This document shows, one piece after another, positions 1 through 64,000 of a stretch of DNA of 64,000 nucleotides. This DNA is from Pachysolen tannophilus NRRL Y-2460 (lineage: Eukaryota). Within the stretch, counting starts at the first letter, position 1; every line of letters begins with the position of its first letter. The stretch lies in assembly GCA_001661245.1 (NCBI GenBank), contig KV454017.1:186001-250000 (forward strand), read 5' to 3'. The position numbers and the translations under genes are program-made. The notes beneath the pieces are model-generated. The model was not told the DNA's origin. It searched no databases and worked only from the letters and a program-made list of their open reading frames with translations.

Positions 1-1184
1 AAAACTGTAGCAATGATTTCTAACATCTTGGAAATATTTAATTTTTCCAACTTGAAAATTCTGAACAATAACTCATCTGATTTAATTGTAACAATAGATT
101 GTCTTTGACTAGAATGCTGCGATTGCTGTTGTTGTTGCTGTTGTTGTTGTTGCTGCTGACTATGGTGTTGGTGATGACGGTGTTGCTGAGGGTGCCCATT
201 AGATTCATCTTTCCCGTTTTCACCATCATCGTTAAGTTCAAACAAGTTATTCATCTTGACATAGTTAAAAATCTTGATAAAACAATCGTGTTGTGTAGTT
301 TCTTGTGTACCCAACAATCCAATTAAATCCTCATTAACAACTTTTAATTTCGTTGGATACATTTTAGGCTGTATCACTATCTCTGCTTTAACTTCTTGAG
401 AAATATCACCTCCTTCAGTAACAGGTATCGAGGAACCAAATCTTTTAATATCTAACCCGTCAAATTGCTGTTGCAGTCTTTCCAACTCGGTTTTAGCGTG
501 TACCAAATCTTCATGCCATTCAACTATATTGTTATTGATAGGTCTTGGTGCCAACAAGTTATTATTATTCAATTGTTCTTGCAGCAGCAGTTGCAGCAGT
601 TGCTGCTGCAGTTGTTGCTGAAGTTGAAGTTGTTGCTCTTGCTCTTCAGGAGTTCTATCCGAGGGCTTCTTATCACCCGTGTATAATTCCACAGAAATAC
701 TAGACAAAAATGAACTAAATTTTTTCCTTGTAGGTAAATCCACTTCTTCATTATCATCTAAAAGCCTACCTTCAATTCTCAAAGTCCAAGAACCTTGTTG
801 TTGTTGTTGCTGTTGCAGCAGCAGCTGTTGTTGTTGCAATGGCTGAACATTATTTTGTAACTGCCAAGGCTGGTTCTCACTAATATTATAAATGAAAATT
901 CTCAAAATTTCAGGCTTATCCTCTTCTTCATCAACATCAGGCAACGTACCATTATTGATTCCATTCTGATACTCTTGCAAATCCAATAACTTCCGATTGA
1001 TAATCAAATCTAATTCTTTCTCTTTATATTGTAATTTCTTAAACATCTCAATCTGTTCTGGAAAAAGATTCTCTAAAGATTCAGAAATCATAACATCCGT
1101 AGGTTTAAACGAAACTGCTGGCGCAATCTGCGGTTGTGGCGGCGGAGGTGCCGAACCAACATTAGAAGTTTGCTGAACAGCCAT
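1..1184 (-). CDS. SNF12: SWI/SNF-RSC subunit with SWIB domain (Snf12/Rsc6 family); 3' end runs off the window
   Basis: Manual translation from ATG 1184 (MAVQQTSNVG...), in frame at all points checked: ILRIFIYNISENQPWQ, WTLRIEGRLLD, KKFSSF, TIKSDELLFRIF; poly-Q/A inserts. Absent from the ORF track because no stop lies in the window. Adjacent to THR4, as RSC6 is in S. cerevisiae. Confidence 0.85.
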   Translation of the reverse strand, partial: MAVQQTSNVGSAPPPPQPQIAPAVSFKPTDVMISESLENLFPEQIEMFKKLQYKEKELDLIINRKLLDLQEYQNGINNGTLPDVDEEEDKPEILRIFIYNISENQPWQLQNNVQPLQQQQLLLQQQQQQQGSWTLRIEGRLLDDNEEVDLPTRKKFSSFLSSISVELYTGDKKPSDRTPEEQEQQLQLQQQLQQQLLQLLLQEQLNNNNLLAPRPINNNIVEWHEDLVHAKTELERLQQQFDGLDIKRFGSSIPVTEGGDISQEVKAEIVIQPKMYPTKLKVVNEDLIGLLGTQETTQHDCFIKIFNYVKMNNLFELNDDGENGKDESNGHPQQHRHHQHHSQQQQQQQQQQQQSQHSSQRQSIVTIKSDELLFRIFKLEKLNISKMLEIIATV

Positions 1185-1397
1185 AACTCTTTATCTGATT
1201 ACCTTCTCTTAAAACCCCTTTACCCTTTTTACTTGGAAATAATTTTATAATTTATTTATTAACTTGGTCAACGAAAATAGCTTCTTACAATAAAATGTTT
1301 TTAAGAAAAAAAAAAAAAAATGGCCTATTTTATTGATATTTTACAAACGACTGAAATTTTTCAGTTTTGACTAAAACTATACAAGAAATCAGTTGAA

Positions 1398-2975
1398 TCA
1401 ATTGGAATTTTTGGCGAGTTTTTCGTTTTCTAATTCTTGGACGATGACGGTTTCAATTAGTTTCAAATCTGCGCTTTCTACTAATCTAACTTTTTTAGGT
1501 AATGAGTCGAATTTTTTGAATGCTTCCGGTAAGACTTTATTTTCAAAATCGTAACCTTCTAAACCAGTTAAAGATTTATTGACCACTTGAGAAAATTTAG
1601 CTGGATGAGCTGTTGACATGGAAATATATTTGAAGTTTCCTTGTGTCTTTTCGTCATCTTGGCTGATTTTCTTTAATGCAGCAGTGACACCAACTGAAGT
1701 ATGAGGGTCCATGATATAATTATTTTCTTGATAAATTTTTTTTATTGTAGAAACAGTTTCATCATTTGTAATTTTAAAAGAATCAAAAATTTCTCTTGTC
1801 TTTGCAAGAGTTTCTTTAGAAACACTAAAGACACCTTTTGGTGAAAGTAAGTTTAACATAAACTGTGCCAAGATCAGACCAGTTTTATTATCGTTATTTT
1901 CACCATCTGTTTGTTTAACCATATACCATAATAATCTTTCGAAATTTGAAGAAATTAAAATATCCATAGCTGGAGAATATGTTGCATTAACCTCTGATGA
2001 TTTATCATAATTCCCAGTTTTCAAGAATCTATCCAAGATATCATTTTCATTTGTAGCAATAATTAATTGTTCAATAGGTAATCCCATTTCTTTTGCATAA
2101 AAACCTGCCAATATATCACCAAAATTTCCTGAAGGAACAATAAATTTAATTTTAAAATTATTTCTTTCATCTTCAGGTAATTGATTTTTTAATTGAAAAT
2201 ATGAATGGAAATAATAAGTAATTTGAGCTAAAATTCTTGCCCAATTTATAGAATTTACAGCACCAATATGATATTTATCATTAAATTCTGTATCATTGAA
2301 AACTTTTTTAACAACATTTTGACAATCATCAAATGTTCCATTCACAGAAAGAGTATGGATATTAGCATCATTAACCGTTGTCATTTGTAATTCTTGAATT
2401 TGAGAAATTCTACCAGTTGGGTATAATATGAAAACTGAAACATTGGCTTTATTTCTTAACCCATAAATTGCTGCACTTCCAGTATCTCCAGATGTTGCTC
2501 CAACAACAGTTATAGAATTTTTTTCACTTTCATTAGAAATATTTTCATTTTTCCTATTTAAAAAAAATTCAAATAAATTACCAACAAATTGTAAAGCAAC
2601 ATCTTTAAAAGCATAAGTTGGTCCATGAAATAATTCTAAAAGGTATAAATTTTTAACACTATTTAATTTAACTAATGGAGTAATCTCATTTGTTCTAAAT
2701 GTTGAATATGAATCTTTAATCAATTTTTTTAAATCTTCATCTGAAATCTCTTTAACGGAAATATATAATCTCATAATATTAAAAGCCAACTCTTGAAATG
2801 AAAATTGATTCCAACTAGTTAAAAAATCACTTGGTAATTTCGGAATAACCGATGGAATAAATAATCCTCCATCTTTAGCTAACCCTGTAATAACAGCTTC
2901 TTCAAATGAAACTGCTTGGTCAACCTCCGAACGTGTAGAACGATACGACTGTGAAGCAGAAAAACTAGATGACAT
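1398..2975 (-). CDS. THR4: Threonine synthase
   Basis: YRSTR, GLAKDGGLF, ELFHGPTYAFKDVALQ (PLP lysine), GATSGDTGSAA, NSINWARI, PSGNFG, STAHPAKF. Confidence 0.97.
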   Translation of the reverse strand: MSSSFSASQSYRSTRSEVDQAVSFEEAVITGLAKDGGLFIPSVIPKLPSDFLTSWNQFSFQELAFNIMRLYISVKEISDEDLKKLIKDSYSTFRTNEITPLVKLNSVKNLYLLELFHGPTYAFKDVALQFVGNLFEFFLNRKNENISNESEKNSITVVGATSGDTGSAAIYGLRNKANVSVFILYPTGRISQIQELQMTTVNDANIHTLSVNGTFDDCQNVVKKVFNDTEFNDKYHIGAVNSINWARILAQITYYFHSYFQLKNQLPEDERNNFKIKFIVPSGNFGDILAGFYAKEMGLPIEQLIIATNENDILDRFLKTGNYDKSSEVNATYSPAMDILISSNFERLLWYMVKQTDGENNDNKTGLILAQFMLNLLSPKGVFSVSKETLAKTREIFDSFKITNDETVSTIKKIYQENNYIMDPHTSVGVTAALKKISQDDEKTQGNFKYISMSTAHPAKFSQVVNKSLTGLEGYDFENKVLPEAFKKFDSLPKKVRLVESADLKLIETVIVQELENEKLAKNSN

Positions 2976-3075
2976 TTTTTATTGCAATATTATTTATTTA
3001 TTTATACTGATTAACTAATATTAAATTATTCACTAATATTTTCAATTCCTACAATAATACCGATTTTTTGAATAA

Positions 3076-3082
3076 TGAGTCA
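3076..3082 (-). promoter_or_regulatory. Gcn4 site (TGACTCA) upstream of THR4
   Basis: TGAGTCA on + (TGACTCA on -), about 100 bp upstream of the THR4 ATG; fits general amino-acid control. Confidence 0.6.
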
Positions 3083-3185
3083 AAAAAAAGCAAAAAAAAA
3101 AAGAAAAAAAAAAAAAATTTTTTTTTCCGAACCCCGGAAAAACTATAGAGAAAATAGGGCCGGTTTGTGGCCCAATAAGGCCTTG

Positions 3186-4916
3186 CTATGGACCTTTTTG
3201 GTCTGTTTTATCTGCTGGATCTGATGGAGGACCGATGAGCTTACTGGCTTTGTTGGATTTCTTCAAGCCGACTTTACCATTAACCAATTCTATCTCGTAG
3301 CCAGCTTCTTCTAATGCGGCTTCTCCAAAAGCAGATGGTTTTTGTGCTTCTAATTTACTTATGAAATTTTGATTTTCCTGATTATTGAGTAAAAGGTATT
3401 TTAAACACATTATTGAACGTTCTTTGATAAAAGGTTCGTTATAATCTATATTACAATTGTTCAAGATTACTTCTAATCCATGGAGTTTTCTCATTTGTTC
3501 TTGGTTTTGAAAGTTTTCAAAAACTAATAATGTTAAAATCTCAATCAAAAGTGATTTACATCTTGGAAATTTTATATCAATAGTTTGAGTTTGATTTGTT
3601 GAAATAGATTCTTGTTCTTTTAAAGTTTTCTTTGTTTTAATATTTTCATCAAGATTTTTTAAAAAATTTAAAAATTTTTCTAAATATCCATAATGATTTA
3701 AAAAAATTCTAGCATGATTGAAATTTCCTAAATTTGTCAAGATATCCAATATATAAAAAATTTGTAAATTTAAAGGTTCTAATGATGACGATGATGACGA
3801 TGATGATGATGATGATGTCAAGATATCAATTACTCGTTTACTTAAATCATCATAAACTTGAAGAACCCACAGAAGACAACTTGTTAATTGATAATTTTCA
3901 AAATTTTCTTTATTTGTTAATATTAATTGAGCAGTTTTTAAAAAAATTATTGATAATTCAAAATCTTGTGATATTCTTTGCCATAATTTTATACAACTCT
4001 CATGCATGGAAATCTTGGTAAATAATGCAACCACTAATATTTGATCTTCTTCCAAATCTTTATCTTCATTTTCTGATGAATAAGGTATCAAACGAATCAC
4101 CCTTTGTATAAAAGGTATAACTTCTTTTGAATTTAAAAAATTGTATAAAAATTCACTTGAATTGAATAAATTATTTAAATAAACTAAAAATGTAGAAATA
4201 ACTCCTTTAGAAATCGAATAAATAATATATTTCTTATGATATTTCAAATCTTTATCATTATAATCATCACAACTTGTATCTTTATCATCATCATTTATAT
4301 TGAAAAAAAATTCAAATTTTGTAATCATAGTTATCAATGGTATCACTTTTTCAAAACTATACTCAAACCTCCGTAATTTCAACACTTCACTATCTTCAAC
4401 GTTAACTGCAGTCGAACAACTGGTTATGTTTGCCAAAAATTGTAAACAAGCATGAACACTCTTAACTGAAGCTTCAATTAAATTCAGATCATTTTCTTCT
4501 TTCTTGGAATCAAGTATTTCCATGTTAAATATCAGTAATTGTTGAACTAAATCATGATGATTCTCCAATTGTTGATGTTGCTCATCTCCATTATCTTTTA
4601 TACCCACCACCAAGTTCCTACTGATCAAGACAATACCACGAACTATTCTAACTTTATATGGAAAAACTGGATCTTCACTTCCACCATATTTTTGAAAAAT
4701 TTCAACTGCAAATTGTAAAAGTTGAGAAAGCTTCACCCAAACAGATATAGAAGAACTTAACAATTCTCTTGATCTCTCATCGGTATTCGTTATCGATAAT
4801 ATAAGACTTAACTTCGATAGTATCTGCTGGTACGCAAATTCTTCAGTAACTGGAGGATTTGATTCAAAGATCATTAAAGTCTCTGAAAGATATGACAAAC
4901 ATTCAGCTCTATCCAT
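3186..4916 (-). CDS. CTR86: Ataxin-10 homolog / Ctr86
   Basis: C-terminal ataxin-10 domain (FPRCKSLLIEIL, NQEQMRKLHGLEVILNNCNIDYNEPFIKERSIMCLKYLL); first ATG at 4916 (ORF track starts at GTG 4940); next to THR4 and PWP2. Confidence 0.85.
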   Translation of the reverse strand: MDRAECLSYLSETLMIFESNPPVTEEFAYQQILSKLSLILSITNTDERSRELLSSSISVWVKLSQLLQFAVEIFQKYGGSEDPVFPYKVRIVRGIVLISRNLVVGIKDNGDEQHQQLENHHDLVQQLLIFNMEILDSKKEENDLNLIEASVKSVHACLQFLANITSCSTAVNVEDSEVLKLRRFEYSFEKVIPLITMITKFEFFFNINDDDKDTSCDDYNDKDLKYHKKYIIYSISKGVISTFLVYLNNLFNSSEFLYNFLNSKEVIPFIQRVIRLIPYSSENEDKDLEEDQILVVALFTKISMHESCIKLWQRISQDFELSIIFLKTAQLILTNKENFENYQLTSCLLWVLQVYDDLSKRVIDILTSSSSSSSSSSSLEPLNLQIFYILDILTNLGNFNHARIFLNHYGYLEKFLNFLKNLDENIKTKKTLKEQESISTNQTQTIDIKFPRCKSLLIEILTLLVFENFQNQEQMRKLHGLEVILNNCNIDYNEPFIKERSIMCLKYLLLNNQENQNFISKLEAQKPSAFGEAALEEAGYEIELVNGKVGLKKSNKASKLIGPPSDPADKTDQKGP

Positions 4917-5238
4917 TACCTCTTCTAACCTCACTCGCACAAATTTCTAAACCTTCTTTCTTTCTTTTCTTTCTTTATGCCTCTACTCTTGAAAAATATC
5001 TAACCTAATATATCATTACTCATACAGAAATAAAAAACTAGTTGTCTTTATCATCATTTTTTGGCAAAGCCATGAATTTTTCATTTTTTGGGGTATTAAA
5101 CATTTTTACCAAATATCACTTTCAAATGGTGATGACGTCTACTTACACGACCGCTCAGAGTTATACTATTAAAACGACAAGAGATATTCATTTTAAATCT
5201 ATATATATGAGTTCTATAATCATTTTTTAATCCTCTAT

Positions 5239-7977
5239 TTATTCCGATTCATCATCGGAGGAGCCAAAAGCATCTACATTCAATTTTTGAGTACCATTTG
5301 GACCAAACCAACCTCCATCATCTTCATCTTCATCTGCATCTTCTGCATCTTCTGCATCTTCTTCGTCTTCTTCTGCATCAACAATCATTGTGTTGTCCTC
5401 TGCATCTTCAAACACCTCGTATTCTTCCTCTGTATCTTCTTGTTCAACATTTGTCGATTTTATGTTATTGCTGAGTTTGAAATAGTCAATCAAATATGAG
5501 TTATTGTTACCACACTTGACAATTTCCTTCACTGTTCTATTCAAAAGCCTCTGGATGAGTCTTAAACTACTTATAAAGTCACGTTTTCTCGAGTTTATAT
5601 ACATTCCATGTTCATCTAGTAACAGCTTGATCCAAATAATGTTAAATTCTAAATGTGGGTTATTCAATGAAAGTTCAGTGACAAATTTTAAAAATCTTGG
5701 TAAAAAGACATGAGGGATTTGTGATACAATCAATTTTATATCAATAACAGGAATTGATTCATAAACTTTATGAATCAAGTAAACTTCATTTAATCTCAAT
5801 GACATTATTAACGCATTCAAATATTCTTTTTCTTGCAAGACTTGTAAAGTTGTTTCAGGTGTAATATCGACATCTAAATCAAAAGGATCAAAAATCAACT
5901 CGTCATCAACAGAGTAAATTAACAATCCTTCTGTAGAAGCTGCTGCAAACGCCAGAGCAGTTGGAGAAAAACTTATCGAAGTAACTCTGATTTGAGCTCT
6001 AGTTTTCCTTAAAGATGGATCTCCACGATTTGAACCTGGTAAAGATAAATCAATTCTATCTTCTAGATCTGAATTTTCACCATCTCTATCAATCAAATCT
6101 AGTGGACCTGCATCAGTTAAATTCTTAGAGTTTAAATATTCCAAAGTACCATTTATCAGCATGTTTAATGATACCGTAAACCTTTTCAACAAGACAGAGT
6201 TTGGTATATCATAAAGACAAATAGAATTATTATTACCAGCAGCCACTAAAGTTAACCCATCAAATGAATAATTTATCGTGGTAAAATATTTTGATCTAGC
6301 AGAGTTTTTAGCTACAAATCTATCTTCAATAAATCTTCCACTTAAAATATCCCTCCTACCATCGATATCACCAACTTGCTTAGCATCTTCAATGTTCCAA
6401 AACTGAAGATGTCCATCTAGAGTTGAAACAGCAACTTCTTTTGAATCTGGTCTCATAGCTAGACATAATACATCTGAATAGATATTAAAAGGTTCAACAT
6501 GTTGTGATCTACCAAAGATATTCCATACTCTAACTGTTTTATCCCATGATGCACTTGCTAAAGTTGAATTTTCAGTTCCAAAAGCCAAACATGAAATAGG
6601 TCCTTCATGACCTGCTAAAGAATCTAATAATTGGGAAGTTTGTACTGACCATACAAAAATTTCAAAACTGTCAAGACTTCCAGCACATACAACTTCCCCA
6701 CTAGGATCTACTGCTAAACAACTAAATTGTACTCTTTCTGTAGCTGTAAAAGTTCTAAAATTTCTATATCTTATTAAATCATAAGCTCTTACAGTACCAT
6801 CTAATGAAGCACTAAATAATACGTTCCCTCTCTTGGCAAATTGTACTGCTGTAACAGAAGAAGAATGTTCTTCAAATGTAGCAAGACAAAACCCAGAAAG
6901 GATATCCCATATTTTAATTTTACCATCATCAGAAGCGGTTACTATTCTTGAACCATCAGGTGAATATGCTAGACAATTCATCGAATCAAAATGTCCCTGT
7001 TGTTTCAAGATATAAGATTCGGATTGCCATTCATAAACCAATAATTGCCCCAACTTGCTTGAACCAAAAGCTAACCATTCCCCAGATTTATTGATCTCTA
7101 CAGTGTTTACTTCATTTTGTCCCATACTTAATTGTTGAATTAATGCAAAATCTGGTAATTGGTATATTCTAAATTCTCCGTTTGTGAATCCAACAACTAA
7201 TAAATCGGATTGTGGGTGGAAAGTAGCACATTTAAGTTTTGCCTCTGAAAAGAAGTAATTTTTCAGAGTTATACGCCAACTTGGCTTAGATGTTGTTTCA
7301 TCTTCTTTCCCCTCGGTATATTCCCATTTAAATAAAGCACCATCTTTACTTACTGTATAAATTATTTCTTGGTTTTTATCAAAAAATGCTTTTATAACAA
7401 CATCATGATGCCCACCAAAGGTCATTGTTGTTGCTTCCTTCTCTTTAGAATCAATGGAAAAAATCCTAGCAGTCATATCTTTTGATGTAGAAATGAAAAA
7501 TCTTGAATCCCTTGACCAAGTAATCGATATAACATCATTATAATGACCTGAATAGATCCTATGACGCACAAAAGGTTGAAATTGTCTATCCTCACTGAAA
7601 TCGGGAGTCTTCCAAACTTGAATAAACCTTCCACAACATATACTGAAAAATTTACCACAAGGTGAAAATTGTAAATCAAGTACTTTTTCTTTAAAATTAA
7701 AATGATGTAACACAATCTTTGAAATAAAATTCACCAATATAGCCCTCCCATCTTCATCAACCGACAAGAGCAACGTCCCCTGCTTGTTAAGAGCAATTCT
7801 AGAAACATTTTTCCTATGCTCAAAACTGAACGTAAAAGACTTATTATTTATTAAATCAAAGCATGATATTCTATTTCCTACTGGACTTAAAAGTTTAGTA
7901 CCATCATCAGTGAAAACAATATTACCTTGACGATAAACAGTACCCAACAAGTTCGAAAACTTAAAATCTGATTTCAT
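5239..7977 (-). CDS. PWP2: WD40 90S pre-ribosome/UTP-B subunit Pwp2
   Basis: MKSDFKFSNLLGTVYRQGN start, multiple WD40 repeats, Utp12-type C-terminus, acidic tail; ATG at 7977. Confidence 0.96.
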   Translation of the reverse strand: MKSDFKFSNLLGTVYRQGNIVFTDDGTKLLSPVGNRISCFDLINNKSFTFSFEHRKNVSRIALNKQGTLLLSVDEDGRAILVNFISKIVLHHFNFKEKVLDLQFSPCGKFFSICCGRFIQVWKTPDFSEDRQFQPFVRHRIYSGHYNDVISITWSRDSRFFISTSKDMTARIFSIDSKEKEATTMTFGGHHDVVIKAFFDKNQEIIYTVSKDGALFKWEYTEGKEDETTSKPSWRITLKNYFFSEAKLKCATFHPQSDLLVVGFTNGEFRIYQLPDFALIQQLSMGQNEVNTVEINKSGEWLAFGSSKLGQLLVYEWQSESYILKQQGHFDSMNCLAYSPDGSRIVTASDDGKIKIWDILSGFCLATFEEHSSSVTAVQFAKRGNVLFSASLDGTVRAYDLIRYRNFRTFTATERVQFSCLAVDPSGEVVCAGSLDSFEIFVWSVQTSQLLDSLAGHEGPISCLAFGTENSTLASASWDKTVRVWNIFGRSQHVEPFNIYSDVLCLAMRPDSKEVAVSTLDGHLQFWNIEDAKQVGDIDGRRDILSGRFIEDRFVAKNSARSKYFTTINYSFDGLTLVAAGNNNSICLYDIPNSVLLKRFTVSLNMLINGTLEYLNSKNLTDAGPLDLIDRDGENSDLEDRIDLSLPGSNRGDPSLRKTRAQIRVTSISFSPTALAFAAASTEGLLIYSVDDELIFDPFDLDVDITPETTLQVLQEKEYLNALIMSLRLNEVYLIHKVYESIPVIDIKLIVSQIPHVFLPRFLKFVTELSLNNPHLEFNIIWIKLLLDEHGMYINSRKRDFISSLRLIQRLLNRTVKEIVKCGNNNSYLIDYFKLSNNIKSTNVEQEDTEEEYEVFEDAEDNTMIVDAEEDEEDAEDAEDADEDEDDGGWFGPNGTQKLNVDAFGSSDDESE

Positions 7978-8104
7978 CACAAAAAAAAAGGGAAGCCCAA
8001 AACCTTGTTACGTATGTCTGTGTCCAAGTATTGGCTTAATATCAACTTGATTAAATATACTTAATATATTTCATATACTAATTTTTAGCGGTATTAAAGG
8101 CAGG

Positions 8105-8183
8105 TGAAAAATTTTTTTATTTTTTTTTATTTTTTTTTTTTTTTTTTTTTTTTTTTGGCTTTCAACTGTATGAAAGAGATGAG
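8105..8183. promoter_or_regulatory. RRPE (TGAAAAATTTT, 8105-8115) and PAC core (GATGAG, 8178-8183) in the divergent PWP2/MPP6 promoter
   Basis: Motifs typical of ribosome-biogenesis regulons, between two RNA-processing genes. Confidence 0.6.
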
Positions 8184-8273
8184 ATTGATTTCCTCGAAAC
8201 GACTACTAAATTGAATTAAATTGAATTAATCAAGTTTAATTCAAGTATAGAAGAGTTTGAATAAGTATCGATC

Positions 8274-8819
8274 ATGAGTAAGAGTTCTAATGGCGGCTTT
8301 TCGAGCCGAGTACTGAATATGAAGGTAAGTATATAGGTATATATATAAGATGAAATTAATGTTTTAAATTTTATGGTACTAATTAATATGTTGTTTGTTT
8401 GTTTGTTTGTTTAGTTTATGAGAAAAGCAGAACAAGTTGAGATACAAAATAAAGAAGAAGAAACAGAGAGTAAATTAAAAGATTTAAGTCAATGGCTGTT
8501 ACCTAATATAGATTCTTTGAAGTTGAAGTTATTACGGAAAAGACCTCAGTTTAAACAAGTTGGGTTTTCAACATTAAATCAAGCATTGCAACAAGAAGAA
8601 GAAGAAGAAGAAGGGCCCGGAAAACAAAAAATTCCCCAAGAAAGTGGTCGGCGGCTCTTTGGAGGAAAAACCCCAGAAATTCCAGAAACTTTAGAAAACT
8701 CAGAACCATTAAAAGAAGAAATAAAACCAATTGTGAATAAGCAAAAGGAAGCTGTTAATAGTGGGAAAAGGAAATCTAATTCAAATGGTAAGGTTTCAAA
8801 AAAGAGGAAACAAAGGTAA
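8274..8819 (+). CDS. MPP6: Nuclear exosome cofactor Mpp6; 2 exons (8274-8324, 8415-8819), about 151 aa
   Basis: Spliced N-terminus MSKSSNGGFSSRVxNMK|FMRK matches the Mpp6 SSRVxNMKFM motif, plus a GRRLFG motif; intron 8325-8414 with GTAAGT, TACTAAT (8377-8383) and TTAG. Confidence 0.85.
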
Positions 8820-8861
8820 ACTCATATATATATATATATATATATATATTCTTTTATTTTT

Positions 8862-9704
8862 TTATTTTTTCTTTTTGTCTTTATTAGTAGAATCATTAAT
8901 ACCAGCTTTAACAATAGCATCTCTAGCTGCAGCGTTTATATGTTTAAATCTATCGGGACCCAAATGTATTCCTCCAAAATGTCTAGACACCACAACGACG
9001 CAGTTCCATACGTCCATGACAGTAAGCAAGTGGAGCAACCTTCCACCAGCAGCAGACTCTCCATCGTCGTCACAGTCCTGGTACTTCAAATCGCCCCGTC
9101 GTATTCTATATGCAAACATCACATGCAGCGCCTTGAGTAACTTCTTATCCGTTTTCAAATCACTTATCAACTTTGTAGTTTCCAGTACCGAATGGACTTC
9201 TCTTGCATAGGCTTGAAATTTCGATTTACGATCAATTATTGCATCAGACAAAACCCAGCCAGTAATAACATCAGCAGCAGTATCACCAGCATCACCAGTA
9301 TTAGTGTCAGTATCAGAAGTAAAAATTTCGGCACTTTTTTGTGGTTCACTAGGTAAATCATTTTCCAAAAATGATAAAAAATCAAACACACAAACCATAT
9401 CGGTAACGTACACTTTGTTCAACACTTGCTCACATATCTTCTTCAACCCACTATTACTGTTACTACTCATCACTTTATCCACTTTGTTTTCAAACTTTTC
9501 TGGCCTTGTTTCCCTTGCGGTAACCCGCTCAATACTTGGCGGTTTCCGCGGATAGTCCTTGGGGAAACTCATTTCAATTTTAACATCATCATGTTGTGGA
9601 ACTTTAAATTCATACGTCAGAGAACTTAATTTCTTAATAGAGTCTGGATAAATGGCCTCTATAGCGCCAATCTCATCTAAAAACTCTTGACAAGGAAATT
9701 GCAT
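8862..9704 (-). CDS. YIH1: IMPACT-family Gcn2 regulator (RWD + UPF0029)
   Basis: EIGAIEAIYP and FPKDYP (RWD); DRKSKFQA, DCDDDGESAAG, VVSRHFGGIHLGPDRFKHI; ATG at 9704. Confidence 0.93.
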   Translation of the reverse strand: MQFPCQEFLDEIGAIEAIYPDSIKKLSSLTYEFKVPQHDDVKIEMSFPKDYPRKPPSIERVTARETRPEKFENKVDKVMSSNSNSGLKKICEQVLNKVYVTDMVCVFDFLSFLENDLPSEPQKSAEIFTSDTDTNTGDAGDTAADVITGWVLSDAIIDRKSKFQAYAREVHSVLETTKLISDLKTDKKLLKALHVMFAYRIRRGDLKYQDCDDDGESAAGGRLLHLLTVMDVWNCVVVVSRHFGGIHLGPDRFKHINAAARDAIVKAGINDSTNKDKKKK

Positions 9705-10871
9705 GGCCACTTTGTCGATACCTGCATAACTTTGTTATTTATTATTGTTTATACTTCCCAGCTATGCGCTAATCTCCTTTGCTTTGAAACTCTGTTTGGT
9801 ATTTAAAAACAATAATAAGCCCAAAAAACAAAAAGTAGTGTAATAATGGGCGCTGAATAATAAAATAAAATTAAATTGAATTAAATTTAATAAAAAGTAA
9901 AATAAAATTTTAAATAAAACAAGCGTGTTACGTGCCCTTGATGACGCGGAATAAACCTCAAACACTTTTAAGCACTTCAAGCACTTTTAATCGCCTTTAA
10001 CCTTAATCTGGACGGAACCCCGCGCGTGCACGTCAAACGGACTTAGACGTATTTTATATTCCCCCAAATATACAAACTAATACTAAAATTGGAAAATACG
10101 TAATTATGTACTACGTAATTGTAAACAAGCCTTTGATTATTGATTAAACTAAAACCTAAACCTTGTTTGACATAAAAACTAATCAAGTAATTTCAAAGCT
10201 TATTTACACGGGGGAAAAAATAAAAAATGAAAAAAAAAATTTTTTTTTTATTTTTTCTTGTTTGTTTGTAACTTTGAAACACGATTACAACATCATGACG
10301 TAGTTTTTTTTTTTTTTCTTGTTTTTAACCAAAATAGAGTACAAATATAGTTTTTTTATACATTTTTTTAACATTTTTCACTTTAATTTATTTCCTCTTT
10401 TGGACAAATTGTCCGGCTGGACGAGGGGGCCCTACACATGACCCGCATATCCAGCAGATACCACATAAGAGCATCTCGAGCCAGATCACTAAACTACCTT
10501 TAACGCAGTAGAAAAGAAAGAAATAAGCAGAGAACGTTTCCGAGTAGAGAAGGGATTTTAGGTGTTTACGTTTTTTCGTTACGTCATTTATCTTTAGTGC
10601 TTCCCCAAACTATGCAGGCCGCTTTCTATTCAATTTCAGCTTAAGAGACACTGACGTCTTTTTTTTTTTTTTTTTCTCTATGGTTGTTGTTATTTTATTT
10701 TAAATATTGTATTGAATTGGTATCTATATAATGAGGTTGGAATCCTGTTTCATGGTAGTTAATTTTCCTTTTAATATTTTAAATTTTATCTTATTAATTA
10801 TTTGTTTAATTGTAATTCATATTTGAAATTAAAAAATTAAAATAATTTTTAATTTTTTTTTTCTTTTGAAG

Positions 10872-12599
10872 ATGTTCAAAAAAATCGATAAAATTGATAA
10901 AAGCGATTATGTTGCCAGTAGTTCCAAGAAATATTTAGGAATGAGGGGTGCGCCTTTGCATAAGGCCATTGCTACTATAGCGGGACTTGGATTTTTATTA
11001 TTTGGTTATGATCAAGGTGTTATGGGTAGTTTATTAACTTTAGATAGTTTTTTAGAAACTTTCCCACAAATTAATGATAGTGTGGATACTTCTAAATCCA
11101 CTTTAAAAGGTTTTGTTATTGCTGTTTATGAATTAGGTTGTATGACTGGTGCATTTTTCACAATGTGGAAAGGTGATATTTTTGGTCGTAGAAAAATGAT
11201 TTTTTATGGAAGTATTATAATGACTATTGGTGGTATATTACAATGTACTTCTTATAGTGTTGCACAATTGGCAGTTGCTAGAGTTGTTAGTGGTGTTGGA
11301 AATGGGTTTATTACTTCAACTATTCCAACATTACAATCTGAATGTGCAAAGCCTCATAGAAGAGGTGCTTTAATTATGATGTCTGGTGCCTTGATTTCTT
11401 TTGGTATATGTTTTTCATATTGGGTTGATTTTGGTCTTTATTTTGCCACTGGTGATGTTCAATGGAGATTTCCTATTGCATTCCAAATTGTCTTTTCACT
11501 TTTATTAACTAGTTTGATTTTTGAATTACCAGAATCTCCTCGTTGGTTAGTTAAAATTCATGAAATTGAAAGAGCAAGAGAAACTTTTGCTGCATTAGAT
11601 GATGTTTCAGTTGATGATCCATTGATTGATGATGAAATTAAAGATATTCAAGCTGTTTTGAAAAGAGATCTGGATCTGGGTGCTGATAAGTTTAGCTTTA
11701 GCGTTGTTTTCAAATTTGATGAAAAGAAAACTTTCCATAGAACAATGTTGGCTTATTTTGTTCAAGTTATGCAACAAATTAGTGGTATTAACTTGATTAC
11801 TTATTATGCTGGTACAATTTATGAAACTTATATCGGTATGAATGCTTTAGATTCAAGAATATTGGCTGCTTGTAATGGTACAGAATATTTCTTGGCTTCT
11901 TTAATTCCATTTTATACAGTGGAAAGATTTGGTAGAAGAAGTTTATTTTTATTTGGTACTGCTGGACAAGCAATTACTATGGCAATCTTAACAGGTGTTC
12001 AATGGGCTTCAGAATATAAAGGTGATCAAGGTGCTGCAATTGCTTGTGCTGTATTCTTGTTTGTATTTAATACTTTCTTCGCCATTGGTATGTTAGGTAT
12101 GACTTGGTTATTACCACCTGAATTGGTTACTTTAGAATCAAGAGCTTCAGTTACAGGGCTCTCAACCAGTGCTAATTGGTTATTTAATTTTGTTGTTGTC
12201 ATGATCACCCCAGTTTGTTTTACTCATATTGGTCCATATACTTATACCATCTTTGCCGTTGTTAATGCAATCATGGTTCCATGTATCTTTTTCTTTTACC
12301 CAGAGACAAAGGGTAGATCTTTGGAAGAAATGGATAGAATCTTTGAACAATCTAATCCAAAAACTCCATGGGACGTTGTCAGAATTGCAAGAGAAATGCC
12401 ATTTGAAAATAGAGATATTGACAATGAAGATGAAGAAGATAAGATTAACTTGGACCGTAGTAGTGAGACTAGCTCAGTTAGTAATGAAAAGGGAAGTGCT
12501 TCTTTCACTCTGGATAGTGTTAACGACACGGGATTCTTTGTCAAGAATGAAGAAAATAAAAATGAACAAGAAACAAGTCAACCCGAAAAGAAAGAGTGA
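10872..12599 (+). CDS. STL1: MFS sugar-porter, Stl1-like glycerol/H+ symporter
   Basis: LFGYDQGVMG, GDIFGRR, WRFPIAFQ, PESPRWL, QQISGINLITYY, PETKGRSLEE; ATG at 10872. Substrate is inferred. Confidence 0.8.
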   Translation: MFKKIDKIDKSDYVASSSKKYLGMRGAPLHKAIATIAGLGFLLFGYDQGVMGSLLTLDSFLETFPQINDSVDTSKSTLKGFVIAVYELGCMTGAFFTMWKGDIFGRRKMIFYGSIIMTIGGILQCTSYSVAQLAVARVVSGVGNGFITSTIPTLQSECAKPHRRGALIMMSGALISFGICFSYWVDFGLYFATGDVQWRFPIAFQIVFSLLLTSLIFELPESPRWLVKIHEIERARETFAALDDVSVDDPLIDDEIKDIQAVLKRDLDLGADKFSFSVVFKFDEKKTFHRTMLAYFVQVMQQISGINLITYYAGTIYETYIGMNALDSRILAACNGTEYFLASLIPFYTVERFGRRSLFLFGTAGQAITMAILTGVQWASEYKGDQGAAIACAVFLFVFNTFFAIGMLGMTWLLPPELVTLESRASVTGLSTSANWLFNFVVVMITPVCFTHIGPYTYTIFAVVNAIMVPCIFFFYPETKGRSLEEMDRIFEQSNPKTPWDVVRIAREMPFENRDIDNEDEEDKINLDRSSETSSVSNEKGSASFTLDSVNDTGFFVKNEENKNEQETSQPEKKE

Positions 12600-12940
12600 A
12601 AGAAGAAAAAGAACTTTTAATCGTTTTATTTTTATTTTAGAGAAACTATTCATGCTTTAGTTGTTAAACTGTTGTTGTTGTTATTGCCTTTTATTTTTTT
12701 TTACTTTTTATTTTTTTAACTTTAAAGTTGCTTATTACTGTTTTCGTTGTTAATATTGATCCATTATTATCTTCTCTTTTTATGGGATTGCATTTTTCTA
12801 TATAGTTCTCGTTATTATTACCAACAGATGGATATATATATATATATATCTATTCGTGTGGTTTTGTGTGTATATTAAATGAACATATTATACCATTTTA
12901 TACTTTTTGTTGTAGATTTTTAAGCTTATTTTAAGATATT

Positions 12941-13006
12941 CTGCAGGGATTCTGTAGTCATACTGTAGTCATACTGTAGCCATGCTGTGGACATGCTGTA
13001 GACACG
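12941..13006. repeat. Diverged 11-bp tandem repeat (CTGTAGTCATA consensus) x6
   Basis: ctgcagggatt ctgtagtcata ctgtagtcata ctgtagccatg ctgtggacatg ctgtagacacg. Confidence 0.7.
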
Positions 13007-13091
13007 AAGTGACAGTCTGTCTGTCATCACACGAGAGAGAATTTTTTTCCTTCTATTAAAAGAAATAAAAAAAAAAAAAAANAAAAAAATT

Positions 13092-13163
13092 AAGCGCTGC
13101 TAGGTTTCGATCCTAGGACATCAGGGTTATGAGCCCTGCGCGCTTCCACTGCGCCACAGCGCT
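13092..13163 (-). tRNA. Initiator tRNA-Met (CAU)
   Basis: AGCGCTGTGGCGCAGTGGAAGCGCGCAGGGCTCATAACCCTGATGTCCTAGGATCGAAACCTAGCAGCGCTT; A1:U72, three G:C pairs in the anticodon stem, GATCG T-loop (A54), downstream T-run Pol III terminator. Confidence 0.97.
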
Positions 13164-13734
13164 TTTGCTGTGATATCTTTTTCAACTCTCGAACACTAAC
13201 AGGTGCTCCATACAAAATTTTTTTTTTTTTTTCCTTCTAAGAATAGCCACAAATTTAATTGCCAAAAAGAGCGAACAAATTTCATTATAATGTCTGAGCA
13301 ATGAATAGTACCGAAAATATCGGTATACTTCCAAGTCACTGAGAAGTAAGTGAATAAATAATAATCTATTTCTACCTGAGGCCACTAAGGGGACAATTTC
13401 TTCAGAATTTTTTTCCTTCTAGCCTTTCTTATTAAGAATTAGTAATCTTTAATTATAAAGGGGTTTCTAATAATTTGGATCTCGGTGTGGCATTCTGTAC
13501 CCATGTGTAAAGTAAACCCGTGCTGAATGACTAATTCTTCGTCTTTTTTTTCCCCTTTTTTTTCACTACTTAAGTAAACCAGATTTCTCATCAGCCATTT
13601 TTTAACGTTTTTGATATTAAAAATTCTTTTTTTTTTTTCTTTCTATTTCAGTTGTATTTTTGGAGTCTTTGCCACAATCTGATTTATCAATAAGATCAAT
13701 AGTTAAACCTTGCATTTTTCTTTTCACCTACACA

Positions 13735-14901
13735 ATGAACAATATGCAACAAAGCGTTGTTGTTAATATTGTGAATCATGAAAGCAGTTTTCGGAGACAT
13801 TTTATTAAAAATTTTCATTCGATATGGTTTGCCAGTGTTATGGGTACTGGTATAGCTTCGACTTTTTTGTATAGATGTCCATTTGGTGCTGAATGGTTAA
13901 AGGTATGCGGCTTAATTATGTTTGGTATCACAGTATGCATGTTCTTACTTTTCAGTACTATTTTCATTTTGAAAAATTTTTGTTTTTATAGAAATACAGC
14001 TTTCTTATTTGATGCGAAACAATCTGTATTTCTTGGTTGTTATCCCATGGGGTTGGTTACCATAATTAACATGATAACATTAATAGCCGAGGGTAGTTTT
14101 AATGAAAAGAAATGGTTTTATTTTATCTATATTCTTTGGGTTATAGATATGATTATGAGTTTAATGTGTTCTTGGGGAATTACATTTATATTGTTCACTA
14201 GGTCACATATTTCCGACTATAAAGAACATGGTTTTAATGCAACCTTACTATTACCATTGGTGACAATGACTGTATGTGCTGCAAGTGGTTCATTATTTTA
14301 CAGTATGATCCCAAATGAAGATTTTAAATTAGTTCAAATTATAATATGTTTCTTATTATGGGCAAATGCTATATGTTTATCTCTTCCTGTTATTGTAATT
14401 TATTTTCTGAAATTATATGTTACAAAAATTGTTCCAACTTCATTGATTTTCACTGGATTTATACCAATTGGAATAATGGGTCAAGGTTCTTATGGAATTT
14501 TATTAATGGGGAATAATTCTTCAAATTATATTATAAAAAATTATAATAAATACCCATCAAATTTTAATAATTTTTTAGAAACTGCACTTGCAACAGCTAA
14601 TTTTTTCAAATTTTCAGCACTTATAATTGCATTATTCTTATCTTCATTAGGATTCTTTTTAACTTTTTTAGCTTCTAGTTCAATTTTCCATGGTGAAAAA
14701 CCAAAATTTTTTAAAAAAGAATGGTGGGCAATGTGTTTCCCCATAGGTGCAATGGCAATACTGAGTTCTGAATTAGGAATATTGTTTGATTTTGTAACCT
14801 TCAAAGTGATTGGTTGCATTTATGGTGCTACATTGGTTGTACTCACTATAGTTTGTTTAATTGGAAGTTTTATTCATGAATTCCCATGGCATCGGAAATA
14901 A
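13735..14901 (+). CDS. SSU1: SLAC1/TDT-family sulfite/dicarboxylate efflux pump
   Basis: WFASVMGTG, FLGCYPMG, LLPLVTMTV, FIPIGIMGQ, WWAMCFPIG; about 10 hydrophobic segments; first ATG 13735. Confidence 0.8.
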   Translation: MNNMQQSVVVNIVNHESSFRRHFIKNFHSIWFASVMGTGIASTFLYRCPFGAEWLKVCGLIMFGITVCMFLLFSTIFILKNFCFYRNTAFLFDAKQSVFLGCYPMGLVTIINMITLIAEGSFNEKKWFYFIYILWVIDMIMSLMCSWGITFILFTRSHISDYKEHGFNATLLLPLVTMTVCAASGSLFYSMIPNEDFKLVQIIICFLLWANAICLSLPVIVIYFLKLYVTKIVPTSLIFTGFIPIGIMGQGSYGILLMGNNSSNYIIKNYNKYPSNFNNFLETALATANFFKFSALIIALFLSSLGFFLTFLASSSIFHGEKPKFFKKEWWAMCFPIGAMAILSSELGILFDFVTFKVIGCIYGATLVVLTIVCLIGSFIHEFPWHRK

Positions 14902-15295
14902 AACTAATAATTCATGTTTATAGAAGAAATTTTTTAAATAAAAATAAAATTTACTAGCACATTTTACAACATTACTTTATTATCTATTAAATTATAATGA
15001 CAACTATGATAATATAATACAATACTTTAAGAAAGAAGAAGCGAAGTCAAAAAAAAAAAAAAAGAAAAAGAAAATCAAAAAAAAAAGTAAAAGAGATATC
15101 TATAAATTAATGAGACAATCAAAAAAATTTTATTTAAAGAACAAAAATTGTGAATAGTAAAATAAATAAATAATAAAAAAAAAAAAAAAAACAAAAAGAA
15201 CAAAAAGTAATAATAGTAAATTAGTAAATTAGTAAAATAATAGGTCGAACTAAATAGAAATAACATTAAAAATCAAGCAAGGATTACAATTAACT

Positions 15296-17866
15296 TTATT
15301 TGACTCTTTTAGGATCTGGTTCATCATGTTCTCCATTGCTTCTTTTCTTATCATGCTTTTCTCTGTATTTTATTAAAAATTTTTCCATGTAACTTTTCAC
15401 AAATATTTTTATTTTATTTTTTTTCTCATCAGCCAACTCATTTGGAGGATCTAAATGACGTTTTAATTCTTTTTCAACTAGAATATTTACAATATCTTTT
15501 GCACATTTTTTCAAATTCTCATGTCCAATTTCACGTTCATATTTTTTCAACATGTTAGGAACAACACCTGCAAACAATTTTTTATAGATTGTTTCATTTG
15601 TTGGTTGTTCTGAAGAAGGTTTATTATTATTACTCTTATGTGAATGATGCTTACTACGTTTTTTCTTACTGTTAATGCTACGAGCACTAGCAGCTTTTTT
15701 CAATTCTTCTTCTTGTTCTTTTTCCCTTTTCGCAGCTAATAATTTATCTTCAGCTTCCTTTTGAGCTTTCCGTATAATTGCATTCAAACTTTCTTGTCTT
15801 CTTTTTGCTTCTTCTTCCTTTTTACGTTGTTCCAACTCTTGCAATTTTCTTAACCTTTCATTTTCCTCCATTTCTCGTTTCCTTCTTAAAAGCTCTCTTT
15901 CTGCCTTAACATCAAATGCCGCCGGTCTTGTTGGTATTGTTGTATCAAAATTAGATTTACCACTAACATGAGCTTCTTCTGATTCATCATAATCATCATC
16001 TCTTTTCAAAGAAAATCCTCTTTCATGGGTATCTGAAGGAGAAACTGATTTTAAATTATCATTTGAACCATTTCCCGTAGACTGAAGATTTCCATTAAAA
16101 CCAAATTCAGAACTTGATGTTGGTTCATTCCATTGTGTCTTATTCAAGAGTCTATTATAAAAATATGGGTTTGTTGAACCAGGGGCAATTGCCCATTCCC
16201 AATTATCTGGTAATATTCTACCTTCATAAATTCTTGTCTTTGGTAAATCTTCAATTTTCACTTGTGGTTGTTTTTCTTCTTTAAGAGCAGGAGTTAAAGA
16301 TTTATTTTCCTTTGGTTTTTTAGGAATTCTATATGCCATTTTCAATTCACTCCATTCAACTAATAAATTGGAAGATGCTTGTTTAATTTCTTCATTATCA
16401 GTGTTATTAACAACATCATTTAATACACTTTCAATTTTAGAACTTGATATTTTATTTTTTGTCATTTTTGGCCATCTTGTCAATATATGTAAGCAATTCA
16501 ATATCATTTGATTATTAGATTTATCTTTCCAATTATCCTTTATCAAAGTACTAAAAATTTCATAACCATGCATTCTAATAATTCTATTATTAATAGATGT
16601 ATCCTGTGTTAATAAAATTCTTTCAACCAATTTATTAATAATAAGGATTTCTTGATTACGCAATAAAGCGCTCATGACTCTAGAAACTTCTGCATCTGAT
16701 AATGGAGACATTGTTAATGAATTAACAAATTCTTCATTGATATTACTATCTTCATCTTTATTTTTTATCTTACGACCACTTTGTTTCATCATCTTTAACC
16801 AAGATTTCTCCTGTGATGAAGTTATACCAAGAGCATCTGCAACAACTTGAGGTAATAAAGATGCACTATCAGTTTGAGTTTTACCACCCATGAACCCAAT
16901 ACAATTTGGTTCACCACAATAACAAGGTTGAGCTTGAGCACCATATCTATCAACGTTATAATCAAATGTAATTTCTTCACCTTTTAATATTAATCTCTTG
17001 GCAAAAATACCCATTCTTAATTTTTTACCAACAACCCATTTATCAACATAAGCATTTGGCATACATGAATGATTACAAAAACGAGCAAGACAACCTCTTG
17101 AAGTAGCATCAATAAATTCTCCTTTTTGTAACATCATAAAATAAAAATGTTTAAATCCCTTTTGATCATATTGAACCATTCTTTCTCTAAAAGTTTCTTC
17201 ATCAATCACATCACCAATATATTCATACAAAAAACTATCTGGACGTATATCTTTATCTGCTCTTAATCCATAACCTTTTTTTTCAGTTTCAATAACTGAA
17301 ACCTGTGCATATATTTTTTTTTGAAACCTTTGATTTTGACAATCATCCCCACAAGAACATACTCCATTGATACACTCCACCGATGTCAATCTATTTATAC
17401 AATCCGAATCTTCACCACAAGCATTATTAATCGTACCTGTCCAATCTTCAGTACAATCACATGTCATCTGTTCTTCTTGATTAGAATCTCCCAAATGCTT
17501 ATCCATATATCGACATTTCGATATCTCAGTAAAAGTCTTTAACGCATCTTTTGTCTTGTCTTCCAAATGATTGAATAACTGAACTTTATGAGTTTTTTTG
17601 CTTGTCTTCAAATCTACAAGGGAAAAAAGCCAAAAAAAAATAAAAAAAATTTAAAATTTTTTTTATTTTTTTTTATACCAATATTATTATTAGTAAACTA
17701 ATCATTCTTCATTAAAAAATCACTTTCAACTTTTTTTTTTTAAAAAAAATTAAAAAATTAACATACCTCCATCACTAGATGACGAATCAGTCATCTCAAC
17801 TTGATCAATGATTTTCTCTTCATCTTCATCATCAGATACTATCTGTCTTCTTCTATTCACTGCCAT
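15296..17866 (-). CDS. SET2: Histone H3K36 methyltransferase Set2; 2 exons (17866-17767, 17613-15296), about 805 aa
   Basis: AWS-SET-postSET (CINRLTSVEC, RFCNHSC, EEITFDY, CYCGEPNCIG), WW and SRI domains; intron 17614-17766 with GTATGT, TACTAAT and TAG, phase consistent (G|AT TTG). Confidence 0.93.
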
Positions 17867-18220
17867 ATTGAAAAAAAAAAATGCAAAATAAACGAAAAAC
17901 AAAATAAAAAAAAAAAAAAAAAAAAAAAAAACAAGAAAGAAAGAAATTAGCTAGCCAAAAATAATCAACGGTTTTGACCACGATAAATCAACTAATCATA
18001 AATAAATCTATGAATTACTTTATTAACGTTTACTATATACCGATTCACCAACCAATCTGTTCATAAAATTAACAGAAACACTTTAAACAACTTTATAAAA
18101 AGTTTTGGTTAAAACTCCAACTTCAACAAAATTGTCAAAAAAAAAAATAAATAAAAAAAAATTAAAAAAAAAAATCTGCCAAAAAACCAGAAAATTAGAA
18201 AAAAAACGTCACGTGTCAAT

Positions 18221-21200
18221 TTACAGCGTATTTTCTTGGTTTCCCAGTTCAAACATGATATTGATGAGATGTCTTATTGATTTAAAAGTGTCGAGTTCGA
18301 GATCCAGAGAGGCTTTCTTTGCCTCTTGTTCTGTAGATTCGTAGGTGGTGGTGGTGGTGGTGTTATTCTTGTTGTTGTTATTGTTATTGTTGATTTTCTT
18401 GGCGGTATCAATGATTTTGTCGAGAATTCTGTCTATCTTGAGGACGTAGTTATCATCTATGCAATTTTTCTTTGGGGAAAATAGTTTTCTAACTGTTGTC
18501 TTTGGATCTGGAGTTGAGTTATTTGAGTAGTGGATACTTGAATCCAAGTTTGTGTTTGAGCGATTCACATTTTTGAAGCTATTAGAGAGATTCCAGTTAA
18601 AAGACTCAGAGTAATTATTATTATTATTATTATGATTCAGCAATTGATCGTTTGTTGGGTTGCTCGATACAAGTCCACCATTACTACTGCTGCCGCTACT
18701 TGCAGTGGTGCCTCTTTTCAGCCTGCCCAAGGCTGCTGATAATGCCGAGTGTTGTGATGACGAGGAGGGAGTTGTAGTGCCAGCAGCAGAAGCAGAAGCA
18801 GTAGCAATACCAGAAGCAGTATTAGTGCTAGTACTAGTACCGGTACCGGTTGTTTTTATTGTAAATTCTTTAATTTCCCTAGCGGCAAGGGAAACAAATA
18901 TTGTCTTGGTTATAGTTGTGGGTTTACTTGATTTTAATAGTTGATGGTTTTGTAAATCATTTCTCATAGCTTGAAGAACAACTTGATCCAAATTAGAAGA
19001 CATTGGGCAAGCTTGTAACAGGAATTCAGGTCTAAATTCATCGACATAGCCACATAAGGGTAATAATGAAAGGTTTCTTAAATTATTTTTTTTTTAAAAT
19101 TCCTTTCACGTTTATCATTAAAATTTTTTTTCCCAAGTTTGCATTCTTCATTAATGAAAATATCTTCTAATGAAACATCAACTAAATTATTATTTTCACC
19201 ATTTTCAACAATATAAATTTCTGGATCACTTTTCATAATCAGTTTACATTGATCCCTTACCATCTGATATGTCTTATTATCACAATCACTGTTTAATGTT
19301 GTTGCAGTTCTATTAAGGTATGATAATGTGTTTGCACTATATTTTGAATTAATATTATTGGAAACACTACTAAAATCATATTGTGAAGTTGTTTTCGTTA
19401 ATCTTTGATTATTATTATAAAAATTAGAAAAATTAGAAAAATTGTTCCCACCATGATTTGTATAAGGAGAATTTGATAAAGAAGATGGAATCCAAGAATA
19501 ATCTTCATATTCAGTAGCTGGAGAAGGAGTTCTAACACTTGATAAAGAAAGTCCTGGCTTGGAATTATTATTGTTAACATTATTTGTTATATGATGATTT
19601 GTATTAAATGAATCGGTCATATAATTATTAGTATTATTATTCCCATTATTATTACTTGTCCACCATTTTTCAAGAACAGAAAGACCATGATTTTTCCATG
19701 ATGATGCATTATAAGATGATGAAAATGATGATGATAAACATTGTAATGATGCACAACTAGAAGATGGTTTTATCACAGTTAAACTTGCATGAGGCGTTGA
19801 AGTAGTGGCTAAAGACACAGATGTTGTCTTTGGAATTTCCCATCCTTTTGAATACGAAGAAACTGATGGAGTATTAGTTGAAGAAGAATCATCATTATCT
19901 TCTTCTGCATTTACTTTTTCAATTTCATCTTGTAAATTTAAATTTTTACCTTCATTTCTATTATTAGTTTTTATATTATTGTTTCCACCAATTTCTTTAT
20001 GATTTTTATTTTCATTAGACATAGTAGTTAATGGTGAAGAACTAGATTCAGAATTTTCTTCTAATTCATAAGAACGTAAGATTTCTTCTTCATATGCATG
20101 ATTTTTAGTAACTAATACATCATCAGGTAATATTCCACTTATTATAAAAATCAATTTTTGAACAACCATTGGATTACCAGTCATAATAACTACCCTTGTT
20201 ATTTCCTTTTTTTTATCACTAGGTTTATTAAACAATAAATTATATCTTATTGGAATTAAAATGGAAAATAAACTTGCTAAAAATTTTAAATTAGAAGATC
20301 CAAAATTTTTACCATCTTTAAGTTGTAACCAAGTTGCAACATAATGACACCAATTAAGTATTACAGTATTTGATCTTTTCATTCCAACAAGTAATCTTGG
20401 TATATTTGAAATTGAATGAGTTAATTTGATTACTCCAACTAAAAATTGATGTAATTCATGATCATTTTGTAAAATGAGTGATGGGAAACAAAGTGATCTT
20501 TTATTACTATCACAAGATTGAATATTGGAACAAAATTTTGGATTTGTTGAACATAACAGTTTTAATTTCCGTACAGTTGAAGTTTCAATTGATGTTATAA
20601 AATTAATATATTCTTCCCAATTATCTGTTACTACTGTTTCTATAAGATCTGGATTTATAGGTAATACAATTCCAATACCAAATCTTGTACAATTTTTACC
20701 ACTATTTGATGGATTTCCAATTTTTAAAGTAGGATTTGGTAACCATTTTTCAACATTTTCTAAATCTAAATCACGATTATTGTTTTCAATTACCATATCA
20801 TTAGAAAATGTTTGATTTAATGAAAAAAGACGAGTTATTAATATTGAATTAGTAGTATTTGGTAAAGATGGTAATACTTGTAATTTCGATGAAGTTGAAA
20901 CTTCATTTATTGGTACACCACAACCAAAGATATAATCTGATAATTCAGCTAAATTATGGTATCTTGAATTATCCATTTTTAAATTTTTAAAATTTATATT
21001 TTGTTGTTGTTGTTGATTTAAAATTGTACTTCCTGTAAATTGTATTGCCGAATCAAATAACGGTTGTTTCGACCTTATATTCCCATCTTGATATACCACT
21101 ATTCTACAACTATTACTGTCTAGTGGCAATGCCGGTAAATGATTTGGTGTTCCATAAAGTAAAGTTCTAGTATATGCATCATCATAATTTTGATGTTCGT

Positions 21201-21360
21201 ATTTACCAAAATGTTGATGTGGGATTGATGAGTTTAGTATTGGTGAATTTAACTCAGATGTTATTGGAGTCATCTTGAGGTCCTGCAGTACCGAATTCAG
21301 CGGATGATGAGAAATTGATGAAGATGAAGAGGACCTATTATTTAACAAGCGGTCTAACAT
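18221..21360 (-). CDS. LST4: Lst4/FNIP-family protein (Rag GAP partner); one apparent -1 frameshift near 19086-19131 joins ORFs 19078-21360 and 18221-19003
   Basis: DDAYTRTLLYG, RIVVYQD, LSDYIFGCG, ILITRLFS, RVVIMTGNPMVVQKLIF, KGWEIP; the shifted frame reads LLPLCGYVDEFRPEFxLQACP straight into the downstream ORF. Confidence 0.75.
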
Positions 21361-21396
21361 GATAACAGAAAGACCTATTTTGATTTTTATTAGAAG

Positions 21397-21427
<31 letters not shown>

Positions 21428-21935
21428 AAATTTTTTTTTCTAATTTACTCCAGAAAGGTACCACAATTCATCTAGTATTTGTTTCTTGTAATATAATTTT
21501 TTTTGAAATAATGTAGTTATTTTTGGTCTTTTCATCTACCGCCCAAGACGATTGATGCTATATTTTTAAATAAATAATAATAATAATAATATTTTTATTA
21601 TTAATTAATTAATTTAAATTTAATTTAATTTAATTTAATAATTTAATTTAATTAAATGAGGTGTATGTAGTTTTCGGGCTGTATAATACGAAAAAAAGAA
21701 AAATTTACAATTTTATTTTTAAAGAAACCACTATTGAGATGAAAGATCTAAAAGGCGTCTAAGTTTAAGATCTTCAAAAATAGTTTGACATATATTTTTA
21801 GCAATGGTCATTCATCCATTCATTTTTTTATTCATTTATTTATTAATTGATATTCTATTAAGATTATTCTTTATATTGTTAAAGTGTGTGTCTTGTCCTA
21901 GCCCATCTCTATTAAATCTATTAAATTTACTAATT

Positions 21936-21990
21936 GGGCTCCAGTGGGATCCAGTGGGCTCAATAGGGCTCAATAGGGCTCAACAGGGCT
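21936..21990. repeat. Diverged 10-bp tandem repeat (GGGCTCMART-like) x5.5
   Basis: gggctccagt gggatccagt gggctcaata gggctcaata gggctcaaca gggct. Confidence 0.7.
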
Positions 21991-23086
21991 GGCTCATTTG
22001 CCTGGCCAGGTAAGACTGGCTAGCCTTGCTCTAGCCTTTCTCTAGCCTAGCCCGGGCTACTTGAAAATGGCATCGCTGGCAGGTTGGTTGACTGGCTGGC
22101 TGGGGAGGCAGGGCTGCGCAGCTACAGTTTCCTTATGCGGACTTTTACTACATGCACAAATATTTTATACGGAGTAAACAAACGGATTCTCGATTTTTTT
22201 TTGCAATTTTCAATTTTCAATTCTCGAAAAAAAAAACTTTAAACACTACAAACCGTACATCCATAATAATTTTTTTTTTTCGGAGGCGGACTTGACATTT
22301 AGTTTCTTACTATCAATTTATCAATTATATAAACAATACAAGAAATAAAGTAAACTGAAATAAAAAAGTCAACTTATAATTAACTTAATATGATTATAAT
22401 TGTTCATAAACATTTCATTTTTTGTTTCTTTTTCAAAAGAAAAAAAATGGATTAAATAATAATAGTAATACTTTGTATTCTTTATGTATTCCCGTTAGAG
22501 ATGACAGAATTTACTAAATCGGTCCATAGTTTATTCTAAATTTTTTTTTTTTTTTGTTTTTTGTTTTTTTGTTCTGTTCTGGAAACTTCCTGTTTTGAAA
22601 ATTTCCTTTTATTGCCTGCCTCCACTAAAGCTACTAGGTTTCCGTTTTAGAAAGTTAACTTTTCTTTACTTTTACTTAACTACAGCAACTTAAGATAACA
22701 ACATTTCGCATAACAGAGACCTTATTTTTATTTTATTTCCTTATATTATTTCAATGATATGCACGATTGCATATGGCTTGTCGCATACACGAAAAAATGT
22801 CCACATTCTTTAACCAACAACACAAGACTTTTTATATGTTTGTTTGTTTGTTTTTACCTAAAAATAATCTCATCGAGCGATCATACAACAACAACAAAAA
22901 AAAAAAAATAAAAAAAAATTTTTTTTTTTTGTATGTTTTAAAATTTGTATAAATACAGTAATAATTCGCCACTTTTTTCTTCCTCTCTATTTTTTTATTT
23001 ATTTACATTGTTTATATATATATATTTTTTTAAAAAAAAATATTTTAATTTAAAACTAATCGATTGATTTGATAAATTTTTTGAAA

Positions 23087-23462
23087 ATGTCTACAACTGA
23101 AGTATGTTTAATTCAATTGTTTATTTATTTATTTATTTTTGAATTTAAAAACTAACTAAAATTTTTTTTTTTCTATTTTTTTTTTTAATTAGCAACAAAC
23201 TGCAACTAACGAGGTTAACGAAGTCAGCGAAGTTCCAGCTGCTGATGTTGAAGAAACTACCAAGGAAGAAGTCACTCCAGCCAAGGAAGAAGCCACCAAA
23301 GAGGCCGAGCCAGCTGCTGAAGAAGCCAAGGATGTTGAAGCTAAGAAGGAGTCAACCGCCAAGAAAACTGAAACTTCTACAAAGGATACAAAAGAAGAAA
23401 AAGTCAAATCTTATAAGAAATGGTTAAACAAAATTAAAGCATTAGCTTCAAAAGTAAACTAA
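23087..23462 (+). CDS. Small hydrophilic Zeo1-like protein, 94 aa; 2 exons (23087-23101, 23193-23462)
   Basis: ATG TCT ACA ACT GAA|GTATGT...AACTAAC...TTAG|CAA CAA ACT...; E/K/A/T-rich body with C-terminal YKKWLNKIKALASKVN; codon choice suggests high expression (GCC, ACC, AAG, GTC). Confidence 0.8.
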
Positions 23463-23948
23463 ATTTGACTGATTGATTGAAAAAGAAAAAAAAAAAACAA
23501 AAAAGAAAAACTGAATTCTATTTGGATTTGGCTTCTTAATTTTTTTTTATTTTTTCTATTTTTTTATTTTCTCAAATTTATTTGTATTTATAACTGCAAT
23601 AAAAACACAATTAAGATAGATGTCAAGTTTTTGCTTTTTTTTTTTTTTTTTTTATAATTTTAATTTTATCCCCCTGATAGAATTTTTATTTTCATTTTTA
23701 ATTTCAGTTTAGCTGCACAAGAGAATGATGGTATTAGCTTAATTTTGTTGTTACAGTTGATATTCAAATTGTTTTGAACGCTTTTTTTTTTTTTTTGTTT
23801 TTTCAAACTTTTATTTTTAGTGTGATTTCTTGTCTTTTTTGGTGTTTATAACTAACTACTAATTAATAATCTTTTTTTTTTTCTCTTTCTTTCTTTTTTT
23901 GCTTTTTTATTTATTTAATATTCTAATCTCTTTTGATTTTTTGTTGTT

Positions 23949-23987
<39 letters not shown>

Positions 23988-25676
23988 GATAACGATTTTT
24001 CCTTTAATACTTAATTTCTTAATTTTAATATAATAATTGAAAAAATAAATAATTTAAAATGTAAGTAAAGAGAGAGTGTGTGTCTTTTTCTATCTCTTAT
24101 TATTTTGTTATTATTTGTTAATTGTCATTGCCACAATTTTATTCTACATCTAAGAATTTTAAAACCGTTTCAGGTTTGAACTTGCTATTTATTTATTTTG
24201 CTTTAATCTTACACAAGATTCAGTTAGGTATTTTTTATTCAACCAGGTTTGTCCTTCCTTGCTTTCAAAATTTTTTACTATATTTAATAATATATTTTTA
24301 ATTGCTTGTGCTTTTTTATACTTGTTTAATCTGAAAATAATATGTCCGGATTATTAATGGTGGGGTTGAGAAGAATCTACTTTTAAACATTACGAATCAA
24401 AACAACAAAATTCGCGAAACTTCTACTACTTACTACAACTTACTACTTTAGTGAAAACCTCGAGCCTCATGAGTTCAATGAGCTCATGAAACATCGAGCA
24501 CTAATTTTTTTTTTTTTCGCGACAAAAGTAACAGAAGTAATTGACTAGTAAAAAAAAAAAATTACACCGCCGTATGTATGTGTATGTATTTACCAAATAT
24601 ATAAAAAAAAAAATTCTATTTTGTTTTTAATAATTTTCAACCGGTTTGATCCACTGGGTCTACTTGCCAAAATAAAATTTGTTTCTTTATTCGGTTGAAA
24701 TGTTTTGTTTTTTGTTTGTTTGGTACAAATGCACACTACTGTTTAATCAAATATACTAAGCCAAAAAAAAGAAAATAAATAATAATTTTCTTTGATAAGA
24801 ATAAAGTGTAAAAATTAAAACGTTATTGATACACCTTTACTACTATTACTATTCAACTGTAACAACACTTAAAATTATTATTTTATTATTATTTTTTTTT
24901 TTGGAAAATTCAATTTTAAACTCAACATAAAACTTTTAACTAATACTTCTACACATTTTTTTTAGTAGTCTATTATAATTATATCACTATCACTACTACT
25001 ATTACAACGTATGGTCGTGTACTTGATACAAAGTTTTTGGGGTTTTTTTTTTCTTTTTTGTTTTTGTGGTTAAAATAAAATCAAAAAAATAAAAAAAAAA
25101 AAAAAGGAAAAAAAAAGCCAAACGTTTTAGGGTGATAATAATATAAATATATATTAAATATATATATATATGATATATATATATATATATATATTTATAA
25201 AAAATATTAATATATTAGGGTTCATCTTAATCGATCAAAGATTAGATTAGAATAATCATTTAAAAGATTTATGGAATAATTTTAAACCCCATTCAGATCT
25301 ATATCTTTATTCTTCGTTTTCTTTTTCTTTTGTTTTTTTTTTTTTAATTACTTGATTTTTTGATAGATCATTTTTTTAAAAAAGAAATTCAAGCGCCCCT
25401 TCCCGTTTGCTTTCTTTAATTTATAATAATTGACATTTCATATACAAATATACAAATATACAAATATATATAAATATATATAAATATAAATATATATTTA
25501 TATTTATATATATATTGAAGTGATAATTGAAGCTATTTATGCTATAGATTATTATTAATATCATTATTGGGTTTGTATTTTGTTGATTAATACCTATTTT
25601 TTTTAATTTTTTTAATTTTTTAATTTTTCTATTTCTTTGGAAATATTGAATCAATAAAGCAGAATAAACCAAGGAT

Positions 25677-27256
25677 ATGTAAGTATTTTCAATTTTAATT
25701 TTTTTTTTTTTTTTTTTTTGCTTTTCTACTTACTATATATAAGTTTGATCATTTACTAACTTTTATAAAAAAAATTTTTAAAAATATTCAGGGATTTAAG
25801 AGTTGGAAGAAAATATCGTATTGGAAGAAAAATAGGTTCAGGATCATTTGGGGATATATATTTAGGAACTAATATTATTTCTGGAGAAGAAGTTGCAATC
25901 AAATTGGAAAATGTTAGAGCAAAACATCCTCAATTGGAATATGAAGCAAGAGTTTATAAGGCCTTGTGTGGAGGTGTTGGTATTCCATTTGTAAGATGGT
26001 ATGGAACTGAATGTGATTATAATGCAATGGTAATTGATTTATTGGGCCCCTCATTAGAAGATTTATTCAACTATTGTAATCGGAAATTTTCTTATAAAAC
26101 AGTTTTATTATTAGCTGATCAATTATTATGTCGTATTGAATTTATTCATGCAAGATGTTTTATTCATAGAGATATAAAACCTGATAATTTTCTTATGGGA
26201 ATTGGGAAAAGAGGATCACAAGTTAATGTAATTGATTTTGGTTTAGCTAAAAAATATAGAGATCCAAGAACTCATTTGCATATTCCATATAGAGAAAATA
26301 AAAATTTAACAGGTACTCTGAGATATGCTTCAATAAATACTCATTTAGGTATTGAACAATCAAGAAGAGATGATTTAGAAAGTTTAGGTTATGTTTTAAT
26401 TTATTTTTGTCGTGGTTCTTTACCTTGGCAAGGTTTAAAAGCTGCTACAAAGAGACAAAAATATGATCGTATATTGGAAAAAAAAATGGCAACTCCAGCA
26501 GAAGTTTTAGCAAGAGGTTTACCAACAGAATTTGTTCATTATTTAAATTATGTTAGATCTTTAACTTTTGAAGATAGACCAGATTATGTTTATCTTAGAA
26601 GATTATTTAGAGATTTATTCATAAGAGAAGGATATTTGTATGATTATGTATTTGACTGGACAGTGTTTAAGTATAAACAAGTTCAACAACTGCAACAAGT
26701 GCAGCAACAACAACAACTGCAACAACTGCAACAACTGCTGCAGCAGCAACAACAACAACAACATCATCAACAACAACTGCAAATCCAAGATTCTGGTGAA
26801 AACAAAGAAAGCAATGAAGATGAGGAATTAAAAGATGAAAATGGAGGCGGCGGTAGCGGTGGCCAGCTGCAGCAAATAGCACCACCACCACCACAGCAAC
26901 AACAACAACAACAACAAGCACAACAGCAACCGCAACAGCAACTGCAACTGCAATCTCCACCACAACCTCAAGCACAACCACAAGCACAACTGCAATCGCA
27001 ACAATCAAGACAAGTCCAGCCTTTATTACAGCAGATTGGACAACAGCCCGTTCAACAGGCGCCAAATCCTGCACAACAGTCATTCCCAGTATATAGAGTG
27101 CAGCCTTTATCGTCACAACAACCACCACCGGTAACTCAGGAATCTCCCCAGATCACACAAGCGTCTCCTCAGCAACTGCTTCCACATCAACATCATCAAC
27201 AACAACAACAACAACAAAATGCATTTCAATCAGGTGTGAATCAGCCGTGGCTTTGA
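25677..27256 (+). CDS. HRR25: Casein kinase I Hrr25; coding exon 1 is only 'AT' (25677-25678), exon 2 is 25792-27256; about 488 aa
   Basis: Spliced start [46 protein letters not shown]; intron 25679-25791 with GTAAGT, TACTAAC (25754-25760) and CAG; Q/P-rich tail. Confidence 0.95.
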
Positions 27257-27877
27257 ATGAACAATTTTTTTTTTTTTTTTCTATAATACAAACTACTAGC
27301 TGAGTGTGTGTTATCACGAACAAAGCTAAATGATTGAACAAGGTAGAAGAAGAAGAACATGGAAAAAAACTGGTTGGCATTATATATATTTTATAACACT
27401 TCATAATCTTTCATTTTTAATATTTTTTTTTTCATTTTTTTTTCTCCTCCATTGAAGATAAGATTTACAAAAATTGTACTCTGCATCATTAGTATTTTTC
27501 AACTTTGTTATTTTTGTTTTAATTTTTTTTTCTTTTATTCTTTTTTATTTTTATTTTTACTTTTTTTTTTTTTATTTTTGGTTTTTGACTGTTTTTCTCT
27601 TTAATTAATTAAAGGTTGATCTCTTTTTTTAAAAAACCAAAATCTATATATATGATCAATTTGAATATTTGCTCTTTAATAATATTAAGAATTTATCAAT
27701 TAAAAAGATTTGATTAAAAATATATATCGATTTACACGTGTTTTCTTATATTAACAATTTAAAAAATCATTAATAAAGAGATGCTATTTTTAAATATATA
27801 ATTATTTATTTAATTGAATTAGTAATATATATCTATATATCTAAATATTTATTGGTTTATCAATGCAGTGAGTGATA

Positions 27878-28954
27878 ATGTCAGATGCTATTACACAGAA
27901 ACCAGTTATTGTTGGACATAGAGGTTTTAGAAAAAAATTTCCTGAAAATACATTATTATCATTTAATGCAACTATTAGTGATGCACAATGTCAAATTATT
28001 GAAACTGATTTACAATTATCAAAAGATGGGATTATATTAATTAACCATGATGCTGAAACTGGAAGGACTTATAATAAGAATTATAAGATACAAGAAACTT
28101 TTTATGAAAATGAATTATCATTATTAAGAAATTTAGAAGAACCTCATGAACCAATTTTAACTTTTGAAAAATTAATAATTTGGTTTTCTAAAAAAAATGG
28201 TGATTTTAGAAATATAAAATTGATGTTAGATATTAAAAGAGTTAATAATGTTATTATCTTAGATAAGATAATTGAAACTTTAATCAAAGTTAATAATGAT
28301 TTAAATTATTGGTATAATAAAATAATATTTGGATTATGGACTCCAGATTTTTATGATTATGCAGTATCAAAACAATTATTAAATAATTTTGAAATTGTTA
28401 ATATTACTGCAAGTATTACAATTGCCAAAATTTTTTTAGAAAAATCTTTAAAATATGAATCTGAATTTAATTCAACTAATCATCATAAAGATGATTATTT
28501 TAAAATGAAAATATCTGCTATTTCATTACTTCATATTGCAACATGGAGTGGTGATCTGTTTATTGGATTTTATGATGACTTGTTAGAAAAAAATGTTCGT
28601 TTATATTTATGGACTGTTAATTCAGAAGAAGATATCCAATTTTGTTGTAGATTGGGTGTTGATGGTATTGTCACTGATAATCCAGATTATGCTCAAGCTT
28701 TAGTAACACATCCTAATAATGATATTTTATTTAAAAGAGATAAAAATTTGGGGAATTTTTATAAAAAGGAAAATTTATTCAATTTGATGACATTAACAGG
28801 TTGGAGAAGATATGGTTTATACACAGTTTATAAAGGTTTTGAAGCTGCATTATTAAGAGGTTATTTAAGTATTAATGTTCCAATCATCAATGGTGGTAAA
28901 GAAACTATTGGATCTTATTCAGTTTCTATATTGAAACTTTTAGGTATAATTTAA
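27878..28954 (+). CDS. PGC1: Glycerophosphodiester phosphodiesterase (phosphatidylglycerol phospholipase C-like)
   Basis: VGHRG, PENTL, IETDLQLSKDG, NHD, LMLDIK, WTVN, DGIVTDNP; close to HRR25 as in S. cerevisiae. Confidence 0.8.
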   Translation: MSDAITQKPVIVGHRGFRKKFPENTLLSFNATISDAQCQIIETDLQLSKDGIILINHDAETGRTYNKNYKIQETFYENELSLLRNLEEPHEPILTFEKLIIWFSKKNGDFRNIKLMLDIKRVNNVIILDKIIETLIKVNNDLNYWYNKIIFGLWTPDFYDYAVSKQLLNNFEIVNITASITIAKIFLEKSLKYESEFNSTNHHKDDYFKMKISAISLLHIATWSGDLFIGFYDDLLEKNVRLYLWTVNSEEDIQFCCRLGVDGIVTDNPDYAQALVTHPNNDILFKRDKNLGNFYKKENLFNLMTLTGWRRYGLYTVYKGFEAALLRGYLSINVPIINGGKETIGSYSVSILKLLGII

Positions 28955-29166
28955 AAAGAAACTAAAAGAAAAGAAAAGGAAAAAACAAAACAAATTGAAC
29001 ATTTATTCAAGAGAAACTATGGTATAAATAATTTTTATTTTATTTTATTTTATTTTATTTTTTTTATTTTAATTGATAAATACTTTTCATGAGAAGCTGT
29101 GCTTTCTCTATATTTAATTTAACAATCACTGGTGATTTCAAATGAACTTGAATATAAAAAAATCTT

Positions 29167-30342
29167 TTATAACTTGAAATTATTGTATTTTTTATTAACA
29201 ACCATGTCAATTAAGTTGAATGCAACAGCATCTTTCATTGGTAGCACAATACCTTCTGGATGTTCATAAGTCTCATCATTAATCATTTTTGATAATTCTT
29301 CTACTTCAAACCATCTAGCGTCCAGCAATTCTTTATCATTACCCAAATTTATTATCTCATCTTCCCCATTAAAATCTACTACTGCTATACATCCAATCAT
29401 TAAATTTACAGGAAATGGCCATGGTTGAGACATAATAATATGAATTCTTTGAGCTTTTACACCTGTCTCTTCCCAAACTTCTCTCAGAACTGCTGCTTCT
29501 ATAGTCTCTGATGGCTCCATAAAACCAGCAAGACATGAATACATCTTTGTTGAAACCCTACGTTGATTCAAACCAAGCAAAACTTTGTCACCTTTAACGT
29601 TTGTAACTGCAGCAATAACTACAGGATCAGTTCTTGGGAATGAAACATTTACAACTGTGGACAGTTTAACTGGACACTTGTATTTTTGAGTTCTCTCATC
29701 AATATTTTCAGAATTACAAAGTAATCTTGTACCTGCATCAATTGGAATCACATTTGAACCACATCCGGGACAAAAATTGTTTTTATCTAACCATTCCAAA
29801 TACATTTTACCGTAGGAAATTAATGAAGCTTCAAGGTTCGATAATTTAAAATAATTTGTAATCAGAGATAATTGATCAAAATCATTCGAAATCATTTTTA
29901 AATCTTCCTTGTTCTTCAAATTAATGGCAAAATATGGAATACCTCCATAACCGTTATATGAAAAAAATTTTGATTCTGAATCTAAATCATTATTAAGAGA
30001 ATCTTTTGAAATCGATTTGAAGTTTATTAATTGATCAAGCCCTAAAAATACAACATTGATTGTATCTTTTACTTTTAAGGACTTCAATTCATTGTTAACC
30101 GACCAATTCTTTAATGTCTTTTGGAAATAATCGTTCAATTTTTCGAATTCCAATATTAATAATTTCTTTGATGATTTGCTAATCAATGGAACTATATGAT
30201 TATTCTCAGAAATATAAAATATAAATTTACTATATGGATGCTTAATTGAATTTTTAATATATTCAGAATCAGATCTTAAGAATGAAACCCTATTAACCGT
30301 CTCTGAACCAAAGAAAATATCACTATAATGGAAAGTTGACAT
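29167..30342 (-). CDS. NPY1: NADH diphosphatase (Nudix)
   Basis: FCPGCG zinc ribbon, FPRTDP, Nudix box AGFMEPSETIEAAVLREVWEETGV, SQPWPFP; ends FKL. Confidence 0.93.
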   Translation of the reverse strand: MSTFHYSDIFFGSETVNRVSFLRSDSEYIKNSIKHPYSKFIFYISENNHIVPLISKSSKKLLILEFEKLNDYFQKTLKNWSVNNELKSLKVKDTINVVFLGLDQLINFKSISKDSLNNDLDSESKFFSYNGYGGIPYFAINLKNKEDLKMISNDFDQLSLITNYFKLSNLEASLISYGKMYLEWLDKNNFCPGCGSNVIPIDAGTRLLCNSENIDERTQKYKCPVKLSTVVNVSFPRTDPVVIAAVTNVKGDKVLLGLNQRRVSTKMYSCLAGFMEPSETIEAAVLREVWEETGVKAQRIHIIMSQPWPFPVNLMIGCIAVVDFNGEDEIINLGNDKELLDARWFEVEELSKMINDETYEHPEGIVLPMKDAVAFNLIDMVVNKKYNNFKL

Positions 30343-30492
30343 TGTTAATTCTGACTTACAATAAGCAATTAAATGTAAGTCATAAATATGTATTATATAA
30401 ATATATATAAATATAAATATTTTCTTAGTAATTGGAAAGTTGTAATTTTTTTTTTATTTTTACATTGGAGTTGAAATAGAAATTGGAATTAA

Positions 30493-32193
30493 ATGACTGG
30501 CTCAGTGGATCTTGTGCAATTTGAGAGTTGGCTAGCAGAGAATGATATCAGGTATGATAAGGAATTGATCAGTTTGAAGAATTCACCTTCTACTGGTATT
30601 GGTGTTTATTTAAATGTTGAAAAATTTCAAAAACAAGGGGAAAAGCTTGATAAATTGGAATTGTTTAGAATTCCGTATAGTTCAACGTATTCAGCTAAAA
30701 GTATTATATCTTTATTTGATTTAGAAATAGAGTATGAGCTGCAATTCAAAGATAGTGATGATGATAATGATAATGATATCTTCAAATGTGAAGTATTGAA
30801 AGATTTTATTAAAGCATCTGCTTTAAAATATGGGTTTATTTCAGAAACAATGTTTTTAACAATGAATTTTGTAGCATTGACTTTATGGAAAAATTATCGA
30901 GAATTCAAGTTATCTTTGAGTTCAGATTCAACAATTTATGGGAATTCACCATTGGGTAAACTTGATAGTTATTTGGCAGTATTATTGAATACCAAAGTTA
31001 ACTTACCATTGCTTGAAGATCAAAACCATAACGAAATAACTAAAGCGTGTTATGAATTGAGTAGGGATTGTGGATGGGAACTAAAAGATTCAAGTATTTA
31101 TGATAGCATAATTGATGATTTGGTTGAAATTTTTGGTTCAAAGTATTCTCAATCTCAGTTCAAGAATAGTTTACTTACAGAGACTCAATTTTGGCAAATC
31201 ATTGCTGCTGTTCGATCTAGAGTATTGGAAATACCAGAAGAAATTGAAGAAGAGGAAGGAGAAGAAGAAGAAGAAGATAATTTCACTGTAAATACAACTT
31301 TGGTTCCATTATTGGATTTTGTCAATCATAACAATAGGCTCAAAAATGCATATTTTGATATTGATAGATCAACTAAAGATGTTGTGCTAATTTATGAGCA
31401 TAACGATGACAATGATGATATTTATAGTGGTGACAAGAAGGAAATTGAAGTGTATATCAGTTATTCACCAATTGAAGATTTGAAAAAATTTGCATTTACT
31501 TATGGGTTTATACCGAAAACCTTTAAAGATAATAAACTTTTTGAAATACAAATTGATAGAGAATATCTTGCAAATTATAATAACAAGAATCTTTCAATTA
31601 ACTTGAAGAATTTCTATAAATGGTTAGGAATTTTACCAAATATTCAGTTTGTCATTGAATATGATAGTGGAAATGTTTTAAAAAAAGTCAAATTAAACAT
31701 TCTGGATAATTACATGTTTTTAGGATTTCTTCGTGGGTTGAAACTTTCAGATGGGCCTTTTCCTCTTGATAACCATTTCCCAGAAATAATGGGAAACGGA
31801 TCAAAAGACTCAATTTCAATTGATAATGACCCTCAATTTAAGTTCATTTTCGAAAATCCGTTCACAGAGAAGAAAACTTGCTCTAGAGTATTTGATATAG
31901 ATCAATTGATCCAGATGATACCTGAAGACGAAATTGATTTTTTAATTGTGGATATGCTTAATTTTTTGAAAAAATATGCTTTGGATAGAGTTTTAAAAAT
32001 CAATAAAGCTATTGGCAAATATGAAAAAAAAGATTGCAATTTAACTTCTTTAAATTTAATAAATTGTGAGAAACAAATTTTGGAAAAATTTATAGAAGAA
32101 TTCAATACCGAAGAGGATCCTATGAACCTCATCTTGGGACCTGAAGAAATTGAAGACGAGTGGCAGTTGTACAGAATGAAACCTAGGAACTAA
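30493..32193 (+). CDS. CTM1: SET-domain protein lysine methyltransferase, Ctm1-like
   Basis: GIGVY, SRVLEIP, LVPLLDFVNH, EVYISY, FAFTYGF. Confidence 0.7.
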   Translation: MTGSVDLVQFESWLAENDIRYDKELISLKNSPSTGIGVYLNVEKFQKQGEKLDKLELFRIPYSSTYSAKSIISLFDLEIEYELQFKDSDDDNDNDIFKCEVLKDFIKASALKYGFISETMFLTMNFVALTLWKNYREFKLSLSSDSTIYGNSPLGKLDSYLAVLLNTKVNLPLLEDQNHNEITKACYELSRDCGWELKDSSIYDSIIDDLVEIFGSKYSQSQFKNSLLTETQFWQIIAAVRSRVLEIPEEIEEEEGEEEEEDNFTVNTTLVPLLDFVNHNNRLKNAYFDIDRSTKDVVLIYEHNDDNDDIYSGDKKEIEVYISYSPIEDLKKFAFTYGFIPKTFKDNKLFEIQIDREYLANYNNKNLSINLKNFYKWLGILPNIQFVIEYDSGNVLKKVKLNILDNYMFLGFLRGLKLSDGPFPLDNHFPEIMGNGSKDSISIDNDPQFKFIFENPFTEKKTCSRVFDIDQLIQMIPEDEIDFLIVDMLNFLKKYALDRVLKINKAIGKYEKKDCNLTSLNLINCEKQILEKFIEEFNTEEDPMNLILGPEEIEDEWQLYRMKPRN

Positions 32194-33210
32194 CCAACAA
32201 ACCTTTTTTGCTCTTTTAAAGGAAACCAGTATCAAAAAAAAAATAATTGTGCGGCGGGTATACAGGCGGTCAGATAGGCGGTCAGACTGGCGGGCCAGAC
32301 AGACAGGAACTGATAAATACCAACCAACCACTCGCCAACCACTCGCCCGCCTTTTCAAAATACAACTTGCCCCCACTCAGAATGCGGCTGCGGCTGCCCC
32401 TGCCCCAATTACCTGCCGCCCACCTCCTCGGAAATATTTCCCGAATAAGCAAAGCCACTACTAATTTTTAGCTGTTCATATTGTTTTTTTTTTTTCATTG
32501 TTTCCATTGATTGTTTAAATTGTAGCTAATTTTTGTTAGTTTACACATGAATAAAACTCGTCAATATTTGAATGAATGAGTGAGATTGTGACTTAAAGTG
32601 TCATTTGTTATATGTCACTTGTTGTTAAATTTTCTAAAATTTTATCATTTTATCTTTTTTTTTAGTTGCTTCCTTTTCTTTGAACTCTAGTCAATGACCA
32701 GCACCTCAGTTGGTGCAGATGGATGAATAATTTAGTCTAAAAAAAAAAAAAATTTTTTTAATTTTTAATATCACTTAATATGTATGCTGCTGGTCATTAA
32801 CAAAAGTTAAAAGCTAGTAATAACTAGTAATAACTAGTAAATGTTGCAGAACACAATCTTTCTGTCACTTTTTGAAAACCCATTCAAAATAATACAGCCC
32901 TGGAACACCTGAGTTTTAGTCAAACTCTGTGTAAATGTGTAAATAGCACAACTAAAGAGATCTGACTAAATAGGACATAATAACCTTAAAAAATGACCTT
33001 TTTAGAAAGAGAAAAAATTTCTTTTTTTTTCTTCTTTTTTAAAAAAAGGTCGGTACTATTCATTATTATATAAGAAAGTAGCAGACGACTAAAAATTGAA
33101 ATTGGTATTAAAGTTTTCTTGACCAAAATAAATAATTAATTAAATAAAAAAAATAAAGGTAAATTTATTGAAAATTTGTTTATTAATTAATTTAAAGAAA
33201 GAAAGAAAAA

Positions 33211-33597
33211 ATGAGTGAGAATCAATCTCAACCAGAAGTATATTATTCTACAGGAAGAGGTGGACATGCTAATATGACAAAATCGCTTTCCCCAGATTTG
33301 AAGCCTGCCACCTCAAATATGAGTAATTTAACAACATCATTTTCTCATGATAAAGAAGGAAAAGTGATTTATTCCACTGGAAGAGGAGGTGCTGCTAATA
33401 TGGCTCATTCGAATGATATACCTGAGGAACCTGCTTTAGTTCCTCAAGTAAGTCCAACTCCTTTACAACCAGTATATTCTACTGGAAGAGGTGGACATGG
33501 AAATATTCTGAGAAATACCAACATGGATCAATCGTTAGAAGGTGATGATAATAAAGGTAAATCTCTTGTTCAGAAGTTGAGAAACATTTTCAAATAA
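33211..33597 (+). CDS. Small DUF3602/Par32-like protein with three GRGG(A/H)(A/G)N motifs
   Basis: YSTGRGGHAN, YSTGRGGAAN, YSTGRGGHGNI; TATA-like TATATAA near 33066. Confidence 0.75.
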   Translation: MSENQSQPEVYYSTGRGGHANMTKSLSPDLKPATSNMSNLTTSFSHDKEGKVIYSTGRGGAANMAHSNDIPEEPALVPQVSPTPLQPVYSTGRGGHGNILRNTNMDQSLEGDDNKGKSLVQKLRNIFK

Positions 33598-33949
33598 AGA
33601 TATTTAATTTTTTGTTGTTTTAATTTTTAATTTTTAATTTTAGTTTTGTTTTGGATTTTATGTTATTTGTTTATGTGTGAGTGTGTTTTTTCTTTTTTCT
33701 TTTTTTATTCTCTTTTATATATATATTTTTGATAATATTTTTTGTTTCAGTTATTAATTTTGATTAATTAATTTCGGCTTAATAAAGACAATAAAATAAG
33801 TTTGTCGTTTTTGAATAAGAATATAAATTTTAATTTAAAAAAACTTAATATATATATATATGAAGTTATATTACTATTTAATAAAACAAATGAAACTTAG
33901 TTTTCAACCCATTTTAATTCTTAATATTTTTTTGTAATTAAAAAGTAAA

Positions 33950-35365
33950 TTATAACATCACAATACCTACATTACTTCTATTTTCAATATCCCATTCACG
34001 AGTATCTTCTTTCATACCACCATTTATCTTTTTTGATCTGTAATTGAATAAATAAAAATTTAAAAATCCATCACCTGGACCAAATTTTAAAGGTTCTAAA
34101 AATAAATTATTATCTTGTGAAGTTAATGCATTAAATACATCAATTTTTAAATTTTTTGATATTATTAAAGCATCATTAATTAAAGATTTTAATCTTTTTG
34201 ATAATAATTTTGTCAGTTCAGGATCAAATCTTGGTTTATCAAGACAACAATCTGAAGCATAATAAAATAAATATGCAATTCCTAATTCTTTATGTAATGG
34301 ATTATTTAAAACTGTAAATGGTAATAAATAAAATGAAAAAAAATCAGTAATTTTTTTAGTTATTGGATTTTCAACAACATAAGTTTGAATAACTTTTTCA
34401 TCACCAATTAACCAATGTTTAAGTTCTTCAATTGAAAAATCTTGAACTAATTCAAAATTTTTATTATAATCCAGAAATAATTTTGAAACTTGTTCAATAT
34501 CTTGAAATTTAATTTTTCTTAATCCTTCAATAATTGTATTTGATGGTAAAATATATTTTGAAATCATTTGAGTTTTAGTAATATTTTCTGGTAAATGAGA
34601 AAATCCAACATCATATAATTTTGACCAATTAATCGGTCTATGATTATAACGACATACTGAAATTGGTGAAGGTAATACAACTCCAGCTGTATACATTGCT
34701 TGCCAAATATTTTCTTTATTAACTCTTCTTGTTATTTCTTTTATTAAAACAGGTGCTAATCTTTTTGTTCTTAATTTTTTATGAATACATAAAAAATTAA
34801 TTTCAACAGATTTAATTGATTTACCTCTAATTTTTAAATTTGTTGGAATGGCACTAATAAATGCAACTAATTTCCCAGTTGTACGAACTCTAACACCAAC
34901 ATTCCATTGTCTTAACCATCCAGGAGGTTTTAAAGCCCATTGGAAAAATTCTGGAGGATAATTAAATCTAAAAGTTGCATCTTGATGTTCAACATAATTT
35001 TCATGAAGTAATGTAAATAAATCATCAATCTCTTCTTTACTATCCAAATCAACTTCACACCATTCAAAATCTTTCAATAATGGTAATGGTTCATTTGGAA
35101 TATCATCAGGAGTTTTATCACTATCAATAGCTCCTTCCTTAATAATTTTTTCATCAAATTTAGGAACTGGTTGAGTCTTCCAAAACTTATAATCTTCCAT
35201 TTCCTTCTTCTGAACCTCAGTTAACTCCTGAGACATTGATAAAAGTTTTAATAAATCTTCAATATTCTTACTTTTCTTATCCGAATTGGAACCTGAATTG
35301 GAACTGGAACCTGATCCAGATTTAGAACCATTTTTAGAACCACCAGATTTATCAGCAGACGACAT
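33950..35365 (-). CDS. NMT1: Glycylpeptide N-myristoyltransferase
   Basis: [43 protein letters not shown]-terminal VGIVML; ATG at 35365. Confidence 0.97.
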
Positions 35366-35462
35366 ACTCAAACCAAAACCAAAGCCAAAACCAAATCAAA
35401 TTAAGAGAATCTCCTTTATCCAATACCCCCAATTAATCTCTCTTCTCCTTTCAATCAACTCA

Positions 35463-35495
<33 letters not shown>

Positions 35496-35741
35496 CTTTC
35501 TCTATTAAAATCCAACATTTTGTCCTTTTTCAATCGGAAAAACTTTTTTTGGTCGTGTGAAATTTTGCAAATTTTTCGGAAAAAAATTTTTTTTTGAAAA
35601 AAAAAAAAAAATTTTTTAGCAGTGAAAAATCACAGAAAAGAGGAAAGAGAGATGAGGAAACCAAATAGTTTTTATAGTTAAATATTTGTGTTTTTTCTTT
35701 TTTTTTCTTAAAAATTGTTGAGGAGTTGTGATAGGTTGAAG

Positions 35742-37471
35742 ATGATCTCTGCTACTAGTTGGGTTCCGAGAGGATATGCGTCTGAGTTTCCTGAAAAATA
35801 TGAGTTGGACGATGAGGAGATGCTGAGAATCACGGCCATGGCCAATTTAGAAATTTCTGATGCTAGGAAAGGTTTAAAAGAAGCTGAAGAAGCTGAAGAA
35901 GTTGAGGGAACGACTGAAGAAAGTTCAAATAGAGATGCATTGAAGGATGAGATTGAGTTTGATAATGATTTGAAAGAATACGATTTGGAGAATTATGATA
36001 ATGGGCCTGTAGATTCGGAAGGTACACCTTTAACAATGTTTCCTGGTTTATCCAACTCTGATGCAAGGTATCATGAGAATGAAGGTGAAGATGGGAATGG
36101 AGACCCTTATATTTCACTTCCTACAGAGGATGACTTGCAACAGGAGAAGGAAGAGTTACAAGTTTATCCCACTGATAATATGGTTTTGGCTACAAGAACT
36201 GAGGATGATGTTTCTTATTTGGATGTTTATATCTATGATGATGGTGCAGGTGCTCCTGAAGGCTCAAATGAAGAAGAAGGTGATAAATTAGATAGAGATG
36301 CCGCTAAAGGGTTGGTCAGAGAGAGCAATTTATATGTACATCACGATTTGATGTTACCTGCTTTCCCCTTGTGTGTTGAATGGATTAATTTTAAACCTAA
36401 TGGTGAAAATAATGATTCTAATATTGGGAATTTTGCAGCAATTGGTACTTTTGATCCAACTATTGAAATTTGGAATTTAGATTCAATTGATAAACTGTTT
36501 CCAGATGTAATATTGGGAGAAAATAATAATAATAATAATTTTCAATTAAAGAAAAATTCTAAAAAAAATAAAAAAATAAAAATATTCATGTTAAAACTCA
36601 TCATACAGATGCAATCTTATCATTATCACATAATAAGGCTCATAGATCTGTATTAGCTTCAACTTCTGCAGATTCTACAGTTAAAATATGGGATTTATCT
36701 ACAGCTTCTGCTGTAAGATCAATGAATCAAATACATCAGGGTAAACAAGTTTCATCATCACAATGGTATAAAGATGATGGTTCAATATTACTTACAGGTG
36801 GATATGATGGTCATGTGGCAATATCCGATGTAAGAATATCATCAGATGAAAATATGACAAAAAGATGGCGTGTGGGTAATGGTACTGAAGATGTTGAAAG
36901 TGTAAAATGGGGATCTTTAGATGGTTTATTCTATGCAGGTACTGATAAGGGTAATGTATATTGTTTTGATGCTAAAATGACATCAAAACCAGTTTGGACT
37001 TTACATGCCCATGATGCAGGTATTTCAAGTTTGGAAATAAATAATTTTATTCCAGGTCTCTTGGTAACTTGTGCAATGGGTGAAAAACTTATTAAATTAT
37101 GGAAAGTTAATCAACAAAATATTCCTTCTATGGTACTAAGTCGTGATTTTGGTTGTGGTAATGTATTTTCCTCTTGTTTTGCACCAGATATTGAGGTCTG
37201 TGGAAATTTAACAATAGGAGGAGTTACTGGAGGTTTGAAAATGTGGGATTGTTTCTCAAATAGAGGTGTTAGAGCTGCTTTTAAAGATGAATTGAAAATT
37301 TTACAAAAAAAAGCTAGAGATTTTGCAAAAGAAAATGGTAGAAGCTCAAGAATAGCAAGAAAATACATAAATGATCAAACTACTGAAACAATTATGGTTC
37401 CTGAAACTGGTGGTTTAGAAGAAGATGAGGAAGATTTAGATCTGGAAGAACTGTGGGAAAATGAAGATTAG
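35742..37471 (+). CDS. PWP1: WD40 ribosome-biogenesis factor Pwp1; one apparent -1 frameshift at A7 36570-36576
   Basis: MISATSWVPRG, LYVHHDLMLPAFPLCVEW, GTFDPTIEIWNLD; the shifted frame gives HHTDAILSLSHN..RSVLASTSAD and joins ORF 36722-37471; divergent from NMT1 as in S. cerevisiae. Confidence 0.9.
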
Positions 37472-37866
37472 ATTTTTTTTTTCAACTTTTTAACTTTTTG
37501 ACTTTTCATTTTTTATTTGCTGTAACATAGACAATTAAATCAATACTATTTCAACGCTGAGGAATTCATGTAGTGACTTGCTAGACATCTTTAAATCCAA
37601 TCTCTCAAGTGATGATGACTTCGTCTTTTATCTCTAATCTTGTCTCATTAACCTGCTTTCTTCAGTCCTATACACAAGCTCGTCTATAAATACAGCTTTC
37701 AAATTCGATGATGAGCTAGTTCTTCTTGATAAAAGAAAAAAAAAAATAAAAAAAAAAAAAACTTTGAATTTCTTCATATTCTCTATATAAAAGAATTATA
37801 GTGACACGGAATGAGAAGTTTAGGAGGTTGTAAGAGATAAGAGGTAAGAAAGGTTGAGTAATAAGT

Positions 37867-39720
37867 ATGAAAACAGATTATTATGAATTACTTGGAGTGG
37901 AAACAAAATGTGGTGAAACTGAGTTAAAAAAAGCATATAGAAGAAAAGCGTTACAATTACATCCAGATAAAAATCCTGATAACGTTGAAGAAGCTACAAG
38001 GCAGTTTAATTTGGTGAGAGCTGCTTATGAGGTTTTATCTGATCCTCAAGAAAGAGCTTGGTATGATTCACATAAGAATAGTATATTAAGAGAAGATAAT
38101 GATTATGCAGATGAAGAAGGTTCTTCAACTTCTTATGAAGTTGTTGGTACTAGTACCGATGAATTATTACGTTATTTTGATCCTTCAATGTATTCAAGAA
38201 TTGATGATTCGATTCAAGGTTTTTATAAAGTTGCACTGATGTTATTTGCAAAATTAGCAAGTGAAGAAGTTTTTTCTGGTAAGCAACAAGAATTGGATGA
38301 TTTTTATAAATATAAAGATGATAGTCCTTCTGCTAATGTTGTTGATAGTTCAGAATTATTATTTCCAAGATTTGGTGACTCTAGATCAGATTATGCCACT
38401 GAAGTGCGAGTATTTTATCAAAAATGGTCATCTTTTCAATCTATTAAAACTTTTAGTTGGGTAGATGAATACAGATATTCTAGAACACATGATCGTAGGA
38501 CAAGACGTTTAGTTGATAAAGAGAATAAAAAACTGAGAGATAATGCAAGAAGAGAATATAATGAAACTGTTAGGAGTTACGTAGCGTTTATTAAGAAAAG
38601 AGATCCAAGAGTTAAAAGTGGTGCAGCTGCTTTTGAAAAGGCAAAACGTAAAAAAGAACAAGAAGAAAAAAGAAAACAAGCTCAAAGAGATAGAGAAGCT
38701 AATTTAGCAAAAAGAAATGAATATCAACAACAAAATTGGCAAACAATTGATCTGGGCGATTTTGCAGAGATAGAAGAACAACTAGATAAATTACATGAAG
38801 AAGATTTATACCTGAATAAAGATGAAAAAGAACAAGATGAAGAAAATATATACGAATGTATTATTTGTAATAAAGATTTTAAAAGCAAAAGACAATTCAA
38901 AGAACATGAAAAATCTAAAAAACATCTCAAGTTATTGAGAAGGTTGAAATGGGAGATGAGAAAGGAAGGAATAGAATTGGGATTCGATACTTCATTGGAT
39001 GAAAGCGACATGGAAGATGAATTTGAAACTGCAAGTAGTGGTGATGAATTTCAAGCAAGCGAAAATGAAACTGAAACTGAGAGTGAAAATGAAAATGAAG
39101 TTGAAAATAATGAAAAGAAACTGGAAAAAGACAATTATGAAACAGAAAATTCTACAAAAAAATTAAATCTTGAAGATGATCTTGACAGTGAAATAGAAAT
39201 AGACGATCTGATTGATAGCGATTATTCTGGAATGGGAAGTTTTGTCAAGAAAGAGAAAGAAAAAAAACAGCAAAGACTGCCATCAGATGATTCGGATCAG
39301 GATCAGGATCTGACTCAAAAGAATCTGAATCGTGATAAAGAAGCTGAGAACGAACTTGAAGTTTTAGCTCGCCTGATAGAAAAAGGTGTCTCTATTAACG
39401 AGTTGCATCAACTAGACGATGATAGTGACAATTCTTGGGATATGTCTAAAAATAAAAATAAAAAATCTAAAAAGGACAAGAAAAAAAAAGTGATATCTTC
39501 TTCTTCTCCTTTTTCTTCTGGTAAAAATAATAACGTTCCAGTACCAAAGACCTCACAAGAACTGGTATCGGCACTGAAACTACAAGATAAGAAAAATTTA
39601 AGCTGTGCTGCTTGTAATGAAGTTTTCCCTTCAAGAAATAAGTTATTTCAGCACGTCAATTCAACTGGACATGCTGCTCCTGTTCCAATCAACAAAAAAG
39701 GCAAAAATAAGAAAAGATAA
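37867..39720 (+). CDS. JJJ1: J-domain co-chaperone with C2H2 zinc fingers (Jjj1/DNAJC21)
   Basis: [56 protein letters not shown]. Confidence 0.93.
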
Positions 39721-39963
39721 TAGAAATTTCCTCTAGGCGAGAAATAAATTAATGTAATATTTTAGAATTATCTATATATATTTGAAAATCTAAGTTCTTG
39801 TAATCTTTCTCTAGTAGTTAAAACGCCTAAAAAAAATGATGAAAAACATGAAAAAGATGAAAAATTTGAAAATTCACGTTAAATATATATTTTTTATTTA
39901 TTGATTTTTGTTTTAATTGATCGAATTAATCAGAGGGAATCAAAAGATTTATAACTTTAAAGG

Positions 39964-40482
39964 ATGTCAGAGGAAGATTCAGTAAAGAATCCTGTTGTTG
40001 AGAGTGAAGTTTCAGAGGAAACAAAGGACTCATTGAATAATGGCAAGGAAAATATTATAGAGGAAAAAGTTGATGATAAAAAAGAGACAAATTCAGAGTC
40101 TAAAGAAACTACTGAATCAACATTGAAGAAAAGACCGGCTGAAGAAGAAGAACCGAATTCAAGTAAAAGGGAACATAAGAAAAAACATCGTCATCGTCGT
40201 AATTACGACGATGAGCCACCAGAAGATGAGGGTAAATCTTCTAATGATGAAGATGAAGATGATGGAGAAGAAGATCTTGATGATGATAAATTAGTTGCAG
40301 AAGATCAAGATGATGATGACTTGGCTGAAATTGATGCTTCAAATATCATCACAACTGGAAGGAGAACAAGAGGTAAAGTCATTGATTATTCGAAAGTAGA
40401 CGCGTTATTGAAAAATGAATCCGGTAATCGTGATGCAGATGAAGATGATGAAGATGATGATTTTAAAGAACCAGTTAAATAA
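39964..40482 (+). CDS. CHZ1: H2A.Z chaperone Chz1
   Basis: CHZ motif DDLAEIDASNIITTGRRTRGKVIDY; acidic; adjacent to YPT31. Confidence 0.9.
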   Translation: MSEEDSVKNPVVESEVSEETKDSLNNGKENIIEEKVDDKKETNSESKETTESTLKKRPAEEEEPNSSKREHKKKHRHRRNYDDEPPEDEGKSSNDEDEDDGEEDLDDDKLVAEDQDDDDLAEIDASNIITTGRRTRGKVIDYSKVDALLKNESGNRDADEDDEDDDFKEPVK

Positions 40483-40908
40483 GTTGTGTGTGTGTTTTTT
40501 ATTTTATTTTTTTTGCCAAAAAGTAATATCTATTGTATATTGTAACCTAATTGATCTTATTGAAGCCTACAAACAACAAAAACTAAATCCCAATAAAAAT
40601 ATGTATTCCTTTAATTTTTTGATTTTCTTTTTCTTTTTTTTTCATTTCCTTTTTTTTTTTTTTTCTTTCATTCTATACGTTTACTTATTTCCTGAACTTT
40701 TTATCTACAAAATCTGTTCACTTGTTGTTGTATTTGTCTTCTTTTTTTNTTTTTTTTTTACTTTTTATAAAACATATTTATTTATTCTTTATGTCTTTCA
40801 AGTATTCCAAGTATTTCTAATAAGCTTCTTAACAAATCAAATCAAAATCATTGCATAATGACCCCAGCAATACTTTATTATAATCTTACTTACACCTTTC
40901 AAAAGTAA

Positions 40909-40939
<31 letters not shown>

Positions 40940-40968
40940 TTTTGTTTTGTTTTTATTTTTTGTTAATT

Positions 40969-41731
40969 TTAGCAACAACTTGAGTTTTTAATTTTATTAT
41001 TATCTGCTGGTGTTGGTGTTAAGGAGATTGTTGGGCCATTACCTGGTTTGTTGCTATTGCTATTTGATCCACCAGCACCATAATCATTCATGTCAAATTG
41101 ATGTTTAGAAACCATATCATAAATTGCTTTCAACAATTGATGAAATGATAAATCAACATTTTCAGTATTTAAAGCAGAAGCTTCTGTAAATAATAATTGA
41201 TTTTCTGTTGCAAAATTTCTTGCTTCTTCAGTTGGAACAGCTCTTAAATGATCAAGATCTGATTTATTACCCACTAATTCTATAACAATATTTGCATCTG
41301 CATGTTCTTTTAATTCTTTTAACCACCTACTAACCGATTCATATGATTCACTATTTGAAATATCATAAACAACAAGTGCTCCAACAGCACCTCTATAATA
41401 AGCAGAAGTTATAGCTCTATAACGCTCTTGACCAGCAGTATCCCAAATTTGAGCTTTAACTCTTTTACCATCAATTTCTATAGTTCTAGTTGCAAATTCA
41501 ACTCCAATTGTTGCCTTTGTCTCCAAGTTGAACTCATCTCTTGTGAAACGCGAAAGTAAGTTGGATTTACCTACACTTGAGTTCCCAATTAAAACAACTA
41601 TTTAAAAATTATTTAAAAAATGTTAGTAAAATATCTCACAAAGAGAAATAACAAAAAATAAAAATATAAATAAAATAAAAATACAAACTTTTAAAAAGGT
41701 ATTCGTAATCATATGAATAATCATCAGCCAT
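40969..41731 (-). CDS. YPT31: Rab11-family GTPase Ypt31/32; 2 exons (41731-41689, 41597-40969), 223 aa
   Basis: [68 protein letters not shown] terminus; intron 41598-41688 with GTTTGT, TACTAAC and TAG. Confidence 0.93.
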
Positions 41732-42200
41732 GGTAAATATATTTTATTCCTCTAAATAACAACTCTCCCTTATCAATAATTATCCAATTGAATCCACGAA
41801 TAACTAACCGCTTTATGAATTTGATTATATATATTTATATATATAATATATATAATAACAGCAGTTTCTCTCTGTATCTGAGAGAGGTTTCAAAGAATTT
41901 TTTCTTTTTTTTTTTGATTTTGTTTGAAATGTCCAAAAAAGGTAATTTGTGCTAAAGGAGCACGTCTATATTTAAATACACGACTTTTTAAAGAAAAATT
42001 TAAAAAAAATCATAAAGGTAGTGCTTGTGTTATCAATTGATTTTAGTAGTGTGTTTAAATAACAATTTTAAAGTGTCGTGTGGAAATGTGCCAAAAACTA
42101 AAAAAAAATAATAGGTAGTGTGTATTATAATAAAAACTAAAACAGTCGTGCAGTCTATACTCATAACGCCCCTAAATTTATTCGCTAACTAAAAAAAAAA

Positions 42201-42206
42201 ACGCGT
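42201..42206. promoter_or_regulatory. MCB element (ACGCGT) upstream of SPT16
   Basis: ACGCGT flanked by A-runs, about 200 bp upstream of the ATG. Confidence 0.4.
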
Positions 42207-42406
42207 AAAAAAAAACTCAAAAAAGACCCAAAAAAAAAAGAAAATTTGGCTTCATGTTGGTGGTGAAGAACAATAATAGTAATATAGTAAAGAAGTTTAG
42301 TAAATTTTCTTTTTTTATTATTAATTTTATTTTTTTATAATCAGCGGTTAAATCATTATATATGATTGTCATTATAATCGATCCATCTGAATTTGCTAAT
42401 TGAATA

Positions 42407-45400
42407 ATGTCAGAGATCAAGATTGATTCGGCTCTTTTCAGTAAGAGATTGCTGTTATTGCAGAAAAGTATAAAAGATAAAAATATTTTTAAAGAAGAAG
42501 TTGATTCTATATTAATTGTTACGGGCGCCACTGATGATGATAATCCATATAAGAAATCGACTATTTTACATAATTGGTTACTTGGTTATGAATTTCCAGC
42601 TACTGCTATTTTGATTACTTCGGATTCAATTACAATATTGACTTCTGCTAATAAGGCCAAAATTTTATCACCTTTAAAAGATGTTATTGGTGTTGATAAT
42701 TTTTCAATTTTAATTAGATCAAAAGATTCTGATCAAAATTCAAAATTATTTCAAGATTTTATTGATATTGTTATTTCTAAAGGTTCTAAAATTGGAATAT
42801 TACCAAAGGATAAATTTGAAGGAAAATTTTATCAAGATTGGACTGATAATTATTATTCTAAAAATGAATCAAAATTTGATAAATTAGATATTTCAACTAG
42901 TTTATCTAAAGTATTAGAAATTAAAGATATTCAAGAACAAAATTTAATTTCTATAGCTTCTAAAATTTCAACTAATTTAATGGTTTTTTTCACTGATGAA
43001 ATGATAAATGCTGCTGATGAAGAATTAAATATTACTAATTCTCAATTAAGTGAAAAAATTGAAAATAAAATTGATGATTCAAAATTTTTCCAACAAATGG
43101 AAAAAAATAAATCAATGAAAAAATTGGGTCCAGATTTTGATTTAAATCAAGTAGATTGGTGTTATAATCCAATAGTTCAAAGTGGTCATGATTTCGATTT
43201 AAGACCTTCTGCTCAATCAAATGATAAAAAATTAGAAAGTGGTGTTATTATAAGTGCTATTGGATCTCGTTATAAATCTTATTGTTCAAATATTGCAAGA
43301 ACTTTTTTAATAGATCCTTCAAAAGAAATTGAAAAAAATTATGATTTTATGTTATCTGTTTATCGACAAATATTAAATTATTTAAAAGATGGTATAATTG
43401 CAAAAGATATTTATAATAAAATTTTAAATTTTATTATTCAAGAAAGACCAGATTTAGAAAAACATTTTTTGAAAAATTGTGGATGGTTAATGGGTTTAGA
43501 TTATAAAGATTCAACTTTAATTTTAAATTCTAAAAATGAAAGAGTTTTACATGAAGATTCTATTATTAATATTAATATAGGTTTCCAAAATTTAAAAGAT
43601 AAAGAAAATAATGTTTATTCTTTATTAATATCTGATACTGTTAAAGTAACTAAAAGTGAACCAATATTATTGACAGATTTACCAAAAAATAGATCAGAAA
43701 TATCATTTTATTTTAAAGATGATAATGAAGATGTTAAAAGAGAAGTTAAAGATGAAGATAAATTACCTAATGGGAAACCTAAAAAAATAAGTGATAGAGT
43801 TAAATCTGAAATAAATACAAATTCAAAAATTTTAAAATCAAAATTAAGAACAGAAACAAAAAATCATGATGAAGATCAAGAAAAAATTAAACGTGAATTA
43901 CAAAAACAATTATTAGAAAAAAGAAGAAAAGAAGGTTTAGCAAAATATAGTAAAAGTGATGCTATTGGTGATGTTGAAACAAAAGCAGTTTTTAAAAGAT
44001 ATGAATCTTATCTAAGAGAAAGTCAAATACCTTCAAATGTTAAAGATTTAAAAATTCATATTGATAGTAAAACTCAAACTATTATTTTACCTATATGTGG
44101 AAGACCAGTTCCATTCCATATAAATTCTTTTAAAAGTGGATCCAAGACTGAAGAAGGTGACTATACTACCATAAGGTTGAATTTCAATAGTCCAGGTGGT
44201 GTTAACACGAGAAGGGATGAATTACCATATGAAGATGGTCCGGATAAACAATTTATCAGAAGTTTGACATTTAGATCAAAAGATGGTGCAAGAATGACTG
44301 AAGTGTTAAAAAAAATTCAAGATTTGAAAAAAGAGGCAACAAAGAGAGAAAATGAAAAGAAACAAATGGCAGATGTTGTCACACAAGCCAAATTAATTGA
44401 AGTTAGAGGTATTGGTCGTGGAAAACGTTTAGATCAAGTTTTCATTCGTCCTGGACCTGATTCTAAGAGAGTTGCCGGTTATGTTGAAATTCATCAAAAT
44501 GGTTTAAGGTATCAATCACCAATTAGAAATGATCAAAAAGTTGATGTGTTGTTTTCAAATATTAAGCATTTGTTTTTCCAACCTTGTAAAGATGAATTGA
44601 TTGTTTTAATACATTGCCATTTGAAAACTCCAATCATGATTGGTAAGAAAAAGACTAGAGACGTTCAATTTTATAGAGAAGCCTCTGATATGGCTTATGA
44701 TGAAACTGGAAATAAAAAAAGAAGATATAGATATGGAGATGAAGATGAATTAGAACAAGAACAAGAAGAAAGAAGAAGAAAATTATTATTAGATAAAGAA
44801 TTTAAAGCTTTTGCAGAACAAATTAGTGAAGCTTCAAATGGTTTAGTTGATTTGGATATTCCTTTTAGAGAATTAGGTTTTAACGGTGTTCCGTTTAGAT
44901 CTTCTGTCTTTTGTATTCCAACTAGAGATTGTTTAGTTCAATTAATTGATCCTCCATTCTTGGTGATCACTTTGGATGAAATTGAAATTGTTCATTTAGA
45001 AAGAGTTCAATTTGGATTGAAAAATTTTGATATGGTATTTGTATATAAAGATTTTTCCACAGTCTCAGTTAACACAATTGATGTGGCATTATTGGATGAT
45101 ATCAAAAACTGGTTAAGTGATGTTGATATTCCAGTTACCTCTGGGCCTGTTAACTTGAATTGGTCAGCTATCACAAAGACAATCTTGGCAGATCCTTATC
45201 AGTTCTATGTAGATGGTGGTTGGTCATTTTTGGATGCTGAAGACTCTGATGATTCTGAAGAAGAATCAGAAGAAGAAGATGTCTTCGAACCAGAAGATGA
45301 TGAACCATCTTCAGATGAATATGATGAATCTGCAGAAGATGCTGAAAGTGACTTTTCAGAAGGAAGTGGAAGTGGAAGTGGAAGTGATGAAGATAATGAT

Positions 45401-45448
45401 GATGTGGCTTCTGAAGAAGACGAGGAGGGTGAAGTCTGGAGTGATTAA
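42407..45448 (+). CDS. SPT16: FACT complex subunit Spt16
   Basis: [56 protein letters not shown], acidic tail. Confidence 0.97.
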
Positions 45449-45527
45449 AGAATTAATTATCAAAAAGTATTTTTTTTTTTCATTTTATTGTCATTTTCTT
45501 ACTTTTTTAAAAATAAAATTATTTTTT

Positions 45528-46234
45528 NNNNNNNNNNNNNNNNNNNNNNNNNNNNNNNNNNNNNNNNNNNNNNNNNNNNNNNNNNNNNNNNNNNNNNNNN
45601 NNNNNNNNNNNNNNNNNNNNNNNNNNNNNNNNNNNNNNNNNNNNNNNNNNNNNNNNNNNNNNNNNNNNNNNNNNNNNNNNNNNNNNNNNNNNNNNNNNNN
45701 NNNNNNNNNNNNNNNNNNNNNNNNNNNNNNNNNNNNNNNNNNNNNNNNNNNNNNNNNNNNNNNNNNNNNNNNNNNNNNNNNNNNNNNNNNNNNNNNNNNN
45801 NNNNNNNNNNNNNNNNNNNNNNNNNNNNNNNNNNNNNNNNNNNNNNNNNNNNNNNNNNNNNNNNNNNNNNNNNNNNNNNNNNNNNNNNNNNNNNNNNNNN
45901 NNNNNNNNNNNNNNNNNNNNNNNNNNNNNNNNNNNNNNNNNNNNNNNNNNNNNNNNNNNNNNNNNNNNNNNNNNNNNNNNNNNNNNNNNNNNNNNNNNNN
46001 NNNNNNNNNNNNNNNNNNNNNNNNNNNNNNNNNNNNNNNNNNNNNNNNNNNNNNNNNNNNNNNNNNNNNNNNNNNNNNNNNNNNNNNNNNNNNNNNNNNN
46101 NNNNNNNNNNNNNNNNNNNNNNNNNNNNNNNNNNNNNNNNNNNNNNNNNNNNNNNNNNNNNNNNNNNNNNNNNNNNNNNNNNNNNNNNNNNNNNNNNNNN
46201 NNNNNNNNNNNNNNNNNNNNNNNNNNNNNNNNNN
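45528..46234. other. Assembly gap (N run)
   Basis: Run of N. Confidence 0.99.
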
Positions 46235-48993
46235 ACCCTAAAAATTCAGAATATTTGGTCCCAAAACAAAGAACGAGCAAAAGTGTCTCTTTTTTTTTTA
46301 CATATACATCTAACACTCACCAACGGTTTGATCATCAAATAATATTTATAATCTTTATAAAGATTTATATGAAAAAATTAGAAAAAAAAATTAATCTTAA
46401 TATCTACCTTCATAACCTTATAAACTTTTATTAACAACACCAATCTTATTGACGGTACAACAACTGAAAACATAGTAAAGGAAGGGGCTTTTTTTAATTT
46501 TTTGGGTTTTTTTTTTTTTTTTAAACTTAAACTTTAGAAAGTCGTCTTTTTTACCTGCTGAGGGATGCGCATGCATATTTGCCCTTTTTTTTATTTTTTT
46601 TTTTGCCTGTCTTTCTACCGTATTAGTTTTAAGGTTACAGAGGAACAGAAATTTTTTGATAGAAAACGACCACCTCTATTGGAGGTGGTGCTAGTTAAGA
46701 TTCTGAAACAGGGCCAGGGCCAGGGCCAAGTTCAGAGCCAAGTCCACCACCATACCAGTAACTGGTAACTTTAGCCGGACCTCTTGGAGGTTAACTAAAT
46801 TAAAATATATTGTCAGTTAATTAATTAATAAATGAGTTTCAGGTGGTTCAAGAGAAGTAAAATGTAAACAAGTTTAGTTATTCCAAGATTCACTTTATTA
46901 GTCAAACAGTTGGTCTATGTCAAAAAAAAATTTAGAAATAAATCGCATACGGCATATAGGTCAAATCTTTCTAACAGTATTCCATGCGTTTTAGCTTGAG
47001 CGTCAATATCACTTTTGATTCTTTTTTTAAAATTATTATTATTTTTTAGCTAAGTCACAGCCCTACAAGACCGGATTTATTATTTCTAGTAATTTATTTT
47101 AATGTTAATATGTATATTGGATAGATTTATGTACTACGGAATTACAGTCTGCGTTGAAGTTTGACTATGCTGGCCTAAAAAAAAAATTAAACTTCACTCA
47201 GTATTAAGAGAGATGCCTAAAGATTGTAGATTGTAGGACCCATAATACATATTATAAATGTATAATGTAAAAACAAAAAAATAGGTTGATAAATAATCCG
47301 ATGTCTGATTTACAAAATGATCAATCAGTCAGTAGTATATTGAGGAAGAAATACAAACTAAGCTTTTTTGTATTTTTGCCTCATATATTTTTTGTGCGCG
47401 TGAGACCATATTATATACATTACCCATCATCATCATCATCATCATCATCATCTATCTGTAGTTCTAACGCTTCAAAGAGAATATGTAATGTTTGTTTTTT
47501 AAAGGGTTTTCTCCGCTATTGATAAATTCAAATTTTCTGACACAGACACTAAAAAACAAATATTAATTTGTTCTTTGATACCATCATCATCGCTTATTAA
47601 CTGTAAAATCAAAAATGACAAAAGAAGTAAAAAAGAAAAAAAATATTTTCTACTCAAGTTGTTTGTTCTAGTATTTCTTGAAACTAGAACAGCTGTTGTT
47701 TTTTTTTTTTTCTCCTATATGAAACTTGACTCAATCAAATAAAAAATTGTGCTAAGAAGTAAAACTAGAAAAATGATTTAAATTATTTTAGTGTGAAGGA
47801 AATAGTGGACCCAAAAGAAACCAAAAAAAGAAACCCAAAAAAAAAAAAATAAAAATGAAAAAAAAAAATGGGTGGTTTGATATATGGAGAAGTTTCCCCC
47901 ATATGAAGAAGAAGAATTTATATCAAACACATTTGCTATTTTCTTGCTTATCAAATGTAAGCCAGAAGACAAAAAAAAAATAAAATAAAATGAAATAAAA
48001 AAATATTTTTCTTTTTTTTTTTGACTTCAAGATAGCGTGTTTCCTGCCTATTTAGTCAAATCTTGTTTGATTAAAATTGAGGGGATCACCAATTGCGGGC
48101 GGAGAAACTCATCGATATATATCATAATATCTGTTCTGAATTATATAAGAAAAATAAAAAAACTAGACAACGATCTACTCTATTCACTTACACGAAAGAA
48201 CGGTATGAGAAGTAAGTAACTGTAAGCTATTGCTGACTGCAAGAACCTTGTAACTTTAGTTGAAATCTCGAGGAGAGTAGTAGCAAACAAGGGGGATGTT
48301 TTTTTTTTTTTTTTTGATTTTTTAAACCTGAAGATTTGAGACTTCAGACTTGGGACTTGAGCCTTATGCTTGAGACTCGCCAATTCATTTACTAACTCGC
48401 ATTTTAAAGTATAAAAGGTCATAAAGAAAATTAGGTCCATGAACTAAAATTCAAAATGAAGGTCAAAGTTAATACTACCTTTATCTCCCAATAAATAGAT
48501 CTAATTTAGTACCAATCGATTCCCATGTTATTACTAGTTTTCTTCTTCTTCTTTTTTTTTTGGTTTTTATGTTTTTTTGATGTTTTTGGCTTTACCTGTT
48601 TTGAAGGTTTCATGTGGAAAACCACAGATTGATTACATGAAATGTCCATAATATATCACGGAGTACGTGTAATCCAAGATATGATTTTGAAAAGAGATCG
48701 AAAAATGAATGCATGCAATACGTAGGTATATGAGTTAACTCTAAAATTTCGCATATACACTATCGAGCATGGTTTATATAGATCAAGACAGCAAACAAGT
48801 ATAATGTATGATTGATTGGATTTAGGAAAAAAAAATACAATAGTTATCGAGAGTACCCCTTTATTTCTTGATGGAAATAGTTACATAACACAATAAACAA
48901 AGTGATATGGGTAAATTACTAAAATGTTGTCCTTATCTCTTTACTTATTAGCTTACTAAATAAATATATAATTTGAATTTTATATTTTTCTCT

Positions 48994-49078
48994 CTGCCTG
49001 CTTGCCTTTCCGCCTGCCGTTCCGCCTGTCAGTCTACCTGCCAGTCTACTTGCCTGCCTGCTTGCTTGCCTGCTTGCC
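48994..49078. repeat. Degenerate (GCCT/GCTT)n tetranucleotide-like repeat
   Basis: ctgcctgcttgcc...ccgcctgcc...tgcctgcctgcttgcttgcctgcttgcc. Confidence 0.6.
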
Positions 49079-49705
49079 TTTTTTTTCATGCTGTGAGAAG
49101 TGTGAATGCTCTCTTCCCGCAGGGTGAGCAAGATCGAGATTATCAAAAAATTCCAGGAAGCATACGACTACGATTACAATTACAATTACAGTTACAATTA
49201 CGATTAAAAGTATTTTTGATCGGGTCTAGACTCGAGATGCAAAATAAATGTTCAATTGATCTCAGTTAAATTATCAATAATAATATAATAATAAAACTCT
49301 TACAATGCTGCAAGTAATATTTTTAAAAAATTAAGTCTAACGATTAAAGAAAAAGTTGAATTGAAACGTACATATAAACAAAACATAATAAAATATAGTA
49401 GATCAGACAAACATAACATAATATATAAAAATGCAAATAGTAAAAAATAAAATAAAAATAAAAAAAAATAATAAAAATAATAAAAAAAAGAGTTGGAGTT
49501 ATAAGATAAAAAGATAATAAAATGTTTTTTTCCAAAACAGACAGAACAAAGATAAAAATAAAAATAAAAATAAAAATAAAAATAAACTAAAATAAAAAAA
49601 AATAAAAAAAGGTAAAAAGTGATACTACAAGATCTATAATTTTAAGAAAACAAAAACTGAACTAAAAAACAAAGTAACGAACAAGATAATAAAATTAAAG
49701 CAAGA

Positions 49706-51346
49706 CTATTTTTGTTGATTTTGCAGTTGGTTTTGAGGAGAATGGGTTTGTGATGTAGAAGCAACGGGAGCTGATTGGTTGAAGTTATAGTTGGCATAAG
49801 GTTGTTGAGGTTGAGTTGGATAGTAGTAATATGGTTGTTGAGGAACTTGCTGATAATATCCTGCATAGGGCTGTTGCTGTTGTTGTTGTTGTTGTTGTTG
49901 CAGCAGCAGCAGCTGTTGCAGCTGTTGCAGCTGTTGGCCGCCAGGTGCCGCCTGTTGTTGAGGGGTTGAAGTTCTCTCGTACTCCTGGGATTCCGCTTTG
50001 ATATTGTTTAATGAGTTTATAGATGAATTCGGTGTGTTTCCCAACTTGATGTCAGAAACATTTGAATTGATTAATGAATTTTGGTAGTACAAATTGTAAG
50101 CAGCAGCATTATTTACAGATGAAGGAATACCTGCGTTAACCGAGTTAGCAGCGGTACCTGTAGCTCCAGTAGCAGGCTGAGGATTGTTACCGGTAACACC
50201 ACCACCTGGTTGAGAAGCCAGTATTGATGATGAATTTTGATTCTGACCAGCCAACCCTGTTGTGGTTGGTGTGCCCTGTTGAATTACTCTTTTGATATCT
50301 TTAACAAAAAGTGGATATAATAAATCAACAATTCCTTCTCTTTGTGCCATGGCCAATGCTCTTTCAAATGGAATCCAAACACCTTTCAAATGCATAGAAC
50401 CAATTTTTACAACTTTACGCACTTTTTCGGATTTTAATATACCATCTCTTCTTCCACGAGTCATACGAGCAACATTTAATAATTTTGTACCATTAATCAT
50501 ATTATTATCTGCTCTTCTTACAACAGATATACCATTTGCATCAACTTGATAACATAAAGTTTTTTCATCTTCCCACATTGTTGTTGTAATTCTTGGTCTT
50601 AATCCAGGAGGTTGAATTTGACCAGCAGTAGTATTCATTATTGAAGGATATTGAGCTGATGAAGTACCAGTTTGAGTAGATCCTCCAACATTTGTTTGAT
50701 ACATTGGTGCATATGCAGGAATATAACCTCCACGGTAAGCATAACTCGAATAATCAGGTTGTTGTCCTCCCGCCTGACCTTGTTGTGGTGGAACTTGGCT
50801 ATTCTGTTGATTCATCAAATAATAAGAGTAAGGATTTTGATAATTTTGAGCTGAAGAACTATTGTTAGCTGTATTATTATTATTATTACTGTTATTATTA
50901 TTGTTATTATTATTATTATCATTGGCGGCGGCCGCACTCCCAGATGTTGTGTTACCCGCTTGTGCCGCGGCGGCGGCATTCGCGCTAGTGCCAGCAATTT
51001 GATTATTTTGACCTGCAGCACCCATCTGTTGAACCGATTGGAAATATTGCTGATATTGATCAGGATAACCCAAATACGGCCTGGCCCCCGCCTGAGTATT
51101 GGAAGTAGACATACCATAACCTAAAGGTGTTTGATACTGTGGATACGGTAACATGCCACCTGGAACTTGTTGTTGATATTGCTGACCGGCATTTGCCTGT
51201 GTGCTTGAAGCACCAGCGTTATTAGTATTACTAGAACTCGTCAAACTCGAAGACTGCTGTTGATTTATGTGATTGGATTGTTGAGGTGTTGACTGTTGAT
51301 TATTTGTAGGTGAAATTGTTGGCAGTTGTGATTGATCGATTGACAT
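49706..51346 (-). CDS. EFG1: APSES transcription factor (Efg1/Sok2/Phd1/StuA family)
   Basis: [81 protein letters not shown]-rich flanks; about 4 kb upstream intergenic region. Confidence 0.9.
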
Positions 51347-54300
51347 TTTTTTTTTTGTGTTTTTTTATTTTTGTTTTTTTTTTTCAAAAAAAAATTTTTT
51401 TTTTTCTTACAATTTCTCCTTCAGAGTTTTTAATCTATCCGTTATATCAAACCAGATATCCAAATATCAATTCTAAAAAATCTTTTCAAAAGAAAGAAAG
51501 GAAAATATATATATATATATATATAAAATAATTTTTTAAATTTTTTTTAGATAGATTAATGAATTTGGAAAAAATAGGTAAGAAATATGGGAAAAAAGTA
51601 GATTTTGTTTATGATTTATATACAAGTGTGTAGTTCAAAGTATCGTGCTGCAAGCATGAATCTATTATAATTATATGCTGTTCTGAAAATAAAATTAAAT
51701 TACACTTTAGCAGTACAGTAGCTTATTCTAGTATTTGCCCCTAGTAATACTAAATACTGTGCATAACTCTGCACTTGCCCCTACTTTAAACTTTTTTTTT
51801 TTCTTGATTGGATTATTAACAAGATAAAAAAAAAAATTTTTTTTTTTATTTTATTTTTTTTTTTTTTTGGGCTTTTGGGTTTTTGGGTTTTTGAGTTTTC
51901 AGTATTATGCCGACGTACTGCTAATTTCCATATTTCCACTTACAAGTTAAAGGCAAAAAAGAAAAAAAAAAAGGTAAGGCATATGAGATTGATTTTGACG
52001 AATTAGTTGGGTTTAGTTTTAGTTAATGAGAAATTTGGTTTATAAAATAAACTATGAGAACATAAGATGTATTATGCGTCCGATTGATTTTCAGTGCTTT
52101 AAGCATACCTTACTTTTTTTTAAAAAAAAAAACAAAAAAAAAAAGATAACATTTACATAGATCTCGGTTTGAAGTGGGGACGTATCCCAAATACGCAGAT
52201 AGAAAAATCAGAAAAGTCAAAAAAAAAAAAAAAAAAAAAAAACATTAATACCAATGTTATGTAGCTTATACCGAGGGCTATTTTCTCTTATTTTTTTTAT
52301 TTTTTTTTCGTTTGTGAATGTCGCGAACGTAGAAAACTGTATATTATAAGAAACAGAATATGCAGTTGAATTAAAAAGGACATTCAAAAAATGGAGTTAA
52401 GTTCTAGTTCTAGTTCTTATACGTTAACATTTAGGTTTAAGTTTCACCATAATAACATTTGGAAAAAAATTAATTTGAGCTTTAAAGTTAAGGTCAAGAA
52501 GAAAATAAAAAGAAAAAAAAAAAAACAGAAAAGAACGATTAATTGTAGAAGATAATATATATTAAGTGTTTGTGTATGTGAAGCCTTATGATCTAGATTT
52601 AGAATTCATTATACATAGCGAAATGGTTATTAAAATTTAAGACAGCGTATGTAGGTGAGTCTGAGAAAGTCAAATTTTTGCCTTTTTGCCCAAACGAAAT
52701 TTTCTTTGCGAAAAAGAAAGAAAGAAAAAAAAAAGTTAAAAAAATGAGAGCCATAATTAGTTTTCTTATTGGCTTCCTTCCCATTTGGCCCTTATAAAAT
52801 TTCTAATATCAACTTTTCAAAGCCCAAACTAGACTAAACGATTTTGAAAAAAAAAAAGGCTCTACTAAACACAACGTAACTGGTTGAAATTTTATTTTAT
52901 TTTTTTTTCTTTGGCAACGGGCTTGGCCTAAGTGGGTCGATTTATTTTATTTAGTTCATTTGAGTAACTTAAAAATGAACCAGTTTTTCAGAATTCTGAG
53001 ATCTTCCTTTTTTATATATAGATATATATATATATATACGTACTTAAAAAAAAACTTTTGGGGGGTCGAGAAATGGTGTCCCCAGTCTTAATAATAGTTT
53101 GGATAAATCAATTAGGTTGAAGTAATGGTAAAGAATAGTTCAAAATACTTCTTTGCCAAAAGAACGCACATATATAAACGTACGGACGTACCGTAAACCT
53201 TAAAGAAAGAAAGAAAAAAAAAAAAAAAAAAAACTGACCAAATTTATTCAATAGAAAAGTAGGCAAGTAAGTAGCTAAGTATGTTACTGCCAGATTGACA
53301 AGCGCTGTTATGCTATATTTCCAATTTTTTATTAACGCAAAAGTACGCCGAAAATTCAAACTTACTGCTTAGTTATACTAAAATTCTGAATGCACATTAA
53401 AGAAAAAGTGAGAACACATGTGTATATTCAATGCAATGCTATTTTGACCGTTTTTCGCATGTGTTATACGTACGTATACGCACTTCTTAGAAATTTATCT
53501 TGATAAATTTAAATTGAATCTACACTTTTATATTACAATATTGCAATATCTTCAACTTTAAAGAGAAACAACCAACATTCACCTCAAATACGTTTAGCCT
53601 TGGAAAGCTTTTATTATTAAGATAATGCTGCTTTTTCCAAATTAGCAAATGAAAATATGACCAAGATAAGATATCTTCATGTCTACAGTACTTATATATA
53701 TATATGTATTTATATATATATCTAAACTTTGCGTCTTGAGTTTTACCGAATTAATGGCTGTTTTTTAGTTTCTTCTCTTTTAAGATTATGCTCTTATATG
53801 TTTAATATAATTTTAAACGACAATTTCGAAAACTTTTCCTGATACAATTTTTCTTTTTCCTTTTCGGTTTTATCATATCATAGTTTAACAGTTTTAGATG
53901 GAACACTAGTGGATTGTCCATCACTATAATACAACTACTAACCGTGGCTATAGAGTTAATAAATAATTAATTAATTAATATTAATTATTTAATTACTTAA
54001 TTACTTAATTACTTAAGGTCTGCTTCTCAGCTTGTATGCCTGCCAGCAGGTACAAGTAATCTCTAGACAGATATTCTCTTCAGCTCTTGCATTGATCATC
54101 TCTCTTATTGTACCACCAACTATTTGCTTTACTTCATTTTTTTTTTTGCTCTTCTTTGCCTTTAAAACTCCACATTATAATGTACCATGAATACCCCTAT
54201 TGTCTTTCTTAATTTGTCGTTGTATTCATTCTCTTTTCACTCATCATCTATCCCATCCGGACAAATATGCCCGCCCGCCATCTAGAAATTCCGGTGAAAA

Positions 54301-54350
54301 ATTTTTTTTCTTTACGGCCCGTAAAGAAAAAAAAAAAAAAAAAAGAAAAA

Positions 54351-54846
54351 NNNNNNNNNNNNNNNNNNNNNNNNNNNNNNNNNNNNNNNNNNNNNNNNNN
54401 NNNNNNNNNNNNNNNNNNNNNNNNNNNNNNNNNNNNNNNNNNNNNNNNNNNNNNNNNNNNNNNNNNNNNNNNNNNNNNNNNNNNNNNNNNNNNNNNNNNN
54501 NNNNNNNNNNNNNNNNNNNNNNNNNNNNNNNNNNNNNNNNNNNNNNNNNNNNNNNNNNNNNNNNNNNNNNNNNNNNNNNNNNNNNNNNNNNNNNNNNNNN
54601 NNNNNNNNNNNNNNNNNNNNNNNNNNNNNNNNNNNNNNNNNNNNNNNNNNNNNNNNNNNNNNNNNNNNNNNNNNNNNNNNNNNNNNNNNNNNNNNNNNNN
54701 NNNNNNNNNNNNNNNNNNNNNNNNNNNNNNNNNNNNNNNNNNNNNNNNNNNNNNNNNNNNNNNNNNNNNNNNNNNNNNNNNNNNNNNNNNNNNNNNNNNN
54801 NNNNNNNNNNNNNNNNNNNNNNNNNNNNNNNNNNNNNNNNNNNNNN
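54351..54846. other. Assembly gap (N run)
   Basis: Run of N flanked by poly-A and poly-T. Confidence 0.99.
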
Positions 54847-54896
<50 letters not shown>

Positions 54897-55335
54897 CTTT
54901 TTTCTTTAACTTTTCGAGTATGCTGCTGCTGCCTGCAAAAATCATCTGGTTTTCTGGACTATTTCTTTTTTTTTCATGCGGAAGCCTCGTGCGACCAACC
55001 ACTATTAGATTGGAGTTGCTGTATTTATAATAAGACAAGCCAAAAGAAAAAAATTTTTTTTTCTTTTTAGTCAAACATTTATGTCTATATAATTGAAATT
55101 AGTTCAGTTAAATTTTGTTGAATAAATTGAATCTACTCAAATTACTGGCTTTAAACTGATATATTTTAAAATCTATATTTGATGTTCTATATTTGGTAAA
55201 GGAGATAAGAGAACATAGTTTCAGATTGGATTAAAGCTAAGATCTCCACCCCATTCCAATTTTTGTTTGTTTTTTCTTTCTCTTTCTTTTCTGCCGAAGT
55301 GACAAATTGATTAAAGAGAAAATTTCAGTCAAATA

Positions 55336-57306
55336 ATGAGAAGAAATAAGAAAATAGTAGTGATTCTAACAATCCTGCTATTGATATTCTATACGTTAAT
55401 AACTTGTGCTTCAAATCCAGCCACAAATTTGACTGATATTACTAGCGGTTATAATGCAAAAAATGGAGGCAATAAAGAAGGAAGTGAGGATGAAGTTACA
55501 GAACCAAAACATAGTTATTATTCTCAGATAGCCTTGCTGAATCTAGAAGCTGACCAATTGGATCAAGTTTCGAATTCAAAGACTAAAGTTTATAATAATG
55601 TGCAATTTATTTATGAAAAAGCTGATGGAAGTGGACTTGTATATACAATTAAAAATGAAAATGAAAATAATAATAATAATGAGAATAAGAATGAAAATAA
55701 AGATGAAGATGGAAAAGAAATTGACCCAGATACAAATCAAATTGAAAAAAATATGACAAGAACTAATGTTAATACCGAAGGTCAAGGTCAAACCAATGGT
55801 AACAAGAAAGAAAAATTTTCTGTTAAATTGAAACCTTTTTTCTATGGAGTATTTGAATTATTATCGGATTCTACTCCAAATACTACAATAGGTAGCGAAT
55901 ATGGTTCAAGTGGGATATTAATGTATAAAGGAATAGAAGCAAGATATGATGGTGAAAAATTAACAGAAGAATTTTTAGGAAAATCTTTAATTGTTACAGA
56001 TGAAAATATTAGAGAATTGAAAAAAGCTCATCATAAGATTACTGATAACTTACCTTCATTTTTCCCACTGAATACATATTCTGGTGATGGTATAGTTATA
56101 GTAGGAGGTGGGCTGTATTCTTTATTGGCCTTACTTGTGGTGGAGACAGTAAGAAAAACTGGTTGTACTTTACCAATTGAAGTTTTCATTCCTTTAGAAA
56201 GTAATCCTGATAAAGAATTTTGTGAAAATTTATTACCTAAATTCAATGCCAAATGTATATCTATAGAAGATGTCTTGGATCGTGACATCTTGGCAAATTG
56301 GGAATTTAAAGGTTATCAATACAAATCTTTAGCCTTAATTGCATCTAGTTTTGCTCGTGTTTTATTATTAGATGCTGATAATTATCCAGTACAAAATGTT
56401 GAAAATTTATTTACTAATGAACCATTTATATCTACCGGATTAGTTTTATGGCCTGATTATTGGAGAAGAGTTACAAGTCCAGCATATTATAAAGCTGCTG
56501 ATATCACTTTGGGTAATAAATGGATGAGATTTGGTATTGATACAGTGACAAATCCCAATAAATATTCCACTGGAGAAGAAGATCCATATAGTGAAATCCC
56601 ATTACATGATAGAGAAGATTCAATTCCTGATGGTACCACTGAATCGGGACAAATTTTAATTGATAAATACCTGCATGCTGGTACAATATTATTAAGTTTA
56701 TATTATAATTTAAATGGTCCAACACATTATTATCCATTATTATCCCAAGGTTCAAGTGGTGAAGGTGATAAGGAAACTTTCTTAGCTGCTGCTACTTTTT
56801 ATGGTTATAAAAGTTATCAAGTTAAAAAAGAAGTAAATGCACATGGTTATTATAAACCTAATAATGGTGGATTTCAAGGTGTTGCCATGCTTCAACATAA
56901 TCCAATACGTGATTATGAATTATTACAAGAAGTTACAAAACTTATTCAAGAAGATAATTCACTTGATTATGATAAATATAAACTTCCAAATTTTTTTACA
57001 AGAGAAAATTCAGAATTATTATTTGTTCATGCAAATTATCCTAAATTCGAACCATTACAATTAGCAAGTTCAAATGCTTTAACTAATGAAATAGGAGAAA
57101 AATTTAGAATGTATAATAGCCAAGATATCCTTATGTTTGGTTACGATTTCGAATTAAAACAATTCGAATATATGAAGTATTATATATGCGAAATTCAATT
57201 TGAATTTGCATACCTTTCTGAAGGTATAGATAAACTGCAATTATGTAATTATATCGAAGACCATTTACTCTTCTTGCATAATACCACTACTGAAGCTAAA
57301 GATTAA
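55336..57306 (+). CDS. MNN2: Golgi alpha-1,2-mannosyltransferase (GT71, Mnn2/Mnn5 family)
   Basis: Type II N-terminal TM; GDGIVIVGGG, GYQYKSLAL, LLLDADN (DxD), WPDYWRR, TESGQ, GEGDKETF. Confidence 0.85.
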   Translation: MRRNKKIVVILTILLLIFYTLITCASNPATNLTDITSGYNAKNGGNKEGSEDEVTEPKHSYYSQIALLNLEADQLDQVSNSKTKVYNNVQFIYEKADGSGLVYTIKNENENNNNNENKNENKDEDGKEIDPDTNQIEKNMTRTNVNTEGQGQTNGNKKEKFSVKLKPFFYGVFELLSDSTPNTTIGSEYGSSGILMYKGIEARYDGEKLTEEFLGKSLIVTDENIRELKKAHHKITDNLPSFFPLNTYSGDGIVIVGGGLYSLLALLVVETVRKTGCTLPIEVFIPLESNPDKEFCENLLPKFNAKCISIEDVLDRDILANWEFKGYQYKSLALIASSFARVLLLDADNYPVQNVENLFTNEPFISTGLVLWPDYWRRVTSPAYYKAADITLGNKWMRFGIDTVTNPNKYSTGEEDPYSEIPLHDREDSIPDGTTESGQILIDKYLHAGTILLSLYYNLNGPTHYYPLLSQGSSGEGDKETFLAAATFYGYKSYQVKKEVNAHGYYKPNNGGFQGVAMLQHNPIRDYELLQEVTKLIQEDNSLDYDKYKLPNFFTRENSELLFVHANYPKFEPLQLASSNALTNEIGEKFRMYNSQDILMFGYDFELKQFEYMKYYICEIQFEFAYLSEGIDKLQLCNYIEDHLLFLHNTTTEAKD

Positions 57307-58332
57307 ATTAAAAAATCATATATTATAACAAAACATATTTTAATTATTACTATTTATCATCACTATTTATATCATCATCTAATACTATAATACATTAATT
57401 ACATTACATTACATTGCATATTATATTATATTATATTAATATTATATTTTTAAATTTAATTAAATTATATCCTCCAATCTCATTTAACCTTGTACTCTTC
57501 TTACTCTTCTTAACCTAATCTATTCATTTTAAAAATCTGGGTCTTCTCAAAAATTACCATATCAACTATCATCATCTAAACCTCTTAAAGCTTCTTAATC
57601 TCTTATCTGATGATAAGGTAGTGCTCACACGAGTGTTTCCATATCTGTGCATTTGATTTTCGTAGGACTTAATGCAGTGTTGAACTCTTTTCTGTACACA
57701 AGAACAAAACGATAGAAGACGAAAACATGAGAAAAGGGAAAAATATAGGAATCCATGAAGGAAATTAAGACTTTGAAATATACTCCAATCAATATTAATA
57801 ATAATCTTATAAGTGATAAGTAATACTTTATTCTCTTGAGAAGAAATTATTAATTTTTTTTTCTTTTTTGGCAAATTATTTATCTCTCTATTTGTACGTC
57901 AGATCTATCGGCGCTTAATTCTTATGCAACTAGTTGTTTCTTTGTTTTATCGAAGATTGTAAACTTCAAACGATTCTATTCTAACGGCGTCTATTCAATT
58001 GATATCTTAATATCTTATATATATATAAATATATGAGTGTGTGAATCTTTAGTAGACTATAGTTAGATTCAATTACAAGTTGTTTTAAGGTAAACTGGAA
58101 TCTTTGTTTCTGTTTGATTTGGTAACAAGAGAGATAGGCTTTGATATATGCTTAGTTCTTTTTATTTTATTTTTATTTTATTTTAATTAAATTAGTCTTT
58201 TGTTCTTTTTTATAAGCGTTTTCAATCTTGTTATTTTTTTAAATTGATAGAGGTTAGGAGGAGGAGGAGTGTTTTTCTTATTTTTTTCGGTTTTCATATT
58301 ATATTGTATTTCGTTGTAATTTATTTCTTTAA

Positions 58333-60879
58333 ATGGTAGATGCTTCTATAATGGACTCTCTTGATTCTTTCAAGAGCGGTAATAAAGTCATAGGAATTGG
58401 TTTTGAAGAAGAATACCCAGATAGTGGTTTATCGGATTATGATCTGTTAACATCAAGTAGTGGTAGTTCAAGTCCGAATGAATTTATATATCGAGCAAAG
58501 ACAAAGTCTAAAGTTATTCATTGGCGGCACAAAATTGTATATTTATTGAATACGATATTTTTCGTTATTTATACTAGAAGAAATGTTCATTTAAGATTTA
58601 TACCCAGTAATAAGTTAAAGCTGGCACCAAATTTGAAAAAAATTATTATATCTATAATAACAATTTATTTAATTGGAAGTTTATCAATAAATTATATTTC
58701 GGAATATTACCATCAACAAAGTATCCAACAAAGTATCCAACAAAGTGAACAACAAAGTGCACAACAGCAGCTTTTTTTATTGGCTACACAGGAAGAAATA
58801 AGAAATGAAGATTTAATAATATCATCATATGTACAAAATATCATTTCAAAATCTTTATTCCCACCTCAAACTCTCTTGTATGCGCCATCAGACGAAGAAA
58901 AATTAAATTTACTTGAATCATCAAATTATAACCTTAAACTTGCTTCAGAACATGATCCAAGATTAACTGCTGCATTATGGTTATTCAAAGTTAGGAAAAC
59001 AATTGAAAGTGGTGAATTAAATCCTATTTTTTTACAAATACCCTTTAGCTGGTCTAATTGGGTTGATTTGGATTCAAAATTGAAAAAAAAATATAAATGG
59101 TATAATTTTTTTGATAAAGAAGGTTATACTTGTAAATCTTTTAAAAATTTTTATGGAATTTCCAAAATTTTAAATCAATGTATTCCATTAGATCCTGAAT
59201 TATTTGAATCAGATTTCCCAAAATTTAAAATATCTGGTCCAGAAGATAGTCCAATGCCAACAGAAGCAAGAATAATATATGGTGCTTCATATTTGAAATA
59301 TGGAGCTACACTGCCTTCAAGAGTAATGTTTTTAAACGTTAATAAAAATCAAGGTTCATTGATAATTCCAGTATTAAAAGATATTAAAACTGGAATTCCT
59401 CAATTATACCAAAAAATTCAATTAAACAAATTATTAAAAGAATATATAGATTATGAAACAAAAAATCAGAAAAAAAATTGGTTTCAAATAGTTTCTAATG
59501 GTATTTCTGCGGCTCAGGAACTGCATGAATTGATTAATTCTTATAAGAAGTCAAGTTTAAATCTTGAAAAAGAAATTGATGATTTTGATAGAACAATGGA
59601 TACACTAAAATTTGTAAATAATGATAAACAAGAAAGCAGACAAATTCAATTGACAAAAGATCAATTTCTATGGGATACTTCTAAAGAGATAAATATGATA
59701 CAAGATCGTATTGATAAAAGTCATATAACTAATTTTCTTAATTTAGACCTTCTGTTAATTACAAATATGAAAAATGCATTATCTTTAAATTCTCAATTTC
59801 CTAAATATTTTCATGAATCACCAGTAAGAGGAAATATAATAGCAGGAGAACATTATGATTGGAGGTTTTTCAATGGCATAGATATGCCTTATTATGAACA
59901 CATATCAGTCTTGCATAGACTAATACGAACGTGGTTAAGATTTTCAAGATCAACAGGAATTGAAACTTGGATTGCACATGGAACCATGTTAGGATGGTAT
60001 TGGAATGGTTTAACAATGCCTTGGGATAGTGATGCAGATGTTCAAATGACAATGCTTTCGCTTTATAAATTGGCCAGAAACTATAATCATACATTAATTG
60101 TAGATATGACTATGGAAAATCAAAAATATAACGGAATTGGGTTTGATTCTGTTGGATCAGAAAGTTATTTCATTGATATAGGCTCTTCATTTTTTTCCAG
60201 AGTTAAGGGAAACGGTAATAATGCTATTGATGCAAGATTTATCGATACAAAAACAGGCTTATACATTGATATAACAGCATTATCATTTACAGATTTTTTA
60301 AATAACAGAAAATTGGACAAAGTACTGCGTGAAGAACTTTTAAATGTATTAGATCCAGAATATTCTCAGAAAAGGAAAGATAAAAAAATAAATCAACAAT
60401 CATATACACAAGAATTAGATAAGTTAAAATCACAAAAGTTTGTTAATAAAGAAATATTCAATTGTCGTAATGATCATTTTTACTCAATTGAGGAGTTATC
60501 ACCTTTAATACCAACATTATACGAAGGTGTCAGAGGATATGTACCAAATAATTATAAAAAAATATTAGAAAGAGAATACCCTAATGGCCTTAAAAGAGAA
60601 TATTTTCATTCCCATAATTTTAAAAGTGGTTTGGGAATATGGGTAGAAGATAGAGTTTGTCCTAAAACGGACAAGACAGGATCCAAGTGTATGGATAAAA
60701 ATGCATTAATTGAATATCACAGAACAAATCGTTATACATCTTCACATAAAAAGGAAATGGATTTATTGAAAAATGGAAATTTTATTGCATATAAAAGAGA
60801 TGAAGAGCTACCTCCTTTAAGGACAGATCCTTGGTATCTCAAACATGCAAATAAAGCAATTAGATATTTAAGTGAATAA
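58333..60879 (+). CDS. MNN4: LicD/fukutin-family mannosylphosphorylation protein (Mnn4/Mnn14-like)
   Basis: TM near the N-terminus; DPRLT, PFSWSNWVDL, KYFHE, HYDWRFF, WIAHGTMLGWYWNG..PWDSDADVQM, IDARFID..TGLYIDIT. Confidence 0.8.
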   Translation: MVDASIMDSLDSFKSGNKVIGIGFEEEYPDSGLSDYDLLTSSSGSSSPNEFIYRAKTKSKVIHWRHKIVYLLNTIFFVIYTRRNVHLRFIPSNKLKLAPNLKKIIISIITIYLIGSLSINYISEYYHQQSIQQSIQQSEQQSAQQQLFLLATQEEIRNEDLIISSYVQNIISKSLFPPQTLLYAPSDEEKLNLLESSNYNLKLASEHDPRLTAALWLFKVRKTIESGELNPIFLQIPFSWSNWVDLDSKLKKKYKWYNFFDKEGYTCKSFKNFYGISKILNQCIPLDPELFESDFPKFKISGPEDSPMPTEARIIYGASYLKYGATLPSRVMFLNVNKNQGSLIIPVLKDIKTGIPQLYQKIQLNKLLKEYIDYETKNQKKNWFQIVSNGISAAQELHELINSYKKSSLNLEKEIDDFDRTMDTLKFVNNDKQESRQIQLTKDQFLWDTSKEINMIQDRIDKSHITNFLNLDLLLITNMKNALSLNSQFPKYFHESPVRGNIIAGEHYDWRFFNGIDMPYYEHISVLHRLIRTWLRFSRSTGIETWIAHGTMLGWYWNGLTMPWDSDADVQMTMLSLYKLARNYNHTLIVDMTMENQKYNGIGFDSVGSESYFIDIGSSFFSRVKGNGNNAIDARFIDTKTGLYIDITALSFTDFLNNRKLDKVLREELLNVLDPEYSQKRKDKKINQQSYTQELDKLKSQKFVNKEIFNCRNDHFYSIEELSPLIPTLYEGVRGYVPNNYKKILEREYPNGLKREYFHSHNFKSGLGIWVEDRVCPKTDKTGSKCMDKNALIEYHRTNRYTSSHKKEMDLLKNGNFIAYKRDEELPPLRTDPWYLKHANKAIRYLSE

Positions 60880-61057
60880 GTAGTTTTGACCTAAGACTTA
60901 ATTATGTATTTAGAACAAACTTAGAATCAAAGGCTCAAGCTTATCTCTAATAAATAAATACGAAAATTACCCAGGCAATATATGTGGATCAAATAATAAT
61001 TATTTTTTCTTTTTTTTTTTTTTTTATGTAGTAATAATAAAACAACATGGGATGGAT

Positions 61058-62549
61058 CTATAATTTGGTTTTGTTTTCGGTAAATTTTCCCATCTTTTCT
61101 GCAATATATTTTGCCTCTCTTTTACCACTTTCATATGCACCATGAGCACAGCCGTTCCCTTCAAAGACAGTATGTTCGCCAGCAAATCTAACATTTGGCA
61201 AACCTTTTATCAAACATTCAACTCCATTTTTGTAATCACCGCCAACTTTTGCACCAGTATAAGAACCTCTTGCAAATGGATCAACAGTCCACTTTGTAGT
61301 GATTATTTTTTTGGTACTGGAACACTTGATTCATTTTCAAATTTGGCAACTTTAGTAATATATGGTCTAAAATATTCCCATATGTCATTCTCTGATTTTA
61401 GTGATTCAATATAATTTGTAACTGGAGATTGCATCAAACCTACTAATATAGGCTTGTTCCTCATTTTAGCAAAATTGATAAAGAGAACAGGATAATCCCA
61501 TGACTTTGGAGGTTCCTGAAAGATAAAATCTTCAGGCATTATAGGTACCCTTGCGGGCTTTTGATTTGAATTTATGGCATCAATCAGATTTTGGTCAGGT
61601 TTACCTAGACAAAAAAATCTATCTGAATTTTTAGGCCAAAATATTTCATCAAATTCGAAAACAACTTTTCCCAAAGCAGCAAATGACATTTTTGGAAGAG
61701 TATTTGTAATATAAGATGGCATTGGAGGACTCCATTCAAGAGCACCTTCTTGACCCAATGGTAGCCTTAAAACTGATTGAGGAACTGTAACAATCAAATA
61801 TTTACAACTATAAGTTGAATTATCTGTGGTTGTCACTGAAATTGTTTTCTTAAATCTTTGAATTTTATTCAGAACTTTATTTTTCAAAATTCTTTCAATT
61901 GGATATTCTTTTAATTCATTCTCGTATACACTATAGTAACCACTTGTTAAAAATGCATTTCTACCATTATGTTCAAGTCCACCAACTTCAAATCCAGAAC
62001 TTTGATCCCAAGAGGAACCAAACCACAACTCTATAAATCTAACAATCTGTGGAGCATACTTTATTTCTTCTGAAGTTAATAATTTTTTTTTTCAAAAAGA
62101 TAATCATTCACCAAATTATGAATTGAATCATCTTTTAAAATTTCATTTTTCTCATATTTTAACTTTATATAAGTTAAAATTTCCTCCATTATCGGTTGTA
62201 AATTCTCACTATCACTTCCAAGATAACCTTCTGAAGTTAAAATATCTCTTTTCCCATCATCAAAATAAAATGTAACGTTAGGGTTTTCCACATTTTTATC
62301 CAACAATTCATTTACTAAGCAATCATGAAACCAAGAAGCACCTAGATCAATTGGAACGTCATTCAAATTAACTGTATGCAATCTTCCTCCTAAACGATTT
62401 CTTGCCTCCAAAATTAAAGTACTTATACCTAATTTATTCAAATCAATTGCTGCCTTTAATCCTGATATACCAGCACCAATGATAATTACATCAACACTTT
62501 CTGCTGATGACTCCAATGCAGGATTGGTATTAAAGAATCTTCCAAACAT
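61058..62549 (-). CDS. FMS1: FAD-dependent polyamine oxidase (Fms1-like); two apparent -1 frameshifts (T10 62083-62092, T7 61306-61312), about 497 aa restored
   Basis: GAGISG dinucleotide fold, EARNRLGGR, DLGASWFH, IVTVPQSVL; restored C-terminus TKWTVDPFARGSY...RFAGEHT..EGNGCAHGAYESGKREA...KTKL*. Confidence 0.8.
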
Positions 62550-62913
62550 TTTTTTTTCTCCCAAAAACTTGTCAGTTAAAACCCAATTATTCCTATTTTT
62601 TTAACAATTCAAAAGTCAAACTAGAACATCAAGTACCAAACGATGTCCTATCCTATTCAATATATATATATATATGTATCGGCTAAGTTATCCCAATTAT
62701 TATCCGCCCAACTATATAGAAGAAAGATGTCATTGCATATTTTTGAAAGGTGTTTAGGCGGAATATACCGCCCTTATCTACCGGGTTGCAGTAAAGGGAA
62801 AACGGCTTGTAACTTCTACGAATACTTCATCATCATCAAATATATATATATGTTTATATAAAGGTGTTTTATATACAGGTAGAGATCTATATTGAAGGCA
62901 GAAAATTATTGTT

Positions 62914-63765
62914 TTATTCTTCGTTTAAACCTTTGACACATTTCCACAACATATCGTATTCTTTTTGGTTTGATCTACCACAAGTTAACCATCTAATTTT
63001 ACAATCTTTATCAATAACATAAATGAAACAAGTATAAACATTTTTCATCATTAATTCATCTTTAACTTCACTTGTTAGATCAGATCTATGTCCAATTAAA
63101 TAACTATGTTTTCTTTTTTCAGGAATAGTTGTTTTCAAATTTCTAACAGCTAAATTAACAAAAAGATGTTTAAGATTATTTTCTGAAAGATTCAATTCAA
63201 CAATTTGAGTATTTGGATATAATTCATTCAATTTTATTAATCCAGTAGAGCTTAAAAATGAATCATTTGAATTAGAAATTTGGAAAAATCCTCTATTTCT
63301 TATTTCACCTTCTAATGATGAAAAAACTCTTAAAATTGTGGTTTTACCTTTAAATAAATTTGTAGTATGAACCATTTCATTATTTAAATTCTTAGCAATA
63401 ACATTAGGAAAATATAATGATTTATCAGCTTTAAAATATGATACTGGAGGTAAAAAAATTTTCCCCTGTGTCTTTGTATAATTTTGCATATCATAAAACC
63501 CACCAACTGCAATTTCTCTTTCTAATTGAGCTTGTCTTTTCTCTCTTTTCTCAGCATCAAAAGTATCCTTAATAGATTGCCAAAGAGATTGTGTCTCTGG
63601 TTGTGAATTTTTCGAAGCTAATGGTTGTTGTTTTGAACCTACTGGCTTCACTATAGAAACAACTTTAAATGGAGGAGGTGTAGTATTTTTAATTGTCTTG
63701 GATAACTTACCCAAAATTTGTACTCTACTACTAGAATGAAAACTCCTAATAAATATCTTAACCAT
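62914..63765 (-). CDS. ATP10: Mitochondrial F1Fo ATPase assembly factor Atp10
   Basis: Presequence-like N-terminus, GKIFLPPVSYFKADKSLYFP, YVIDKDCKIRWLTCG. Confidence 0.9.
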   Translation of the reverse strand: MVKIFIRSFHSSSRVQILGKLSKTIKNTTPPPFKVVSIVKPVGSKQQPLASKNSQPETQSLWQSIKDTFDAEKREKRQAQLEREIAVGGFYDMQNYTKTQGKIFLPPVSYFKADKSLYFPNVIAKNLNNEMVHTTNLFKGKTTILRVFSSLEGEIRNRGFFQISNSNDSFLSSTGLIKLNELYPNTQIVELNLSENNLKHLFVNLAVRNLKTTIPEKRKHSYLIGHRSDLTSEVKDELMMKNVYTCFIYVIDKDCKIRWLTCGRSNQKEYDMLWKCVKGLNEE

Positions 63766-64000
63766 TTCTCTAATTCAAAACAATAATCTATTCAAAACTA
63801 TTCTTATCCATATATTTTATCAACAATATCAATATTAACTAAAGTTGTGAAATTTTTTTACTTTTCAACATCTTTCCAGTTCTCTGCAAAAACCATCCAG
63901 TTCTCAGCGGAACAACTTCCAATGAATTTACCTTTACTTTTACCACATTTTTGGGCGGAAGTCCAAGGGGGAAAAAAAAATTCCTCCGGCAAAATTGGGC

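Follow-up and report, generated by a model that had tools for sequence, protein, structure and literature searches.

The window, by which we mean the whole 64,000-nucleotide stretch that was analysed (1..64000), is a segment of a nuclear chromosome of Pachysolen tannophilus with a G+C content of about 0.25–0.32, as judged by composition and by the genes recognised with Pfam. Its 28 open reading frame (ORF) segments hold 97 in-frame CTG codons among 12,841 codons (∼0.76%), and a sequence-only reading had proposed that this codon is translated as alanine. CTG usage was uncoupled from that of CTA and CTC (97 vs 34 and 29 codons, respectively), which argues against CTG being an ordinary leucine codon; other NNG/NNA pairs were mostly strongly A-biased (GCG/GCA 27/217, CCG/CCA 28/259, ACG/ACA 29/275). 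All eight CTG codons on which the proposal had been built were present and in frame where they had been placed. Five lie on the plus strand, in HRR25 (casein kinase 1; TGT[CTG]RYAS, 26318..26320), PWP1 (DK[CTG]FPD, 36495..36497), JJJ1 (NKK[CTG]RD, 38533..38535), SSU1 (MAI[CTG]SSELG, 14761..14763) and exon 1 of MPP6 (SSRV[CTG]NMK, 8313..8315, with an intron after it that starts in gtaagt and ends in tttag), and three on the minus strand, in PWP2 (NM[CTG]ING, 6157..6159), NPY1 (EL[CTG]DARW, 29323..29325) and the C-terminal ORF of LST4 (EF[CTG]LQAC, 19019..19021). Two further codons on the minus strand were also compared with homologs: one in NPY1, immediately preceding the Nudix-box residues RE (EAAV[CTG]REVWEETG, 29485..29487), and one in NMT1 (FDPE[CTG]TK, 34214..34216). 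Searches with ARAGORN and Rfam found no tRNA(CAG) in the 64-kb window, their sole match being a tRNA-Met (CAT) at 13091..13164 on the minus strand (RF00005); as this is the only tRNA gene present, the tRNA that decodes CUG must be encoded outside the window.

The proposal held that homologs carry alanine at the cited CTG codons, and on inspection this was true of some sites and not of others. At the HRR25 site alanine was found in all five printed alignments to casein kinase 1 chains of the Protein Data Bank (PDB; rice CKI and CK1 delta entries), and this is the only CTG codon that we found at an invariant position of the homologs, the N-lobe of the kinase ORF (open from 25769) containing no additional CTG. 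The single PDB chain of Pwp1 that was retrieved (10zy_R) likewise has alanine at the PWP1 site. The JJJ1 column was ambiguous, with alanine in 48 and leucine in 41 of 119 homologs, and the PWP2 column spoke against the claim, as its residues were mainly T (30), Q (29) and S (26), with alanine in only 3 of 119 homologs. The yeast motif had been given as NMALNG for PWP2, but the 14 Saccharomycetaceae rows have NMTLNG in 11 cases. Conversely, the NPY1 site at 29323..29325, which had been set aside as ambiguous, turned out to be supportive of alanine (A 67, E 27, S 10, L 7; n = 119). The Nudix-box site of the same gene is occupied by K in 90 and by R in 21 of 119 homologs, and by L in the nearest relative (P0394). 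For the NMT1 site, alanine was present in the two PDB chains that matched best, 1iic and 2p6e, and a gap or another residue in the other three, while a PDB search with the C-terminal parts of LST4 and SSU1 returned no relative. At the MPP6 site, homologs would usually have L or M according to the sequence-only reading.

Hand-picked matches to alanine exaggerate the conservation signal. An unselected tally took in all 26 CTG codons of four genes, 16 of which fall in alignment columns with at most 30% gaps; JJJ1 was a poor gene for this purpose, as 7 of its 12 CTG codons lie where gaps exceed 30%. These unselected columns bear first on the reading in which CTG keeps its leucine meaning and the alanine matches are chance picks. 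Leucine accounted for 7% of the residues at the 16 CTG columns as opposed to 60% at 199 columns of the other five leucine codons, random sets of 16 true leucine sites were classed as leucine in 500 of 500 draws, and no CTG column had leucine in 50% or more of its homologs, all of which weighs more heavily than the leucine seen in 41 of 119 homologs at JJJ1-223, its plurality at JJJ1-296 (28 of 119) and the L or M ascribed to homologs at the MPP6 site. Alanine and serine were harder to tell apart. The pooled residues comprised A 249, S 283 and L 133 of 1976, and the plurality residue was A, S or K at three columns each, T at two, and L, I, D, E or N at one each. With a Codetta-like score, which in a control gave the other codons their standard meanings without exception (46 of 46), serine came first over the 16 columns (S −41.9, A −48.6, K −53.4, L −55.3), and a conservation-matched classifier restricted to variable columns made no alanine call (S −41.0, A −41.7, T −42.1); by a hand estimate, not a computed value, adding the HRR25 site would bring A and S to an approximate tie. 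Read at face value, these numbers favour translation of CTG as serine, either as in Candida (translation table 12) or as in the Ascoidea and Saccharomycopsis codes, and to the same side belong the serine plurality at PWP2-675 and JJJ1-124 and one of the three YIH1 sites, which are occupied by S, E and N in the Saccharomyces cerevisiae protein. However, no CTG column was occupied by serine in at least 50% of homologs, and the invariant HRR25 position is alanine.

The distinctive feature of the CTG columns was their variability. Their median entropy was 2.68 bits vs 1.17 bits for other columns (Mann–Whitney p = 5e-5), and only one column conserved at 50% or more was an alanine column (NPY1-340, 56%), with none for serine or leucine, while two conserved columns were neither alanine nor serine columns (NPY1-286, K/R in 111 of 119; NPY1-227, N in 68 of 119). 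Sets of 15–16 true alanine sites, variable ones included, were almost always classed as alanine (≥499 of 500 draws), so that the CTG columns are unlike ordinary alanine columns. Taken by itself, then, the sequence of the window rejects leucine, does not separate alanine from serine and does not prove alanine, and the two are not separable from 64 kb since the recaptured codon sits at variable, lineage-specific positions. The genome has roughly 16,800 CTG codons, and the 16 columns analysed are a small and highly variable sample of them. A comparison of misplaced leucines gave different results for two groups: proteins of inferred CUG-Ser species that had been translated with the standard code (P0126, P0127 and P0130) show L at serine columns, whereas the nearest relatives of the window show L at alanine columns, which speaks against serine.

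NCBI translation table 26 is the Pachysolen tannophilus nuclear code, and a translation tool set to code 26 read CTG as A. Translated in this way, THR4, NMT1 and PWP2, with seven CTG codons together, gave sequences that are exact NCBI/UniRef entries; in exact look-ups of THR4 and NMT1, neither the leucine (table 1) nor the serine (table 12) version was present in NCBI/UniRef, which argues against both of these meanings. The best match of JJJ1 was PACTADRAFT_45467 (P0001) of P. tannophilus NRRL Y-2460, which places the genome within the CUG-Ala clade, as had been proposed. This record is identical to the window ORF except for a 16-residue piece that is spliced out in the NCBI model, and it has alanine at all 11 aligned CTG codons. 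The records matching NPY1 (P0393) and an MNN2-like gene (P0243) had no mismatch at non-CTG codons and alanine at 4/4 and 6/6 CTG codons, respectively, and pooling the three database matches gives alanine at every aligned CTG codon (21/21). Five proteins beyond JJJ1 were identical to public entries. As for YIH1, an exact look-up in the public protein collection found none of its table 26, table 1 and table 12 translations; the public gene model probably differs from the window ORF. We thus regard it as practically certain that the window is nuclear DNA of P. tannophilus, protein-identical to NRRL Y-2460, and that its CTG (CUG) codons are read as alanine according to table 26. The main support for this conclusion is the identity of the organism, and not the sites chosen in the sequence-only reading. 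Its corollary, that an ORF track made with the standard code is wrong at every CTG, holds as well: ORF translations by the standard or the bacterial table put leucine where the protein has alanine at 97 places in the 12,841 codons, and table 26 is needed.

Published work on this yeast leads to the same assignment. CUG translation as alanine was found in P. tannophilus in 2016 by tRNA analysis and proteomics (Muhlhausen et al., PMC4937558), and in that paper the tRNA(CAG) of NRRL Y-2460 clusters among tRNA-Ala sequences and carries the alanine identity elements G3:U70 and A73, without a long variable arm; LC-MS/MS of the same strain gave full support for 907 CUG positions, 97.2% of them alanine. 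The paper also places the CUG residues of Pachysolen outside conserved serine positions. Together with the organism's identity these data make a serine reading exceedingly improbable in our judgement, and the mass spectrometry likewise refutes leucine, whose retention we rate as scarcely conceivable. A third possibility is that decoding is ambiguous, with mostly alanine and a meaningful minority residue, similar to what happens at CUG in Candida or Ascoidea. The CTG columns do match no single ordinary residue class, and at 2.8% of the CUG positions with full support the residue was not alanine alone (PMC4937558); yet AUG, an unambiguous codon, deviated at a similar rate, the paper concludes that CUG is unambiguous (PMC4937558), and recent, lineage-specific CTG codons at variable sites account for the unusual column profile, so that we consider ambiguity very unlikely. 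It had already been acknowledged in the sequence-only reading that the phenomenon is not new, and P. tannophilus is indeed the very species of its discovery; the code seen here is already known, and the window adds nothing to its biology. The CUG-Ala clade, as delimited by Krassowski et al., 2018 (PMC5951914), comprises Pachysolen, Nakazawaea and Peterozyma.

In the mechanism put forward in the literature, one tRNA-Ala gene would have gained the anticodon CAG. Alanyl-tRNA synthetase recognises the acceptor stem (G3:U70, A73) rather than the anticodon, so that the tRNA(CAG) would still be charged with alanine, which would be inserted at CUG. The ancestral tRNA-Leu(CAG) would have been lost earlier, and CUG codons would largely have gone; on this account the present CTG codons would have arisen anew, mostly at weakly constrained positions, and the high variability of the CTG columns agrees with loss and subsequent recapture of the codon. 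The tRNA, which is not in the window, its charging and the residue in the protein are taken from the paper or deduced.

The window shares both its organism and its code with the Pachysolen table 26 system, its proteins being the public CTG=Ala records; there is no difference between the two, and what the window contributes is local detail (97 CTG codons, variable columns and clustering in glutamine tracts). Akin to this code, the CUG-Ser1 code of Candida and Debaryomyces (table 12) reassigns the same codon in a neighbouring lineage of budding yeasts in which CUG is rare and re-acquired, but it inserts serine via tRNA-Ser(CAG), whereas the public translations of the window do not follow table 12 and the invariant HRR25 site needs alanine. 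CUG-Ser2 or stochastic decoding in Ascoidea and Saccharomycopsis makes a third case of altered CUG decoding among budding yeasts; it differs in yielding serine, or a mixture of serine and leucine with competing tRNAs, and two decoders are not suggested in the window.

The CTG codons are unevenly placed. Twenty-eight of the 97 (29%) adjoin a glutamine codon, as opposed to 8% of GCN alanine codons and 7% each of leucine and serine codons, these 28 coming mostly from three genes and thus not being independent. Adjacency to glutamine gives CTG a distribution of its own and does not discriminate among alanine, serine and leucine meanings, while the runs of CTG within polyglutamine tracts are a further point against ordinary leucine. 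By codon inspection, such tracts occur in the glutamine-rich tail of HRR25, with CTG interspersed as CAA CTG CAA CAA CTG (26675..26782, plus strand) and with CAA-GCA-CAA units alternating with CAA-CTG-CAA units (26861..26992, plus strand); in an APSES (KilA-N) gene, with runs such as CAG CTG CTG CTG CTG CAA (49871..49960, minus strand); and in a SNF12-like gene with two glutamine tracts that contain CTG runs (573..848, minus strand). That recaptured CTG-Ala codons gather preferentially in polyglutamine tracts throughout P. tannophilus is a tentative idea that we think somewhat less likely to be right than wrong. If it held genome-wide, single-base CAG-to-CTG mutations in glutamine tracts would, through the code change, have become Gln-to-Ala instead of Gln-to-Leu replacements; such mutations would then be tolerated and would influence the make-up of low-complexity regions rich in Q and A. 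A limited search of the literature on Pachysolen CUG and polyglutamine found no report of an effect of the reassignment on the evolution of low complexity in proteins. Within the Q-A-Q units of these tracts GCA and CTG were interchangeable, and CAA CTG CAA CAA CTG patterns recurred.

The reading of CTG as alanine across the window is supported both by public protein records, which carry Ala at these codons, and by the tRNA and LC-MS/MS work reported by Muhlhausen et al., 2016 (PMC4937558). The best match of JJJ1 (37867-39720, +), PACTADRAFT_45467 of Pachysolen tannophilus NRRL Y-2460, is the window ORF except for 16 residues spliced out by the NCBI model, and has A at all 11 aligned CTG codons. 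The window's own database entries for NPY1 (P0393; 29167-30342, -) and the MNN2-like gene (P0243) show zero mismatches at non-CTG codons and A at 4/4 and 6/6 CTG codons, respectively. Translations of THR4, NMT1 and PWP2 (5239-7977, -) with table 26 (CTG as Ala) are exact entries in NCBI/UniRef, where no exact entry was found for THR4 or NMT1 translated with table 1 (CTG as Leu) or table 12 (CTG as Ser). These matches identify the window as P. tannophilus and show that public annotation already uses CTG as Ala; in practice, the genome should be translated with table 26. The sequence-only reading named eight CTG codons and proposed the alanine code; its observation is partly confirmed and its interpretation supported, and the code is already known in exactly this species and strain. 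The other discovery paper of the CUG-Ala code is reportedly that of Riley et al. 2016.

According to Muhlhausen et al. (PMC4937558), the single tRNA(CAG) of NRRL Y-2460 clusters with alanine tRNAs, has a G3:U70 pair and A73, and is without the long variable arm that tRNA-Leu and tRNA-Ser have. LC-MS/MS gave full fragment-ion support for 907 CUG positions, 97.2% of them Ala, and deviations from Ala at CUG were no commoner than deviations at AUG. A second paper (Krassowski et al., 2018, PMC5951914) adds Nakazawaea and Peterozyma to the Ala clade.

All eight codons of the sequence-only reading are in frame, but the homologs do not favour Ala at every one that could be compared. At HRR25 TGT[CTG]RYAS (26318-26320, +) Ala occurs in 5/5 printed PDB casein-kinase-1 alignments, and at PWP1 DK[CTG]FPD (36495-36497, +) in the single PDB Pwp1 chain found. 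NPY1 EL[CTG]DARW (29323-29325, -), which had been set aside as ambiguous, has Ala in 67/119 homologs and so speaks for the alanine reading. JJJ1 NKK[CTG]RD (38533-38535, +) is split (A 48, L 41 among 119 homologs). PWP2 NM[CTG]ING (6157-6159, -) has Ala in just 3/119, with T, Q and S leading, and the yeast motif given for it in the sequence-only reading, NMALNG, is NMTLNG in 11/14 Saccharomycetaceae rows. For LST4 (19019-19021, -) and SSU1 (14761-14763, +) no relatives were found in PDB; the eighth codon is in MPP6 exon 1 (8313-8315, +). At other CTG sites, S. cerevisiae Yih1 (PDB) has S, E and N at the three YIH1 positions, NMT1-298 faces K, K, Y, E and Q in PDB chains, and at NMT1-384 the two best chains have A, the other three a gap or a different residue.

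To guard against cherry-picking, we tallied every CTG codon of four genes with large homolog sets (119 homologs each for JJJ1, PWP2 and NPY1; 149 cluster representatives for the MNN2-like gene), excluding the window's own entries (P0001, P0123, P0393, P0243) and entering CTG as X to keep bias out of the alignment. Ten of the 26 codons were dropped (columns with >30% gaps), and the remaining 16 columns pooled 1976 homolog residues, with A 249, S 283 and L 133. By a Codetta-like summed log score, S came first (-41.9), followed by A (-48.6), then K (-53.4) and L (-55.3). The scoring method is sound on these data: it recovered the standard meaning for 46/46 other codons with at least 8 sites, and when 16 true sites of Ala, of Ser or of Leu were drawn at random, it classed the set correctly in 500/500 draws. 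The CTG columns are unlike Leu columns (L share 7%, compared to 60% at the five remaining Leu codons), and also unlike ordinary Ala columns (A share 13% vs 51%) or Ser columns (S share 15% vs 49%). They resemble no ordinary residue class because CTG occupies much more variable columns (median entropy 2.68 vs 1.17 bits for other codons; Mann-Whitney p = 5e-5), and against variability-matched controls no residue stood out at CTG columns. There was one invariant Ala site (HRR25) and one majority Ala column (NPY1-340); no Ser- or Leu-specific site was seen. Conservation alone rejects Leu in the window and leaves Ala and Ser about level. This agrees with the discoverers' account in PMC4937558, in which an earlier conservation analysis had found Pachysolen CUG to be neither Leu nor at conserved Ser positions and prompted the tRNA and proteome work.

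CTG accounts for 97 of 12,841 in-frame codons (0.76%; 28 ORF segments), about three times CTA (34) or CTC (29), whereas most other NNG/NNA pairs are strongly A-biased (GCG/GCA 27/217, CCG/CCA 28/259, ACG/ACA 29/275, TCG/TCA 66/376), indicating that CTG is used independently of the other CTN codons. Across all ORFs of the window, 28/97 CTG codons (29%) adjoin Gln, most of them from three genes; the share is 8% among GCN-Ala codons and 7% among both Leu and Ser codons. The HRR25 tail alternates CAA-GCA-CAA and CAA-CTG-CAA units. Poly-Gln tracts with clustered CTG lie at 573-848 (-), 26675-26992 (+) and 49871-49960 (-), with runs such as CAG CTG CTG CTG CTG CAA. In the explanation given in PMC4937558, the ancestral tRNA-Leu(CAG) would have been lost, CUG codons would then have decayed, and an anticodon-mutated tRNA-Ala, charged by an alanyl-tRNA synthetase blind to the anticodon, would have captured the free codon. 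Such a history predicts the high variability of CTG columns observed here.

The nearest non-self relatives, P0124 (75% identical to PWP2), P0002 (62% to JJJ1) and P0394 (56% to NPY1), come solely from read-assembly sources, and thus presumably as standard-code translations. L stands in them where hardly any other yeast has a hydrophobic residue: at PWP2-348 (others A in 90), PWP2-377 (A 38, G 29), JJJ1-23 (A in 109) and two Pachysolen CTG sites, NPY1-227 and NPY1-286. P0002 and P0394 have such odd L also at columns not dominated by Ala (JJJ1-83, -137, -304 and -506; NPY1-60 and -94). In three standard-code-translated control yeasts, P0126, P0127 and P0130, odd L is found in Ser columns (S 109 and S 115), as expected of CUG-Ser species, with two further odd L at non-Ser columns in P0130. 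The odd L of the nearest relatives may be CTG codons, and their source looks like a second CUG-Ala species under standard-code translation, a pattern that supports the picture of a CUG-Ala clade. A further NPY1 CTG (29485-29487, -) directly precedes RE of the Nudix box, at a position that is K or R in 111/119 yeast homologs and L, probably also CTG, in the nearest relative; the motif is conserved, and the change in it seems specific to the clade.

The window is AT-rich (G+C 0.25-0.32) and holds ordinary budding-yeast genes, by Pfam THR4, a CTR86-like gene, PWP2, YIH1, a sugar transporter, SSU1, SET2, LST4, HRR25, a GDPD gene, NPY1, NMT1, PWP1, JJJ1, CHZ1, SPT16, an APSES transcription factor, MNN2-like and MNN4-like glycosyltransferases, an amine oxidase and ATP10; its sole tRNA gene is tRNA-Met (13091-13164). 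Runs of N in intergenic, low-complexity surroundings (45528-46234, 707 bases; 54351-54846, 496 bases) could be gaps in the assembly or masked sequence, and ORFs spanning them are artefacts; single N occur at 13082 and 40749. The 48 in-frame bases (gt...ag) at 39329-39376 (+) that the NCBI JJJ1 model treats as an intron, at a cost of 16 residues and one CTG, are probably a gene-model artefact, since the stretch shows no yeast-type splice signals and the ORF runs through it unbroken. The full YIH1 ORF (8862-9704, -), unlike its neighbours, is not in the public collection under table 26, 1 or 12, and the public model probably differs by another start or an intron. In HRR25 (at 25769-26027, +) the kinase ORF is open upstream to 25769 with no ATG, so there must be a very small first exon farther upstream. 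MPP6 (at 8274-8413, +) has a first exon of 17 codons and an intron gtaagt...tttag, PWP1 (at 36560-36722, +) is interrupted by an intron, and LST4 (18221-21360, -) appears as two ORFs overlapping around 19078-19090.
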